Shown here piece after piece: positions 1-64,000 of a stretch of 64,000 nucleotides of DNA (the stretch's first letter is position 1; every line of letters begins with the position of its first letter). Origin of the DNA: an uncultured Acidobacteriota bacterium (GTDB lineage: Bacteria > Acidobacteriota > UBA6911); assembly GCA_963843575.1 (NCBI GenBank), contig CAWJKZ010000019.1:416001-480000 (forward strand), in the 5' to 3' direction. A model generated the notes under the pieces. It saw only the letters and a program-made list of their open reading frames with translations. It had not been told where the DNA came from and made no database searches. Position numbers and translations under genes: made by a program.

Positions 1-496
1 GGAGATGGGATTCGGCCTGTCGCATTTCGGGACCCCGGGATATCTCGGCAGGGACATCGTCATTAACGACATGGGTCCCGTCGTCCCCCAGGGCACCTGG
101 CAGCACGACCGCAAGCCCCCGACGCCGGAGGAGGTCCCGTGGAGCACCGACGGGCCGTACTGGATCATTTTCCACGACCGCGACATCTCTATGGACATCA
201 CGGCGGCGGAGCGCCTGCTCAGCAGCCTGGGCGCCGGGGTGCGTTACCTCTCCGCCAACGAGTACGCCGCGTATCTCCACACCCGCATCGAAAGCGGGGA
301 GCAGCCCCTGTCGCTCTCCGTCTATTACGACGAGCACTACTGCCGGTACTTCGGGTCCCACGAGTCGAAGTGGGTCCTGCACGTCTCGGATGAGACGCGC
401 CGCGACCTGAAGAGTGCCTCACCCGAGAAGCAGACGATCACGATTCCCGCGGGAGTGGGACGGCACATCGTGCGGCTGGGGCCGCCCACGCCGTAG
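1..496 (+). CDS. Hypothetical protein, C-terminal part (runs in from the window edge)
   Basis: Open frame from the window start to TAG at 496 with high-GC codon usage, followed by a REP doublet. No family recognised. Confidence 0.6.
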   Translation, partial: EMGFGLSHFGTPGYLGRDIVINDMGPVVPQGTWQHDRKPPTPEEVPWSTDGPYWIIFHDRDISMDITAAERLLSSLGAGVRYLSANEYAAYLHTRIESGEQPLSLSVYYDEHYCRYFGSHESKWVLHVSDETRRDLKSASPEKQTITIPAGVGRHIVRLGPPTP

Positions 497-511
497 CCTC
501 AATCACCCCAG

Positions 512-590
512 GTGGGTCCGGGCTTCAGCCCGGACGTCTTTGCTATGTAGCGACCGCAAACAGCGTCCGGGCTGCAGCCCGGACCCACTT
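512..590. repeat. GTGG-REP doublet (REPIN-like), family 1
   Basis: GTGG-GTCCGGGC-TTCA-GCCCGGAC, a short spacer containing AGCGACCGCAAA, then an inverted copy ending CCCACTT. Lies between convergent genes. Confidence 0.85.
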
Positions 591-674
591 GGGGTCCCGG
601 ACGGAATGACTGCAGGGGTGGGAGCGGATCGTTGTCAGCGGGCGGGGGCGGGCCGCCGCGGCCTACTGGCTCAG

Positions 675-1265
675 CTACGGCACGATGCCGCGCAGCCGGG
701 AGGCGACGTCCACATCGGCGCGCTCCTCGGGCGAGGCTTCGAACAGAGGACGTCGGTGCAGCCCGGCCATCGGGACCAGCAACTGGTCGGGAAACTGCTC
801 CATCCGGACGTTGTTGATGTTGACGGCGTCGTTGTAGAACTCCCGGCGGTGGGCGATCTGTTCCTCCAGCCCGGTGATGCGCTGCTGCAGCTGGAGGAAT
901 TGGGTGCTGGACTTGAGATCGGGATAGTTCTCGGCTATCGCGAGCAGGCGGCCCATGCCGGCGCCGAGCTCGCGCTCCGCCTGGAGGCGGGCTTCGTCCG
1001 AAGCCCCGCGGGCAACCTGCGACCGCAGCGAGGTCAGACGCGTCAGGAGATCCCGCTCATAGCCGAGGTATGCCTTTACCGCGTCCAGGAGCTTGCCAAG
1101 CTCGTCGGCCCGCTGCTTGAGCAGAACGTCGACGTTTGACCAGGCCTGGTCGACGTTGTTTTTCACCTGCACGAGGCTGTTGTAAAGAGTTACGGCGTAG
1201 GCGAATATCCCCACCACGACGAGCAGGACGACAAACGCGAAAACGATCGCGATGACACCGAGCAT
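675..1265 (-). CDS. lemA: LemA family protein
   Basis: N-terminal TM helix, YNSLV..N.VDQAWSNVDVLLKQR, AIAENYPDLKSS, RREFYND.V.N motifs. Confidence 0.92.
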   Translation of the reverse strand: MLGVIAIVFAFVVLLVVVGIFAYAVTLYNSLVQVKNNVDQAWSNVDVLLKQRADELGKLLDAVKAYLGYERDLLTRLTSLRSQVARGASDEARLQAERELGAGMGRLLAIAENYPDLKSSTQFLQLQQRITGLEEQIAHRREFYNDAVNINNVRMEQFPDQLLVPMAGLHRRPLFEASPEERADVDVASRLRGIVP

Positions 1266-1295
1266 AACCGTTCACCTCTCCGGGGCTTCGTTCGT

Positions 1296-2684
1296 TCAGT
1301 TGAGAATCGCGTCCAGGGCATAGTAGAGGGCTCCGGCCATGAGCCCCGCGCCCACCATGAGGAAAATCCACATTCGGCGGTGGAGAGACTTGATCGTGTC
1401 GTGCTCCGTCCGGTCGGCGATGATGAACGGACGCCCCTGATCGCCCTTCCACACCAGGACGCGCTGGGGATCGAGGGCGGGCGGCGACGAGGCGCGGCCA
1501 CGGACTTCCTTACGGACCTGCCGCTTGAGCATGGCCCAGGCGAGCGCCGGGACGGCCGAGAGAGAGCCCGGCCGCGACATCGGGACGGGACGCTCGGTAG
1601 GCGAGGCCGGTCCCCCCGAGGGCACTCCGGCGGCAGCCTGGACGCGCCAGCTCTCCGCCAGCGTCCCCATCACGTACAGGGGCCCGCCCTCCTCCAACCG
1701 CCTTTCCGTCAAGTGCATGTGGTTTGAGTCGGACCTGGGCGGCCACCCTTTCCCGACCGACGCGAGCAGCGCCTGGGCCTGCGCGGGGACCTCCGCCTCG
1801 TGGTTGCTGCGCCAGCGCTGCGTTTGCAGGATCACCTCGGCCCCTTGACACCAGACCAGAACGCGTCCCGTCTCGTCCTCGAGTTCCACCGTGTCGAGCG
1901 GGGCGGATTCCCGCTTGAAGTGCGTCTGCCAGTGCCCCTTCCCGTCGCCCCCCTTAACCCACTGCCTGATCTCCGCCTGCCAGTAGACGCACGGCGTTCC
2001 CGAAATCGGGGACAACGACGGGTGCGCTCCCCGGGCCCGGCCCGAGAGCTCCGACAATCCGATCGCGGCGGAGTTCGCCTTGGCCGTCGGCGTGCCCGAC
2101 ACGGCGAGACGATTCCGGTATTCCATGAACCCACGGCGGAACAGCCAGGCGCCGCCGGCGAAGGCGTACAGGCAAACCATGTACTCGTTCAACAACAGGG
2201 CCATCAGGAACGCGCCCGCCAGCAGGGCGAGCAACAGGCAGACCAATACCCCCGCGATCAAAGCGAACACGAGCAGGGTGCGGCGGGCGCCGCCGGTGCC
2301 AAGCCGCCCGGGAACCTTGGCGTACGGCATCGCCTCACCCGCCCACCGCGGCCCGAGGAATGAGCGGACGTCCGCGACCAGGGCGTCGCGGGGAATACCG
2401 ACGGGAAGCGGGATGCTTACTTCCTTGTTCGGCCCGCCATTTTCGCGGTAGGCCATGACCAGCATCTCGCGCCGGCGCATCTGCGCGGCTATCTTCCCCG
2501 GGAAGGCTGCGCTGGCAGCGGACAGGTCGAGGACGGCGGTGCCGGCCCTGGTGACCGATGACCACGGGATCTGCAACGCCTGGTTCACGGGAGGGCCGGC
2601 TTCGTAGTCCATGCCGCCATGTTCGACCGCCAGGGTAATCCTGGTGGAACCCAACGGTGTGCTCTCTTCGTACTGTAGCCTCAT
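1296..2684 (-). CDS. GIDE-domain (E3 ubiquitin ligase family-like) membrane protein
   Basis: TPT.K..S.AIG..E.SG, SPISGTPCVYW, LEDETGRV, E.RL..G..LYVMG and PFIIAD..E motifs with flanking TM helices. Directly upstream of lemA, a common pairing. Confidence 0.75.
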   Translation of the reverse strand: MRLQYEESTPLGSTRITLAVEHGGMDYEAGPPVNQALQIPWSSVTRAGTAVLDLSAASAAFPGKIAAQMRRREMLVMAYRENGGPNKEVSIPLPVGIPRDALVADVRSFLGPRWAGEAMPYAKVPGRLGTGGARRTLLVFALIAGVLVCLLLALLAGAFLMALLLNEYMVCLYAFAGGAWLFRRGFMEYRNRLAVSGTPTAKANSAAIGLSELSGRARGAHPSLSPISGTPCVYWQAEIRQWVKGGDGKGHWQTHFKRESAPLDTVELEDETGRVLVWCQGAEVILQTQRWRSNHEAEVPAQAQALLASVGKGWPPRSDSNHMHLTERRLEEGGPLYVMGTLAESWRVQAAAGVPSGGPASPTERPVPMSRPGSLSAVPALAWAMLKRQVRKEVRGRASSPPALDPQRVLVWKGDQGRPFIIADRTEHDTIKSLHRRMWIFLMVGAGLMAGALYYALDAILN

Positions 2685-2741
2685 CGATTCAGCCGCAGGA
2701 AAGGCTCTGGTTGTCCAGAGGATGGATGTGCCGTTTCTTCG

Positions 2742-3344
2742 CTACTGTCGCTTCGCCGTGATCTCCATCATCTTCACTTCCCGCCCGGATGGGTCCTTGA
2801 CGAACATCTCGTTCCTGAAGCTGTTCTCGTCCAGCCAGCTGATGACCGATCGCATGCCGATTTTCTGTCCGCTCACGGGATCCCAGACGTCCCCGGTGAA
2901 AGTGCAGGTCTTCTGGCCGGCGTCGCAGGTTCCCGTCTGGTGCATGATGCCGGTGCCCATGTTGTCCACCCAGGAGCTGACGTACTGCTTCGCGACATTG
3001 TCGTAGCCGTCGGTGCCTCGCCCCTCGAAGGGCATCCCCATCATGTCTCCCTTCCAGGTGTGCTCGACATAGCGCCCTCCCATGAGGAGTTCTGCGTGCA
3101 TGGTGCCCGAGGACTCCGCCGGGGGCTGTGCGGGATCCATCCACGCCTTGTTGACGAAGGTCCAATTGCCAACCATGCGCGCGAGCGCCTTGTGCTGCTC
3201 GCCTGGGCTCATCGCTTTCATCATGGCTTCCATCTGTTCGGGCGGCATGGCCGGAGCCGCCTTCTCCTTGGTCTTGTCTTGTGCAACTAAAGTTATCCCG
3301 AACAGAAGCAGACACAGAACCACCATACGTTTTTGGATTTTCAT
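2742..3344 (-). CDS. DUF1579 domain secreted protein
   Basis: Signal peptide, PGEQHK.L..MVG.W, PFEGRG..GYDN..KQYVS.W.DNMGTG. Start taken at MKIQK. Confidence 0.85.
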   Translation of the reverse strand: MKIQKRMVVLCLLLFGITLVAQDKTKEKAAPAMPPEQMEAMMKAMSPGEQHKALARMVGNWTFVNKAWMDPAQPPAESSGTMHAELLMGGRYVEHTWKGDMMGMPFEGRGTDGYDNVAKQYVSSWVDNMGTGIMHQTGTCDAGQKTCTFTGDVWDPVSGQKIGMRSVISWLDENSFRNEMFVKDPSGREVKMMEITAKRQ

Positions 3345-3423
3345 TTTTTCCCCCTCCGTCGAAATGCGGGACACCCGAGCAACAATGGCAAAACCGTAGC
3401 ACCCCCCCGCCCACTCGTCAAGT

Positions 3424-3530
3424 GGGGACGGACCCGGGTAAATTTTTTAAATGGAGGATGATGCGGCCAAAACACCGTCGAAAGGGCGCCTTATTTGCGT
3501 TTTTGGGACCGGTTTTTTGAAAATAAGCCG
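3424..3530 (+). repeat. ~105-bp GGGGACGGACC/CTTATTT element, copy 1
   Basis: GGGGACGGACC at 3424, then GCCTTATTTGCGTTTTTGGGACCGGTTTTTTGAAAATAAGCCG. Aligns by eye to six other copies. Confidence 0.8.
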
Positions 3531-3560
3531 ATGCCGGATGACCGGATTTCCGGCCCTCAT

Positions 3561-3665
3561 CCGCTATTTGGCAAAAACGGGGCGAAAAATCTCAAATAAG
3601 GGCTATTTTTAAGGTAAAATTCGGCATAACCTGCTGATTCGTAATAGTTAATCTAGGTCCGTCCC
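3561..3665 (-). repeat. ~105-bp GGGGACGGACC/CTTATTT element, copy 2 (inverted relative to copy 1)
   Basis: Minus strand reads GGGACGGACC..AATCAGCAGGTTA..CCCTTATTTGAGATTTTTCGCCCCGTTTTTGCCAAATAGCGG. Confidence 0.8.
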
Positions 3666-3865
3666 TGATTGCGGTTTTTCCAGGATCCGAGCAGCAGCGT
3701 GAGGAGCGCGAGTCCGATTTCATCGGCGAAGGGGATGAAGTCCGGGACCACCAAGTCGACCAGCGTGACGACCGCCAGCAGGATGAACAACCCTGGGAAT
3801 CTCAGATTGAGCCGCCCGAGGAGCCGGCCGGCGAGGGAGGTGCGCTGCACCTGATCAAGAGGCAT
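3653..3865 (-). CDS. DUF6116-like small membrane protein
   Basis: LRFP.LF....V.LVDLVVPDFIPFADEI.L.LLTLL..SWK pattern. The last codons GRT* come from element copy 2. Confidence 0.7.
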   Translation of the reverse strand: MPLDQVQRTSLAGRLLGRLNLRFPGLFILLAVVTLVDLVVPDFIPFADEIGLALLTLLLGSWKNRNQGRT

Positions 3866-3973
3866 GCCCAACTCCCGCAAGGTGGAATCCCCCGAGGAGA
3901 GGGGCCTGTCGAAGGTCGTTTCGTGCGCGGCTCCCAGCAGGCTCCCCCGATCGGGTTTGCAGCGATCGCCGCT

Positions 3974-4570
3974 TCACTGCTTGGCGGCCGCCGGCGCCTG
4001 CATTCCGAGCGCCTCCATAATCCCGACTGCCTTTTCCTTAACCGACTGTGCCTTGGCGACGGCGTCGGTGAGGTTTCCCGCACCGTATGCCGTGGTGGCG
4101 TCAGTCCAGCTTTGGGTGAGCGTCGCGAGGCTGGCTTTCGCCTCCTCAAACTTCGCCTTGTCGATGTTGGCGGGGAGCCTCCTGGATTTCGAGAGGATCC
4201 CCATTCGGCTCTGGATGGCTTCGACCATGCCGGGCAACCCGCCGCTGAGGTCGCCCCAGCTCTTCATGAGCTCGTCCTTCTTGGCTGTCGCCGCGGCGGC
4301 CAGATCCTTGATTGCGGCCGGCAATCCCTGCGCGGCGGTGAGAGCCGCCTGGTAATCGCCCTTCTTGAAATTGTCCCTGGCGTTCTGGAGCGAAGTTTCA
4401 ATGGAAGCGAGTTGATCCGGCACGAACTTGGCCGCCTCGGGGCGAGCCGCGTTCAGCGCGTCTTCCGCCGCCTTGATGGCCGCTTCCGCCGGTGCTTTGG
4501 CTGTGTTGCAGCCGACGACGGCCAGCGACAGGGCAAGTACCAGCCCTGTTACAAGCGCGAATCTTGACAT
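3974..4570 (-). CDS. Alpha-helical lipoprotein (DUF4398-like)
   Basis: Lipobox VVGC, Ala/Lys-rich helices, A.K..P..L..AR motif, RBS GGAG. Confidence 0.7.
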   Translation of the reverse strand: MSRFALVTGLVLALSLAVVGCNTAKAPAEAAIKAAEDALNAARPEAAKFVPDQLASIETSLQNARDNFKKGDYQAALTAAQGLPAAIKDLAAAATAKKDELMKSWGDLSGGLPGMVEAIQSRMGILSKSRRLPANIDKAKFEEAKASLATLTQSWTDATTAYGAGNLTDAVAKAQSVKEKAVGIMEALGMQAPAAAKQ

Positions 4571-4683
4571 GACTTTTCTCCCGTTCGGTGCCTCCAGCTA
4601 AATCCGCAATCCGCTGCCGGTCGGAAGCACGGCCTTCAGGCCTGGATTTTCCGGCCGCGATCCAACTACCGCTGCCCGGATCC

Positions 4684-4875
4684 CTACGGGATCCGGAGTT
4701 TCTGTCCGACACGGATGAGGTTCGGGTCCTTGAGCACGTCCTTGTTGGCCTCGAAGATCTGCGTGTACAAGGCGGGGTCCCCATAATAGCGTTCGGAGAT
4801 CTTGGAGAGCGTCTCACCCTCCTGCACCTCGTGCCACTGGGTGGCGTCCCACGCCTTCCCTTTTTCGTCCGCCAT
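4684..4875 (-). CDS. Stand-alone LysM domain protein
   Basis: HEVQEGETLSKIS.RYYGD...Y.QIFEANKD.LKDPNLIRVGQKLRIP. AAGGAG RBS before the ATG at 4875. Confidence 0.92.
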   Translation of the reverse strand: MADEKGKAWDATQWHEVQEGETLSKISERYYGDPALYTQIFEANKDVLKDPNLIRVGQKLRIP

Positions 4876-4971
4876 GATCGCTCCTTTGTGGTGTCGGTAT
4901 GCGCGAGTATAGACACAATCCGATCGGGTGGGGTCACATTTTCTCGATCGGAAGTCCCCAAGGAGATTGCA

Positions 4972-5065
4972 TCGAGGCGCCGCCTGCAGCAATCTTGGCG
5001 CCGAGGCGCCGGACATTCCGGCCTTTGGACGTCGGTCAAAGCGGCGCCGAGGCGCCGCACTCCAC
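4972..5065. repeat. GGAG-REP cluster, family 2
   Basis: GCGGCGCCGAGGCGCCGCACTCCA plus internal GGCGCCGAGGCGCC palindromes, same as the copies at 20.7, 36.4, 54.7 and 58.1 kb. Confidence 0.75.
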
Positions 5066-5070
5066 AATTC

Positions 5071-6757
5071 TCACCGGGCGGGGGCGGGCCGCCCCCGCCC
5101 ACTGGCCGCCTCGAGCAGGCGACGGTGCGCGGCTTCGAAACCGGTCACGGTGGCGTCGTAGTCCGTGAACCCGCGGACGACCAGGGTGCAGATCTCGTCC
5201 GCGAGCTTCGGGTCGCGCGCGGCGACCAGGCGCAACAGCTCGTAGTCCTCGATACCCGCTCCCATGGCTTCGAAGCGGACGCTGGACCAGGGGCCGTCCT
5301 TGCCGGGGTACAGGATGTGCGAGTCGCCCGGCGGAAGATGGAAGTCGTGATAGGGCCCGTGCGGGGGGCAGGTGTTCTCGAACGGGTCCTGTTCGGGAAT
5401 GACCTGGTTGAGCCCCCAGTGCAGGTAACCGTCGAGCCGGTAGCGCCAGTTGGCCCAGTGCAGCAGCCGCGTGCGCAGGAGCTCCGTGTCGATGAAGCGG
5501 TTCAGGTGGCGGCCGCTGGGGGCGCAGCAGGTGTAGAACCAGACCGAGTCGCCGCGGCGGCGGTGGGCTTCGAACGCTTCCTGCTGTTTCTCGTAGCTCT
5601 CGCTCAACGGCACCCAGATGTCGACCGCGCCGTCCAGTTCGGGGTTGCCGAGCGCGTCGATCAGCGGGACGCCCGGCAGGAACTTGCGCACGGTCCCGGC
5701 CATGATGCGATAGTCGTCGAAGTCCTTGGGCGAGGGTTCGTCCACGACGTGCTGGGTCGCGAGCCCGTACCAGCCGTTGCGCCGGAGCAGGTCGGCCCAG
5801 GCACGCAGGTATTGCGCGAGGTACTCGTACGCCTCGTGCGACGTCCCGGGTACCGGTTTTCCGTCGACGTTCACGACGAATCGGGCCACCGCGTCCTTCC
5901 GCCGGTCGTGGCTGGCGATGTGCGGGAGTTCGATGTGGGTGAAGCCCTCGCCGAGGAACATCCGGATCATCCGCTCGCTTCTCGAGAAATCGAATTCCCA
6001 CGACCCCGGCCCGGTCTTCTTCACCTCGGGCCCTGCGGGAATGAAGTCGGTCTGGCGGCCGCGCCGCATCATGCGCGCGTACTGCAGGAGCATGTCCCAA
6101 TGCTGCTGCGACCAGGGAGCCACCCCGTGCACCCGTGCCATGTGACTGGTGCTGAACCAGTTGGTTACCCGCAGGTGCCCCTGCTCGGGAACGCGGGCGG
6201 CATAGACCTTCAGTGCGACGGCGATGTCGGCCGTCCCGCTGCCGGTCTGCACCCGGAGCCGTCCCCGCAGCTGACCCGGGGCTGCGTCCGGCGGGATCCT
6301 GAACGACACGTACAGCGCCCCGGTCTCGCCGCGGGCGGGGTCGCCGTTGCGCAGCGGGCGGAGAGCTTCGAACACCCGGTATGGCGCCTTGCGGGTCACG
6401 TAATCCGGGGTCGGCTTGTCCGGCGGGATCGAGCTGCAGGGCGGGCCGGAGTTCTCCGGCACCTTCACGTCGACGAGCTGATACAGCTCCGGGGCGAGTC
6501 CGCCCTCGACGCTGCAGGAGAGACGGCTCGCCCGGCTTCAGCCCGCGCAGCAGCACCTGGAAGCCCGCGCGCCCGCCGCGCGCCGCGTGCAGCTCCACCG
6601 AGCGAACCGGCGCTGCCGGGATCGGAGTGTCCGGATACAGCCACTCGTTGGCGCTCGCGGCGTGGTACTGGAGCGATTGGGTGAAGGCGAAAGTGCCCGA
6701 ACACAACAGCGCGAGCGGCAGCAACGCGCAGAGGGGCAACCAGCGGCGACAGGTCAT
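5071..6757 (-). CDS. DUF4091-containing glycoside hydrolase-like protein (GH123-like); frameshift near 6480-6530
   Basis: Signal peptide in one frame. VVDEP, WFYTCC.P...NRFID, GYLHWG.N, PPGD..ILYPG, SSVRFE....GIEDYELL in a second frame. Confidence 0.8.
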
Positions 6758-6823
6758 GGCGTCCTCCCTTGTCTCGTGCGTGATCGTAATCCGAGGGGGC
6801 CCGCAGCGCAAGCCGTCAGAACC

Positions 6824-6860
6824 CACCTCGAAGTCTCGAACGACTCGAAGAGTCTCGAAG
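6824..6860. repeat. CTCGAAG micro-array (also 10584-10620 and 45955-45980)
   Basis: CACCTCGAAGTCTCGAACGACTCGAAGAGTCTCGAAG is nearly identical to CACCTCGAAGCCTCGAAGGACTCGAAGGGTCTCAAAG at 10584. Confidence 0.75.
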
Positions 6861-6863
6861 GTC

Positions 6864-7127
6864 TCAGTGCAGGAGGGCGATCGAGCTGGTGAAGGCCACG
6901 GCCAGATAGAATGTGCCGAGGCCCAGGGCGAGGGCCGTCTCCAGCCACTCGGGCCAGAGTGTCAAGGGAGGGCGCCGGGGCTGCTGTTCGCGCCGTTGCG
7001 CGGCGAGGGCGGCCAGGCAGCGGGCGCGGGTGCGCTCGACCCTTCGCGGATCGGCGTCGTGCGTGCGCAACACGCCAAGAACTTCCTCCAACCTATCCCA
7101 AGGTTCCCGCATGGTCATCCCCCTCAT
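6864..7127 (-). CDS. Small membrane protein, putative anti-sigma factor
   Basis: ATGA overlap with the stop of the ECF sigma gene, and a single C-terminal TM helix. Confidence 0.6.
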   Translation of the reverse strand: MRGMTMREPWDRLEEVLGVLRTHDADPRRVERTRARCLAALAAQRREQQPRRPPLTLWPEWLETALALGLGTFYLAVAFTSSIALLH

Positions 7128-7696
7128 CCCGCTTTCGCCTGCATCGTCGCCGCCTCCGCGTCCATTTCGAGCGCCAGCCTGCGGCGCGCCCGCTCGAGCC
7201 GCTTGCGCACGGCCTCGGGTTCCAGGCCGAGCGAGGCGGCTGCCTCGGAGGGCGTCAACCCCGCGGTCCCGACCAGCAACAGCACTTCGCGGTCGTGCAG
7301 CGACAGGCGGGCGAGCGCGGCTTCCAGGCGCCGCTCGGTCTCGGTGCGCGCGGCTGCTTCGAACGGGGATTCGCCGGGGGCCGCGGGCCAGGCGGGCGTC
7401 AGTTCCGAGAGCCGCTCGGCATCGACGGCCCGGTGGCGGCACCAGCTCGCGTGCAGGTTGCGGGCCACGGTAAAAAGCCACGCCCCCAAAGACGTGTCGT
7501 CGGAGAGGTTCTTCGCGCAAGCCACCAGCCGCAGCCACGTCTCCTCGAGCAGGTCCTCGGCAACGTCGCGGCGGCGGCTGAGGCGCACGAGAAAACTGAA
7601 CAGGCGCGGACGGAACGCGGCGTACGCCGCCTCAAACGCGGCGTCGTCGCCGGCCTTGAGGCCGGCCACAACCCGCAGCTCGATTTCCCGTTCCAT
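7124..7696 (-). CDS. ECF RNA polymerase sigma-70 factor
   Basis: AEDLLEETW, AWLFTVARN (region 2) and L..L...REVLLL....GL...EAA..LG..PEAVRKRL.RAR (region 4). Confidence 0.93.
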   Translation of the reverse strand: MEREIELRVVAGLKAGDDAAFEAAYAAFRPRLFSFLVRLSRRRDVAEDLLEETWLRLVACAKNLSDDTSLGAWLFTVARNLHASWCRHRAVDAERLSELTPAWPAAPGESPFEAAARTETERRLEAALARLSLHDREVLLLVGTAGLTPSEAAASLGLEPEAVRKRLERARRRLALEMDAEAATMQAKAG

Positions 7697-7705
7697 AACC
7701 TTTAC

Positions 7706-7760
7706 AACGCGCGAGTCCGGCGAGCGTGACCCCCGGTCACGCTGCGGCGCGGCGCGCGTT
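7706..7760. promoter_or_regulatory. Back-to-back putative ECF promoters GGTCACG-N15-CGTT
   Basis: The same bipartite motif occurs on the minus strand (7731-7706, towards the sigma gene) and the plus strand (7735-7760, towards the 7794 gene). Confidence 0.65.
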
Positions 7761-7793
7761 TCCATTGTCGACAATAATACAAAGGAGGCTCAC

Positions 7794-8138
7794 ATGCCCG
7801 GACCATTCTTCTGGTTTGTCGTGTTGGTCGGCCTCGCCACCCTGGCGGCGGCCGTCTATTTCGCATTCCGTCCCTCGGAGCGAACACTGGCGGTGCTCCG
7901 GCCGCTGGGCGCCGCCACGACCTATTCGTCGCTGGCGGCCTTCCTGCTCGGGGTGGCCAACGGCCTGACCGGTCTCAACCGCAGCCTCGAGCGCGCCGCC
8001 GACCCCGCGGCCTCGGCCCAGGCCTGGCGCACGTTCATTTCCGGACTGGCCGAGTCGCCGGCGCCCCTTGTCCTGGCCTTTGCGATCCTGGCCGTCACGT
8101 GGCTGCTCGTCGCCGTGGGATTGCGCCGGCAGGCTTGA
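7794..8138 (+). CDS. Small three-TM membrane protein, likely ECF target
   Basis: AAGGAGG RBS, ATG at 7794, three hydrophobic segments, divergent from the ECF sigma gene. Confidence 0.8.
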   Translation: MPGPFFWFVVLVGLATLAAAVYFAFRPSERTLAVLRPLGAATTYSSLAAFLLGVANGLTGLNRSLERAADPAASAQAWRTFISGLAESPAPLVLAFAILAVTWLLVAVGLRRQA

Positions 8139-8146
8139 GCACGCAT

Positions 8147-8230
8147 GTGGGCCGCGGCGGCTCGACGCGGCCCACATGCTTCCGTCGTTGTTGGTCATTC
8201 GCAGGGCGGGGGCGGGCCGCCCCCGCCCAC
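8147..8230. repeat. GTGGG-footed GC-rich palindromes (related copies near 640, 5076, 37657, 42521, 47720)
   Basis: GTGGGCCGCGGCGGCTCGACGCGGCCCAC and GGGCGGGGGCGGGCCGCCCCCGCCCAC recur in several intergenic gaps. Confidence 0.6.
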
Positions 8231-8300
8231 GCTCTTGACAGCTTCGACGCCGGGGCTAGAATGAGCAGGCATCCACCTGCGACCCAGAGAGGAGAAGGGC

Positions 8301-9377
8301 ATGGGAATCTTCGACTTCATCAAAGGCGAACTGATCGACATCATCGAGTGGACCGACGACTCGCGCGACACCCTCTCGTACCGCTTCCCGGACGAAGACA
8401 AGGCCATCAAGAACGGCGCTCAGCTGATCGTGCGCGAATCCCAGATCGTGCAGTTCCTGTACCTGGGAGAGTTCGGCGACACCTTCGGGCCCGGCAAACA
8501 CACGCTGACGACCGACAACATCCCGGTCCTCACCCGCCTGAAGTCGTGGAAGTACGGTTTCGAGTCCCCCTTCAAGGCGGATGTCTACTACATCAGCACC
8601 CGCCTGTTCACGGGCAACAAGTGGGGGACGGCGAATCCGATCATGATGCGAGACGAAGACTTCGGCATCGTGCGCGCCCGCGCCTTCGGGACCTTCGATT
8701 TCAAAATCGTCGACCCGAAGCTGTTCCTCAAAGAGGTGGCCGGGTCGGACCAGAATTTCCGCCTCGACGAGTTCGCCGACACAATGAGGTCGCGCATCGT
8801 CAGCGTGTTCAGCGACGCGCTGGCCTCCGCGCGGATCCCGGTGCTCGATGTGGCCAGCCGGTACACCGAGCTGGGGGAGGCGCTCCTGCCGCTCATCAAC
8901 CCGGTCGTGAACGCGAAGTACGGCCTCCACATCAGCAGCTTCATCGTCGAGAACGTCTCGGTGCCGCCCGAAGTCGAGCAGGCGATCGACAAGCGTTCGA
9001 GCATGGCCGCCGTCGGCAACCTGAACGACTTCGTGAAATACCAGATGGGCAAAGGGATGGAGACCGGAGGAGGCGGCGGTGCGGCCGGGACGGCCAGCGA
9101 GCTGGCCGTCGGCTTTGCCATAGCCCAGCAGCTCATGCAGCAGACGCCTATCCTCGGGACGCCTCAGCCTGCGGGCGCGGGCGCGGCCGCCGCGGCGCCG
9201 GCGGCGCCGGCTGCCCCGGCGGTCGAACTGCTCGCCCCCGCCGACGTGGCGAAGATCCTGAACGTGCCCGAGGGCGACGTGATGGCCCTGATCCAATCCG
9301 GCGAGCTCAAGGCCAAGAAGATCGGCTCCAGCTTCCGCATCGCGCGCGCCGCGCTGGACGCCTATCTTGCCTCCTGA
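8301..9377 (+). CDS. SPFH-domain (YdjI-like) protein with C-terminal excisionase-type HTH
   Basis: IDIIEW, IKNGAQLIVRESQ, WKYGFESPFKADVY, KWGT.NP; tail LL...DVAKIL.V....V..LI.SGELKA.KIG.SFRI. Confidence 0.88.
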   Translation: MGIFDFIKGELIDIIEWTDDSRDTLSYRFPDEDKAIKNGAQLIVRESQIVQFLYLGEFGDTFGPGKHTLTTDNIPVLTRLKSWKYGFESPFKADVYYISTRLFTGNKWGTANPIMMRDEDFGIVRARAFGTFDFKIVDPKLFLKEVAGSDQNFRLDEFADTMRSRIVSVFSDALASARIPVLDVASRYTELGEALLPLINPVVNAKYGLHISSFIVENVSVPPEVEQAIDKRSSMAAVGNLNDFVKYQMGKGMETGGGGGAAGTASELAVGFAIAQQLMQQTPILGTPQPAGAGAAAAAPAAPAAPAVELLAPADVAKILNVPEGDVMALIQSGELKAKKIGSSFRIARAALDAYLAS

Positions 9378-9393
9378 AGCCCCGAAACCGCAC

Positions 9394-10488
9394 ATGGGCG
9401 AAATCTCCGCACTGGAAAAACACCCGTGCCCCGCCTGCGGCGCCCAGGCGGAGTGGAGCGCCGGTAAGCAGCGGCTCGTGTGCTCGTTCTGCGGCACCGA
9501 AAGCCCGTTCGAGGTCGACCGCAGCACCGGCGTGATCCAGGAAATCGACCTCGTCAAGACCCTGCGCGAGCTCCCCGAGGAGCTGCGCGGCTGGCAGGAG
9601 GAGCGTCGCAGCGTCCAGTGCCGGAGCTGCAAGGCCGTCATGGTGTTCGACCCGAAGCGGGTCGGGCAGAACTGCGAGTTCTGCGGCGCGCCCGCCCTGG
9701 TCGACTACAACGAGGTGAAGGCGCCCATCCGCCCGCAGAGCCTCCTCCCGTTCCGGGTGAGCCAGGCCCAGGTGCGCGAGAGCATCCGGAGCTGGTATGC
9801 GGGGAAGTGGTTCGCCCCCGGCGCACTCAAGCGGCGGGCGCTCGTCGACACCGTCCACGGCGTCTACGTGCCCTACTGGACATTCGACGCGAAGGTCCGC
9901 TGCCCCTGGGAAGCCGAGGCCGGCCACTATTACTACGTGACCGAGGAATTCCGCGATCAGCAGGGACGGACCCAGCTGCGGCAGGTCCAGCGCGTCCGCT
10001 GGGAGGCCGCGGCCGGCGAGATCGAGCACTTTTTCGACGACGAGCCGGTCCCCGGAACCCAGGGAATCGACGCCGGGCTCCTGAAGTCCATCGAGCCGTT
10101 CCCGACCGCGGAACTCGTCCCCTACGACACGGCCTACCTGTCGGGGTTCGTGGTGGAACACTACCAGGTCGTTCTGCTCGACGCGGCCAAGAGGTCGCAG
10201 GATTCCATGCACGGGCAGCTGATGGAGTTGTGCGCGGCACAGGTTCCCGGCGACACCCACCGCAACCTGCGGATCCGCCCGCAGTATTCCGGCCAGACCT
10301 TCAAGCACATCCTGGTCCCCGTGTGGCTCCTGACCTACACCTTCGGGTCGAAGGTCTACCAGGTGCTCGTCAACGGCTACACCGGGAAAATGGCCGGCGC
10401 CTACCCCAAGAGCGTCTGGAAAATCCTTGCGGCCGTCGCCGTGATCCTGATCGCCCTGGCCCTCTTCCTCTTCTGGGGACGGACCTAA
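9394..10488 (+). CDS. Double zinc-ribbon membrane-anchored protein (SPFH partner)
   Basis: CPACGA..CSFCG, CRSCKA..CEFCG, YVPYWTFD, FKHILVPVW, VNG.TG.M.G.YP.S and a C-terminal TM helix. Confidence 0.85.
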   Translation: MGEISALEKHPCPACGAQAEWSAGKQRLVCSFCGTESPFEVDRSTGVIQEIDLVKTLRELPEELRGWQEERRSVQCRSCKAVMVFDPKRVGQNCEFCGAPALVDYNEVKAPIRPQSLLPFRVSQAQVRESIRSWYAGKWFAPGALKRRALVDTVHGVYVPYWTFDAKVRCPWEAEAGHYYYVTEEFRDQQGRTQLRQVQRVRWEAAAGEIEHFFDDEPVPGTQGIDAGLLKSIEPFPTAELVPYDTAYLSGFVVEHYQVVLLDAAKRSQDSMHGQLMELCAAQVPGDTHRNLRIRPQYSGQTFKHILVPVWLLTYTFGSKVYQVLVNGYTGKMAGAYPKSVWKILAAVAVILIALALFLFWGRT

Positions 10489-10573
10489 TTCCTATTAGTA
10501 ATTTGCGGGAGTTTTCGCCTCAAAATGGCGCCTTATTTTGCGTTTTGAGGGCCGTTTTTTGAGATTAAGGCCG
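10475..10573 (+). repeat. ~105-bp GGGGACGGACC/CTTATTT element, copy 3
   Basis: GGGGACGGACCTAA supplies the last codons and stop of the zinc-ribbon gene, followed by GCCTTATTTTGCGTTTTGAGGGCCGTTTTTTGAGATTAAGGCCG. Confidence 0.8.
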
Positions 10574-10614
10574 ATTACCACCTCACCTCGAAGCCTCGAA
10601 GGACTCGAAGGGTC

Positions 10615-13600
10615 TCAAAGATTTAAAATGCTCAGCAGGGCGGCGGGGGTGTCGTTGTCGAGGACTGCCTCTACCGAGAGGGCGACCCCGAAATCGCGTT
10701 CGATGCGCGTGATCAATCGGATGGCGGAGACGGAATCCCCACCCAACTCAAAGAAGCTCTCGTCCATGCCGACGCCGGGGGCCTCGAGCACCTCCTGGAA
10801 CAGCGCCGTTATGCGCGTTTCCAGGGGAGTGCGGGGGGCCCTTGCCTGGCGCCGCTCTTGCCGGACCGGGTAGGCGGCCAGCGCCGGACGATCGATCTTG
10901 CCGTTGGGGTTAAGTGGCAACGACGCGAGCCGAACGACGCTCCCGGGGATCATGTAGTCGGGTAGGGTCCTGCGCAGCGCGGGTTTGGGATCAGCGTCCT
11001 CGTGCCCGGGTTGGGGCACCCAGAACGCGACAACATCCCTGCCGCGCCCGCCGCTTTGCAGCACGACGGCGCCGTGCCTGACCCCCGGAACGGACAGTAA
11101 CGCCGCTTCTATCTCGCCCAGTTCGACGCGGTAGCCGTGGATCGTCACCTGGCTGTCGGCCCGCCCGAGGCAGACGAGGTTGCCGTTCGGCAGAAAAAAG
11201 CCGCGATCGCCGGTGCGGTACAGGCGGGCGCCGGACTGGCCGAACGGGTCGGGCACAAATCTATCGGCGGTCAGTTCGGTGCGGTTGACGTAGCCGTCGG
11301 CTAGGCACGGGCCGCCGACCACGATCTCGCCGGTCATCCCGATCGGGACCAGGCGCAGGCTGTCGTCCACGATATAGATGACCGCGTTGCTGGCCGGCCG
11401 TCCGATAGGAACGTGCGGCGTGGGCGCCAGGCCGGCCGGGATGTCGTAGAAGCTGACTATCGAAGACGTCTCGGTGCAGCCGTAAACATTGATCAGCCGT
11501 TCGGGTTTGCCCCGCTGCAGCACGCGGGATACCGCATCGGGGTCGGCCTTCTCGCCCCCGAAGCACACGCAACGGACGCCGCCGAACATGTCGGGGCACT
11601 CCTGCGCGGCCAGGTTGAACAGCGAGGTGGTCAGAAACGCGAGGCTCACCCCGTACCTTTCGTACGCCCTCCTGCACTCGAGCGGTCGCACGGCGGTCTC
11701 CTGGGGCAGGATGGCGAGGGTGGCGCCGGAGGCGAGCGCGATCCACACTTCGAAGATGGCGATGGCGAACCCGATGTTGGAAAAGTGGGAGACAACGTCC
11801 TCCGCGGAAGGTGCCAGGAAGTTGGCGTTGGAGGCCAGCCGCAGGATGCTGCGGTGGGGCAGAAGCACGCCTTTCGGCTTGCCGCTCGACCCCGACGTGT
11901 AGAGGATCAGCGCCGGGTCGTCCAGCGAGACCTCGCGGGCAGGGTTCTTCTCCTGTGTGCCGGCCGATGCCGTCCAATCGCCCACCAGGAGGGTCGACGA
12001 GCGTGTCCGCGGCAGTTTGTCCAGCCACTCCCTTTCGGTGAGGACAAACTCGGCGCCACTGTCCTCGAGCATGAACGCGATCCGCTCGGCCGGATAATCG
12101 GCCGGGATCGGGACATAGACGCCTCCGGTCTTGAGCACGCCCAGGACCGCCCGGAGATAAGCCGGGGAGTGTTTCAAGAGGAGCGCAATGCGGCTTCCGC
12201 GGCCGGCGCCGGCCGACCCGAGGCGACGGGCCAGCCCGTTGGCCTGCTCGTTCAGCGCCGAGTAGCTGATGCGCTCATTTGCCCAGAGTATGGCGGGGTG
12301 CTCGGGCTGCCTCGCGGCATGCCGTTCGAAAAGGAGATCGACGGAGGCGGCGGGGAGCGGGGCACCCGTGTCGTTCCACCGGTTGAGGATGAGATCGGCT
12401 TCGGCGGCCGTTATCGAGCGTTGCCGTTCTTCCACGGGCCGACGGCTTCCCGCCGCGCCTTGGGAGAGCGCCCTGCGGTCCACCTTGTTGCTGGGGGTGA
12501 GCGGGAACGAAGGCAATTCCTCGTACCACGAAGGGATTGCGTGCGTCGGCAGCCTGGCGGCGAGAAAACCACGGAGTTCCGAAGCGGAAAGGGGCTGATC
12601 CCCGGCAACGAGACAGGCGGTCAGGGTGGGCGATCCGCCGGCCCCTGGCCGGGCCACGACGACTGCGTCGCGCACCCCGGGGTGCTGTTTTAACGCCGCC
12701 TCGACTTCCCCCGGCTCGATGCGGAAGCCGCGTATCTTCAGCTGCAGATCGGCCCTCCCGAGGAACTCCACCTGCCCATCGGCCCGGCAGCGCCCCAGGT
12801 CTCCCGACCGATACATCCGCTGCCCAGGGTTGAAAGGGTCCGCATAAAAGCGTTCGGCAGTCAGCTGCGGCTCGTTGAGGTAGCCGCGGGCTACGCCGAC
12901 GCCCGATAGGCATATTTCGCCGATCGCGCCGGGTGCGACGGCGGCGCCGTCCTCGTCGAGGATGTAGGAGCGGGTGTTATCAACGGGCCGGCCAATTGGG
13001 ATGGGTCCGTCCGTATCCTCAACCAGGCACCCGTGCGAATAGATGCTTGCTTCGGTGGGGCCATACCAGTTCCAGAGGCGGCGGCAGCGCCGCTGCAGTG
13101 CCGAAGCCAGCGCGGGCGACAACACGTCGCCGCCGCTGATGATCTGGAGCTCAGCGTCGCCCTGCCAGCCGGCGTCCACCAGCATGCTCCAGGTTGCGGG
13201 AGTTGCCTGAATGACGGTAGGCCGGGCGGCTGCGAAAGTATCGCCCAGCCGCCGGGGATCGCGGGCGCTCCTCGAGTCGACGATCACGACCCGCCCGCCG
13301 TAACACAGGGGGAGCAGGAGTTCCAGGGTAGCGATGTCGAACGACAGCGTGGAGAGGGCCGGCATCACGTCCCGGCTGGAAAACCCGAGCGTTCGGCCGG
13401 CCCAGGCCAGGACGTTGGAGACCCCTGCGCGCGTGACCTCCACCCCCTTCGGGTTGCCCGTGGAGCCGGACGTGTAGAGTAGGTACATCAGGGAATCCGG
13501 GTCCGCCGCGGACCCGCAAGGCTCGGCGCTTTGTTCTTCCAGCGCCAGAGACTCGAACGTGAACACCCGCGCGTTTCCGGCCGGTATCGCTTCGACGAGC

Positions 13601-13950
13601 GACTCCTGGGTCAGGAGGAATTGCGCCGCGGAATCGCGCAGCATGAACCGCAGCCGCTCGGCCGGATAGCCGGTGTTGAGCGGCAGGTACGCACCCCCGG
13701 CCTTGAGGATGCCTATCATGCTGATCAACATGGGCAACCCGCGCTCCATGCAGATCGCGACGAACCGATCGGGCCCCACCCCCTGCTTTTGCAGAAACCG
13801 CGCCAGCCGGTTCGAACAAGCCTCCAGCTCCCCATAGCTGATGGACTCCCCCCCGCACACCGCCGCAACACTGGGGACGGACCAGGGCAACTGGTGATCA
13901 ATCAGCAAGTTATGGAATTTATTGCCCGAAAAAGGGGCCTTATTTCGCAT
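10615..13950 (-). CDS. Stand-alone NRPS-like protein, A-A-T architecture
   Basis: Two adenylation domains (YTSGSTGNPKG / YTSGSSGKPKG, YRSGD / YRTGD, NKVDR / NGKIDR) and one carrier domain (FFELGGDS). No C or TE domain. Confidence 0.9.
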   Translation of the reverse strand: MRNKAPFSGNKFHNLLIDHQLPWSVPSVAAVCGGESISYGELEACSNRLARFLQKQGVGPDRFVAICMERGLPMLISMIGILKAGGAYLPLNTGYPAERLRFMLRDSAAQFLLTQESLVEAIPAGNARVFTFESLALEEQSAEPCGSAADPDSLMYLLYTSGSTGNPKGVEVTRAGVSNVLAWAGRTLGFSSRDVMPALSTLSFDIATLELLLPLCYGGRVVIVDSRSARDPRRLGDTFAAARPTVIQATPATWSMLVDAGWQGDAELQIISGGDVLSPALASALQRRCRRLWNWYGPTEASIYSHGCLVEDTDGPIPIGRPVDNTRSYILDEDGAAVAPGAIGEICLSGVGVARGYLNEPQLTAERFYADPFNPGQRMYRSGDLGRCRADGQVEFLGRADLQLKIRGFRIEPGEVEAALKQHPGVRDAVVVARPGAGGSPTLTACLVAGDQPLSASELRGFLAARLPTHAIPSWYEELPSFPLTPSNKVDRRALSQGAAGSRRPVEERQRSITAAEADLILNRWNDTGAPLPAASVDLLFERHAARQPEHPAILWANERISYSALNEQANGLARRLGSAGAGRGSRIALLLKHSPAYLRAVLGVLKTGGVYVPIPADYPAERIAFMLEDSGAEFVLTEREWLDKLPRTRSSTLLVGDWTASAGTQEKNPAREVSLDDPALILYTSGSSGKPKGVLLPHRSILRLASNANFLAPSAEDVVSHFSNIGFAIAIFEVWIALASGATLAILPQETAVRPLECRRAYERYGVSLAFLTTSLFNLAAQECPDMFGGVRCVCFGGEKADPDAVSRVLQRGKPERLINVYGCTETSSIVSFYDIPAGLAPTPHVPIGRPASNAVIYIVDDSLRLVPIGMTGEIVVGGPCLADGYVNRTELTADRFVPDPFGQSGARLYRTGDRGFFLPNGNLVCLGRADSQVTIHGYRVELGEIEAALLSVPGVRHGAVVLQSGGRGRDVVAFWVPQPGHEDADPKPALRRTLPDYMIPGSVVRLASLPLNPNGKIDRPALAAYPVRQERRQARAPRTPLETRITALFQEVLEAPGVGMDESFFELGGDSVSAIRLITRIERDFGVALSVEAVLDNDTPAALLSILNL

Positions 13951-13980
13951 TTTTGCTGCCGTTTTTCTCGACTAAGCACC
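13873..13980 (+). repeat. ~105-bp GGGGACGGACC/CTTATTT element, copy 4
   Basis: GGGGACGGACC..AATCAGCAAGTTA..GGGGCCTTATTTCGCATTTTTGCTGCCGTTTTTCTCGACTAAGC. Overlaps the first 26 codons of the NRPS ORF. Confidence 0.8.
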
Positions 13981-14107
13981 GATTTGCCGGGAATGGCTTG
14001 CCCGACCGGCTGGAGTTGGCAAGTTGCCCGCATATTGCTTCCGCAGGGTTCTTATCGCAGGCCACCCGCGCGCGCTTCAGGCTTTTGTGACAACCCGCGC
14101 AGCACCG

Positions 14108-14215
14108 TACAAGAACAAGGGCAGAACGCGGATTTCCGCGGATTTGACGGGTTCACGAGGCCTGTCACCAATGCCTTTGTTCTTGATCTGCGTGTATCTG
14201 CGTCAATCAGCGTCC
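14108..14215. repeat. ~9-nt periodic CGCGGAT/ATCCGCG element
   Basis: ACAAGAACAA..CGCGGATTTGACGG..CCAATGCC.TTGTTCTTGATCTGCGT is shared with 15386-15550 and 41390-41478. Confidence 0.7.
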
Positions 14216-15274
14216 GAAGGATCTCGAAGTGCCCCGTGGGAGCGGGTGTGCGCGTGACGAGCGAGCTCGAGATCCCCGGGCAGGGCGGCGAGCTTGCGGC
14301 CGGTCAACTCGAGATACACTTTTTCCACCTGGCCGCCGAGCGTATCCCACCCGGCGCCGCGCTCGCCCACGAAACGCGCAATCTGCGCGTTGCCCTTCAG
14401 GTTCGCCCGGATCGCCTCGACCTGCCCGCGGGCTTCGGCCGGCGCTTTCTTCGCCATCAGCGAGCCCACCTGTTCGCGAAGCGCCTTGAAGAACGCCTGC
14501 TGATCGTCGATGACGCCGCTGGCCGCCCTCGCCCCGTGTCCCGGGCAGACGATCTTCGCCCGAAGTTTCTTCGCCTCGTCGAGCGTCCCGATCCACTGTC
14601 CGACGTCGCCGTCGCCCACGTAGTTGAACGGCCCGTTGACGCAGACGTCGCCGGCGAAGAGGATCCCCTCGTTCGGCAGCCACGCAACCGCGTCCCCGTG
14701 GGTGTGCGCCACCCCGAGGTGAATCAGCTCGACCCGGTGCTTCCCGTCGTCGAAGTAGAGTTCCTTCGGAAACAGTACGGACGGCGGTTTGAGCCTGGTC
14801 CCGCTGAGGTCCTTGCGTTGCTTCGCGGCCGACTCCCAGGATCCGGGCTGCTTGCCGTAATAGCCGGTCTCATACTTCTTCATCTCGGCGATCACGCCGG
14901 TGTGGGCCACGGGAACGGCCCCGTTTTCGACGAACACCTGGTTGCCGTACGCGTGATCGCCGTGGTGATGGGTGTCGAACGCGAAGCGGACCGGCTTGGG
15001 CGTTATCGCCCGTATCTTGCCGATGATCTCCCTGGCCCCCGCCGGGAAATTGGCGTCGATCACAAGGACGTAGTCCTCCATCACCACCCACCCGTTGTTG
15101 CACACCGCGTCGGCCGTGTCCGACAGGTCGCCCTGATGGAAGTAGACGTCCGCCGCGACCGGGTCGGGTTTGCGGCTGGACGCCTGCGGCGCTCGCCAGC
15201 AACTCCGCCTCCGCCGCCGCGCTGAGAACCCCGGCGCTGCCGATCAGAAACCCCCTCCTGCTCACGTCGCACAT
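14203..15274 (-). CDS. Tat-exported MBL-fold metallo-hydrolase (cyclase-like); frameshift near 15150-15190
   Basis: SRRGFL Tat motif, THHHGDH, AHTHGD, FAGD and PGHG. Confidence 0.85.
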
Positions 15275-15385
15275 GGTTAGTCCCTCCCTGGGTAAGTATA
15301 CGCTGTGGAGATGCGGCGGCTCGATGCCGCCAGCGTTCGATATTGGGCGGTATGCAGGGCGATGTGGCGCCGCACTTCCATATCG

Positions 15386-15550
15386 CTTGACCGGCCAGGA
15401 GAGACAAGAACAAAAGCGGAACACGGATCTTCGCGGATTTGACGGATTGACGCGGATCGGACGCGGCCAGTCACCAAGTGTGATTCCGTGATCTTCCGTG
15501 GGCATCCGAGGCCAATGCCGTTGTTCTTGATCTGCGTCAATCCGCGTCCG
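15386..15550. repeat. ~9-nt periodic CACGGAT/CGCGGAT element
   Basis: 15386-15458 is almost the exact reverse complement of 41406-41478. Confidence 0.8.
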
Positions 15551-15651
15551 AAAAAACACGTCAACATATTTATGAAACTGGCCACTAAGTTGGTTTCCGT
15601 GGCGGACAGGCAACGTGAGATGGCACAATGGCAGGCTGAGGAGGTTGCGCG

Positions 15652-16197
15652 ATGACCGACGTGGGGTTGCTCTTGCGGGCGTTGAAATTCTCTGCCGAGA
15701 AACACAGGGACCAACGCAGGAAGGGCGGGGACGCTTCCCCCTACATCAATCACCTGATTGAGGTGGCGCACCTGGTGGCCAACGTCGGCGGCGACACCGA
15801 TCCGCCGGTGCTGGTCGCCGCAGTTCTACACGACACGGTCGAAGATACCCAGACCCTCCCTGCCGACATCGAGCAGGAGTTCGGCCCGCAGGTGCGCCGC
15901 TTCGTGGAGGAGTTGACCGACAACAAGAGCCTCCCCAAAGCGGAACGCAAACGGATCCAGGTCGAACACGCCCCCTCGCTGTCGCCCCAGGCCAAAAAGA
16001 TTAAGATCGCCGACAAGATCTCCAACATCCGCGACGCCACCGACCACCCTCCGGAGAAATGGACGCTCGTGCGGAGGCGGGAGTATCTCGAGTGGGCGAA
16101 CGAAGTCGTCGCGGGATGTCGCGGGAGCAGTCCGGCCCTCGAGGCCCACTTCGATCAGGTCCTCCGGGAGTGCCGCGCGAAGCTGGGGAGCGACTGA
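15652..16197 (+). CDS. HD-domain small alarmone hydrolase (Mesh1/SpoT-HD-like)
   Basis: KH.DQRRK...PYINH.IEVA, AAVLHDTVEDT, V.ELTD.KSLPK.ERK, KIADKISN.RD. Confidence 0.9.
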   Translation: MTDVGLLLRALKFSAEKHRDQRRKGGDASPYINHLIEVAHLVANVGGDTDPPVLVAAVLHDTVEDTQTLPADIEQEFGPQVRRFVEELTDNKSLPKAERKRIQVEHAPSLSPQAKKIKIADKISNIRDATDHPPEKWTLVRRREYLEWANEVVAGCRGSSPALEAHFDQVLRECRAKLGSD

Positions 16198-16224
16198 CGC
16201 CTCGTCCGTTCGGAGCCGTCGGCG

Positions 16225-16670
16225 CTAGAGACGGGAGACGATCAGTTTGCCCAGGTCGGTGAGCTGGCCGATGGTCAGGTACACCTTGTTCTTGACGAAG
16301 TCCGCGAACGAAGTGAGGACGACGCAGTGCGCCCCTTTCCTGACCGCGAGCAGGTTGGCGGGCATGCCGGGCATCACCGCACCCTGGACCGCCTCGTCGC
16401 CGACGCCGCCGACGGCACGGCATACTTGCTCTTGAAGCCGGCGTAGGTCTTCGCGTCCGTGAACTGGATCATCAGGATCAGTTCGCCCGAGGCATCGGCG
16501 AAATTGAGATCGCCGCCGGCCCCGGCAACGGACCCGGCGGGAATAAGTTTGACCCCCTTCATCCCGGTGACCTTTTCGATGTCGGCTCCCGTGAGGTATT
16601 TTTCGCGGGAACCCTGCGCAAACGCACCAAGAGCCAGCCCGAGACTCAAACACAACGCAATTCTCTTCAT
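16225..16670 (-). CDS. Secreted hypothetical protein; frameshift near 16420
   Basis: Signal peptide MKRIALCLSLG. The reading continues as AVGGVGDEA.. in the adjacent frame. Confidence 0.65.
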
Positions 16671-16705
16671 TGCCGAGACCTCTCTGAAATGTCCTCGCCC
16701 CAAAC

Positions 16706-18678
16706 TCACTTCGAGATTCTTAGAGAAGCCTTAGAGGTGCGTTCCACCTCTAAGCGGAAATATCCGTCTTCAGGCGCAGCGGCGGCTTGCCCGAACCGGC
16801 CAGCTTCACGTTCGGCTCGCGTTCGATCACGGCGAGCAGCTCGCGCGTCACGCGGTCGTCGATCTCGGACGAGTGCATCAGGTCCACCGGGTAGCGGATG
16901 AGCGACCTCGAGGCCGGCGGGATCCAGCTGCAGACGGCTCGTCGGCCGCAACGCCCCGGGGGGTGCGGTCGACAGGGTCCTTTCCATGTGGCGGTACTGT
17001 TTTTCCATCTCGTCCCGGTAGCCCGAAAAAATTTCTTCCACGACGCCGCGCAGCCGCTCCTCCGCAGCCCGGTAGTCGCTGTCCGGGGACACCGTCAGGG
17101 AAACCTCGTGCCACACGAAGCTCGTGCCGGGGATCTGTTTGAAAAAGCCCGCATTGGATTGGAACACGATGGAATTCGAGAAACCGACGACTCGTGCCGC
17201 TCGCCGTTTTCTCCCCGCCCCTGACCAGTTCCAGCAGGTGAAACCGCACCAGCCCGATCTCCACCACTTCGCCGGTGATTCCCGCCACCTGCACCCGGTC
17301 GCCCACCCGGATGCCGTACTTGCCGATCAGGAAGAAGTACGCCACGATCGAAACGATGACATTCTGCAGCGCCACGGCGACACCCGCCGTGATGAGCCCG
17401 GCAAACGTGGCGATCGAACTGAGCTCGGTGGCGAACGAAACGACGAGCAGGACGGCGATGACGCACCAGAAGACGATCTTCCGCAGCAGCAGGTACTGAT
17501 ACCTGCGCCGGGCGTCGCGCACGTAACGGAATATCGTGCGCCGCCACAGCTCCGCCCCGCCGATTATGACGGCCAGCAGCAGCCCGAGCACCACCACCCT
17601 GACGACGAGAGTCCTCAATTCCGACGTGTACCGGGTTCTGAGCGTGCCTGCCAGTTCGCGATGTTCCGCTTGTACAGCTCGAGCAGGAGCCCCTGCTTGC
17701 TCAGCGGCAATACGGACGCCGAGGTGCGCTTGAACTGCGAGGTCAGGGCGTCCAGCATCGCCTTCTGCTGGACGAGCACGACCTGGTCCGTGGTGTCGGC
17801 CTGGCCGGCCAGCTCGTCGCCGCGTTTCGACAGCTCTCTCAGGGTGCTGACGAGCGGGGAGCGCAGCTCCCTGGACTGCTGGCTGACGGAGTCGGTCAAC
17901 TGCAACGCGGCGTCGAGCGTGCCGATGCGCCCGGACAGGGCGACGACGTCCCAGGTCAGTGACCAGAGGCCGGAGGGCGCGCCCTTCGGCCCGCCCGAGG
18001 CCAAGCCCGCATACGCCTGTTCGTTGGCGGCGGCGCCCTCCTGCTTGGCCGCCGGCTGTCCCGTGGCCGCGGGGACCGACCTCGCCAGGGCCTCGATCTT
18101 CTCGCGGATCCCGGTGGCGCCCAGCCCGTTGGCGCTCGAACCGCCGACGAAACTCGGTCATGCTGCGGAGCGAGTCCCGTGCGCACCTGCGCGAGCTCGA
18201 GCTGGCTGCGCGTTTCGGCCATCCGGGTCTGGAGCGATTCGCGCTCCCGGCCCGCCGCGCCCGAGAGCTGCTGCCGGAGCGCTTCCAGTTCCGCCTGGTT
18301 TGACCGCACCTGCTGGTCCAGGCGGGCCAGCATCTGGCGCAGCGCCTGGTAGCGCGACGAGCCGGCCTCGCCCCGGGCCGCGGCCTCTTCTTTTTCGATC
18401 GTCTCCGCCTGCGCCCTGGCAAACTCGAAGGCGAGCGACACGGCCTGGTTCGCAATCTGCTGGTTGTCGGCGACGACCATGCCCTCGTCGGCATCGGTTA
18501 CCAGCTGCCGCTGCAGGTCCAGGTGCCGGTACCAGCCGATCGTTGCACTGAGGTACCTGAGCAGGACGGCCGGGTCCAGCTCGGTGCTCGAGGCGGCCTG
18601 CGGCAGTGAAACCCGCGCCCCGGACGCCACCAACGTCAACACCAGTGCCAATGCGCCGCCCAAACGAATCGATCTCAT
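16706..18678 (-). CDS. MscS-family mechanosensitive channel with long periplasmic coiled coil; several frameshifts, 3' end uncertain
   Basis: TFAGLITAGVAVALQNVI.S, YGIRVGDRVQV.G.TGEVVEIGLVR. Pieces are distributed over several frames. Confidence 0.8.
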
Positions 18679-18832
18679 CCGCGAACCCCGGTTCGATTGC
18701 TCCATGCCTGCAATCTAGACGATACACCGGCGCGAGCATAAGTGGATAGGCATCGTGTGACTGTTTCTCATCCCGGCGGATTTGTGCAACACTGGACGGC
18801 GGGTCTGTACCCGGGGATGAAGGAGGAACGCG

Positions 18833-20695
18833 GTGGATGAGCGACAGCCTGGGATCGCGGCGAGCCGCCGCGGCCCACTTATGCTCTTGGGTGTTCTGCT
18901 GCTTTGTCTCGTTTCTGCGGCCTCGCCCGCGCCTCCGGCAACGGCGGGCGGATCGGTCGAGGCCGAGATGCGCACCCGCGCCGCTCGTTGCCTGGCCGAG
19001 CGGCACCTGGTGGTCGACTACTACCGGATCGGCAGACGGCTTGCCTTTCCGCTCCTCCTCGACCGCATCCCGAGCCCGCGGGCCCCGGTGACGGGAATCC
19101 CCGATTACCCGTGGGAGATCTGGCTCGCGTGGCGGCTCGAAGACCGGCTGAACACCCTTGGTTGGGCCGCCTCGTGGTTCAAAGATGCCGCGGCCGCGGC
19201 CCAGGCCGGACGCGAGCTCGAGGCGATGGCCCGCTGGCCGGCCTTCACCCCCAACGCCAGGCTGGACCTCTGCCTGGGCCACGTGTCGCGCACGATGTGC
19301 GAAGCCTACCGCAAGTGGGACTGGCTCACCCCCGCCACCAGGGACGCGCTCGGCCGTGCGCTCGACCGTCTCGTCGCCGATGCGGCACCCTGGGTCAAGG
19401 AGAGGTTCGGCGCGGGGTTGACGGCACGCGACATTCTCGATTCGGCGGATCCGCACACGCGGGTCCACAACATCCCCTTCATCGGTCTCATCGGCGCCGC
19501 CATGGCCGCCAACACCAGGGGGGCCGCGCCTGCGGCGTCCCTCAACGGGCAGCTGACCGCGCTCATCGAGGTCCTGACGACGCTCCGGCAGAGCGGCTAT
19601 AGTGAAGCGGTGGGTTACGACGGCTACCTGCTGGATTTCGTGACGAGCTGGCTCGCAACCCTCCCGCCGGCCTCCCGGGAATCCGTGCTGCGGAGGTTCG
19701 ACCTCGAAGGGTTTTTCCCTGAATCCTGCATGCTGGGTGCCCCGGGCGACGCGACCCGGGTCGCCGAACTCTCCGACGTGGAACCGCACCAGATGCCCTT
19801 CCACATCTCGGCGCAGGCGCGGCTGCAGTCGTTTCGGCCGCAGCCGCTGCGGGCCTGGTACCTGCGCCAGTGCAGGCTGGACGTGCTCCGGTCCGACACG
19901 CTCGCCCTCCTCCGCACGCTGGCGGCGGGCGCGCCGCAGGGGGCCCCGCCCCCGGCCGTGCGCGTCCTCGACGCGCACTACGCCAAAGTCCTGCGCTCGG
20001 GTTGGGCCGCGAGCGACCTCGCCGTGGCCGTCGCCGCCGGCAATTCGCCCGCAGGGCACATCCACTTCGACTTCGGCTCGATCACGATCGGAACCGCCGG
20101 CCGGTGGCTGATCGCGGATCCGGGCTACCAGCAGTACATGCCCGGCGAGGAACGCGAGTTCACGATCGGGCCGCGGGCTCACAACGCGCCCGTCCTCGAC
20201 GGCAGGGCCCAGGAGAAGAAGGCCGGCAGGGTTCTCTCGGAAGACACCGACCAGGTTGGGACCCTCAGGCTCGCGCTCGACCTGACCGCCTGCTATCCGG
20301 CGGAACTCGGCGTCGGGCGCGCCATGAGGACGGTCTGGTTGGCCGGGAAGAGCCTCGTGGTCGTTGCCGACGAGCTCGACGCCGGAAACGCCGGCACCCA
20401 GGCCTATCACTGGCACGGTGCACCCGACGCCGCGTGGCAGGTGCGGGACAACTGGGCGATGCTCTACGCCGGCAAGGGGGCCACGATCTGGTTCTCGAGC
20501 CCGGGATTTGCCGTCTCGGACGCCGATCTCGTGAGGCTCCCCGGATCGCGCGGCCAGGTGAGCCTGGTGTGCAGCCGCAAACCGGTCCCGGTGACGTGGT
20601 GGGTGTTCGCCACGGGCGATGCCCCTCCCGCCGTGGCGTCGGACGCCGCCGCGCGCTCGCTGCGGATCGGCGGCCTGCGGTTCAGCCTCGACTGA
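18833..20695 (+). CDS. Heparinase II/III family protein
   Basis: Signal peptide, E..GY..Y, GH.H.D.GS, LI.DPGY..Y and AHN....DG..Q motifs. Confidence 0.75.
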   Translation: MDERQPGIAASRRGPLMLLGVLLLCLVSAASPAPPATAGGSVEAEMRTRAARCLAERHLVVDYYRIGRRLAFPLLLDRIPSPRAPVTGIPDYPWEIWLAWRLEDRLNTLGWAASWFKDAAAAAQAGRELEAMARWPAFTPNARLDLCLGHVSRTMCEAYRKWDWLTPATRDALGRALDRLVADAAPWVKERFGAGLTARDILDSADPHTRVHNIPFIGLIGAAMAANTRGAAPAASLNGQLTALIEVLTTLRQSGYSEAVGYDGYLLDFVTSWLATLPPASRESVLRRFDLEGFFPESCMLGAPGDATRVAELSDVEPHQMPFHISAQARLQSFRPQPLRAWYLRQCRLDVLRSDTLALLRTLAAGAPQGAPPPAVRVLDAHYAKVLRSGWAASDLAVAVAAGNSPAGHIHFDFGSITIGTAGRWLIADPGYQQYMPGEEREFTIGPRAHNAPVLDGRAQEKKAGRVLSEDTDQVGTLRLALDLTACYPAELGVGRAMRTVWLAGKSLVVVADELDAGNAGTQAYHWHGAPDAAWQVRDNWAMLYAGKGATIWFSSPGFAVSDADLVRLPGSRGQVSLVCSRKPVPVTWWVFATGDAPPAVASDAAARSLRIGGLRFSLD

Positions 20696-20701
20696 CGCTC
20701 T

Positions 20702-20813
20702 TGGAGTGCGGCGGCTCGACGCCGCATATCGTGGCGGTTCGGCCTGGCGCCAAGGCGCCGGGTGTTTCGGCTTTGGCGAGAGCAGGAAAGCGGCGCCGAG
20801 GCGCCGCACTCCA
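20702..20813. repeat. GGAG-REP doublet, family 2
   Basis: TGGAGTGCGGCGGCTCGACGCCGC ... GCGGCGCCGAGGCGCCGCACTCCA between convergent genes. Confidence 0.85.
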
Positions 20814-20815
20814 AA

Positions 20816-21746
20816 TCAGCGCTTTGGTATCGAGACGGTGATGTTCCGGAACTTCAGGCCGCCCGTGTGGTCCCCCTGGATGTAGAAAGGCCCCGGCTGC
20901 GCCCTCGTTGGCATCCAGCGCGCCGCCGGTGATTCCCTCTATCTCCTGCCGGTCGATGGTCGTGACCCCGTTGCGGACGATGGTTACGGTGCGGCCCACG
21001 AGCGTGACGTCGAACGTGTCCCACTGTCCCGGGGTGCGCGGCAGTTCCTTCGGCGTGAGCCGGCCGTAGATGGACCCTATCCGGCGCTCCGGCGGGTTGT
21101 CGGCGAGAGGCTCGTATTCCAGCTGAACCTCGTAGCGCCCCCTCAGGTAGAAGCCGCTGTTGGCATGCTCGGGGCAATTGACCTCGAAGTGAAGCTTGAA
21201 GTCGTCAAACTGGCGGGTGGACTTCAGGTTGGCTCCGCGTTCCTCGTTGACCAGCTGCCCGTCCTTGACGACCCAGTGGCTGTTGGCCGGGTTGCCCATC
21301 GGTTCCCAGCCGCCGAGGTCGCGGCCGTTGAACAGCGGCTCCGGAGCCGTCCATGCGGCCGGGGCGGCGCGCTTCAGCTCCGGCGCCCGGACTCCCGCCA
21401 GCGCGAGCGTCGTGTCCCCGCGCTTCTGAACGCCGCTGATCTTGTCGCCCGCGGCATCGAGTTCCAGCACCTCGGCCGGCCTGTCGGCCGTTGCCGGGGA
21501 AACGGTCGCGGTCAGGTGTGACCCCTCGATCTTGAAGTCCGTCACTTGATAGACGTGCCCACCGGTCGGCTGGTACCACACTTCCAGCTTGCCGCCCTTC
21601 TCGGTCACGCCCAGCCAGACCGCCCGCGTCGCGTTTCCCCTGGTGATGTTGAAATCCCATCGTCCCGCCAGATTGCCCGCCTTCTGCGAGAACGCCGCCG
21701 GCGTCATCAGGGCGACGGCCAGAAGTACGATCAGATTCCGTTTCAT
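20816..21746 (-). CDS. DUF1080 (3-keto-disaccharide hydrolase family) protein; frameshift near 20900
   Basis: PLFNGRDL.GW, F.DFKLH.E, NSG.YLRGRYEVQ. The C-terminal QGDH...FRNI lies in the shifted frame. Confidence 0.88.
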
Positions 21747-21868
21747 ATGATTCCTCCGTAGATGGCGCAGTTTAAGCCCGCGGCGGCGCGGGGACAAGCG
21801 TCGCGCAGTTTTTGGGCTCGCCGCCCTCTGCCGGCGGACGCCGACCCCCGAGTTTCCCGCGTCGGACG

Positions 21869-23653
21869 CTATCTCGCCGCTGCCGGGTAAAGGGGCCAAA
21901 GCACCGGCAGGATCAGCAGGATGATGCTCAAGAGGATGAGGGTAAGGAGCAAGCCGGCCTTGACGAAGTCCCTGAAGCGGTATTTTCCCGGCCCGTAAAC
22001 CAGGATGCACGAAGGTTCGAACGGCGTGATCAGCGACACCGACGCCGCCAGCATGATGGCGATGGCGAATGTGCGCGGGTTGGCGCCGAGGCGCTGAGCC
22101 GAGTTCAGGGCGACGGGGAGCACGACCAGGGCGGCGGCCGCGTTCGACATCGGCTGGGTGAGGATCACGGTCAGGAGGCAGAAACCCGCAAGGACCGTCA
22201 TCACGCCGAACGGTTCGAGGATGCGGGTGATGTGGCCGGCGAGGAAGGCGGCCGTGCCCGTCTTCTCCATCGCGGTCCCGAACGCGGTCATGCCTCCGAT
22301 CAGGATCAGGAGTCTCCAGTCGATGAATTCGTAGGCCTCCTCCACGGTGATGCTGCGCACCAGCATCGTCAGCACGGCCGCCGCGAGGATGGCTACCGAG
22401 AGCGGGACCCAGCCGAGCCCGCCGGCGAGGATCGCGCAACCGAAAAAGACCAGGGCGTAGGTTCCCTTCTTCTGACGCGCCTCCGGCGGGATCAGCTCAT
22501 CGAGGATGGTCAGATCCGGGTTTCGTCTCAGGTTCCGGATCCTTTCCGCCTGCCCGTGCAGCAGGAGCACATCCCCGACGCGAAGCCTTATGCGGGCGAT
22601 CTTGTCGGCGAGCGAGTGACCGTGGCGGTAGATCGCCAGCGCCGTGAGGCCGTAGCGCCGCCTGAAATCCAGCTCCTTCAGCGTCCGGTCGATCAGGTTG
22701 GATTGAGGCATGAGGAGCGCTTCGGCGATCCTGTTGTCTTCCGATTGCAGGTCAGCGTCCTGCAGATTCAGGAGAGCCTTGATCTCGACGCCCTCCGTGT
22801 TCTTGATCTTCATCAGGTCTTCGACCTTGCCCTCCACGAGCAGGACGTCCCCGTGCCGGATGAGAGAACCCGAATCAGGCAGGATCTTCTGGTTCCCCCG
22901 CAACACCTGCACGATCTGAAAACCCAGCCGGGAGAGCTCGGATTCGAAGATCCGTTGGCCCCCGAGGCGCGAGTCCGGGAGCACGGCGATTTCGCTCAGG
23001 TACTTGCGCATGCCGTAGTCATCCGTCTGGCTTTCACCCTTGTGAGACGGCAGCAGCCGGCGCCCGACCATGACCATGTAGAGCACGCCGACCAGCAGCA
23101 GCACCAGCCCGACGGGCGTTATCTCGAAGAGCGAGATCGGTGCCATTCCCACCCTCGCGATGTATCCGCTGACCGCCACGTTCGTGGACGTGCCGATCAG
23201 GGTGCACGTCCCGCCCAGGATCGAGGCGAACGCCATTGGCATGAGGAGCTTTGACGGGCTGATCTGCGCCCTGCGCGAGAGTCCCATGACCGGGGGAAGG
23301 AAGACCGCGGTGGCGGTGGTGTTGTTCATGAACGCCGAAACACACCCCACCGTGGCCATGACGGCCAACGTCAGGCGCTTCGGCCCCTTGCCCGCGACCC
23401 GGTACAGGTGGGCCCCGATGGCGTCCACCACGCCGGTCTTCTGCAGCGCGCCGCTGAGTGCGAAGATGGAGGCCAGGATGATGATGATCTCGTTGCTGAA
23501 GCCGGCGAAGGACTCGGCAGGGGTCAGGATGCCGGTCAGCACGAGCACGACAAGCAGCATCATCGTGATGAGGTCGACGGATGTCACCTCCATGGCGAAC
23601 AGGATCAGGGCAGCGATCAACAGGCCGAGGACGAGGGCGATCTGCATGGTCAC
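21869..23653 (-). CDS. SLC13 family permease with TrkA-C domains
   Basis: SAFMNNT, LGGTCTLIGTSTN, two TrkA-C repeats and MSNAAAA. Confidence 0.92.
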   Translation of the reverse strand: MTMQIALVLGLLIAALILFAMEVTSVDLITMMLLVVLVLTGILTPAESFAGFSNEIIIILASIFALSGALQKTGVVDAIGAHLYRVAGKGPKRLTLAVMATVGCVSAFMNNTTATAVFLPPVMGLSRRAQISPSKLLMPMAFASILGGTCTLIGTSTNVAVSGYIARVGMAPISLFEITPVGLVLLLVGVLYMVMVGRRLLPSHKGESQTDDYGMRKYLSEIAVLPDSRLGGQRIFESELSRLGFQIVQVLRGNQKILPDSGSLIRHGDVLLVEGKVEDLMKIKNTEGVEIKALLNLQDADLQSEDNRIAEALLMPQSNLIDRTLKELDFRRRYGLTALAIYRHGHSLADKIARIRLRVGDVLLLHGQAERIRNLRRNPDLTILDELIPPEARQKKGTYALVFFGCAILAGGLGWVPLSVAILAAAVLTMLVRSITVEEAYEFIDWRLLILIGGMTAFGTAMEKTGTAAFLAGHITRILEPFGVMTVLAGFCLLTVILTQPMSNAAAALVVLPVALNSAQRLGANPRTFAIAIMLAASVSLITPFEPSCILVYGPGKYRFRDFVKAGLLLTLILLSIILLILPVLWPLYPAAAR

Positions 23654-23784
23654 ATCCTAAACGAAGACGCTCGAATCGGTTCGGCGGATTGAACCCGGCC
23701 CCGCGGCCGTTCGTCCGGCATGCACTGAAATAGTATCAGGCGCGCCGGCACCTTACCTGCTTCAATAACGCGTCCCCTCTGAAT

Positions 23785-23905
23785 CAAGTGGGTCCGGGCT
23801 TTAGCCCGGACGTCTTTTGACTTTCGCTAAGCAGCAACCGCAAATAACGTCCGGGCTGAAGCCCGGACCCACTTGGCTGAAGCCCGGACCCACTTGACCC
23901 ACTTG
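23785..23905. repeat. GTGG-REP doublet with stuttered end, family 1
   Basis: Inverted REP pair followed by nested partial copies all ending CCCACTTG. Confidence 0.85.
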
Positions 23906-23940
23906 GCGGTTTTTCGGTTCTTGGGCTTTTGGGAGGCGTT

Positions 23941-25791
23941 CTACAGCTGCGGGAGGCGGACGGTGGTGTCGGGAGCGGCGACGGGCTCGGGGTTCGGAGG
24001 TTCGGGGGTGAAGTCCTCGCCCGGGTTGATGAACGTGTCGGTTTCCAGGTCGTACTGCCGGTCGTGGAGCTGGCGGTAGCGGCCCCCGGCCGCCAGCAAT
24101 TCCTGGTGGGTGCCGCGCTCGATGATTTCGCCGTTTTCCAGCACGAGGATCTGGTCGGCGCTGCGGATGGTGGAGAGCCTGTGGGCGATCACGAACGTGG
24201 TGCGGCCATGGCGCAGGCGTCTCAGGCCGTCCTGGATCATCGCCTCGCTTTCGCTGTCCAGGCTCGAGGTGGCCTCGTCGAGGATCAGGATGCGCGGATC
24301 CGCCAGGATGGCGCGTGCGATCCCGATGCGCTGCCTCTGGCCGCCGGACAACCTGATGCCGCGTTCCCCGACGACCGTGTCGTAGCCGTTTTCGAAGCCC
24401 TCGACGAATTCCTCGCAGTGGGCGATGCGGCCGGCTTCGCGGACCTGGTCGCGCGTGGCGCCCGGGCGGGAGAATCGTATGTTGTCGGCGACGGTGCCGT
24501 CGAAGAGGAAGTTCTCCTGCATGACGGCCCCGAGCTGCGCGCGATAGTCGCGCAACCGGACGTGCGGCAGGTCGATCCCGTCGATCGTGATCCGTCCGGA
24601 CTTGGGGCGATCGAAGGCCATGACGAGGCCGATGAGGGTGCTTTTGCCGGACCCGCTCGAGCCGACCAGCGCCGTGGTGGAGCCCGCCGGGGCGTCGAAC
24701 GACACGTTGCGCAGCACGGGGATGCCGTTGGTGTACTCGAAGGTGACGTCCTCGAAGGCGATGTCGCCCCGCACCGAGGAGAGCGGCTGCCGGGACTTCT
24801 CGTCCGCGTCCTCGGTCGCCATCTGCCGGATCTCGTTGATGCGGTCGAGTCCAGCGAAGGCCTCGGTGATCTGGGTGCCGATCGACGCCAGCTGCACCAG
24901 CGGCATGGCCATCAGGCCCGTGAAGAAGGTGTACATCACCAGCTCGCCCAGGGTCATCTGCCCGGCAATGATGGCGCGCCCCCCCACGAGCAGCACGATG
25001 ACGCCGATCGCGCCGACGATGACGGTCGAGGCGGAGGCGGTGGCCGACACGCCGGTGATCGATTTCGCGACGTTGCGGAACAACCTGTGGACGCCGCGCG
25101 TGAAGACGAGCTGCTCGCGCTTCTCGGCCGTGTAGGATTTGACGATGCGGATGCCGCCCAGCGATTCCGTCAGGCGGCCGGTCACCTCGGCCTGGATCTT
25201 GCCGCGCTCGCGGAACATCGGCCGCAGCCTCCTGAACGCGGTCGCCAGGACCGCGCCGAAGCAGGACAGCACGGTCAGGGTCACCAGCGTCAGGGCCCAG
25301 TTCAGGTAGAAGAGCACTCCCAGGGCCAGCAGGCCCGTGACGATCGACCCCGTCAGCTGGACGAGGCCGGTGCCGACCAGGTTGCGGATTCCCTCCGCGT
25401 CGGTCATGATCCGCGAGATGAGGACGCCGGTCTGGGTGGAATCGAAGTAACGCACCGGGAGCCGCACGACGTGCGCCTCGACGCTCCGTCGCATGTCCGT
25501 GATGGCGCGCTGGGCGGCCACGCCCAGGACCTGGGAGAGCGCGAACGAGGTCGCGGCGTCGACCAGGGTGGCGGCGCCGGCCGCCAGCGCCAGCCACGGC
25601 AGGAGGTCGTGTTGCTGCTTGCCGATGACGTCGTCGATCAGGTACTTCGAGGTCGCAGGAAGCACGAGGCCGGCGATGCGGCTGATCAGCATCAGGGCCA
25701 GGCCAAGCGCAAGGCGTGCGCGATGCTCGGCGATCAGCCGGCGCGCCTCGCCCCACGCCTGGGACCACCGGATCTGTTTTCTGTCCGCCAC
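23941..25791 (-). CDS. ABC exporter, fused permease/ATPase
   Basis: TMD plus GSSGSGKS, LSGGQRQR and ILILDEATS. Confidence 0.95.
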   Translation of the reverse strand: MADRKQIRWSQAWGEARRLIAEHRARLALGLALMLISRIAGLVLPATSKYLIDDVIGKQQHDLLPWLALAAGAATLVDAATSFALSQVLGVAAQRAITDMRRSVEAHVVRLPVRYFDSTQTGVLISRIMTDAEGIRNLVGTGLVQLTGSIVTGLLALGVLFYLNWALTLVTLTVLSCFGAVLATAFRRLRPMFRERGKIQAEVTGRLTESLGGIRIVKSYTAEKREQLVFTRGVHRLFRNVAKSITGVSATASASTVIVGAIGVIVLLVGGRAIIAGQMTLGELVMYTFFTGLMAMPLVQLASIGTQITEAFAGLDRINEIRQMATEDADEKSRQPLSSVRGDIAFEDVTFEYTNGIPVLRNVSFDAPAGSTTALVGSSGSGKSTLIGLVMAFDRPKSGRITIDGIDLPHVRLRDYRAQLGAVMQENFLFDGTVADNIRFSRPGATRDQVREAGRIAHCEEFVEGFENGYDTVVGERGIRLSGGQRQRIGIARAILADPRILILDEATSSLDSESEAMIQDGLRRLRHGRTTFVIAHRLSTIRSADQILVLENGEIIERGTHQELLAAGGRYRQLHDRQYDLETDTFINPGEDFTPEPPNPEPVAAPDTTVRLPQL

Positions 25792-25843
25792 ACCAGACTA
25801 TATAGCACAGATCAACAGCCAGGTAAGGTTACGTAGATAAGGT

Positions 25844-26038
25844 CAAGTGGGTCCGGGCTTCAGCCCGGACGTTTTTAGAACCGTCTCCTACCGCTACACA
25901 TGTACTGCATAGCGACTGCAAAAGGCGTCAAGTGGGTCCGGGCTTCAGCCCGGACGCCGTTTGCAGTCGCTGTGCAGGGCAGTTGGAACCATATGGAACG
26001 GATTTGAATACGTCCGGGCTGAAGCCCGGACCCACTTG
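25844..26038. repeat. GTGG-REP triplet, family 1
   Basis: Two forward and one reverse REP, with spacers containing AGCGACTGCAAA in opposite orientations. Confidence 0.85.
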
Positions 26039-26118
26039 GCTGTGTGCGAGTAAGGTACGGCGCAGCTTGGCGCGGCGGCCTCGTGGTAGCATGTGTTCCG
26101 ACCCCGGGGAGGCTGACG

Positions 26119-26874
26119 ATGCTGAAGGCAATCGGCTGGATCGGCGACTTGTCGAGTTTCGGCGTGCGCGCCCTGCGCGCGTCCATCCGCCCGCCCTTTG
26201 AATTCGAGCAGATTATCCGGCAGATGTACGAGTTCGGCGCCCGCTCGCTGCCGCTGATCGGCGCCGCCGGCTTCGCCGTGGGGGCGGTGATGTCGATGCA
26301 CACCCGCGCCTCGCTGGAGCGTTTCGGGGCCGAGGCGATGATCCCGGCCGGCCTCGGCGTGGCGCTCATCAAGGAAACCGGTCCGCTGGTGACGGCCCTG
26401 CTCTTCTCCGGTCGTGTCGGGGCGGGCATCGGCGCCGAGCTCGGCGCGATGCGCGTCAGCGAGCAGATCGACGCGCTCGAGACGCTGGCGGTCGATTCGT
26501 TCAAGTACCTGGTGGTCACCCGGATCCTCGCCTGCATCGCCGTGATGCCGCTGCTGGTCACGGTGGCCAACTTCGCTGGCATCGTCGGCGGGTACGTGTC
26601 CGAGACCGTCATCAGCGGGATGTCGTTCGGCCTTTACTGGGAGCGCGCCTTCTCCCTGATCTCCTTCTCGGACTATGTCCCGGCCACCCTGAAGACGTGC
26701 GTGTTTGGTTTCATCATCGGCACTACCTCGGCATACCTCGGGTACAACACGGAGGGCGGCACGGCGGGCGTGGGGCAGGCGGCGACGCGCAGCGTCGTGT
26801 CTTCCTCGATACTGGTCATTCTGTCCAACGTGGTGATGGTCAAGGCGATCTTTGTTCTCTTTCCGAAAGGTTGA
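26119..26874 (+). CDS. mlaE: MlaE family ABC permease
   Basis: ETGPLVTALL.SGRVGAGIGAELGAMRVSEQIDAL and GG..GVG.A.TRSVV. Confidence 0.9.
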   Translation: MLKAIGWIGDLSSFGVRALRASIRPPFEFEQIIRQMYEFGARSLPLIGAAGFAVGAVMSMHTRASLERFGAEAMIPAGLGVALIKETGPLVTALLFSGRVGAGIGAELGAMRVSEQIDALETLAVDSFKYLVVTRILACIAVMPLLVTVANFAGIVGGYVSETVISGMSFGLYWERAFSLISFSDYVPATLKTCVFGFIIGTTSAYLGYNTEGGTAGVGQAATRSVVSSSILVILSNVVMVKAIFVLFPKG

Positions 26875-26886
26875 GGCGCTCGAGCC

Positions 26887-27654
26887 ATGCAAGAGGAGAC
26901 GGCGGCCGGATCGAATGGGGTGGCCATACGCTTCGAGAGGGTCTCGAAGTCCTTCGGCGGCCTGCGGGTGCTCGACGACGTGTCGTTCCAGGTGCGGCGG
27001 GGCGAGGCCTTCTGCATCCTGGGCCGGAGCGGCTCGGGCAAGAGCGTCACGCTGCGGCAGCTGGTGGGCCTGATCAAGCCCGACCGCGGCCGCATCTTCG
27101 TGGAAGACGACGAGATCACCGCGCTGGACGCGCAGGGGCTCGCGCGCGTGCGCAAGCGGATCGGCTTCCTGTTTCAGTACTCGGCGCTGTTTGATTCCAT
27201 CTCGGTGGGGGAGAACGTCGCCTTTCCCCTGCGCCGGCACACCCGCGGGACGGACCGCGAGATCCGCGACCGCGCGCAGCAGCTGCTGGAGAGCGTCGGG
27301 CTCGCCGAAGTCTACGGCAAGATGCCCGCGCAGATTTCCGGCGGGATGCAGAAGCGGGCCGCGCTGGCGCGCGCCCTCGCCCTGCACCCGCCCGTGCTGC
27401 TGGTGGACGAGCCCAGCAGCGGCCTGGATCCCGTGACGGCATCGGAAATCGACGACCTGCTGCTGCGTCTGAAGAAGCGCGAAAAGACCACCATGGTCGT
27501 GGTCACCCACAACATACCCAGCGCGCGGATCCTGGGCGACGAGCTGGCCGTGCTCCACCAGGGCCGTATCCTGGACAGCGGGACGCCCGCCCATCTCGAG
27601 GTGAGTGAGCACGGGCTGGTGAGGTCGTTGTTGAACTCTCAAGGGGGTAACTGA
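26887..27654 (+). CDS. mlaF: MlaF family ABC ATPase
   Basis: GRSGSGKS, FQYSALFDS.SV.ENVAFPL, SGGMQKR and DEP.SGLDP. Confidence 0.9.
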   Translation: MQEETAAGSNGVAIRFERVSKSFGGLRVLDDVSFQVRRGEAFCILGRSGSGKSVTLRQLVGLIKPDRGRIFVEDDEITALDAQGLARVRKRIGFLFQYSALFDSISVGENVAFPLRRHTRGTDREIRDRAQQLLESVGLAEVYGKMPAQISGGMQKRAALARALALHPPVLLVDEPSSGLDPVTASEIDDLLLRLKKREKTTMVVVTHNIPSARILGDELAVLHQGRILDSGTPAHLEVSEHGLVRSLLNSQGGN

Positions 27655-27657
27655 GCC

Positions 27658-29094
27658 ATGCATTCCTCCCAGAAGATCGCCATCGGTGCGTTCGTGCTCG
27701 GCGGCCTCGTCCTGTTCACCCTGGGGTTGTACTGGATCGGGGAGCGGCGCTTCCTCTTCTCCGACAACATCGAGCTGTACGCGGAATTCGCGAACGTGAG
27801 CGGCCTGAAAACCGGGTCGCGGGTCGCGGTGTCGGGGATGGACGGCGGGGAAGTGCTGTACATCGGCGTCCCGGCGTCCCCGGGAGCGAAATTCCGGGTG
27901 AAGTTCCGCCTGCTCGAGAAGTTTCGCCCGATCCTGCGTCTCGATTCGGTGGCCACGATTCAGACCGACGGGCTCGTGGGCAACAAGCTCCTGCAGGTGG
28001 ACCCCGGCACCGCGCAGTCGCGGCGAGCCGAGCGCGGCGACACCATCTCCAGCCGCGAGCCGGTGGAGTTCAACGACGTGGTCCGGGAAACGGTCGAGAC
28101 CGTCCGGTACGCGCGGTCGGCCGTGGACGAGGTCAGGGGCCGGGTCGACGAGGCCGTCGACAACCTCGTCGGCATCAACCAGGCGGCCACCGGGTTGATT
28201 CAGGACGTCGGCACCCAGGTCGCGAGGATAACCGCCGCCACTCAGAACGTGGTCGCCGGAGTCGACGAAATCGTCGAGGGGGTGCAGCAGGGACGCGGCT
28301 CGGCAGGGAAACTGTTCACCGACGACCGCCTTTATGAAGACGTGCGCGGCACCGTCCGGGAACTGCAGCAGACCTCGGGTAACCTCGTGCGGATCACCTC
28401 GGACGTGAACGAGATCGTCGGCGACATCAAGCGGCGACAGCTCGGGAAGAACCTGGAACAGACCATGCAGAACATCGAGGAGATCTCCGTCAAGGGCAAG
28501 CAGGCGCTCGGCTCACTCCTGCCCGGAAGCCCTGGGGAGGAGGGCCTCGCCTCCAGCCTGCGCCGAACCCTGGTCAACACCAACGAAGCCATGTCCGACA
28601 TGGCCGAGAACGCGGAGGCGCTCAAACGAAACTGGTTTTTCCGGGGCTTTTTCAATGCGCGCGGCTTCTACGACCTGGATGCCATCTCGCTGGCCGACTA
28701 CCGGAGCGGAAAGTTCGCCCCCAAGCTCAAGCCGCGGCGCCATTGGCTGGCCGCCGGAGAGCTCTTCGCGAAAGGGCCAGACGCGCAGGAAGTGCTGACC
28801 GAGGAGGGGATGCACAGGCTGGATCTCGCCATGGCCGAATTCCTGCAGGAGTCCCAGAACTCCCCGCTGATGATCGAAGGGTACGCCGCCGCCGGAACCT
28901 CCCACGAGCAGTTCCTGCTCTCGCGCGAGCGCGCCGTCCGCGTCCGCAACTACCTCATCCCCCGCTTCTCGCTGCGTACCAACTACGTCGGGTTCGTCCC
29001 GCTCGGGGCCGAAGGGTCGCCCGACGGCCAATTCAAGGCCTCCGACGGCGTGTCGCTGGTGCTGTTTACCAATCCCAAGGCCACCCGGAAGTAG
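27658..29094 (+). CDS. mlaD: MlaD/MCE protein with coiled coil and C-terminal OmpA-like domain
   Basis: F.NVSGLK.GS.V.VSG, I.TDGLVG.K; tail MIEGYA..LSRERA.RVRNYL. Confidence 0.85.
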   Translation: MHSSQKIAIGAFVLGGLVLFTLGLYWIGERRFLFSDNIELYAEFANVSGLKTGSRVAVSGMDGGEVLYIGVPASPGAKFRVKFRLLEKFRPILRLDSVATIQTDGLVGNKLLQVDPGTAQSRRAERGDTISSREPVEFNDVVRETVETVRYARSAVDEVRGRVDEAVDNLVGINQAATGLIQDVGTQVARITAATQNVVAGVDEIVEGVQQGRGSAGKLFTDDRLYEDVRGTVRELQQTSGNLVRITSDVNEIVGDIKRRQLGKNLEQTMQNIEEISVKGKQALGSLLPGSPGEEGLASSLRRTLVNTNEAMSDMAENAEALKRNWFFRGFFNARGFYDLDAISLADYRSGKFAPKLKPRRHWLAAGELFAKGPDAQEVLTEEGMHRLDLAMAEFLQESQNSPLMIEGYAAAGTSHEQFLLSRERAVRVRNYLIPRFSLRTNYVGFVPLGAEGSPDGQFKASDGVSLVLFTNPKATRK

Positions 29095-29097
29095 CCG

Positions 29098-31473
29098 ATG
29101 AGAATGTTCCCTGCAACGATGTGCGGCTGGCTGCTTGCGGCCGGGGCTGGCCTTGCCGCACGGCCGGCCGCGCCGGGGCCCGCGAGCGGACTGGCGCTGT
29201 GGTATCGCCGGCCCGCCGCGGAGTGGCTGGAAGCCCTTCCCGTGGGCAATGGGCGCCTCGGCGCCATGGTGTTTGGCCGCGTGGCCGACGAGCAGATCCA
29301 GCTGAACGAAAAGACCGTCTGGTCGGGCGGCCGCGACAGCCAGCCGCCGCCGGCTGGAGCCTACAGGCGGCTCGCGGAGATCCGCCGGCTGCTCTTCGGC
29401 GGCAATTACGCCGACGGCGAGGCCGCGGCGCGCTCTGCCTTCCTCTCCGGCCGCCGCGGAGACCGCAACAGCTACCAGACGCTCGGCGACTTGTCGCTGG
29501 CCGCCGACCTTCCCGGCGAGCCCGCGGACTACCGCCGGTGGCTCGACCTGGATTCGGGCGTCGCCGTCACGACGTTCACGCTGGATGGCGTCGCCTACCG
29601 CAGGGAAGTCTTCTGCAGCGCCCCCGACCAGGTCCTGGTTGTGCGGCTCGCCGCGGATCGCCCCGGCGGCATTGGAGTCAGCGCCACCCTGCGGCGCGGC
29701 GGCGCCCGCCTCGAGGAGGCCGGCACCGACACGCTGCTGATGAACGGCCAGGCGGGTCTGAAAGAGGAAGCCCGCGGGGTGAAGTTCGCGGCCGCGCTGA
29801 AGGTGCTCGCCGAGGGCGGACAAGTCCGCGCAGAGGGCGGCCGGGTGACGGTGTCGGGCGCTGCCGCCGTCACCCTGATCCTGGCGGCTGCCACCGACTA
29901 CAACCTTGGGAATCCCTCGGTGCCGCTCGCGCACGACCTGGCACGGATGTCGCTCGGGACCGCCGCCGCGGCCTCCGCGCGCCCTTACGCCGAACTGAAG
30001 GAGCGGAGCGTGGCCGACCACCGGCGCCTGTTCCGCCGCGTGGAGCTGAGGCTGTCGCCCGCCGCGGCGCCGGATCTGCCGACCGACGAGCGGCTCAAGG
30101 CCGTGCAGGCGGGCGCCGAAGACCCGCGACTGGTGGAGCTCTATTTCCAGTACGGCCGCTACCTCCTGATCTCCTCGTCGCGCCCCGGCAGCCTGCCGGC
30201 CAACCTGCAGGGCGTCTGGAACCAGGAACTGTCGGCGCCCTGGGGGGCCGACTACCACATCAACATCAACATCCAGATGAACTACTGGCCGGCCGAAGTG
30301 GCGAACCTGTCCGAGTGCCACGAGCCGTTTTTCGATTTCGTCGAGGCGCTCGCACGCCACTCGGGACGCCGGGCCGCTCGCGACGTTTACGGCGCCCGCG
30401 GTTTTGTCGGGCACTACACCACCGACCCGTGGTTCTACACGCCCGCCGCGGGCGAGCCGCAGTGGGCCCTCTGGCAAATGGGCGGCGCCTGGGCGACGCG
30501 CCACTTCATCGAGCACTACCGGTTCACCGGCGACCGGGCCTTCCTGCGGGGACGCGCCTACCCGATGCTGCGCGAGGCCGCGCTCTTCCTGCTCGACTGG
30601 CTCGTGGAGGACCCGAAGACCGGCAAACTGGTCTCGGGCCCCAGCGCGTCCCCCGAAAACACGTTCACCGCCGCCGACGGGAAGAACTACAGCGTGTCGA
30701 TGGGCTGCTCGATGGACCAGGAAATCATCTGGGACACGCTCACCAACTTCCTCGCCGCGGCACGCGAGCTGGGCATCGCAGACGAGCAGACCCGTAAAGC
30801 CCGCGCCGCGCTCGGCCGGCTGGCCTGGCCGGGAATCGGCTCCGACGGACGGCTGATGGAGTGGACGCACGAGTTCGGCGAGCCCGAGCCTGGACACCGG
30901 CACATCTCCCACCTGTACGGCCTGCACCCCGCCGCGCAGTTCACCCGGAGCGCGACGCCGGAATACCTGGCCGCGGCGCGCCGGACGATCGATCACCGGC
31001 TCGCCCACGGCGGCGGCCACACCGGCTGGAGCCGCGCCTGGATCGTCAACTTTTTCGCGCGCTTCCAGGACGGCGAACGCGCGTACGAGAACGTCCGGCT
31101 GCTGCTGCAGAAGTCGACGCTGAGCAACCTGTTCGACAACCACCCGCCGTTTCAGATCGACGGGAACTTCGGCGGCGCCGCCGGGATCGCCGAGATGCTC
31201 CTGCAGAGCCACGACGACGGCATTACGCTGCTACCGGCACTGCCGAAAGCCTGGGCCGAGGGCCATTTCACAGGACTGCGCGCGCGCGGCGGCTTCGAGG
31301 TGAGCGCCTCCTGGCGGGGCGGGGAACTCGAGCGCGCCGAGATCAAGTCGCTCAACGGCAAAAGGTGCCGCGTTCGTCTCGGCGGCGTGGTGCGGGAGTT
31401 CGCGACCACGCCGGGGCGGATCTACGAGTTGCACAACAACAACTTGTCACGGAGGACACAGAAAAAAACCTGA
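29098..31473 (+). CDS. GH95 alpha-L-fucosidase
   Basis: [52 protein letters not shown] and [11 protein letters not shown]. Confidence 0.95.
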
Positions 31474-31551
31474 GGGCACGGAATGTCAGAATCGTTTTAT
31501 TCCGTGTTCTTCCGTCTTTTTTCCGTGTCTTCCGTGACAAGTTGTTGTTGT
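31433..31551. repeat. Long inverted repeat of the CACGGA family, probable bidirectional terminator
   Basis: ACAACAACAACTTGTCACGGAGGACAC ... GTGTCTTCCGTGACAAGTTGTTGTTGT between convergent genes. Overlaps the GH95 stop. Confidence 0.7.
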
Positions 31552-31561
31552 CCGTCCGCTG

Positions 31562-32638
31562 TCAGGCTCCCAGGTCCCAGCGGCGGAAGTAGAGCGCCTG
31601 TCGCACGATCGGCAGGGTTTTGAACTCGATCTCGCGCATCTGTTGGTCCGACAGCGGACTGAACTCGGACGCCGTCTTCACATTCTCTTCGAGCTGCGCC
31701 ACGTTGTCGACGCCGACGATGCTTGTGCTCACCGGCAGGGACATGTTGTAGGAAAGGGCCTCCTTCATCGTCAGCGTTCCCCGGAGCTTCGTGCGCAGTC
31801 GCTCCGGCTGCTGTTCGAGCGGCGGAGGATTCCAGGTGGACAAGACCCTGCCGCGGGTCGTGATCTTCATGCCGATGATGGCGATGCCCCGCTTCTGCGC
31901 CTCGGGGAGCAGGTGACGGATGAAGCTCAGGTAATGGACGTCGGCCGCATTGAGCGCCATGAGAATCGAGTCGAATGGATAGCGCTTGATCGCCTCGAGC
32001 AGGACGATCGGTTCGAAGTGCCCCGTGATTCCCAGGAAGCGGACCATGCCTTCCGAGCGCGCCTTTTCAAGCGCTTCGATGGCGCCCCCCTTCGCGAAGA
32101 TCTTGTCGACATGGTCCTGCGTCTGCACGTTGTGGAGCTGCCAGGTGTCCAGGTGATCGGTCTGCAGGTTCTTGAGGCTGCGCTCGAGCAGCTTCATTGA
32201 CCCGTCAAAAGTCCGGTCTCCGGTTTTGCTGGCGAGGAAGACCTCCCGTCGCCTGGTTTTCAAGACTTGGCCGATGTGAGTTTCGCTCGTTCCGTCCCCA
32301 TAGCCTGCCGCGGTGTCGATGTAGTTGACCCCCAAGTCTATGGCCCGGCTGACGATCGCCGCCGAATCTTCCGCCCGACCGGGGATTTCGAGCGTGGCCT
32401 GGCCCCCGAGACTGAAGATGCCGACCTTGTACCCGGTCTTGCCGAGGCTTCTCGTCGGCATGGCCTTGTGGGTGCGCTCGTTGTACGGAAGTTGATAGCC
32501 TCCAGCCGCCGGCTCCGGAGGACGCGCCTCAGGATGAGGGGCATTCGCCCGGGCAACCGCGGCCATGGTCAGCGCCACACCCGTTCCGAGGAACTCCCGC
32601 CTGCCGCAACCACCCTTGTTTTCTCCAGTGTCGTTCAT
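31562..32638 (-). CDS. Tat-exported aldo/keto reductase
   Basis: GRREFL, R.LGKTG, GVNYIDTA..YG, FLASK and RFLGITGH. Confidence 0.9.
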   Translation of the reverse strand: MNDTGENKGGCGRREFLGTGVALTMAAVARANAPHPEARPPEPAAGGYQLPYNERTHKAMPTRSLGKTGYKVGIFSLGGQATLEIPGRAEDSAAIVSRAIDLGVNYIDTAAGYGDGTSETHIGQVLKTRRREVFLASKTGDRTFDGSMKLLERSLKNLQTDHLDTWQLHNVQTQDHVDKIFAKGGAIEALEKARSEGMVRFLGITGHFEPIVLLEAIKRYPFDSILMALNAADVHYLSFIRHLLPEAQKRGIAIIGMKITTRGRVLSTWNPPPLEQQPERLRTKLRGTLTMKEALSYNMSLPVSTSIVGVDNVAQLEENVKTASEFSPLSDQQMREIEFKTLPIVRQALYFRRWDLGA

Positions 32639-32712
32639 CGCTCATACCTCCGTCGTTTTTTCTTCATGATGATCCAGCCCTCCCGGGAAAGACGAGCGTC
32701 TTCGAATCGTGA

Positions 32713-32924
32713 TTACCTCCCTCTCCCGGGAACGAGGCGCTTGAGTTCCTCGAACCAGTTCGTGACGAGGAGCATCTCCGTCACGGGCTGCGGCTTTCTT
32801 TCCTCGAGCTTCACCATTAGGAATCCCTGCCCGTCAGGCCACAGGTCCCAGCCTCGGATGGGGTTTCCGTTGCCCAATCCCAGCTGCTCGAACAGGGGGC
32901 GCGGCCTGCCGGACGGGCGCAAAG
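32713..32924 (-). pseudogene. C-terminal remnant of a Ser/Thr kinase-beta-propeller (TolB/WD40-like) protein
   Basis: PRPLF..WDL.PDGQ.FLMV...VTNWFEELKRLVP matches the typical terminus of such proteins. Similarity ends at element copy 5. Confidence 0.65.
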
Positions 32925-33032
32925 CGGCCTTAATCGCAGAAAATGGCCCCGAAAACACGAAATAAGGGTCATTTTCCCCTCTATTTTCGCGGCATCTTAT
33001 TGAGGGGTATAGGCTTCTCCTGGTCCGTCCCC
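32925..33032 (-). repeat. ~105-bp GGGGACGGACC/CTTATTT element, copy 5
   Basis: Minus strand reads GGGGACGGACC (first G shared with the TonB receptor TAG)..CCCTTATTTCGTGTTTTCGGGGCCATTTTCTGCGATTAAGGCCG. Confidence 0.8.
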
Positions 33033-36000
33033 TAAAAGTACAATTTCAGGCCAAATTGAATCTGCCTGGCCGGGAAAGTTGAAGAGATGGTGCCAAAGGC
33101 AGTGGCATTGCGCTGTCCGTTGGCCGGCTGGAAATTGGTTTTGTTGAACACGTTGAAGAACTCGGCGCGGAACTCCAGCCTGTTCTCTTCGCGTAGGACC
33201 CGGAAGTCCTTATGCAGCCCCATGTCAAGCTGGTAGAACGCGTGGCTTCGGCCAATGTTGCGGCCGGCGTTCCCAAAAGGCTGGCTGACGTCGGTCGGCA
33301 CCAGGATCGCATTCTTATTGAAATAGTTGGTGATCGTCTGTTCGCTCGGGTAGATGTCGCCGGTGATGTTCGGCCGGTAGGCCGGGTAGCTGCTGACGGA
33401 GAACGCCGACGTCGGGCTGTAGTACAGGTTGATAGGTGCGCCGCTGGTCATGGTATTGATTCCAGTCAGGCGCCAGCCTCCGAGGATTCCGTCCAGCACC
33501 GGATGCATACCGGAGCCATAGGTGCGGCCGCGGCCGTAGGGGATATCCCACACGGCACTCGTGGTGTTGTTGAGCGGCTGGTCATAGCTGGAGAGACCCT
33601 TATCGGACTTGATGTTGCGGAAGTTGACACGGCTGCTGTCGCCGTTCTGCACTTCCAGGTGCCCCGAGGCGTTGTCGATGCCCTTCGACCAGGTGAACGA
33701 ATTCAGGAGGTAGAATCCGCTGGTGAAGCGGCGCTCCAGCTTGACCTGCATCGCGTGATAATTCCCCATTCCCCCCGGGAAAGCCTCCTGGATGATCGAG
33801 TATTTCGATAGCGGGCGGCGTGCCTGGAGCGACAGGTTCTCGCCCACGTTGTTCGGACGCGCCTGGTTGTAATCCGCCAGGACTACCAGCTTGGTGCTCT
33901 TGTTGCCGATGTAACCGACATCGAGGAGCAGGTTGCGGACGAGCTCCCACTGCGTGGTGAGATGCCAGCTCTGAACGTATCCGGTGCGGGTGTCTGCCGG
34001 GATGAAGTTGACGCGCGCCTTCAGGGGATCGTACCTGCCCGGGACGGTATACCCGGTGGGATATCCCATCTGGGTGGTGCGGAAACAGGTGGTCGGCTCT
34101 GAGTTGCCCACGCAGAGTGGCTGCGAGGTCAACTGGTCGATCGTCATCTGGACGACGTGCGGCCCGTTGAAGGACAGCAGATTCTCGCCGCCGAGCCGGT
34201 TGAAGTGCACATAGCTTATCCCATAGCCGGCGCGAATCACCGTGCGGGACGTGGGCGTGTACGCCACTCCGAAGCGGGGCGCGAAGTTATTGCGGTCGGG
34301 GTTGACCAGGGACTTGTCGTAGATCGACCCGTCCTTGGCTGTCAGCAGGGTCTGCGTCGATGGATCGAAGTTGGACAGATAGTTGTTCTTCTCCCACTGG
34401 GGCGTGCCCAGTTCGTATCGCAGGCCCAGGTTGAGCGTGAGCTTGGGATCCACCTTCCAGTCGTTCTGCACAAAGAAGAAGTGCATCCGCTGCCGCAGAT
34501 TAAAAATGAAGGGGGAGATGATCGTGTAGCTGCTGCGCAGGCCGAGGAGAAAATCGGCTAGGTCGTAGGTTGCCGCGTCGGACGCCGCGCCGGATGGTCG
34601 TGTGAATTGGCCCGCGTAGGAGTCCTGGCCGTATTTCGGATGGACGTCGTCGATCTCGGTGGCGATGGTCTGGTACTCGTATCCGGCCTTCCAACTCATC
34701 TTGCCCCGGATCCAGGAGAAGTTGACCTTCGGATTCCAGACAAACGGGTCCTGGTGCTGCGGGTTGGACTCCTGCCGGCCGAGGGCAGTCCATCCGCTGA
34801 TAGACTGCTTGAGGAGGCCGCCGGCAAACCGGGCATCTGTGGGCAGGCCGGTAATGCCGTAAAGGGCTTCCATGCCCGGGCCCCCCTGGTTGTAGCCGTT
34901 CTTACCCGCCTTCGTCTTGGATACCCCGAGCCGGAATTCGAGCAGCTTGGTCGTCGACAGGCTGTAGGTAGCGCCGACGGCCAGCTGCTGGTTCAGCACG
35001 CCGACGTAAGCATTGCTGTCTCCACCGGAAAGTCCCGAAATGGTGGGCGGCTCGAAGTTGTTCATCTTGCGATGGCTGATCCTCACGAAGGAACTCAACT
35101 TGCTGGAGACCTGGTAATCCACCTTGACGTTGAACTTGTCGTTGTAGTCCTGTTGCGCCGGCAAGGAGTCGAAGTTGTTGGCGATGCCCGGGCGCGTCGG
35201 TGCCGGAAGGTCGGCGAGCACCTTCTTGGCAAATGGGGTGATCGAGGACTCCGGGACGCCGTTGGCATAGGTCTCGCCGGTGAACGGGTTGCGGACCGCC
35301 TTGCCCAGAATGCCCTTCCTCTGGTCCATCGTCGGAATGCTGGCGAATCGGATGCTGCGCTGGATCTGCCGGAAACCCTCATAGTCCACGAAGAAGAAGG
35401 CCTTGTCCCTGATGATGGGGCCGCCGACGGCGCCACCGAACTGATTCCGGATCAGGGTCGGCTTGATGCCCCCGGTCGGTTTGAAAAAGCCGACCGCGTT
35501 GAGCACCGTGTTCCGGTGAAACTCCCATAGGGATCCCCGCAGCTGGTTTGTGCCGGCTCGCAGGGAGGCGTTGATGACCGCGCCCCCGGCGCGGCCGAAT
35601 TCGGCCGAGTAGTTGTTGGTCTGCACCTTGAACTCGGCGACGCTGTCGGGCGACGCCTGCACGACCTGGTTGGAGAATCCCTGGTTGGAGGTGCCGTAGG
35701 AGTTGTTGTCGACACCGTCCATGGTGAAGTTGTTGAAGGCGCTGCGCAAACCGTGGACGTTGAACGAGGCGTCACGCGAGGTTGCGATGGCTGACTTCCT
35801 GACTCCTGGAGAAAGCAGCGCCAGGTCGGCATACGCCCGCCCGTTGAGCGGGAGGTTGACGATCTGCTCCGAGGCGACCACCGTGCCGCGATCGCTGGAG
35901 TCTGTCTCCACGAGTCTGGCCGCCCCGGTGACCACCACGCTTTCTGTGATGTTGCCTACCTGCAGCGAGAGGTCGACACGCTGACGCGCATTCACGGTCA

Positions 36001-36286
36001 CCTTGACATTCTCGGCTACTGCCGTCGAAAACCCCTGCATCTCCGCGCGCACCGTATAGGTGCCGTTCTTGACATTGAGGATGAGGTAGTTGCCGGATTC
36101 GTCGGTGCCCGCCGAAGTCGTAATCCCGGTTTCCATGTTACGGAGCGTTATGGTGGCCCCGGCAATTACGGCCCCTGAAGGATCGCGAACCGTGCCCAGA
36201 ACGCTGGCCGATTCGAACTGAGCGAAGGCCGCCTGGGAAAGGAGCAACAGCATCGGCAGCAAGCCAAATCGAACGAGTCTGTTCAT
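33032..36286 (-). CDS. Oar-type TonB-dependent receptor with carboxypeptidase-regulatory N-domain
   Basis: [50 protein letters not shown], terminal [11 protein letters not shown]. Confidence 0.95.
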
Positions 36287-36370
36287 GTAGCACCCTCCCT
36301 GGGTGTAATCGGTGCACACGTGTGCAAGCTAAACCAGGTTCGCCCCTCTTGTCAAGGATCCGGGCTAATC

Positions 36371-36528
36371 TGGAGTGCGGCGCCTCGGCGCCGCTTTCAC
36401 TTACGTCCTACGGCAGGAATGCTCGGCGCCTCGGCGCCACACCGAATTGCGTCGTGCGACCCTGCGACCTCGGCCGTTGGTGGCGCCGAGGCGCCACCAC
36501 CAAAGCGGCGTCGAGCCGCCGCACTCCA
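36371..36528. repeat. GGAG-REP doublet, family 2
   Basis: TGGAGTGCGGCGCCTCGGCGCCGC ... GCGGCGTCGAGCCGCCGCACTCCA. Confidence 0.85.
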
Positions 36529-36538
36529 AAGGACAGCC

Positions 36539-37639
36539 CTACTTCCTCAGGATCACGATCGAGTCCGAGACGGGGCGTTCCTTGCCGTCCGAGGGGGAAT
36601 TCACGACCGCCCCGTCGTAGAAGAGGGTGGTCGAGCCGCCGCCGTCCAGGTTCAGTGCATCGACGCAGTCGAGCGACTGGAGCAGGTCTGCCAGTTCGGC
36701 GAGGCTCGCCCCGATTGAGAGGCCTGGCTGGCGCCCGTCGACGGCGACCAGGACCCACGTGCCGTCAGCCTTCAGGCCGACGGCAGTCCGCGGGTGCCGC
36801 TCGACCGCAAAGCCCGGCCGCAGCCCTTCCTGGTCCGGTTCGAATGCGCGACGCCCGCCGCTCAGCAGGACGGGCAGACCGCCGACGATGTTGTTCGCCT
36901 CCCGCCAGGCAATTGCCCCGGGGGCGTTGGTCCCCGCCGCGGTCAGCTCGTAGCCGAGCCTCACCGGCGCCTTCGTCTTCAGCCCTGCGCTTGCGGCCAC
37001 CCGCCCCGGGCCCACCGAGTAGACGTAACCGCCGGGGGGAATCGCACTGTTGCCTTTCCGGGAAACCGCCGCGACGCGGTTGCCGGCGATCAGGAATTCG
37101 AGCCCGCCCGGGTCGGTGAGGGTGGTGCGGTGGAAGGCCCAATCGTAGAGGATGGCTTCGTTGCGGCCGCGCGGCCGGTTGATACCGTTTACCGGGAAGG
37201 TCCTGCCCCGGCTCCGCAACCACCACTTCATCCCGACTCGCCCGATGCGCGTTCCCCGGGCGTTCCATCCAATGGCGCCGCGGGCCCCCGCCGGATCCGA
37301 GAACCACCGGCCGCCCACTCTCAGGATGCCCGCCGGCTCCCCATCATACCGGCCGCCGATCCGGAAGAAGCCGCCGTTGACCGCGGCGAGCGCCGCCTTC
37401 CGCTCGGCCATCGAGGAGACGGTCTCGCGCCCCACCCCGTCGTCCAGGGCCCGGACGGCCTCGATGCGCACCCGCCGCGGGTCCACGTGCAGTATGTGGA
37501 TCGAAAGGGGACCCGCGGCCGCGCGCGACTCGTAGCGCAGCCCCGGGAAATCGGCCGGGACCGCCGGCGCGAGGGTCAGGATCAGGAGGGCGAAAACCGC
37601 GAGCCCCCGGCGCATCCGTTTCGTCACGCCCCTGATCAT
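36539..37639 (-). CDS. Phosphodiester glycosidase (NAGPA-like) family protein
   Basis: AAVNGGFF, RHPRTAVG, VDGRQ and ALNLDGGGS. Confidence 0.9.
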   Translation of the reverse strand: MIRGVTKRMRRGLAVFALLILTLAPAVPADFPGLRYESRAAAGPLSIHILHVDPRRVRIEAVRALDDGVGRETVSSMAERKAALAAVNGGFFRIGGRYDGEPAGILRVGGRWFSDPAGARGAIGWNARGTRIGRVGMKWWLRSRGRTFPVNGINRPRGRNEAILYDWAFHRTTLTDPGGLEFLIAGNRVAAVSRKGNSAIPPGGYVYSVGPGRVAASAGLKTKAPVRLGYELTAAGTNAPGAIAWREANNIVGGLPVLLSGGRRAFEPDQEGLRPGFAVERHPRTAVGLKADGTWVLVAVDGRQPGLSIGASLAELADLLQSLDCVDALNLDGGGSTTLFYDGAVVNSPSDGKERPVSDSIVILRK

Positions 37640-37759
37640 ACCCCAAGTACCCCAGGTGGGCCGCGGCGGCCCGCCGCGGCCCCCGGATTCGGCCCCGGAT
37701 TCGGCACGGGCGATCTTTGTTGCGGACTCGCGTGCGGTTGGGCGAGACTGGGCCAGGCT

Positions 37760-38219
37760 ATGAGACGGTTTTCGTACGAGTGCGAACAGACGCTGCCCCG
37801 GCCCCTGCAGGAGGTGTTCGCCTTCTTCTCGGAGCCGGGGAACCTGCAGGCCATCACGCCGCCGTGGCTGAGTTTCCAGATCCTTCCCGCCGGTGACCTC
37901 CGGATGCGGGTCGGGCTGCTCATCGACTACCGGCTCCACGTCCACGGGATCCCGCTCCGGTGGCGCAGCGAGATCACGGCCTGGGATCCGCCTCACCGAT
38001 TCGTGGACGAACAGCGGCGGGGCCCCTACCGGCTCTGGATCCACGAGCACAGCTTCGAGGCGAAGGGCGACGCCACGCTTGTCAGGGACCTGCGTGACCT
38101 ACGGCGTCACGGGAGGGCTGATCGTCCAGCGCCTCTTCGTCGGCCGCGACGTCGAAAGGATCTTCGCATTCCGCAGGAAGACGCTGGACCAGCTCTTTCG
38201 GATTGGCCGACCTGTGTGA
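37760..38219 (+). CDS. SRPBCC family protein; frameshift near 38090
   Basis: EVFAFFS.P.NL..ITPPWL.F, W.SEIT.W.PP.RFVDEQ.RGPY..W.HEH.F. The tail DVERIF.FR is in the next frame. Confidence 0.85.
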
Positions 38220-38235
38220 ATCACGTACCACTCAA

Positions 38236-38769
38236 TCAGCGAAACGCAAATCCGATGCGCAAGCCCAGCAGGTGGCGGCCACCGTCCGGGTAGACGTGAT
38301 CCCGAAACTCGAGAAGGATCCCCTTGTTCTCCCGGAACCACCAGTTCACACCGCCGCCGAAGTTGACCAGGTTGCGGCCCCCGTCTCCACCCACGCGAGA
38401 ATAGCCTCCCGCCAGAAATGGAGAAACCTTCCTCAGGCGGGAGAAGTGATAGTAGCCGTCGACCGAAAACAGCCCCAGCGGGTCCGAACCCTGCGTCGCC
38501 CAGGCCACACCCGCTTCGGCTCCCAGCCCCAGGCCCCGGTACACCAGTGCTTCGGCGCCCGCACCGACGTGCATGGTCCCCACCGATTCCGACCACCCGA
38601 TGTACGCCCCCGGAGCGACGAACACGTAACCCTGGAAGCGGTGTTCACCGTAGACGTTCGTCCCCGGTGTCGTGTTCGGGGCGGGCTGGCCGCTGGCCCA
38701 CCCTGAGAGCACGAGCATGGCCGAAGCCGTCACAACGATCCTGCTCAACATCCGGTATGCATTGTTCAC
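38236..38769 (-). CDS. Small outer-membrane beta-barrel protein
   Basis: Signal peptide, alternating beta strands, PF..GGY, NFGGG.NWWF and terminal RIGFAFR. Confidence 0.75.
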   Translation of the reverse strand: MNNAYRMLSRIVVTASAMLVLSGWASGQPAPNTTPGTNVYGEHRFQGYVFVAPGAYIGWSESVGTMHVGAGAEALVYRGLGLGAEAGVAWATQGSDPLGLFSVDGYYHFSRLRKVSPFLAGGYSRVGGDGGRNLVNFGGGVNWWFRENKGILLEFRDHVYPDGGRHLLGLRIGFAFR

Positions 38770-38969
38770 CTCGAACCCCCTTTCCTGGCTGTGGAGATCG
38801 CCGGTTCCAGAGAGGCAAACCGTGGACCCGCCCTATCCATCGTCCGGTGCAAGACGTAAGTGCCGCTTGCGCAACGAAGATCGCCCCGGTAACCACAGGG
38901 TGCGCATGTACCTCCCGGGATGTGCGATTTGGCGCATGTCGAATGGATTGGCGTGCGCCTGTCAGTGCT

Positions 38970-39199
38970 CAAGTGGGTCCGGGCTTCAGAGGCTGTCCAA
39001 CGGTTGAACCGCCCGCCCCACCCGCAAAACAAGTGGATCCGGGCTTCAGAGGCTGTCCAACGGTTGAACCACCCGCCCTACCCGCAAAACAAGTGGGTCC
39101 GGGCTTCAGCCCGGACGCCGTTTGCTGTCGCTATGCAGGTCAGCTGGAACTCTATGGAACGGATTTAAAGACGTCCGGGCTTCAGCCCGGACCCACTTG
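38970..39199. repeat. GTGG-REP cluster: two 60-bp half-REP units plus one doublet
   Basis: CAAGTGG at 38970, 39030 and 39090. The unit GAGGCTGTCCAACG.TTGAACC.CCCGCCC..CCCGCAAAA also occurs at 50.8-50.9 kb. Confidence 0.85.
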
Positions 39200-39294
39200 T
39201 TTTACGGGCCCTGCCGGATTGTGGCCCGTGGTGGCGTCGAGCCGCCGCACTCCAGACACTTGATTCCGGGGGTGGGGTGCTTTAGGCTCGGTCC

Positions 39295-40311
39295 ATGGGT
39301 ACCTACGACGGGGTCGACCCCGGATGCGTGCCGTTTCGCGCACTCTCCACGGGCGCACGCATGCCGGCGATCGGGCTGGGCACGTTCGGCTCGGACCACG
39401 TCTCCGCCGACGAGGTGGCCACGGCCGTCCGCGGCGCGGCCGAGGCCGGTTACCGGCACTTCGATTGCGCCTCCGTCTACGGCAACGAACGTCAGGTCGG
39501 CGCGGCGCTGCAGGACGTGATGCGCGGCGGCGTCGCCCGCGACCGGCTCTGGATCACCTCGAAACTCTGGAACGACAAACACGCCCCCGCCGACGTCGTC
39601 CCCTCCTGCCTCGACTCGCTGCGCGACCTGCGGCTGGACTACCTGGACATGTACCTCGTCCACTGGCCCTTCCCGAATTTCCACCCGCCGGGATGCGACG
39701 TCAGCACGCGGGCCGCCGACGCCAGGCCCTACATCCACGAAGACTTCATGGCGACCTGGCGGAAGATGGAAGAACTTGTGGACATGGGCGCGACGCGGCA
39801 CATCGGGACGTCCAACATGACGATCCCGAAACTGCGGCTGCTGCTCCGCGACGCCCGCATCAGGCCCGCGATCAATGAAATGGAGCTGCACCCGCACTTC
39901 CAGCAGCCGGAGCTTTTCGCGTTCGTCCGCGCGCAGGGGATCGAACCGGTCGGCTACTGCCCCATCGGCTCGCCGGGACGCCCCGCGCGGGACCGTGCGC
40001 CCGAGGACACGGTCGACACCGAGGATCCCGTGATCGTCCGGATCGCGGCGAGGCACGGCATCCAGCCCGCCGTCGTCTGCCTCAAGTGGGCTATTCAGCG
40101 GGGGCAGACGCCGCTCCCGTTCTCGACAAAACGCGACCACTACCTCGCCAACCTGCGCGGAGCCGTCGGCGAGCCCCTGTCGGACGGTGAAATGGCTGAG
40201 ATCGCCGGCATCGACAGGAACTGCCGGCTCGTCAAGGGGCAGGTCTTCCTGTGGAGGGCGGGGCAGAGCTGGGAAGACCTCTGGGACCTCAACGGAGAAA
40301 TCGCACGATGA
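39295..40311 (+). CDS. Aldo/keto reductase
   Basis: MPAIGLGTF, GYRHFDCA.VYGNE, ITSKLWN, DYLDMYLVHWP and IGTSN. Confidence 0.95.
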   Translation: MGTYDGVDPGCVPFRALSTGARMPAIGLGTFGSDHVSADEVATAVRGAAEAGYRHFDCASVYGNERQVGAALQDVMRGGVARDRLWITSKLWNDKHAPADVVPSCLDSLRDLRLDYLDMYLVHWPFPNFHPPGCDVSTRAADARPYIHEDFMATWRKMEELVDMGATRHIGTSNMTIPKLRLLLRDARIRPAINEMELHPHFQQPELFAFVRAQGIEPVGYCPIGSPGRPARDRAPEDTVDTEDPVIVRIAARHGIQPAVVCLKWAIQRGQTPLPFSTKRDHYLANLRGAVGEPLSDGEMAEIAGIDRNCRLVKGQVFLWRAGQSWEDLWDLNGEIAR

Positions 40312-41372
40312 CCGCGACCATGCGAGGAGCATACCTGCCGGGGGACAGCACGACGACGTTGAAGGAGGTGCCCGTCCCCGAGCCGGGCCACGGTGAGGTG
40401 CTCCTGCGGATGAAGGCCTCCACGATATGCGGCTCCGACATCCGGTGCATCTACCACGAACACCTCGGCAAGGGCCCCGAAGGGTACCAGGGCGTGATCG
40501 CCGGCCACGAGCCCTGCGGCCAGATCGTGAAGACGGGGCCGGGCTGCCGGCGCTTCGGCGCCGGCGACCGCGTGATCGTCTACCACATCTCCGGCTGCGG
40601 CGTCTGCAACGACTGCCGGCGCGGCTACATGATTTCCTGCACGAGCGAGAAGTACCGGCGCGCCTACGGCTGGCAGCGCGACGGCGGCATGGCCGACTAC
40701 CTCCTCGCCGAGGAGAAAGACCTCGTCTTCCTGCCGGACGAGCTGTCCTACGCCGACGGCGCGCAGGTCGCCTGCGGCTTCGGGACCGTCTACGAGGGGC
40801 TGGTCAAGGTCGGCATCAGCGGCCAGGACGCCGTGCTCGTGACGGGCCTCGGCCCCGTCGGGCTCGCCACCGCGGCCCTCTGCCGCAAGCTCGGCTCGAA
40901 CCGCATCATCGGGATCGAGCCCGTCGAAGAGCGCCGGAAACTGGCCGCCGAACTGCTGCTCTGCGACGAGGTGCTCGCCGCCGGCCCGGACAACGTCGCG
41001 GAGGTGAGGCGGCTGACGGCCGGCCGCGGGGTCGAGCGCGCCATCGACTGCTCCGCCAACCCTGCGGCACGCGCCACAGCGATCCGGGCCACCCGCAAGT
41101 GGGGCAAGATCGTCTTCCTGGGGGAGGGCGGCAGGGTGGAGTTCGACCCGTCGCCCGACATCATCCACGATCAGAAATCCATCTACGGCTCCTGGGTCAC
41201 CTCCACGTGGCTCATGGAGGAACTCGTGGAGCGGCTCGTGCGCTGGAACCTGCACCCGGCGGACCTCGTCACCCATCGGTTCGAGCTCGGCCGGGTCGCC
41301 GACGCTTACGCGCTCATGGCGTCGGCCAGGTGCGGCAAGGTCGCGGTGTGCTTCGACGAGGAGCTGATATGA
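40308..41372 (+). CDS. Zinc-binding (sugar) alcohol dehydrogenase
   Basis: ICGSD, GHE, C..C..C..G...C and G.GPVG. ATGA-coupled to the AKR gene. Confidence 0.93.
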   Translation: MTATMRGAYLPGDSTTTLKEVPVPEPGHGEVLLRMKASTICGSDIRCIYHEHLGKGPEGYQGVIAGHEPCGQIVKTGPGCRRFGAGDRVIVYHISGCGVCNDCRRGYMISCTSEKYRRAYGWQRDGGMADYLLAEEKDLVFLPDELSYADGAQVACGFGTVYEGLVKVGISGQDAVLVTGLGPVGLATAALCRKLGSNRIIGIEPVEERRKLAAELLLCDEVLAAGPDNVAEVRRLTAGRGVERAIDCSANPAARATAIRATRKWGKIVFLGEGGRVEFDPSPDIIHDQKSIYGSWVTSTWLMEELVERLVRWNLHPADLVTHRFELGRVADAYALMASARCGKVAVCFDEELI

Positions 41373-41389
41373 AAATCTCCATTCCAGGA

Positions 41390-41478
41390 CGCGGATTTGC
41401 GCTGTGATCCGCGTCAATCCGTCAAATCCGCGAAGATCCGTGTTCCGCTTTTGTTTTTGTCTCTCCTGGCCGGTCAAG
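41390..41478. repeat. ~9-nt periodic element, inverted copy of 15386-15458
   Basis: GATCCGCGTCAATCCGTCAAATCCGCGAAGATCCGTGTTCCGCTTTTGTT.TTGTCTCTCCTGGCCGGTCAAG. Confidence 0.8.
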
Positions 41479-42481
41479 GCCGGACAACGTCGATTACCGC
41501 CGCCTTAGCCAGGAACGACTTGCGGAGCTTGGCCACCACGGTGAAGTGCGGGTCGACGATGTTCGCGACGTCGTATTGGAGCGCGTGGCCCATCAGCAGC
41601 GACGAGCCCCTCTCGTCGAAACCGTAGTCCGCCATCAGCCACGCCTGCATCTCGGTCGTAGCGTGCTGCAGGGCCTCCAGCAGGGGTCTCGCGCTGCCCA
41701 GGACCATGATGTACTCCGAACTCTCCGCGCGCGGCCAGTTGATCGTTTTCCCCTTGATCAAGTCGACGCTGAACTCGACCTCCATGGAGGTCTCGAGCGC
41801 GTTGCCGATCGTCTCGCCGTCGCCCTGCGCGGCGTGCCCGTCGCCGACAAACAGCAGGGCGCCGGGCTCGAACACCGGGAGCATCAGGGTCACCCCGGCC
41901 GTCATGCCGTTGTAGTCCATGTTCCCGCCGAACGCGTCCGGGGTGCTGGTGGCCACCGCTTCCTTGCGGTCCGGCGCCGTCGCCACACAGCCCAGCATCG
42001 GCCTGAGCGGGATCTCGATCCGGCCGGGGCGGAAGCCGGCGGATTCGAGGTAGGCGATCCCCTTCTTCTTGTCTATCGTCCAGGTCTGGTCCTGCTGCTC
42101 CCGCAAGGCGGTCGAGCGGAGGAAAGCCGGGTCGACGGCATAGGGCGCGAGCAGGCTGCCGGACCAGGCGGTGTCCCTGTTCGGCTCGATCCTATCGAAC
42201 CGGACGACCAGCACGTCTCCGCGCGCGGCGCCCTCGACGAAAAAGGGCCCCGTCTGCGGATTCGGCCGCTCGGCGATTTTCTTGCCCTGGGCATCGAATC
42301 CCCAGGCATCGACGGTCCGGGTGATCACCCTGTCTCCGGCCTTGATGCGCAGCACCGGCCGGTGCGCCCCGGAAAAGGTGTTGTGGTACTCCTTCGGGTC
42401 GAAGCGGTGCGTTTCGGCCTGGGCGAGCAGCGGGACCGCGAGCAGCACGGCGGCGATGGCTGCGATCGATGTGAGCGTCAC
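41474..42481 (-). CDS. Acetamidase/formamidase family protein
   Basis: TGPF.VEGA..GD.L, GGNMD, GD.HA.QGDGE..G.ALE. Confidence 0.92.
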   Translation of the reverse strand: MTLTSIAAIAAVLLAVPLLAQAETHRFDPKEYHNTFSGAHRPVLRIKAGDRVITRTVDAWGFDAQGKKIAERPNPQTGPFFVEGAARGDVLVVRFDRIEPNRDTAWSGSLLAPYAVDPAFLRSTALREQQDQTWTIDKKKGIAYLESAGFRPGRIEIPLRPMLGCVATAPDRKEAVATSTPDAFGGNMDYNGMTAGVTLMLPVFEPGALLFVGDGHAAQGDGETIGNALETSMEVEFSVDLIKGKTINWPRAESSEYIMVLGSARPLLEALQHATTEMQAWLMADYGFDERGSSLLMGHALQYDVANIVDPHFTVVAKLRKSFLAKAAVIDVVRP

Positions 42482-42554
42482 GTGGAACCTCCCTTATAAC
42501 GTGTGTCAGTGTGCGCCAGTGAGCCGCGTCGAGCCGACGCGGCCCCCCCCCAGA

Positions 42555-43367
42555 TCACAGGTCACGGCGGGCGAGCTGGAGCGCTCCCACGGCGATCCCG
42601 GCAACCGCCGCGCAGGCCAGGATGAGCAGGTCGCGCGCGGGCGGAGCCGCGCCCGCGATGATGGACGCCGTCGTGTAGTAGTGGAAGGGCGACAGCCACG
42701 CGACGCGGCTCGCCGGCCGCCACACCCCGGCCAGGTAGTCCACGACATAGCTCGAGAACGCCAGGAGGCCGGCGATCAGGGCGGGCGTGCTGCGCCGGCG
42801 CGCGAACGAGGTCAGCGCGAAGGCGACGGCTCCCCAGCAGAACACGAGGACGGCGAGGTTCGACGCCAGCCGGCAGGCGGTCGTGAAAATCTGGCCGGCG
42901 TCGTCGCGGGCCAGCCAGTAGGCCCCCACCAGCGTGCCTGCCAGCATCGCGCCGATCAGCACGACGGTGCAGCCGGCCAGCAGGGCGGCCGTGCGCAGCG
43001 TCAGCGACAAGCGCGTGACCGGGTGGGCCAGCACGAGGTCCAGGAAGCCGCTTTCGATTTCCGAGGCGGCCTCGGTGGCGACCGCCACCGCGACCCCGAC
43101 GAGCACCGCGACGACCGCCATGTGGAAGTACCCGATCGATATCACCCCCGCAAACGACATGACCGAGATCGCCGCAGGGCCCAACGCCTGGCGCACGAAG
43201 TCCGGCATCAGGGTCGCTATCCGGCCGAACAGGTCGGATTCCTGGATGGCCTTGGCCGCGAGCGCCAGCAGCAGCTGAAAGCCGGCGAGCACCGCGCCGA
43301 ACGCCAGCACCAGGGGGCGGAAGCGCCGGGCCGAGTGCGCCAGGAGCGCGAGGGTGCGGCTCAGCAT
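42555..43367 (-). CDS. ABC-2 type permease
   Basis: Six TM segments, EIE.G.LDLVLA.PV.R and LSPFHYY. Confidence 0.85.
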   Translation of the reverse strand: MLSRTLALLAHSARRFRPLVLAFGAVLAGFQLLLALAAKAIQESDLFGRIATLMPDFVRQALGPAAISVMSFAGVISIGYFHMAVVAVLVGVAVAVATEAASEIESGFLDLVLAHPVTRLSLTLRTAALLAGCTVVLIGAMLAGTLVGAYWLARDDAGQIFTTACRLASNLAVLVFCWGAVAFALTSFARRRSTPALIAGLLAFSSYVVDYLAGVWRPASRVAWLSPFHYYTTASIIAGAAPPARDLLILACAAVAGIAVGALQLARRDL

Positions 43368-44302
43368 GAGCCCTCCCGGTAGTAGCGCATGACGACGTCC
43401 TCCAGGCGCGGCTCGGAGACTTCCAGGTCGGCCACCGGGAGCCCGGCCAGGCGCCCGACCAGCGCGCCCATCGGGCCCGCGACCTGCAGCGACCAGGAGC
43501 GCGGCTCGACCCCGACGATCCGGTAGCCGGAAGGTAGGTCTCCCGGACCCCCGGGAACCTCCGCCGCGAAGCGCACCCGCACGGACCGGGGCGCCAGCGA
43601 ACGCAGATGGTCCACCGTGGAGAGAAGAGCCAGCGACCCGTTGCGGATGAGGGCGACCCGGCCGCACACGCGCTCGACCTCCGAGAGCACGTGCGAGGAG
43701 AGAAAGACCGTCCTGCCTCGGGCCTTGAGCCCCGACAGGATCTCGTAGAAGGACTCCTGCACCAAAGGGTCCAGCCCCTCGGTGGGCTCGTCCAGGACCA
43801 GGAGCGAGGGATCGGACTGCAGCGCCTGCAGCAGCCCGAGCTTGCGCTTCATCCCGGAGCTGTAGTCGCGCAGCCTCCGTTTCAGGTCCGCGTCGGGGAG
43901 CGCCAGGCGGGACTGGAGCTCCGCACGATAGCCGGGGCGGACGGGGCTGCCGGCGAGCCGGGCCGCGAGCTCGAGCACGCGCCGGCCCGTCATGTCCCCG
44001 TACAGCCGCTGTTCGCCCGGCAGATAGCCGATTTGTGCCCGGACCTCGCGGCCGTGGCGCCGGCAATCCAGCCCGAACACGGCGGCGCTGCCGGAGCTGG
44101 GCCGCACGAGGTCCAGCAGGATCCGGATCGTGGTAGTCTTCCCAGCCCCGTTCAGCCCCAGAAACCCAAACACCTCCCCCGCCGGCACCTCAAACGACAA
44201 CCCGGCCAACGCGACGACCCGCCCATACCTCTTCCCCACCCCCCTCACCGCAATAGAGGGGACGGACCCGGATAAACTGTTTGTTTCTAGCAGCTTACTC
44301 AA
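43361..44302 (-). CDS. ABC transporter ATP-binding protein (start uncertain: TTG 44302 inside element copy 6, or GTG 44248)
   Basis: GLNGAGKTT, YSSGMKRK, LDEPTEGLDP and FLSSH. Confidence 0.92.
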   Translation of the reverse strand: MSKLLETNSLSGSVPSIAVRGVGKRYGRVVALAGLSFEVPAGEVFGFLGLNGAGKTTTIRILLDLVRPSSGSAAVFGLDCRRHGREVRAQIGYLPGEQRLYGDMTGRRVLELAARLAGSPVRPGYRAELQSRLALPDADLKRRLRDYSSGMKRKLGLLQALQSDPSLLVLDEPTEGLDPLVQESFYEILSGLKARGRTVFLSSHVLSEVERVCGRVALIRNGSLALLSTVDHLRSLAPRSVRVRFAAEVPGGPGDLPSGYRIVGVEPRSWSLQVAGPMGALVGRLAGLPVADLEVSEPRLEDVVMRYYREGSC

Positions 44303-44362
44303 ATTTTCGCCCTCGGAGGGGCTTATTTGCGATTTTGGGCCCTCTGTTCTGCAATTAAGGGC
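44258..44362 (+). repeat. ~105-bp GGGGACGGACC/CTTATTT element, copy 6
   Basis: GGGGACGGACCCGGATAAACTGTTTG..GGGGCTTATTTGCGATTTTGGGCCCTCTGTTCTGCAATTAAGGGC. Confidence 0.8.
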
Positions 44363-44407
44363 TTGGGAAGCCCAAGCCCTTTTTCCCTCTCTGGGGCTGC
44401 GAACCGA

Positions 44408-45742
44408 TCAGGCTGCGGGAGCGGTGGGGACCACTTCCTGTCTGCGGGGGTCCCAGTAGAGGACGCGGCCTTCGCGGTACGCCTGGACGGACATGGAGAT
44501 GGTGACCTGGACGTGGAAGGCGGTTTCGACGTCCAGGGTCGGTTTCCCGCGCGACCGCATGCAGTCCAGGAAATTCGACATGTGCCAGATATCGACCTTC
44601 TCCAGCGTGTCTTCGACGGGGACTACGGTCTCCGTGCTCCCGAATTTCGCTTTGTAGGCGTCGTCGATGGCTTCGACTTCCGGGGCGAGGGTGATGTGGT
44701 GGTTGGGGGCGTCCTCAAACATGCCGCCGTCGACCATGATGATGGTCCCGAGCCGGCCGCGGATCATGCCGGGGATGTGGCGCGAGTTGACCATAGTGGA
44801 GCTGAGGACGAGCGAGTGTTTGCCGGGGAACTCGGCCAGGACGTTGAAGGTGTCCGGCACCTCGCGCTTCTCCTCGGAGGCCGGGCCGCCGTAGATCCCG
44901 CCGCTCGACACGACCCTCGACGGGAATTCGGGATTGGGCCAGCAGATGTTGAGCGGGGCGACGACGTGGAAGAACAGGTCGGTGGCGATGCCGCCGGAGT
45001 AGTCCCAGTACTTGCGGAACCGGAAGAAGCGGTCGGCGTCGTAGGGGCGCTTGGTTGCGGGGCCCAGCCAGACGTCCCAGTCGATGTGGTCGTCCCCCTT
45101 CGCATCCGGGCCCGCATTAGGGTCGATGCGGTAGTTCCACTCGCCGCGCGGCGAGTTGCGGTGGTAGGAGCCCTGGCTCATGACGATGGGCCCGATCGCC
45201 CCGTCGGCGATGTACTTGTGGGTCAAGTGCCAATGGGTGGCCGAAGTGGTCTGGGAGCCGACCTGGATCACGCGCTTCAGCTCCTTCGCCTTCGCCACGA
45301 CCTGTTTGGCTTCCGCGATGGTGTGGGTCATGGGTTTCTCGAGGTACACGTCCTTGCCCCGTTCCATGGCCTCGATGGCGATGCGGGCGTGCCAGTGGTC
45401 GGGGGTGGCCACGACCACGGCGTCGATGTCGGGACGGGCGAGCACCTCGCGGTAGTCCGTGTAGGAGTCGCACTTGTACTGTTCGGCGTACCTTCTCTTG
45501 CGCCTCTCGTACACGTCGCAGACGGCCACGAGCTTCGCGCGGGAAGGCTCGCTGACCTTGACGACCGTGCCGGTATTGAACGAACCGCGCATGCCGAGGC
45601 CGATCACGGCGACGTTGATCCGGTCGTTGGCGCCGATAACCCTGCCCTGCGACACGGCCGACTGCGCCCTGGGCTTGCCGGCCGCGACGCCGGCCGTCAG
45701 GCCGACCGCAGCCGCGCCCTTCAAGAAATCTCTCCTCTTCAT
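44408..45742 (-). CDS. Tat-exported Gfo/Idh/MocA oxidoreductase
   Basis: KRRDFL, GANDRIN...IG.G.RG, ATPDHWH and DVYLEKP. Confidence 0.93.
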   Translation of the reverse strand: MKRRDFLKGAAAVGLTAGVAAGKPRAQSAVSQGRVIGANDRINVAVIGLGMRGSFNTGTVVKVSEPSRAKLVAVCDVYERRKRRYAEQYKCDSYTDYREVLARPDIDAVVVATPDHWHARIAIEAMERGKDVYLEKPMTHTIAEAKQVVAKAKELKRVIQVGSQTTSATHWHLTHKYIADGAIGPIVMSQGSYHRNSPRGEWNYRIDPNAGPDAKGDDHIDWDVWLGPATKRPYDADRFFRFRKYWDYSGGIATDLFFHVVAPLNICWPNPEFPSRVVSSGGIYGGPASEEKREVPDTFNVLAEFPGKHSLVLSSTMVNSRHIPGMIRGRLGTIIMVDGGMFEDAPNHHITLAPEVEAIDDAYKAKFGSTETVVPVEDTLEKVDIWHMSNFLDCMRSRGKPTLDVETAFHVQVTISMSVQAYREGRVLYWDPRRQEVVPTAPAA

Positions 45743-45755
45743 CTGCACTCCTTTC

Positions 45756-45863
45756 GGGGACGGACCCGGAAAAGCTGTTTACTCTCTTTTAATTGCAGTC
45801 ATTTTAGCCCCCGGGAAGGGCCTTATTTCGCGTTTTTGGGGCACTTTTTTCGAAATAAGGCCC
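45756..45863 (+). repeat. ~105-bp GGGGACGGACC/CTTATTT element, copy 7
   Basis: GGGGACGGACCCGGAAAAGCTGTTT..GGGCCTTATTTCG-CGTTTTTGGGGCACTTTTTT-CGAAATAAGGCCC, with a perfect 13-bp inverted repeat. Confidence 0.82.
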
Positions 45864-45983
45864 TGCTCGCCCGACGGGCGCCCGGGAGCATTCTACTTGC
45901 GTACGGGATCTGCGACTTCGAGATTCTTTGTTCCACCAAAGCCTACCGCCAAGGCTCGAAGGACTCGAAGTGTCTCGAAGATT

Positions 45984-47039
45984 CTACCTCCCGAGTTCGA
46001 CGTGAACGGGACCCTGGGCAGGCCAAGTCCTCGGATCCGATTGCCAGAGGACCTCGCCGTCACTCCCCAGGAAAAAGACCGTTTCCCACTCCTCCGGATA
46101 GAACCCTGCGGCTCGGATCATCCCGTCCTTGTCGGATCCGGGATCGGGGGATTGCGAGTTCCTTCCGAAGACTGCCCCGGAACAGGACCCGCAAGGGCAT
46201 CCGGCCAGGCTGCCCATGAGCCGCTGCCCCTGGACCGGTCTCCCGCGTTCAGTGACCCGAATCTCCAGCGGTCTTTCCCGAAGCCGGCGCATCCTCAACG
46301 TGGTCTCCTCCGACGTGAGATACATGATCAGCCGCGGGAGGTCGGGGGTGACATTGAGCGAACCGTCGGGTTTGACGGGAAACCAGGGCGGCTTCTGAAA
46401 CGTGAGCGCGTACTCGACATCCGCATCAGCGACCGGCACCCGCCCGCTCCGGTCCGACGTGGCTTCGCCCAGGGGATCGGCTCCGGAGAGGGTGCCGCAG
46501 TGGTTCCACTCCGACCAGAACATGTAGCTCGACACCCTCACACCCTCGACCGGGTCTCCGGCCTCGTCCAGGAGGCGCAAGGTGCGGCCGACCGGTTTGC
46601 GGAAGACGAGGTCGACCGAAGCGCTGTCGCCGGTCCCGACCGTCACGGCCGCGCCGCGCGGGAAACGGATTTTCGCGGCGGTCACCGCGCCCTTTCCGGC
46701 GCCGTTCCACCCGGCGGGATCCGATCGAATCGCCGCGTAGCCGGGCGCCTGGAGATAGACATAGAAGCGATCGACGTCGTTGCCCCGTTCGGGCCAGCGC
46801 GATCTGAGCCACTCGGCGTCGAGCGGCAGGGTGAGGGACGTGCGGTTCCCGCCCAGCTCGACGCGCCTGACGTCCCCCCAGGCCACCAGGAGCAGTTCCG
46901 CCTTCGAGATCGTCACGGGCGCACCGGTCCCGTCGCGAAAGGCAATGCGGAGCTCGGTCGCGGCGTATGCCGGTCCCCCGGGGGAATCGCCAGCCCCCCC
47001 GCTCAGCAGCATTGCACCCAGCAGGAGTGTGCTTTTCAT
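45984..47039 (-). CDS. Secreted hypothetical protein with beta-sandwich (carboxypeptidase-regulatory-like) repeats
   Basis: Signal peptide MKSTLLLGAM and repeated L.D..G.PV.G / SD..G motifs. Confidence 0.65.
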   Translation of the reverse strand: MKSTLLLGAMLLSGGAGDSPGGPAYAATELRIAFRDGTGAPVTISKAELLLVAWGDVRRVELGGNRTSLTLPLDAEWLRSRWPERGNDVDRFYVYLQAPGYAAIRSDPAGWNGAGKGAVTAAKIRFPRGAAVTVGTGDSASVDLVFRKPVGRTLRLLDEAGDPVEGVRVSSYMFWSEWNHCGTLSGADPLGEATSDRSGRVPVADADVEYALTFQKPPWFPVKPDGSLNVTPDLPRLIMYLTSEETTLRMRRLRERPLEIRVTERGRPVQGQRLMGSLAGCPCGSCSGAVFGRNSQSPDPGSDKDGMIRAAGFYPEEWETVFFLGSDGEVLWQSDPRTWPAQGPVHVELGR

Positions 47040-47086
47040 GGTCTGACGGCAGCGGCGCCGAGCCGCCGCACTGCACATTGAACAGC

Positions 47087-47659
47087 TCACCGCGTCTGGG
47101 ACTTCGCCCGGTCCACGTACCGGAGCGCGGCCGCGTCCAGCCGTATGACGTCGCCCGGCTTGATGAACTGCGGGACCATCACGTCGATGCCGTTGAAGAG
47201 CCGGGCCGTTTTCCAGGTATTGTCCTGCTGGCCGTGCGCGGGGGGTGCGGTCTCCGACACTGCGATTTCGATGATGTCGGGGAAGACGACGCTGACGGGC
47301 TCCCCTTCGACGAACTCCACCGGCAGCTGCATCCCGGCCTGCAGGAACGGGGCCTGCGGCCCGACGACGGGGTTGGGGACCGCGACCTGCTCGAAGGTGA
47401 CCGGGTTCATGAACACGGCCTGCTCGGCGTCGGAGTAGAGGTATTCGAGCGCCTGCTTCTCGACCGGCACGGTCTCGAGTTTGAGCTCGGCCCGGAAACT
47501 CTGTTCGCGAAATGTGCCGGTGGCGAGATTCTTCAGCCGGACGTGGGCGACCCCGCCCATTTTCCCCTGGCCCGGATGATAGTCGCTGCTGACGATCTTG
47601 TAGGTCTGATTCTCGAATCGGACGGCCATGCCCGGGCGCAGTTGAGATGCGGTGATCAT
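47087..47659 (-). CDS. efp: Elongation factor P family protein (divergent loop)
   Basis: LRPG, RLKNL.TG, YLY.D....FMNP.TFEQ, ET.P, K.A.L.NG..V.VPQFI..GD.I..D....Y..R. Confidence 0.88.
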   Translation of the reverse strand: MITASQLRPGMAVRFENQTYKIVSSDYHPGQGKMGGVAHVRLKNLATGTFREQSFRAELKLETVPVEKQALEYLYSDAEQAVFMNPVTFEQVAVPNPVVGPQAPFLQAGMQLPVEFVEGEPVSVVFPDIIEIAVSETAPPAHGQQDNTWKTARLFNGIDVMVPQFIKPGDVIRLDAAALRYVDRAKSQTR

Positions 47660-47784
47660 GGGACACCTCGCTTGCAGATACACTCTACTATAGCAGACGG
47701 CGAAGACTGGGAAGACTGGGACCGCGTCGAGCCGCCGCGGCCCACTTGGTGTATACTCGCGCAAACAATTCGCCGAGAGGAAAT

Positions 47785-48894
47785 ATGCAAACTAGACAGT
47801 TGCTGCGCAGGGTTTCCGCGTCGTTGGCCGTCGTCGTGGCGGCGGCGTTTCTGCTCGTGCTCGCCTTTGCGGCCGGTCCGTCCGAGCAGGCGCTGAACCT
47901 GGCTCACCCGAAAGTGAAGGGCGCGGTCGCCGTCCAGGAGGCGGTCACCCCGGGCCTGATGTCTTCGATGCAGGACGTGCTCGGGACGGCCGTCGCCGTG
48001 GACGACGACGGCGAGGTGGCGATCGTCGTCTACGTCAACCTGGAAGGGAAGAACCCCGCGAAGACCGTGCGCGACCTGCCCACGAGCATCGCGGGCGCCC
48101 GCGTCTCGGTCGAGGTCACCGAACCGTTTCGCGCAATGGCGGGCAAGCCGGGCGGCGGGTCCGTGTCGCACACGGCGAAACAGACCACGCCGATCCAGCT
48201 CGGCACCTCCGGCGGCTGGCGCTACGACCTCGCCAACGGCTACTGCTGCGGCGGGACCCTCGGGGCACTCGTGAAGATAGGGACTACTCAATACATACTC
48301 AGCAACTACCACGTGTTCCGCTCGGATATCGTCTCCGGCGGCAACGGCCGCGTCGCGACCAACGGGGACCCCGTCACCCAACCGGGCCTGATCGACGTCA
48401 ACTGCAATGCCGCCAACGCGCAGAATGTAGCTACGCTCGCCGGAAGCGCGTCGCTGCCAGGCAGCAACGTCGACGCGGCGATCGCGCAGGTGATCTCCGG
48501 CATGGTCCACACCGACGGCGCCATCCTGGAAATCGGTCCAATCTCGGCCTCCACCGTGGGTGCGTCGCTCAACCAAGCGGTGAAGAAGAGCGGCAGGACC
48601 ACCGGGCTGACCCGAAGCAAGGTGAGCGGTCTGAACGCCACGGTCAGCGTGGCCTACGACAACGAGTGCGCCGGGGGGGCCGCGTTCACCAAGACCTTCA
48701 CCGGCCAGATCGTGATCTCCAACAAGGGGAGCCGGTTCCTGAATTCCGGGGACTCGGGCTCCCTGATGGTCGAAGACGTCGCCACGAACCCCAGGGCCGT
48801 GGGATTGTTGTTCGCGGGCAGCAGCAGCACCGCCATCGCCAACCCGATCGGCCAGGTGCTCAGTTTCCTCGGCGCCACCATGGTGGGCAATTAG
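47785..48894 (+). CDS. Secreted trypsin-like (Nal1-like) serine protease
   Basis: GTLG, ILSNYHV (His), DAA (Asp), K.GRTTG.T, GDSGS (Ser) and VGLLFAG. Confidence 0.85.
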   Translation: MQTRQLLRRVSASLAVVVAAAFLLVLAFAAGPSEQALNLAHPKVKGAVAVQEAVTPGLMSSMQDVLGTAVAVDDDGEVAIVVYVNLEGKNPAKTVRDLPTSIAGARVSVEVTEPFRAMAGKPGGGSVSHTAKQTTPIQLGTSGGWRYDLANGYCCGGTLGALVKIGTTQYILSNYHVFRSDIVSGGNGRVATNGDPVTQPGLIDVNCNAANAQNVATLAGSASLPGSNVDAAIAQVISGMVHTDGAILEIGPISASTVGASLNQAVKKSGRTTGLTRSKVSGLNATVSVAYDNECAGGAAFTKTFTGQIVISNKGSRFLNSGDSGSLMVEDVATNPRAVGLLFAGSSSTAIANPIGQVLSFLGATMVGN

Positions 48895-48901
48895 AACAAC
48901 C

Positions 48902-49225
48902 GTGGGCCGGATACTACTCATAGCGCTCCTGTTCGCCGGTTGCGGCAGGGGTCCCGGACCGGAACCGCCGCCGCAGGGGGGCGCCGTGTCGAAGCCGGAT
49001 ATCAACGCCGTCCTGAGCAGGCACGACCGGGAACTGATGGCCATCCCCGGGGTGGCGGGGGTCTACGTCGGGCTTCTGGACGACGGTGCGACGCCCTGCC
49101 TGAAGGTCATGGTGGTCCGGGACACCGGGGAGGTGCGGCGCAAGATCCCGAAACAGCTGGAAGGCTATCCCGTGGTCGTCGAGGAGACCGGCGAAATCCG
49201 CCCCATGGGGGACGTGCCGAAGTAG
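48902..49225 (+). CDS. Small lipoprotein resembling the protease prodomain
   Basis: Lipobox FAGC; [12 protein letters not shown]...KV.V....[17 protein letters not shown] parallels the N-terminal region of the upstream protease. Confidence 0.75.
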
Positions 49226-49231
49226 CCTTTA

Positions 49232-49307
49232 AAAAGCCAGCCACGGAAAGCACGGAGGCACACGGAAACCGAGCCGAGTTCTTCCGAGCTTTCCGTGGCT
49301 GGCTTTT
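49232..49307. terminator. CACGGA-family inverted repeat, putative terminator
   Basis: AAAAGCCAGCCACGGAAAGC ... GCTTTCCGTGGCTGGCTTTT, a 20-bp perfect IR right after the stop. Confidence 0.6.
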
Positions 49308-49405
49308 GATTTTCAGCGCGCCCGGGCGTTGGGACTATAATGGCGGGCCAGTGGCGCCGGTCGGGCGCCGGCATTCATTCCATCAATCTCGAGCAGGAGG
49401 AACAC

Positions 49406-50761
49406 ATGTCGGGAACGGGCGATTCGGTGAATCGAAGAGACTTCATCAGGAGTGCGGCGGCGGTGACGGCGGCGCTGGGCATCGCGGGGCGCACCGGGAT
49501 CTCGGCGCAGCGTGCGGGCGTGTCGCGCCGGGTGGTGGGCGCAAACGATCAGATCAACCTCGGCATCATCGGGGTCGGCGGGCGCGGGACGAGCGTCGGC
49601 CGCGCCTTCGCCTCGGCGGGCGCCGAGCAGAACCTGTGCCGGGTCGTGGCGGTGTGCGACGTCTACCAGAAGCGCATCGACCAGAACAAGGAAATCCACA
49701 AGTGCGACGGCTACCTCGACTACCGCGAGCTGCTGGCCCGCAAGGACATCGACGCGGTGATCATCGCCACGCCCGACCACCAGCACGCCCACATGGCCAT
49801 CGAGGCCATGGACGCCGGCATCGACGTCTACGTGGAAAAGCCGATGTGCCACACCATCCCCGAAACGCGCCGCATGATCGACAAGGTGAAGCAGACGGGG
49901 CGCGTCCTGATGGTCGGCTCGCAGACCACCTCGGCCGACCAGTGGCACAAGGCCAAGAAGGCGATCGCCGACGGCGCCATCGGCCAGATGATCATGAGCC
50001 AGGGCTCCTACCACCGCAACTCCAGGGACGGCGAGTGGAACTACCGGATCGACCCCGAGGCCGGCCCCGAAAAGAAGGGCGCCGACTACATCGACTGGAA
50101 GGGTGTGGCTCGGCCCGGCGCCAATCGCGCCCGTACGACGCGGACAGGTTCTTCCGGTTCCGCAAGTACTGGGACTACTCCGGCGGGACCGCCACCGACC
50201 TCTTCTTCCACGTCGCCGCGCCGCTCAACATCTGCTGGCCGCAGCCGCAGTACCCCTACCGGGTCATGGCCGGGGGCGGCAACTTCATCTTCAAGGACGG
50301 GCGCGACGTCCCCGACACGTTCCACCTGATCGCCGACTACCCCAAGGGGCACTCGCTCGTCCTCAGCAGCTCCATGGCGAACTCGCAGCACATCCCGGGG
50401 CTCATCCGCGGCCACGAAGGCACTATCATCATGGTCGAGCACGGGCAGTTCGAGGGACGCACCGAGTACATCACGCTGCGCCCGGAAACGCAGGATCATC
50501 AGCGACGCGTACAAGGCCAAGTTCGGCGACAGCGAAACCAAGATCGCCGTCGACCGCAAAGACGCCATGCGCGCCCACGTCCTGAACTTCATGGAGTGCG
50601 TGCGCTCCCGCCAGAAGCCGACCCTGGACGTGGAGACCGCGGCCTGCGCGCAGGTGGTGATCAGCATGTCGGTGCAGAGCTATCGCGAAGGGCGCGTTTT
50701 GTATTTCGACGAGAAGAACTGGAAGGTGGTCCCGAAGGCCCCGAAGGTGATTTCGACGTAG
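49406..50761 (+). CDS. Tat-exported Gfo/Idh/MocA oxidoreductase; frameshifts near 50100-50130 and 50490
   Basis: NRRDFI, ATPDH, DVYVEKP. Colinear with the paralog at 44408-45742 across three frames. Confidence 0.88.
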
Positions 50762-50769
50762 CGGAAACG

Positions 50770-51046
50770 ACTGAACCACCCGCCCCGCCCGCAAAACAAG
50801 TGGGTCCGGGCTTCAGCCCGGACGTCTTTAGATTTGCCCTGTTTGGAGAAGACAGACGAACTCAATAGCGACCGCAAACTGGGTCCGGGCTGAAGAGGCT
50901 GTCCAACGATTGAACCACCCGCCCCGCCCGCAAAACAAGTGGGTCCGGGCTTCAGCCCGGACGTCTTTAGATCTGTCCTGTTTGGAGACAGACGAACTCA
51001 ATAGCGACCGCAAACTGCGTCCGGGCTTCAAGCCCGGACCCACTTG
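50770..51046. repeat. GTGG-REP cluster (locally duplicated ~140-bp unit), family 1
   Basis: Two copies of TGAACCACCCGCCCCGCCCGCAAAACAAGTGGGTCCGGGCTTCAGCCCGGAC..ATAGCGACCGCAAACTG. Confidence 0.85.
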
Positions 51047-51256
51047 TTTTAATGTGAATATCCTTCCCTCAATCACCCAGTTGTGTTATGACGGTTGCCG
51101 ACGGAAGGGAGCGATTCTCCTGAGTCGCTCGTCGCACAAGTCCAAATAGAAACAGAATCAAACACGGTTGTCGTGCTCTACCGTGGGGCGCGGAAAACCG
51201 TTCCCGCACCGCGCTAGAGCGGACAACCCACTTAGCCAATGCGAAGGAGGCAAGAA

Positions 51257-54200
51257 ATGTCGGCTCAAATCCTCCGTCGAGCGGCTGCGGCCTGTGCCCT
51301 GCTGCTCTTGCTGACGGCATTCGCATACGCACAGTCTGACAACTCGACCATTTCGGGCATCGTCAAGGACCAGACCGGGGCTGCCGTTCCGGGCGCCCAG
51401 GTGACGGTCACAAACGAGAGCACCGGCTTCGAGCGTCAGGTGACCTCGAACGAACGCGGTTTCTACACCGTGACGAATATTCCGCCTGGCTATTACTCGA
51501 TCAAGGTGGGGTTGGCGGGCTTCAAGACAACCACCAGCACCCGGAACAAGCTGGAAGCCGCTGTTCCGCTGGCGGTCAACATCGATCTGACGGTCGGCGA
51601 GCTCGCGGAGGTCGTCAACGTCGAAGCCACGGCAGCGCAGATGAACACCGAGTCTGCCACCGTCGGAAAGACGGTCGAGGAGACGCAGATCCAGAACATG
51701 GCGCTGAACGGCCGCAACCCGCTGTTCCTGGCGTTGTTGAAACCCGGGGTGCGCCGCGGCTCGGTGGCCGGCTTCAGCTACGGTCTGGACTCCGCCGGCC
51801 TGACGATCAACGGCGGCCGTTCCCAGGACTCACTCATCACGTTTGACGGCGCGGTCGGCATCCGCACCCGGGCCAACGGCACTTCGATCGGCACGGCCGA
51901 CGTGGACACCATCCAGGAAGTCCAGATTCTCACCGCCAACTATTCGGCCGAATACGGACGATCCGCGGCAGGCCAGGTCCGGATGGTGACCAAGTCCGGC
52001 GGCAAAGACTTCCACGGCACTTTGTTCGAGTACCTCCGCAACGACGCGCTGGACGCGAACAGCTGGAGCCGCAACCGCAACCAGGCCACCAACTTCGTCT
52101 CCCCGTTCCGTTATAACCAGTTCGGCTACAACATCAACGGACCGGTGATGATCCCGGGCGTGTTCAACGCCAGCCGCGAAAAACTGTTCTTCCTGTGGAG
52201 CCAGGAATGGGTGCGCCGCCGGGCGGAGGAAACGCAATTCCAGCGCGTACCCTCCCTCAAGATGCGCAACGGCGACTTCAGCGAACTGCTCGGTTCGAAC
52301 ATTTTTTACAGCGGCACGCGCACCATCACCGATCCGCTGACGGGGCAGCCGTTCGACGGGAACATCATCCCGGCGAGCAGGCTCAGCCCGAACGGGATCG
52401 CATTTCTGCGCACCTACCCGGAACCGAACGGGTTGTACCAGGGGAACAACAACTTTACCAAGACGCGTCCCAACTGGCAGAACCAGCGCAAGGACATGAT
52501 CGCGATCGATTTCAACCCGGCCCCGACCCATTTCATCAAGTTCCGCCACGCCAACTACGCGTACACGGCCCTCGATACCTTCCGGACAGGGTTCGACTAC
52601 GCCATCACCGACTGGTACGCGCCCGAACAAGACCGCCAGCCTCGGCCACACCTGGACGCTCAGCCCGACGACGATCAACGAAGTTCCTCGTCTCGGCTTC
52701 GGTGGACCGCGTGTTCATCGGCGTCGACCGCACGGGCGAGCGCTACCTGCGCTCGCGCCCCGGCATCAACTACCCGTACATCTTCCCCGAGCGCAAGGAG
52801 ATCTACGACAAGGTCCCGACCATCGAGATCCCCAACGTGGGCACGATCGACGGCGGGCCGTATCCGTCGAGCTCCGACCGGGCCCATCTATCAGGTCTCG
52901 AACAACTTCACCAAGATCGGAGCAACCACACGTTCAAGATGGGCGTCCTGTGGGAGCGTTCCGGCCAGAACGACTTCGACCAGATCAACGTCTCCGGCGT
53001 TCCGGGCGGCACCAACAACCAGAACGGCCGCTTCATCTTCACCGACACCCGTCCGGCGGCGCGGCAGCCGGCACCGGCCTGGCCAATGCCGCACTGGGCC
53101 TCTTCTCGACCTACGCCGAGATCGGCCCGCGCGCCTTCACGCCCTACCGCAGCCACATGTTCGAGTTCTTCGGACAGGATTCCTGGCGCGTCAACCGCCA
53201 AGCTGAAGCTGGAACTCGGCGTCCGCGCCACGTGGATGAACGGTTACTACAAGTCGCTGTGGGGCAACATCGCCGTCTTCCGTCCGGAGAAGTACGACCC
53301 GTCCAAGGCGGCCGTGGTGGACCGCGCCACCGGCAACGATCCTCAGCGGCGACCGCTACAATGGCGTCGTCATTCCGGGCTCGTCCTTCCCGGATGCCGG
53401 CAAGGGCCGGGTGCCGGCGATCGACAGCGGCGAGTACAACCGGCTGCTGTACGGGCGGCAGCCCGTACCCGTCTCCGAACCAGTGGAACGTCATGCCGCG
53501 CCTCGGCTTCGCCTACTCGCTGACCGGCGAAGGACGTGATCCGCGCCGGCTTCGGCGGCTTCGTGTCCCGTCCCCGGCGTGTACGACAGCGTCTTCCTCG
53601 GCGGCAACCCGCCGTGGCAGCCCATGGTTTCGGTGACGAACGGCATCGCCGACAACCCGGGCGGCGGTCCGCGCACGGCCTTCCCGCAGTTCTTCATGAC
53701 CGTCGACCCGGCGTACAAGATCCCGCACCGCCTACAACTGGAACATTACGTACCAGCGGCAGATCACCAACGACACGACGGTCGAAGTCGGCTACGTCGG
53801 CACCACCGGGACTCACCTCGGCCGCGAGCGCGACCTGAACCAGTTGCCCACCGGCACGACCTTCAAACCGGAGAACGCCGGCGCGAACGTCGAACTTCCT
53901 GCGCCCCTATCTCGGGTTTGCCAACATCCCCATGCTCGAGCACTCCGGCCGCAGCAAGTACAACGGCCTGCAGGTCGAAGTGAACCGCCGCTTCACCAAA
54001 GGGCTGCTCTACGGCTTCGCCTACACGCTGTCGAAGGCGATGGACAACAACTCCGGTCTGCGCGACGGCTTCATCGACGTCTACAACCAGGACCTGAACT
54101 GGGGCAAGTCCGACAACGACACCCGCCACGTCGTCGGTCATCAACTTCGTCTGGGAGATGCCGTTCTTCAACAAGAGGCACCGGCATCGCCAAGGTCGCG

Positions 54201-54704
54201 CTCGGCGGCTGGCAGGTCTCGGGCGTGATCCAGTTCCAGACCGGCGCGCCGTTCACCGATCGCCACGGTCGACGATTACCTCGGCATCGGCTCGACCAAC
54301 GACAAGCCGTGGAACCTGAACGGCGAGCCCGACCTGCCGCAGAAGTTCGCCAACGCGAACTGCCAGCCGGCAACTACACCGGCGTCACGGACTTCTGGTT
54401 CACCCCGACCGTCGACGGCCAGCCCTGGGCCACCAAGCCGGCCAACGGCACGCTGCCGAACCAGAACCGCAATTCGATCGGCTTCAACAACGTCGGCTTC
54501 CAGAACTGGAACCTGGCGCTGTTCAAGGCATTCCGCATCACCGAGCGGCCAGGCGTTCCAGTTCCGCGTCGAGGGCTTCAACTGGCTCAACCATCCGAAC
54601 TGGGGCGGCGTGGACACCAACCCGACGTCGCTCCACGTTCGGCATGGTCACCGAGCAAGAGCAGCGAGCGCAACATGCAGGTCGCCCTGCGGCTGACGTT
54701 CTAG
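51257..54704 (+). CDS. Oar-type TonB-dependent receptor; many frameshifts after ~52620
   Basis: G.V.DQTGAAVPGA, LNGRN, EV.ILT.NYSAEYGR, YNQFG..I.GP, terminal RNMQVALRLTF. Confidence 0.88.
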
Positions 54705-54707
54705 CTG

Positions 54708-54808
54708 TGGAGTGCGGCGCCTGGGCGCCGCTTTTGCTTAGTTCCTAAGGCCGGGATGCCCGGCGCCTAGGCGCCGGGATCAAAGCGGCGTCGAGCCGCC
54801 GCACTCCA
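54708..54808. repeat. GGAG-REP doublet, family 2
   Basis: Nearly identical over ~90 bp to 58059-58148 in the same orientation. Confidence 0.85.
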
Positions 54809-54810
54809 TA

Positions 54811-55408
54811 TTATCGGGCGAGCAGATACAGGCCGAAGGCGGCCAGCGCCAGCGGCCGACGCGCCGATCAGCGCCCGGTTGACCCGGTGCCCGAAGCTGC
54901 GGGCGCCGTGCGACAGCATCACCATCCCCGCCATGGCGGCGATCATCGTCACGTAAAACGAAGCCACGACCGCCACCCCGTTCGCCGGCGCCTCCCGCCA
55001 CCCCCTCAGCAGCATCGGCCCCAGCACCAGGCTCCACCCGAGATAGCAGTTCGGATTGAGGAAGTTCACCAGCGCCGCCTTGAGCAGCGTCCGGTCGCCG
55101 CGCGCGTCGTCGGCCGGCCCACGGGCGTCGTACGTGCGCCACGTGCGCCACGCCCCCAGCGCCAGGTAGAGGACGTACAGGCCGCCCGGGATCGACAGCA
55201 GCTGCAGCACGCGCACCGGCGTCCGGCTCAACAGCAGCAGCATGACGACCGCGATCGGGCCGTCGCTGATCAGTGGGGCGAAAATCGCCGGGAGCGTGCG
55301 GCGCCAGCCGGATTTGAGGGTTTCGGCCACCAGGTAGGTCGCCAGCGGTCCCGGTTGCACGGCCGCCGCGAACCCGTACGCGGCCCCCTGGATCAGATGT
55401 ATCAGCAT
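54811..55408 (-). CDS. LysE family translocator; frameshift in the last TM helix
   Basis: G..AAV.PGPL, GG.Y.LYLA and VN.LNP. The terminal ALAAFGLYLLAR* is in a shifted frame. Confidence 0.85.
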
Positions 55409-55423
55409 AAAAGAAGAGTGCAA

Positions 55424-56761
55424 TCACTCGCGGCTGGAGACGCCGTACTCCTTGAGCCGGTATTGGAGCGTCCGCAGGCTGATGCCGAGCTCCTCCGCCG
55501 TGAGCCGCCGCTCCCCCTTGTTGCGGGCCAGCGACTCCAGGATCGCCGCCTTCTCCATTTCGGCCAGCGACCCCGGACGCGCCGCGCCCGGGCGCGCCTC
55601 CGTCTGCATCGGGAGATCCTCGGGCTCGATCGCCCCCGACCGGGAGACGATGAGCGCCCGCTCGACGGCGTTGGACAGTTCGCGGACGTTCCCCGGCCAG
55701 TCGTAGCCGCGGAGCAGCTCCTGCGCCGCCGGACCGAGCGCCGCGGCGGGCCGCCCCATCCGCAGGGAAAACTTGCGCAGGAAGTGCTCCGCGAGCGGGA
55801 TCACGTCCTCGCGCCGTTCGCGCAGCGGGGGGATCGGGATCGGAAAGACGTTGAGCCGATAGTACAGATCCTCGCGGAACGTCCGGGCGGCGAGCGCTTC
55901 GGTCAGGTCCCGGTTGGTCGCCGCGATGACGCGCACGTCGACGCTGATGGAGCGCTGGCCCCCGACCCTCTCGAACTGCTGCTCCTGCAGGACGCGCAGG
56001 AACTTGGCCTGGACGTTCATCCCCATTTCGGCGACCTCGTCCAGGAACAGGGTGCCGCCGTGGGCGAGCTCGAAACGGCCCCGGCGCATCTGCGCGGCCC
56101 CGGTGAACGCCCCCTTCTCGTGCCCGAACAGCTCGGATTCGAGCAGGCTCTCGGTGATGGCGGCGCAGTTCAGGGCGACGAACGGCGCGTCCCGCCGCGG
56201 GCTGCGCCGGTGGATGAAGCGCGCGACCACTTCCTTGCCCGTCCCCGACTCCCCGGTGAGCAGCACGGTCGTCGGCTGCGCCGCGACCTGCTCGGCGAAT
56301 CGCAGGACGCGCTTGATGCCGTCGCTCTCGGCGACCACGTCCGACGGGAACGCCGCCTCGGTCTCCTGCTGGTGCAGCAGCCGTTCCTCGCGCAGCCCGC
56401 GGTTGTGCAGCACCTTCGCGACGGCCAGCCGCAGCTCCTCCGGGCTCTTGAGCGGCTTGATGAGGTACTCTTCCGCCCCGAGCTTCACCGCCTCGACCGC
56501 GGTCTCGACCGAGCCGTAGGCGGTCAGCACGATGACGGGGGTCTCCGGCGCCTTCTCGCGCATCCAGCGGATCAGCTCGATCCCGCCCACGCCCGGCATC
56601 CGCTCGTCGGTGATGACGAGGTCGAAGCTGCGGTTGGCGAGCAGCTGCATCGCCTCGCTCCCGTCCGCGGCGGCGACCACGGAGTAGTCCCGGGACAGGG
56701 ACCCGCTCAGCAGCTGCCGCTGCGCGGGCTCGTCGTCGACGACCAGCACGGTGCGCTTCAT
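55424..56761 (-). CDS. Sigma-54-dependent response regulator (NtrC/AtoC family)
   Basis: REC domain, GESGTGKE, ESELFGHEKGAFTGA, WPGNVREL and a Fis HTH. Confidence 0.95.
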   Translation of the reverse strand: MKRTVLVVDDEPAQRQLLSGSLSRDYSVVAAADGSEAMQLLANRSFDLVITDERMPGVGGIELIRWMREKAPETPVIVLTAYGSVETAVEAVKLGAEEYLIKPLKSPEELRLAVAKVLHNRGLREERLLHQQETEAAFPSDVVAESDGIKRVLRFAEQVAAQPTTVLLTGESGTGKEVVARFIHRRSPRRDAPFVALNCAAITESLLESELFGHEKGAFTGAAQMRRGRFELAHGGTLFLDEVAEMGMNVQAKFLRVLQEQQFERVGGQRSISVDVRVIAATNRDLTEALAARTFREDLYYRLNVFPIPIPPLRERREDVIPLAEHFLRKFSLRMGRPAAALGPAAQELLRGYDWPGNVRELSNAVERALIVSRSGAIEPEDLPMQTEARPGAARPGSLAEMEKAAILESLARNKGERRLTAEELGISLRTLQYRLKEYGVSSRE

Positions 56762-58038
56762 GGGTTCGCCTCGCGCGCCTCCCGCGGTTCGAGATCGGGC
56801 AGCCGGATGGAGCAGAGGGCCCCCCCGAGCCGTCCGTTGGCCAGCACGATGCTGCCCCCCAGAGCTTCCACGATCTGGCGCGAAACCGCAAGGCCCAACC
56901 CGGTGCCGCGCGTTTTCGTCGTGACGAACGGCTGGAACAGCTCCTCGGGGTCGCGGCCGCCGAACCCTGCGCCGCTGTCTCCTATCTCGACGAGGAGCGC
57001 GCGGCCGCGCTCCTCGCGCCGGGCGCTCAGCGAGACGCGCCCCTCGCGCGGCACCGCGTCCAACGCGTTCGAGAGCACGTTGAGCAGGACCTGCCGCAGG
57101 CCATTCGGGTCGGAGCGCGCCTTGAGCCCCGGCGGGACCGACGTCTCGAGCTCGACCCCGGCGACCTGCAGGCGCTGGCGTAACAGCGTCCGCAGCTCCG
57201 CGACCAGCTCCGCCACGTCGAATTCCTCTGCCTGCGTCCCCTTGGGGCGCGCGAAGTCGAGCAGGTCCGAGACCAGCCGTTCCAGCCGTTCCGCCTCGCT
57301 CACCACCGTGCGCATGGCCGCCTGCGCGCCGTGCTCCGGGGGCAATTCCTCCTGCGCCAGCTGCGTCAGCCCTTTCATGGCCCCGAGCGGGTTGCGGATT
57401 TCGTGGGCCAGCGCCGCCGCCATCGTCCCGAGCGCCCGGAGGTGCTGCTGGGCGCGTTCGCGCGCCTCGAGCTCGAGGAAGCGGCGGATCACGCGCAGCA
57501 GCAGCATCGACAGCAGCACCAGGAAGGCCACCGCGACGCCGGAGACCGCCAGGTGCACGTACGCCTGGTTCCGGATGAACGCCGCCCCCGACCCGTAGAG
57601 GCCGACGCGGAGCCGCCAGCCCGCGATCTGGGCGGTCGCCCCGGCGTGCTGCGCCCCGCGCCCCGGTACCAGCGGCAGCTCGGAGACGTAGACCTCCCCG
57701 GGTGTCGGTGCCGCGGCGCCCGCGTGCGCGAGCACCGTCCCCGGCTGGTCGACCACCTCGAGGTATGCGACCGTGTCCGCGTAGACGGGGTAGCTCTCCT
57801 CCAGCAGCGACTGCCAGAACTGCGCGTTGTTGCGCCGCCCCGGGCCGCGGGCCTGCGCCTCGACGGCCGCTGCGATCTCGCGGCCGCGGTTGGAGAGGTA
57901 TTGCGTGCGCAGCCGCAGCAGCGTGGTGAAGGTGAAGAGCGCGCTGGTCGCCAGGCACGCGGAAATCAGGACCACGGCGGCGACGAAGAGCCTCGTCGGA
58001 AAGGCACGCGAATGCTGGTCCCTTCGCGGAGAACTCAT
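56758..58038 (-). CDS. Two-component sensor histidine kinase
   Basis: Two TM helices, LAHEIRNPL, QV.LN...NA, D.G.G, F.PF.TTK..GTGLGL. Overlaps the regulator start. Confidence 0.93.
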   Translation of the reverse strand: MSSPRRDQHSRAFPTRLFVAAVVLISACLATSALFTFTTLLRLRTQYLSNRGREIAAAVEAQARGPGRRNNAQFWQSLLEESYPVYADTVAYLEVVDQPGTVLAHAGAAAPTPGEVYVSELPLVPGRGAQHAGATAQIAGWRLRVGLYGSGAAFIRNQAYVHLAVSGVAVAFLVLLSMLLLRVIRRFLELEARERAQQHLRALGTMAAALAHEIRNPLGAMKGLTQLAQEELPPEHGAQAAMRTVVSEAERLERLVSDLLDFARPKGTQAEEFDVAELVAELRTLLRQRLQVAGVELETSVPPGLKARSDPNGLRQVLLNVLSNALDAVPREGRVSLSARREERGRALLVEIGDSGAGFGGRDPEELFQPFVTTKTRGTGLGLAVSRQIVEALGGSIVLANGRLGGALCSIRLPDLEPREAREANP

Positions 58039-58058
58039 GGCAACGCTAGTGTATACCA

Positions 58059-58256
58059 TGGAGTGCGGCGCCTCGGCGCCGCTTTGCTCAGTTCCTGAGG
58101 CCGGGATGGCCGGCGCCTAGGCGCCGGGATCAAAGCGGCGTCGAGCCGTGCCGGCGGCGCCGAAATCGAAACGCCGCAATATGGAGTGCGGCGCCTGGGC
58201 GCCGCTTTGCTTAGTTCCTAAGGCCGGGATGGCCGGCGCCTAGGCGCCGCACTCCA
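58059..58256. repeat. GGAG-REP cluster (two tandem units), family 2
   Basis: TGGAGTGCGGCGCCT.GGCGCCGCTTTGCT.AGTTCCT.AGGCCGGGATGGCCGGCGCCTAGGCGCCG occurs twice. Confidence 0.85.
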
Positions 58257-58318
58257 CGCCACTTGTTTTGCGTCTTCCGGGTCGGCTATCCTAGCGGCAT
58301 ATCGAGAGGAGATTTCCT

Positions 58319-59695
58319 ATGCCATCTACCAGTCGCCGCGAATTCATCAAGCAGGCAGCGTTGAGCACCGGGGTGGCGGCCGCGCCGGCCGTGCGCGTTT
58401 CCTGGGGGCGCAGCAGCCCCAACGAGCGAGTCAACATCGGGGTGGTCGGCTTCCGCAACCGCGGGCGCGACCACTATCGCGCCTTCGCCGGCCTCGCCAA
58501 CGTGCGCGTCGCCTACCTGTGCGACGTCGATGAGCGCCTGTTGCCGCCGGCGGTCGACGAGGTGGAAAAAGCCGCGGGCTACCGTCCGGCGACCTTCGTC
58601 GACCTGCGCAAGCTGCTCGAGCAGAAGGACCTGGACGCCGTCTCGATCGCGACCCCGGACCACTGGCACGCGCTGCAAACGATCTGGGCCTGCCAGGCCG
58701 GCAAGGACGTCTACGTCGAAAAGCCCGTCTGCCACAACCTGCTCGAGGGGCGCAAGATGGTCGACGCGGCCCGCAAGCACAACCGGATCGTCCAGGTCGG
58801 GCTCAACCGGCGCAGCGAGGTGAAAAACCGCGCCGGCGCCCGCTTCGTGCACGCGGGGGCGTTCGGCAAGGCCTACCGCGCCAAGGCCGTCGTCTACCGC
58901 GGCCGCACCAGCGTCGGCCGCACCCCCGTCGTGCCGGTCCCTCAGGGCGTGCACTGGGACCTCTTCCTCGGCCCCGCGCCGGAGCACCCCTTCACGCTCA
59001 ACCGTTTCCACTACGGCTGGCACTACTTCTGGGAGACCGCCACCACCGAGGTCGGCAACAACGGCGTCCACGCCCTCGACATCCTGCGCTGGGGCCTGGG
59101 CAAGGACGTCCACCCGGTGAAGATCCACTGCTACGGCGGGTTCTACGAGGACAACTCGGACCAGGAGACGCCCAACCTGCAGAACGCCTACTTCGAATAC
59201 GCCGACGGCACCCTGGTCGAACTCGAAGCCACGACGCTCCCGAGCCCGTCGTTCGGCGGCGTCCAGATGGGCGAGTTCTTCTACACCTCCCGCGGCTACA
59301 TCACCTCCGCGCAGGACTGGAGCGCCGTCGTCGGCGACTTCGTCCCGGGCAACACGCCCGACCCGCCGTCGGGTGTCTCGCTGCGCGCCTCCAACCTGAG
59401 CTTCCCCAGGATCTCCTACAACCCGGGTCCCGCGATCCCGCCGCTGGAGGAACCGGAGGTGAGCCACTTCCAGAATTTCGTCGACTGCGTGCGGTCGCGC
59501 AAGAGGGAAGACCTGCACTGCGAGATGCTCGAGGGACACATGTCCACGGCCCTGTGCCACCTCGCGAACATCGCGTTCCGGACCGGCCGCAGGCTTACCT
59601 TCGACCCGGCCACCGAGACGTTCCCCGGGGACGAGGAGGCCAACCGCTACCTCACCCGCGAGTACCGAGCGCCGTTCGTGCTCCCGAAGGTTTAG
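58319..59695 (+). CDS. Tat-exported Gfo/Idh/MocA oxidoreductase
   Basis: SRREFI, ATPDHWHA, GKDVYVEKP and N.GVH.LD..RWG. Confidence 0.93.
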   Translation: MPSTSRREFIKQAALSTGVAAAPAVRVSWGRSSPNERVNIGVVGFRNRGRDHYRAFAGLANVRVAYLCDVDERLLPPAVDEVEKAAGYRPATFVDLRKLLEQKDLDAVSIATPDHWHALQTIWACQAGKDVYVEKPVCHNLLEGRKMVDAARKHNRIVQVGLNRRSEVKNRAGARFVHAGAFGKAYRAKAVVYRGRTSVGRTPVVPVPQGVHWDLFLGPAPEHPFTLNRFHYGWHYFWETATTEVGNNGVHALDILRWGLGKDVHPVKIHCYGGFYEDNSDQETPNLQNAYFEYADGTLVELEATTLPSPSFGGVQMGEFFYTSRGYITSAQDWSAVVGDFVPGNTPDPPSGVSLRASNLSFPRISYNPGPAIPPLEEPEVSHFQNFVDCVRSRKREDLHCEMLEGHMSTALCHLANIAFRTGRRLTFDPATETFPGDEEANRYLTREYRAPFVLPKV

Positions 59696-59778
59696 AGGAG
59701 ACATTTAACAAAACTCGCCACGGAGGACACGGAAAAAAGTCTTCGAGGTGAGCTTTACACCAAACCCAGGAGTTTCCT

Positions 59779-60285
59779 ATGGCACAGATCAGCTTCAAAG
59801 GCAGTCCCATCCACACCTCCGGCGCCCTCCCCGGCCCCGGTCAGGCCGCGCCGAACTTCACCGTCACCATGGCCGACCTGAGCGAAATGTCGCTCTCCGA
59901 CCTGAAGGGGAGGCGCGTCGTCCTGAACATCTTCCCCAGCATCGACACCTCGGTGTGCGCCGCGTCGGTGCGCAGGTTCAACGCCGAGGCCACGAAGCTC
60001 GAAAACACGTCGGTCCTGTGCATCTCGAGAGACCTCCCCTTCGCGCAGAAGCGGTTCTGCGCGGCCGAGGGGCTCGACCACGTGATCACGGCCTCGGAAT
60101 ACAAGGACGACAACTTCTCGCGCGCCTACGGCGTCAAGATGGTGGACGGCCCGCTGAAGGGCCTGTTGTCGCGGGCCGTGGTGGTGGTGGACGAAAGCGG
60201 GCTGGTGCTGCACGCCGAGCAGGTCCCCGAGATCACCCAGGAACCAGACTACGCCGCCGCCCTGGCCGCCCTGCGGACAAGGTGA
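59779..60285 (+). CDS. tpx: Thiol peroxidase Tpx
   Basis: NIFPSIDT.VCA.SVRRFN, IS.DLPFAQ.RFC.AEG and EI..EPDY. Confidence 0.95.
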   Translation: MAQISFKGSPIHTSGALPGPGQAAPNFTVTMADLSEMSLSDLKGRRVVLNIFPSIDTSVCAASVRRFNAEATKLENTSVLCISRDLPFAQKRFCAAEGLDHVITASEYKDDNFSRAYGVKMVDGPLKGLLSRAVVVVDESGLVLHAEQVPEITQEPDYAAALAALRTR

Positions 60286-60302
60286 CCGGAGTGGCATTAT
60301 CG

Positions 60303-60433
60303 CAAGTGGGTCCGGGCTTCAGCCCGGACGCCTTTTGCAGTCGCTATTGAGTGCATCTGTCACGATATGAAAGGGTTTTAAAGGCGTCCGGGCTGAAGCC
60401 CGGACCCACTTGGCTAAAGCCCGGACCCACTTG
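60303..60433. repeat. GTGG-REP doublet with stuttered end; inverted copy of the array unit
   Basis: Spacer GCCTTTTGCAGTCGCTATTGAGTGCATCTGTCACGATATGAAA is the reverse complement of the array spacer. Confidence 0.88.
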
Positions 60434-61265
60434 GGACCGCATTCTCCCGGACATATCTCTCGACGGGGGACTCGCCTTCGGAGGGCCGCTGGTCGGTGTA
60501 CTGGAACGCCTCCGCGTAGGCGCAGCCGTGGCTCCTGCCCAGCTCCTCGTACTCGGCCAGCAGGAACTTCCGGACGTACTCGCGGTCGGCCGTCCGGTCG
60601 TCGCCACCGAGGAGCGGCAGCCGGCGCCCCTCCCGCGCCAGCCTGGACCTCAGCTTCGACCCGGCGCCGCCGTCCCCCTGCGACCGGCACTCGACGATGG
60701 CGTCGATCTTGCGCTCGATCACGGAGCTGATGTCAACGACGCGGTTGGACGGCTGGCCCGGGCGCGCCACGAAGTAGTACCGCTCCCGGACGGCGTGCGG
60801 CAGTATCCCGGCCTCGGCGTGTTCCGGGTAGTCCCCCGCCATGCCCGACATCCAGCACGCCTCCTCGACGGCCCGCCCCGTCACCCAGTGATCGGGGTTC
60901 TCCTCGCCGTGCCCCCACGGGTTGAAGCTCAGGACGATGTCGACCTTGAGGTGCCGGAAGAGGAAGATCAGCCGCGACCGCAGCTCCTGGCTCGAGATGT
61001 CGTTCATCCGGTGATTGCGGTAGTAGAAATCGAACACGCCGGAAACCCCCAGGGCGGTGGCCATCCGCTGGTGCTCCGCCTCGTTGCTCTTTATGTTGAG
61101 GGCCGGGGAGCCTCCGCCGCACTTCTCGTCGTTGGTGGTGCGGATGATGTAGCCGGCGGCGCCCTCCTGGACCAGCTTGGCCAGGGTGCCGCCGCAGTAG
61201 TACGGGATGTCGTCCAGGTGCGCGTGGACCGCAGCGAAGACTTTGCCGGTGTGTGGATTCGACAT
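60414..61265 (-). CDS. PIG-L/LmbE family deacetylase (no signal peptide)
   Basis: AH.DD....GGT, NPDH and YAEAF. The last codons SGSGL* are read from the REP. Confidence 0.88.
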   Translation of the reverse strand: MSNPHTGKVFAAVHAHLDDIPYYCGGTLAKLVQEGAAGYIIRTTNDEKCGGGSPALNIKSNEAEHQRMATALGVSGVFDFYYRNHRMNDISSQELRSRLIFLFRHLKVDIVLSFNPWGHGEENPDHWVTGRAVEEACWMSGMAGDYPEHAEAGILPHAVRERYYFVARPGQPSNRVVDISSVIERKIDAIVECRSQGDGGAGSKLRSRLAREGRRLPLLGGDDRTADREYVRKFLLAEYEELGRSHGCAYAEAFQYTDQRPSEGESPVERYVRENAVPSGSGL

Positions 61266-61283
61266 GATGGCCCTCAGCAAAAG

Positions 61284-62512
61284 AAAAGGCAAGCATGATC
61301 CCAAGTGGGTCCGGGCTTCAGCCCGGACGTTTTTAAAACCGTTTCATATCGTGACAGACGCACCGCGTAGCCACTGCAAAAGGCAAGCATGATCCCAAGT
61401 GGGTCCGGGCTTCAGCCCGGACGTTTTTAAAACCGTTTCGTATCGTGACAGACGCACTGCGTAGCCACTGCAAAAGGCAAGCATGATCCCAAGTGGGTCC
61501 GGGCTTCAGCCCGGACGTTTTTAAAACCGTTTCATATCGTGACAGACGCACCGCGTAGCCACTGCAAAAGGCAAGCATGATCCCAAGTGGGTCCGGGCTT
61601 CAGCCCGGACGTTTTCAAAACCGTTTCATATCGTGACAGACGCACCGCGTAGCCACTGCAAAAGGCAAGCATGATCCCAAGTGGGTCCGGGCTTCAGCCC
61701 GGACGTTTTCAAAACCGTTTCATATCGTGACAGACGCACCGCGTAGCCACTGCAAAAGGCAAGCATGATCCCAAGTGGGTCCGGGCTTCAGCCCGGACGT
61801 TCTTAAAACCGTTCCGTATCGTGACAGATGCACTCAATAGCGACTGCAAAAGGCGTCCGGGCTGAAGCCCGGACCCACTAAGTGTGCGCACATGACGTTT
61901 TCAAAACCGTTTCATATCGTGACAGACGCACCGCGTAGCCACTGCAAAAGGCAAGCATGATCCCAAGTGGGTCCGGGCTTCAGCCCGGACGTTCTTAAAA
62001 CCGTTCCGTATCGTGACAGATGCACTCAATAGCGACTGCAAAAGGCGTCCGGGCTGAAGCCCGGACCCACTAAGTGTGCGCACATGACGTTTTTAAAACC
62101 GTTTCATATCGTGACAGACGCACTCAATAGCGACTGCAAAAGGCGTCCGGGCTGAAGCCCGGACCCACTAAGTGTGCGCACATGACGTTCTTAAAACCGT
62201 TCCGTATCGTGACAGATGCACTCAATAGCGACTGCAAAAGGCGTCCGGGCTGAAGCCCGGACCCACTAAGTGTGCGCACATGACGTTTTTAAAACCGTTT
62301 CATATCGTGACAGATGCACTCAATAGCGACTGCAAAAGGCGTCCGGGCTGAAGCCCGGACCCACTAAGTGTGCGCACATGACGTTTTTAAAACCGTTCCG
62401 TATCGTGACAGATGCACTCAATAGCGACTGCAAAAGGCGTCCGGGCTGAAGCCCGGACCCACTAAGTGTGCGCACATGACGATTTTAAAACCGTTTCATA
62501 TCGTGACAGATG
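61284..62512. repeat. Tandem REP array (BIME/REPIN-derived): 7 forward and 6 reverse REPs in 94- and 98-bp units
   Basis: AAGCATGATCCCAAGTGGG at 61291, 61385, 61479, 61573, 61667, 61761 and 61953. TAAGTGTGCGCACATG at 61879, 62071, 62169, 62267, 62365 and 62463. Confidence 0.95.
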
Positions 62513-62524
62513 CGTATATTTGTT

Positions 62525-63478
62525 TTACCGAAGCGGGACTGCGTTTCGGCGAATGTACTCCTCCATCGTCGGGGTGTATCCGGCGGCGGGCCCGACGTAG
62601 TGAAATGCCTCCGCATACTGGACGCCGTGCGTGCTCCCGAGCGCCCTCGCCCCTTCCATCAGAAACTCCCTGACGTACTGATAATTCGCGGTCCGGTCGT
62701 CGGACCCGAGGAGCGGCAGCTTCCTGTTTTCCCGCGCGAGCCTCTCGCGCAGCGCGACGCCTGCGTTTCCGGCCGGACCCTGCGCCTTGTTGGCGAGGTT
62801 GGCCTCGATCTTCCGCTCGATGACGGAGCCGATGTCGACGACCCGGTTGACGATCTGCGGGCCGCGCGCGTGGTAGTACTTCTCGGTGACGGCGTGCGGC
62901 CGGATGCCGGCGGCGGCGTGTTCTGGGTAATCCTTGCCGCCGCCGGCCATCCAGCAGGCGGCTTCTACGGCGCGCGCCGTGACGTAGTGGTCGGGGTTTT
63001 CCTCGTACGGCGCCCACGGGTCGTACGATATGACCGTGTCCACCTTCAGCACTCGGAACAGAAATATCAGCCGCGCCTTGAGCTCGATGATGTCGACCTC
63101 TTCCATCGAGTGGTTGCGGTATCCGAGGTCGAAGGCCTTCTTCAGGCCGAGCGCGCGGGCGACCTCCTGGTTGTCGATCTCGTTGGCCACGACGGTATCC
63201 CCAAGGGTCCCCGGGCCGGCGTGGTCGTCGTTGCTGGTGCGGATCAGGTAGCCGGTGTACCCCTCCCGGACGAGTTTCGCCACCGTGCCGCCGGCGAAGA
63301 GCGGGATGTCGTCGGCGTGCGGCTGGATGGCGGCCAGCACCTTGCCGCGGTGCGGCTGCCCGGCGCGGTCGCGTTCGACGACCACCTCCTCGGCGCGCTC
63401 CGCCGGCGCGGCCGGGAGCGCGCAGCCGCCCAACGCCGCCCCCGCCACCGTCCTGCCCAGAAAATCTCTCCGGTCCAT
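62525..63478 (-). CDS. Tat-exported PIG-L/LmbE family deacetylase
   Basis: DRRDFL, PHADD....GGT, EENPDH and YAEAF. Paralog of 60414-61265. Confidence 0.9.
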   Translation of the reverse strand: MDRRDFLGRTVAGAALGGCALPAAPAERAEEVVVERDRAGQPHRGKVLAAIQPHADDIPLFAGGTVAKLVREGYTGYLIRTSNDDHAGPGTLGDTVVANEIDNQEVARALGLKKAFDLGYRNHSMEEVDIIELKARLIFLFRVLKVDTVISYDPWAPYEENPDHYVTARAVEAACWMAGGGKDYPEHAAAGIRPHAVTEKYYHARGPQIVNRVVDIGSVIERKIEANLANKAQGPAGNAGVALRERLARENRKLPLLGSDDRTANYQYVREFLMEGARALGSTHGVQYAEAFHYVGPAAGYTPTMEEYIRRNAVPLR

Positions 63479-63497
63479 GGCCCTCCTCCGTGTGGCG

Positions 63498-64000
63498 TCA
63501 GACTGCACGGGGATAATCGACGACGGCGCGTATCGCGTCCTCCAGTTGCTCGACGTTGACGGGCTTGGTCAGGTGCGCCGCGAACCCCGCGGCGCGGCTC
63601 GCCGCGATGTCCTGCTCCCGGCCGTAGCCGCTGAGCGCGATGCCCGGGAGCATCCGTCCCCCGTCCCGCAGGGCGCGCATGAGATCGAGCCCGCTCCCGT
63701 CCGGCAGCCCCAGGTCGCTGATCAAGAGGTCGAAGCCGCCCGGCTCGGCCGCGGCGCTCAGGGCGGATGCCATGTCCGCCGCCCCGGACACCTCGTGCCC
63801 CTGCCCCTCCAGCACCAGCTTCATCATATCGGCCGTGTCCCCGTGGTCCTCGACCAGGAGGATCCTCAGGCTGCGGGATCGGGTTTCCGGGCGGCGCACG
63901 GCCTCGGCCTGTCGCCGCGGCGGCAGGCTCGGCACCATCGGCAGCGTGATCGAGAATGTGGTGCCCTTGCCCGGGCCTTCGCTCGCGGCCCGAATCGTGC
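63498..64000 (-). CDS. Hybrid histidine kinase, C-terminal part (HATPase end plus receiver); partial
   Basis: SEGPGKGTTF.ITLP, then ILLVEDH, SDLGLPD.SG and HLTKPV. Confidence 0.9.
   Translation of the reverse strand, partial: TIRAASEGPGKGTTFSITLPMVPSLPPRRQAEAVRRPETRSRSLRILLVEDHGDTADMMKLVLEGQGHEVSGAADMASALSAAAEPGGFDLLISDLGLPDGSGLDLMRALRDGGRMLPGIALSGYGREQDIAASRAAGFAAHLTKPVNVEQLEDAIRAVVDYPRAV

Follow-up and report, generated by a model that had tools for sequence, protein, structure and literature searches.

The 64,000-nt stretch of DNA analyzed here (the window), from an uncultured soil-type acidobacterium, carries seven copies of an element of ~105 bp, each headed by the G-rich 10-mer GGGACGGACC, and all seven positions and strands proposed in a first-pass annotation were borne out. 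Copy 1 (3424..3529, plus strand; nhmmer E 6.3e-25; 10-mer at 3425-3434) and Copy 2 (3561..3665, minus strand; E 1.2e-23) form a tail-to-tail pair. The G-rich end of Copy 1 faces the start side of a DUF1579 gene (minus strand, 2742-3374 or to an ATG at ~3340), with TTGACG-17-TACGGT just beyond it, and that of Copy 2 overlaps the 3′ end of a DUF6116 gene (3653-3880, minus), to which it provides a terminal ...QGRT and a TAG stop. The ~30-nt spacer between the two tails (fold -23.0 kcal/mol, z -2.9) holds a terminator-like GC hairpin (3528..3545), bordered by AAATAAG and, at its opposite edge, by the complement of AAATAAG. Copy 3 (10475..10572, plus; E 1.4e-22) has a spacer 9 nt shorter; its G-rich end gives GRT and a TAA stop to a zinc-ribbon gene (9367-10488, plus), and its tail comes to about 35 nt from the stop of a convergent adenylation gene. 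The G-rich end of Copy 4 (13873..13979, plus; E 1.3e-26) lies within the 5′ end of an adenylation/PCP protein ORF (10615-13950, minus).

Further along the window, Copy 5 (32926..33032, minus; E 1.5e-25) has its G-rich end directly 3′ of a TonB-type outer-membrane receptor gene (33032-36319, minus), and a single G at 33032 is common to the element and the TAG stop. The G-rich end of Copy 6 (44258..44362, plus; E 9.6e-24) lies within the 5′ end of an ABC ATPase ORF (43361-44302, minus). Overlapping the final bases of its tail box is a perfect 11-bp GC hairpin followed by TTTTT (44357..44381; fold of the segment -31.2 kcal/mol, z -2.7), situated between the element and the stop (44408) of the upstream oxidoreductase gene. 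Finally, Copy 7 (45756..45862, plus; E 4.1e-26) abuts an AAGGAG, with its G-rich end 14 nt upstream of the ATG of a TAT-signal GFO/IDH/MocA oxidoreductase (44408-45748, minus). The first-pass annotation had six of the seven G-rich ends touching a gene boundary, and each contact held when checked at its own locus: the GRT and stop given to two unrelated genes (stops 3653-3655 and 10486-10488), the G shared with the receptor, the adenylation protein and ABC ATPase ORFs running into the copies at 13874+ and 44259+, and the ribosome-binding site adjoining the copy at 45757+. The seventh copy (3425+) stands 84 nt from the ATG of its gene.

These copies represent a real, unnamed and previously undescribed family of polar, non-coding elements at gene boundaries. 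The exact 10-mer occurs nine times in the window, as compared with 0.46 on average and never more than 2 across 100 shuffles, and it heads an element in seven of these occurrences; the remaining two (9963+ and 27247+) fall within coding sequence and lack the rest of the element. When one mismatch is allowed, the count drops to chance level (16 vs 13.4 expected). Similarly, CCTTATTT is found seven times vs 0.27 expected, every time within an element copy. An nhmmer profile built from the seven copies recovers them all (E 1.3e-26 to 1.4e-22) and reveals no diverged or decayed copy with a mutated 10-mer in the window, the next match having an E of 1.2. A CCGCAA motif was noticed post hoc in the outward flanks of three of the seven copies.

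Among 185,579 species scanned, the family was found in just one other genome, an uncultured Acidobacteriota MAG with 12 copies in nine loci (ten pattern matches and two more by profile). The exact 10-mer and CTTATTT in ten of the 12 are by construction of the search pattern; the two copies from the profile alone also possess the exact 10-mer, together with CTTAATC or CTTATTC. None of the 12 adjoins a homolog of a window gene, and such restriction to one other genome at non-orthologous loci fits mobile DNA. Moreover, the loci of the related genome have this element and lack the window's REP families, and a search of plasmid and phage collections gave no sequence match to the element. No transposase or recombinase was found near the copies among 45 + 27 + 11 window ORF queries, or among 30 ORFs of the related genome, in agreement with the earlier proposal that the responsible enzyme is encoded elsewhere; with none encoded beside any copy, any enzyme must act in trans.

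Layout was counted over 19 copies, seven from the window and 12 from the related genome. The 10-mer is intact in all 19, and the gap from it to the CTTATTT (CCTTATTT) box is 55 nt in 12 and 53-56 nt in 18, making the spacer more constant than the variable 45-55 nt claimed from the window, where it measures 55 nt in five of the seven copies, 53 in one and 46 in one. A T run follows the C of CTTATTT at +10/11 in 18 of the 19 copies, and a T or A run lies at +23/24 in 16; the window runs, at +10/11 and +23, agree with the spaced T-tracts described previously. The distal box, given as (A/G)A(A/T)TAAG, is exact in five of the seven window copies, with AAATAGC in 3665- and GACTAAG in 13874+. The suggested inverted protein-binding repeat, best developed across the family in Copy 7 (GGCCTTATTTCG / CGAAATAAGGCC), is well kept in the window, although only about half of the related-genome copies retain it. 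Of the 19 copies, just the two window copies named earlier, Copy 2 (AATCAGCAGGTTA) and Copy 4 (AATCAGCAAGTTA), match the full IHF-type consensus WATCAR-N4-TTR, and eight have a looser CAR-N4-TTR core at position 30/31; these matches are the basis of the IHF reading. The conserved boxes stand at fixed distances from the 10-mer end, and the sequence between them, which is near random, is free to vary. Pairwise identity between copies is 42-68% (59% and 53% within the two genomes, 54% between them), and no near-identical copies exist among the 19. The unit also lacks a terminal inverted repeat (best 11-15 of 25), and no direct repeat of at least 3 bp, as expected of a target duplication, flanks any of the four pairs.

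The G-rich end is likewise consistent in its position, facing a coding boundary in 19/19 copies (nine stops and ten start sides). Among solo copies it is nearer to that boundary than the tail in ten of 11 (p 0.012, with distances curated by hand), and the adjacent pairs are tail-to-tail in four of four, with total lengths of 231-253 bp and arms that, at 47-58% identity, are no more alike than any two copies. The 10-mer end marks the joint between the element and unrelated host DNA, and this joint sits at gene ends or a few codons inside. For example, the zinc-ribbon protein ends in ...LFLFWGRT, a GRT terminus seen in none of its 120 best homologs, including >90% relatives, and the other three members of its 90% cluster end in ...LLQRSP or ...LLQRGQ. 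In the ABC ATPase, the called ORF takes its TTG start and first 15 residues from the element; these residues are unique among 120 matches, and a native-like SIAVRGVGKRYG comes directly after them. The Pfam AMP-binding match of the adenylation protein begins at residue 28 (profile position 12), right after the element; the 26 element-encoded residues bring no gain in score (95.2 vs 95.5 bits), and no leftover native N-terminus was found beyond the tail of Copy 4. Four ORFs of the related genome also read into the 10-mer and stop within 35 nt, ending in GRTRRTPLN, DGPE, DGPR and DGPSEAFPRQ. The element thus takes the place of native gene ends, on presence/absence evidence that comes solely from protein termini; at the DNA level, no empty site was seen.

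Several known systems share some of these features. Correia repeat-enclosed elements (CREE) of Neisseria make a TA duplication and have near-identical copies. Like the present family, they are small, dispersed and non-coding, measure about 100-150 bp, lie at gene boundaries, contain an IHF-type box and influence adjacent genes. According to the abstract of PMC2649163, CREE bind IHF, can create promoters at their ends and possess terminal inverted repeats with a conserved core. In contrast, the element here has neither a terminal inverted repeat nor a flanking duplication, and its copies are far from identical. REP, BIME and REPIN sequences, including CGTC- and GTAG-tagged REPs, are also extragenic, near gene ends and arranged as inverted doublets, and CGTC can be read in the 10-mer's reverse complement. 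The same window is filled with a true REP family of the CGTC type (see PMC3733652). However, as the first-pass annotation recognized, the element is unlike REP hairpins: REPs are 20-40-bp palindromic hairpins, whereas the element has no palindrome or conserved hairpin, and the arms of its pairs are not complementary beyond the common boxes.

IHF-dependent transposon ends and att sites (IS10 outside end, gamma-delta, lambda attL/attR, Mu, Tn7) combine a fixed terminus with an IHF-type box some 30 bp in and further phased boxes over the first 100 bp or so, and two such ends in inverted orientation constitute a minimal mobile unit. The element shares the fixed terminus, the IHF-type box ~30 bp in and the phased boxes, but here the copies are many and dispersed; they neither enclose nor adjoin an element body or an enzyme, and they show no target duplication, no symmetric core and no match in the plasmid and phage collections. 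Integron attC sites, of 57-141 bp, are similarly short, abut ORF ends, often contain a stop codon and keep a constant layout despite diverse sequence. Unlike attC, however, the element has none of the RYYYAAC or GTTRRRY boxes (0/19 copies) and no end-to-end inverted symmetry, and its copies occur in mixed orientations, kilobases apart, with no integrase seen. Finally, mycobacterial MIRU and rickettsial RPE provide or overlap the stop or start codons and terminal residues of adjoining genes, much as the element gives stops, starts and terminal residues. MIRU, however, occur within operons as tandem direct repeats, and RPEs are palindromes inserted in frame within genes, whereas the element is single, polar and located at gene ends. 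RPEs are mentioned as CGTC-tagged in PMC3733652.

It is conceivable, though somewhat unlikely, that the copies form a host cis-acting module, spread long ago and kept by selection at each locus as a phase-locked platform for a chromosomal protein (nucleoid-associated, roadblock or insulator) acting polarly at gene ends; such a module could, for example, stop transcription entering from the G-rich side. The invariant 10-mer, rigid spacing and near-random spacers would suit this role, as would the absence of decayed copies and the confinement of CCTTATTT to the element. The element lies in the sense direction in all nine cases where it follows a stop codon, and any gene start that its tail faces is at least about 290 nt away, an arrangement in which a polar terminator or insulator would be tolerated; moreover, GC hairpins flanked by an AATAAG box occur in the pair spacer and after Copy 6. 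Nevertheless, post-tail hairpins are not general: only those of the pair and Copy 6 clearly exceed shuffled sequence (z -2.6 to -2.9), one further copy, L002 2231-, having z -2.2. The small hairpin that precedes CTTATTT is weak, at 0 to -8 kcal/mol (-3.6 or stronger in 14/19), and shows no covariation. Three copies were scanned for a sigma-70-type promoter, and none emerged. The element also cuts into coding sequence and replaces native termini, unlike a conserved regulatory region. Its distribution is, moreover, extremely narrow, and the two genomes carry it at non-orthologous positions.

An improbable explanation is that the copies are att-type sites of a gene-shuffling system, in which a site-specific recombinase encoded elsewhere would exchange strands within the invariant 10-mer. 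Genes or blocks lying between G-rich ends would then undergo inversion, excision and re-insertion, and every cassette would take its own site along, explaining why only the core and box layout are in common. The invariant core at one end, the arm conserved in layout rather than sequence, and the coding ends abutting the core, as ORFs abut attC in integron cassettes, are all in keeping with this, and the succession of core, IHF-type box about 30 bp in and repeated boxes to about 100 bp may be likened to lambda attL. The window also has two direct element-gene-element units of one gene each (10476+/13874+ and 44259+/45757+) and two blocks between inward-facing G-rich ends (3666-10475 and 33032-44258). 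Yet the ORFs queried in both genomes include no recombinase, no inverted core-type half-sites surround the 10-mer, and the outward flanks have no significant likeness apart from the post hoc CCGCAA motif. Moreover, the two isolated 10-mers lie inside genes rather than at block boundaries, at least one adjoining gene (the zinc-ribbon gene, which neighbors an SPFH gene) is widely conserved and not accessory, and mixed orientations with kilobase spacing do not resemble integron arrays. Very improbable is a gene for a structured RNA or for a small protein, the latter a peptide ending in ...ALFxIFGPVF, read in the TTA-TTT frame of the tail. All seven window copies keep this frame open across the tail as far as the TGA, TAA or TAG of the distal box, with changes that look conservative (V/I/L, F). 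Among the 19 copies, however, seven lack an in-frame start codon ahead of the LF motif (in four of these, a stop only 1-5 codons upstream opens the frame), three replace ...VF with ENxx or RKSN, and five run past the distal box. As RNA, the element has no consensus structure on either strand (-1.54 and -0.17 kcal/mol, with two invariant pairs each), no Rfam match at the gathering threshold and no match of E <= 1 overlapping a copy.

The reading that we tentatively prefer, at somewhat short of even chances, is a family of DNA elements of ~105 bp, restricted to one lineage, polar, non-coding and without a gene of their own, whose boxes would be bound, and whose 10-mer would be cut and joined, in trans. 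The earlier suggestion of a recombination or insertion site, or a non-autonomous element, is supported in part: the fixed-end joint is real and the spread narrow and non-orthologous, but neither target duplication, terminal inverted repeat nor near-identical copies were found. With identities of 42-68%, the same within as between genomes, the copies sampled give no sign that a master copy transposed recently. Moreover, the absence of decayed window copies, together with random-looking spacers, suggests that every resident copy is under selection, something not expected of a purely selfish element. Under the preferred reading, CCTTATTT, its inverted partner AATAAGG and the two phased T runs between them would be binding sites for a transposase or site-specific recombinase made elsewhere, and an IHF/HU-type bending protein may bind the CAR-N4-TTR box at position 30. 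Together, the bound proteins would position the catalytic site at the invariant 10-mer for cutting and joining of strands. Tail-to-tail pairs of 231-253 bp may then be complete, two-ended mini-elements and solo copies single ends. Copies would persist only at gene boundaries, where the joint leaves gene function intact, and some may now provide stop codons, start codons or terminal residues to the adjoining genes.

The G-rich 10-mer GGGACGGACC occurs exactly nine times in the 64-kb window, against a mean of 0.46 and a maximum of 2 in 100 dinucleotide-preserving shuffles. With one mismatch allowed there are 16 occurrences against 13.4 expected, which is chance level, and the signal is therefore carried by the exact word. 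Seven of the nine head a common sequence of ~105 nt (3425+, 3665-, 10476+, 13874+, 33031-, 44259+ and 45757+, each named by the first base of its 10-mer and its strand), with orientations running +,-,+,+,-,+,+ and spacings of 0.24–19 kb. The two isolated 10-mers, at 9963-9972 (+, in a zinc-ribbon gene) and 27247-27256 (+, in the gene for an MlaF-type ATPase), are coding and lack the rest of the element. A profile built from the seven copies recovers all of them at E 1.3e-26 to 1.4e-22, confirming the seven copies of shared layout proposed in the first-pass annotation; since the next match has an E value of only 1.2, diverged or decayed copies are absent from the window. The box CCTTATTT is found seven times against 0.27 expected, every occurrence inside an element copy. 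The copies form AT-rich islands with a GC content of about 0.52–0.58 in 200-nt windows, the rest of the window lying mostly at 0.60–0.75. The element family is thus real.

The search was extended to 185,579 species, each represented by a single genome in a set that evidently excludes the window's own, using a pattern of the 10-mer, N40-70 and CTTATTT-N4-TTTT. Eleven loci were returned, nine of them (10 matches) from uncultured Acidobacteriota bacterium isolate MFD00905.bin.2.153, referred to here as the MAG; a profile search of these nine loci found 12 copies, two of them missed by the strict pattern. The remaining single matches, in a Lachnospiraceae MAG and a Bacillus sp., are attributable to chance, the profile giving no hit and E 0.85, respectively. 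The Bacillus match (L011 20-86, at a contig start) contains two inverted GGACGGACC words 40 nt apart and is, by profile, unrelated to the family. The flanks of the nine MAG loci have no blastn match to the window, and tblastx found there no homologues of the window genes that flank the element, so the two genomes carry the family at different loci. The element also has no blastn match in plasmid and phage collections, and its taxonomic range is very narrow. Acidobacteriota are the group nearest to the window's proteins, and some of the close hits bear Vicinamibacterales names. Literature searches on this 10-mer, on MITEs, REPs and integrons of Acidobacteria and on repeats of Vicinamibacteria returned no description of the element.

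Alignment of the 19 copies, seven from 64 kb of the source genome and 12 from 36 kb of the MAG, demonstrates a non-coding, polar DNA element whose conserved boxes stand at fixed distances from one invariant end. The 10-mer, (G)GGGACGGACC, occupies positions 1-10 and is exact in 19/19 copies, although in 10 of the 12 MAG copies box invariance is imposed by the search pattern. It is followed by YRRnnAA at positions 11-17 and, in eight of the 19, by a CAR-N4-TTR box at position 30/31; WATCAR-N4-TTR, the complete IHF-type consensus, is at position 27 in just two copies, exactly those in which it had been noticed at the outset. Between the position-30 box and CCTTATTT lie an A-rich stretch and then GGGCC. 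CCTTATTT itself starts 55 nt past the 10-mer in 12 copies and 53–56 nt past it in 18, the exception being 10476+ at 46 nt, and this constancy is not a search artefact because the pattern permitted gaps of 40–70 nt. A T run follows at +10/11 (18/19 copies) and a further run at +23/24 (16/19; T in 13 and A in three), though assembly indel errors, possible in view of several genes at 45.9-54.7 kb that are split across frames, could affect T-run lengths. The distal box A(A/T)TAAG(G) is the inverted partner of CCTTATT; the CTTATTT/AAATAAG inverted repeat described in the first-pass annotation is well kept in the window copies and present in only about half of those from the MAG. Sequence between the boxes is near random, and whole-unit pairwise identity is 42–68%, with means of 59% within the window, 53% within the MAG and 54% between the genomes.

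The element is strictly placed with respect to genes, the gene calls being taken from GC3-rich frames with a check against Pfam. As had been claimed for the window, the G-rich end (G end) lies at gene boundaries, and it faces a coding boundary in all 19 copies, window and MAG together. Nine copies directly follow or overlap a stop codon and are oriented in the sense direction (window 3665-, 10476+ and 33031-; MAG loci L004, L005, L006, L008 2001+, L010 1829+ and L010 2081-), the stop falling between 5 nt before the 10-mer and element position 35. In the other ten, the G end faces the start side of a gene: 45757+ lies 14 nt before an ATG, 3425+ lies 84 nt before one with a promoter-like TTGACG-17-TACGGT in between, an ORF runs into the element at 13874+ and 44259+, and MAG copies L001, L003, L007, L002 2231-, L002 2001+ (with no family-supported gene behind it) and L008 2249- are 17–49 nt from an ATG. 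In ten of the 11 solo copies, a coding boundary is nearer to the G end than to the tail (medians 0 vs 120 nt; sign test p 0.012), with distances curated by hand since spurious high-GC3 frames made the automatic table unusable. The four cases of adjacent copies (3425+/3665- and MAG L002, L008 and L010, with total lengths of 241, 231, 250 and 253 bp, respectively) are all tail-to-tail with their G ends outward, an arrangement with a chance of ~0.004.

Another small repeat of the window, 39 nt of CTCGAAG-type heptads, is found at 6825-6863, 10585-10623 and 45945-45983. At 6825 and 45945 the repeat stops one base short of where a long minus-strand frame ends (6864 and 45984, neither Pfam-supported), and at 10585 it overlaps the stop of the adenylation gene (10615). 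Two of these three repeats are found immediately past the tails of 10476+ and 45757+. As this repeat also abuts stops, close packing at gene ends is in part a trait of the source genome.

Comparison of gene products with their homologues shows that the G end has been joined to unrelated DNA and that gene termini have been replaced at least once recently; the evidence for presence and absence here consists of protein termini rather than the DNA of empty sites. For example, the zinc-ribbon protein at 10476+ ends in ...ILIALALFLFWGRT, its GRT and stop being encoded by the 10-mer together with the three bases after it. That C-terminus occurs in none of the 120 best zinc-ribbon homologues, and the three other members of the protein's 90%-identity cluster end in ...LLALLQRSP or ...LFALLQRGQ, so its last ~six residues were replaced in the lineage of the window after the split from relatives that are ~93% identical. 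The DUF6116 protein at 3665-, unrelated to the zinc-ribbon protein, also ends in QGRT*, in the same frame. In the MAG, four ORFs enter the 10-mer and stop within 35 nt (GRTRRTPLN*, DGPE*, DGPR* and DGPSEAFPRQ*).

Start sides tell a similar story. The ORF called for the ABC ATPase at 44259+ is 313 aa long with a TTG start inside the element, and is identical to a database protein of the window's contig. Its first 15 residues, MSKLLETNSLSGSVP, are element-encoded and are found in no other of 120 hits; native-looking SIAVRGVGKRYG follows directly, and the homologues have M, 2–12 variable residues and then PAI(A/S)(V/I)R..KRYG. In the adenylation protein at 13874+, AMP-binding homology in Pfam is first met at residue 28, immediately beyond the element and equivalent to profile position 12, and the 26 element-encoded residues leave the Pfam score unchanged (95.2 vs 95.5 bits). 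The missing N-terminal piece was not found beyond the tail of 13874+, so this joint is not a simple gene-splitting insertion. The element-encoded N-terminus (13874-13950, minus; ...APFSGNKFHNLLIDHQLPWSVP) loosely resembles the start of an NRPS A domain (...IHELFEEQ..TPDA), and BLAST alignments reach residues 2–12 in 25 of the hits listed, whereas Pfam gives this N-terminus no score; copy 3665- shares an HNLLI-coding 15-mer with 13874+. The protein as a whole (10615-13950) has two AMP-binding regions and a PCP domain with no condensation domain, and its best homologues, 48–50% identical, are NRPSs of 1,500–1,900 aa with condensation domains.

The two TAT-signal GFO/IDH/MocA oxidoreductase paralogues, 44408-45748 and 49340-50761, are inverted and 72% identical over ~1.1 kb, and the copy at 49340 is interrupted at 50329/50330; homology between them starts ~90 nt inside the gene and carries no information on an empty site. 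In the same region, ORF 45984-47040 (signal peptide, no family) changes frame, and a second TonB-type receptor with CarboxypepD_reg and OMP_b-brl_4 (51239-54704; profile pieces 1-188, 251-326, 337-380 and 687-793) is split over at least four frames, reflecting either a pseudogene or assembly indels.

Outside the G end, the overall flank likeness among copies does not rise above shuffles. CCGCAA is found at -9/-11 in three of the seven window copies and in 0 of the 12 MAG copies (uncorrected P about 1e-6, post hoc), and may reflect a target preference or chance. The flank stretches concerned are 3380-3424, 13830-13873, 44215-44258 and 3666-3680, three of them with CCGCAA and the fourth with CGTCAA; a C7 run also lies 8–15 nt further out in three of these stretches. 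In two cases CCGCAA falls in coding sequence that looks native and shares one reading frame (SVPS[VI]A[AV]).

Several identities for the element were tried and set aside. A structured RNA is rejected, since RNAalifold gave no consensus structure for the seven copies or for all 19 on both strands and Rfam 15 gave no match at gathering scores, its five weak matches at E <= 1 overlapping no copy; no tRNA was found. A small stem of 3–6 bp precedes CTTATTT in ~14 of the 19 copies, with energies of 0 to -8.3 kcal/mol. It has no covariation (native vs cross-paired arms, p 0.087), and its paired cells, 63.2% vs 60.9% in shuffles, were equalled by 157 of 500 shuffles; composition explains the pairing, and a conserved hairpin is rejected as unsupported. 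A terminator scan of three copies in 3000-15000 made no call except through the hairpin of the pair spacer, the DNA between two tails. Terminator hairpins after the tail were likewise discarded as a general feature, being in clear excess over shuffles only at the pair spacer and after 44259+ and missing from most copies. The small tail ORF seen in window copies (...ALFxIFGPVF*) fails across the family, with seven of the 19 lacking a start, three having radical replacements and five running on. No sigma-70 promoter was called in the three copies scanned (3000-15000), and by inspection of the sequence nothing consistent was seen in the element for sigma-54, ECF or Bacteroidetes-type motifs.

The element was also compared with known mobile repeats. 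When its first 25 nt are sought in inverted orientation inside the unit, 11–15 of the 25 match at best in all 19 copies. Inverted ends occur only in the four tail-to-tail pairs, with arms 47–58% alike, and no direct repeat of >=3 bp flanks any of these pairs, which have only 2-bp matches. Lacking inverted termini per unit and a flanking duplication, the element is not a classical MITE, and neither the window nor the nine MAG loci yielded an autonomous element that shares its ends and encodes a transposase. Neither is it a REP or REPIN, in line with the first reading of the window, which had separated it from the GC-rich REP hairpins there: it has no palindrome and no consensus structure on either strand, although its 10-mer does contain CGTC when reverse-complemented. 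Among 45, 27 and 11 ORF queries from the window and 30 ORFs from the MAG loci, none showed a transposase, integrase or Y1/HUH domain, and a RAYT was likewise missing from these scanned ORFs. An integron attC site is excluded by the lack of R boxes (RYYYAAC ... GTTRRRY near the ends in 0/19 copies), by mixed orientations and by the lack of an integrase domain in the window. The Correia element (CREE) was dismissed on account of the missing inverted termini, the 42–68% identity among copies and the lack of a blastn match in plasmids or phages, with Neisseria genomes covered by the pattern scan only.

The window contains several other repeats, none of which is found in the nine MAG loci. The REP family CAAGTGGGTCCGGGCTTCAGCCCGGACG, which in reverse complement begins with CGTC and finishes in a CCA tail, was hit 31 times by short-blast in the window but not once in those loci; it lies at 506, 23782, 25841, 25926, 39087, 50794, 50933 and 60300 and in an array at 61.3-62.5 kb, often forming inverted doublets of ~110 nt with an AT-rich linker. 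The tandem array at 61190-62611 (1.4 kb, no long ORF, GC about 0.53–0.56) comprises two adjoining sets, one of 8.1 copies with a 94-nt period and one of 7.4 copies with a 98-nt period, each unit containing a REP-type hairpin (GTCCGGGC-loop-GCCCGGAC) and an AT-rich linker; having no variable spacers, it is not CRISPR-like. A second family of GC-rich hairpins, AGCGGCGCCGAGGCGCCGCACTCCA, is intergenic at 5040, 20789, 36504, 39230, 47051 and 54784, with inverted partners at 36371, 54708, 58058 and 58181, and a third, GGGCGGGGGCGGGCCGCCCCCGCCC, occurs at 640, 5076 and 8204.

In layout, the closest known structures are probably the IHF-assisted transposon ends and att sites, such as those of IS10, gamma-delta and lambda attL. 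In behaviour, the closest are the Correia elements of Neisseria, which are small, lie at gene boundaries, bind IHF and affect their neighbours (PMC2649163, PMC2229807, PMC3184786). The window has a true CGTC-type REP family comparable to the CGTC/GTAG-tagged REPs treated in PMC3733652, whereas the element is non-palindromic; integron attC sites (PMC8352920) were a further point of comparison. The element lacks the testable defining features of each of these known families, and is best placed among small dispersed non-autonomous repeats.

In the likeliest reading of the element, its boxes would form a binding platform for a transposase or recombinase acting in trans and for a bending protein, with cutting and joining at the 10-mer; the pairs of 231–253 bp would be two-ended mini-elements and the solos single ends, and selection would remove every joint except those at gene boundaries. 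The initial proposal of a recombination or insertion site, or of a non-autonomous element, is partly supported, in that it agrees with the fixed joint to unrelated DNA and with the lack of an enzyme nearby, but a simply selfish element fits poorly. Two facts do not suit the latter: there are no near-identical copies, and there are no decayed copies while the spacers look random. One possible explanation is a large and diverse family of which only 19 members have been sampled.

The main rival is the possibility that the element is a polar gene-end module whose resident copies are kept by selection because they benefit the host, in accord with a sense direction that is invariable after stop codons and with a tail that never faces a nearby gene start. 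It is also conceivable, if rather improbable, that the copies are att-type sites of a new chromosomal gene-shuffling system of Acidobacteriota, with a recombinase encoded elsewhere and exchange within the 10-mer. An IHF-type bend and arm-type boxes would aid that exchange, and genes or blocks bounded by G ends would be inverted, excised and re-inserted, functionally much like integron cassettes or lambda att sites but at an unrelated site. Such shuffling would explain an invariant core with diverse arms, as well as the 'element-gene-element' units 10476+/13874+ and 44259+/45757+.

Few parts of bacterial genomes are as poorly understood as small dispersed repeats, and to our knowledge almost nothing is known of them in the Acidobacteriota, a dominant phylum of soils. 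The element described here combines features not brought together in known families, namely one invariant end, phase-locked boxes over 105 bp, near-random spacers, no inverted termini and strict polarity towards gene ends. Annotation is affected already: gene callers place the starts of the ABC ATPase and the adenylation protein within the element, from which other genes take their final residues and stop codons. Should a trans-acting protein be found, the element would represent either a novel mode of short-DNA movement or a novel type of recombination site; binding by a host protein would instead make it a new gene-end control element.
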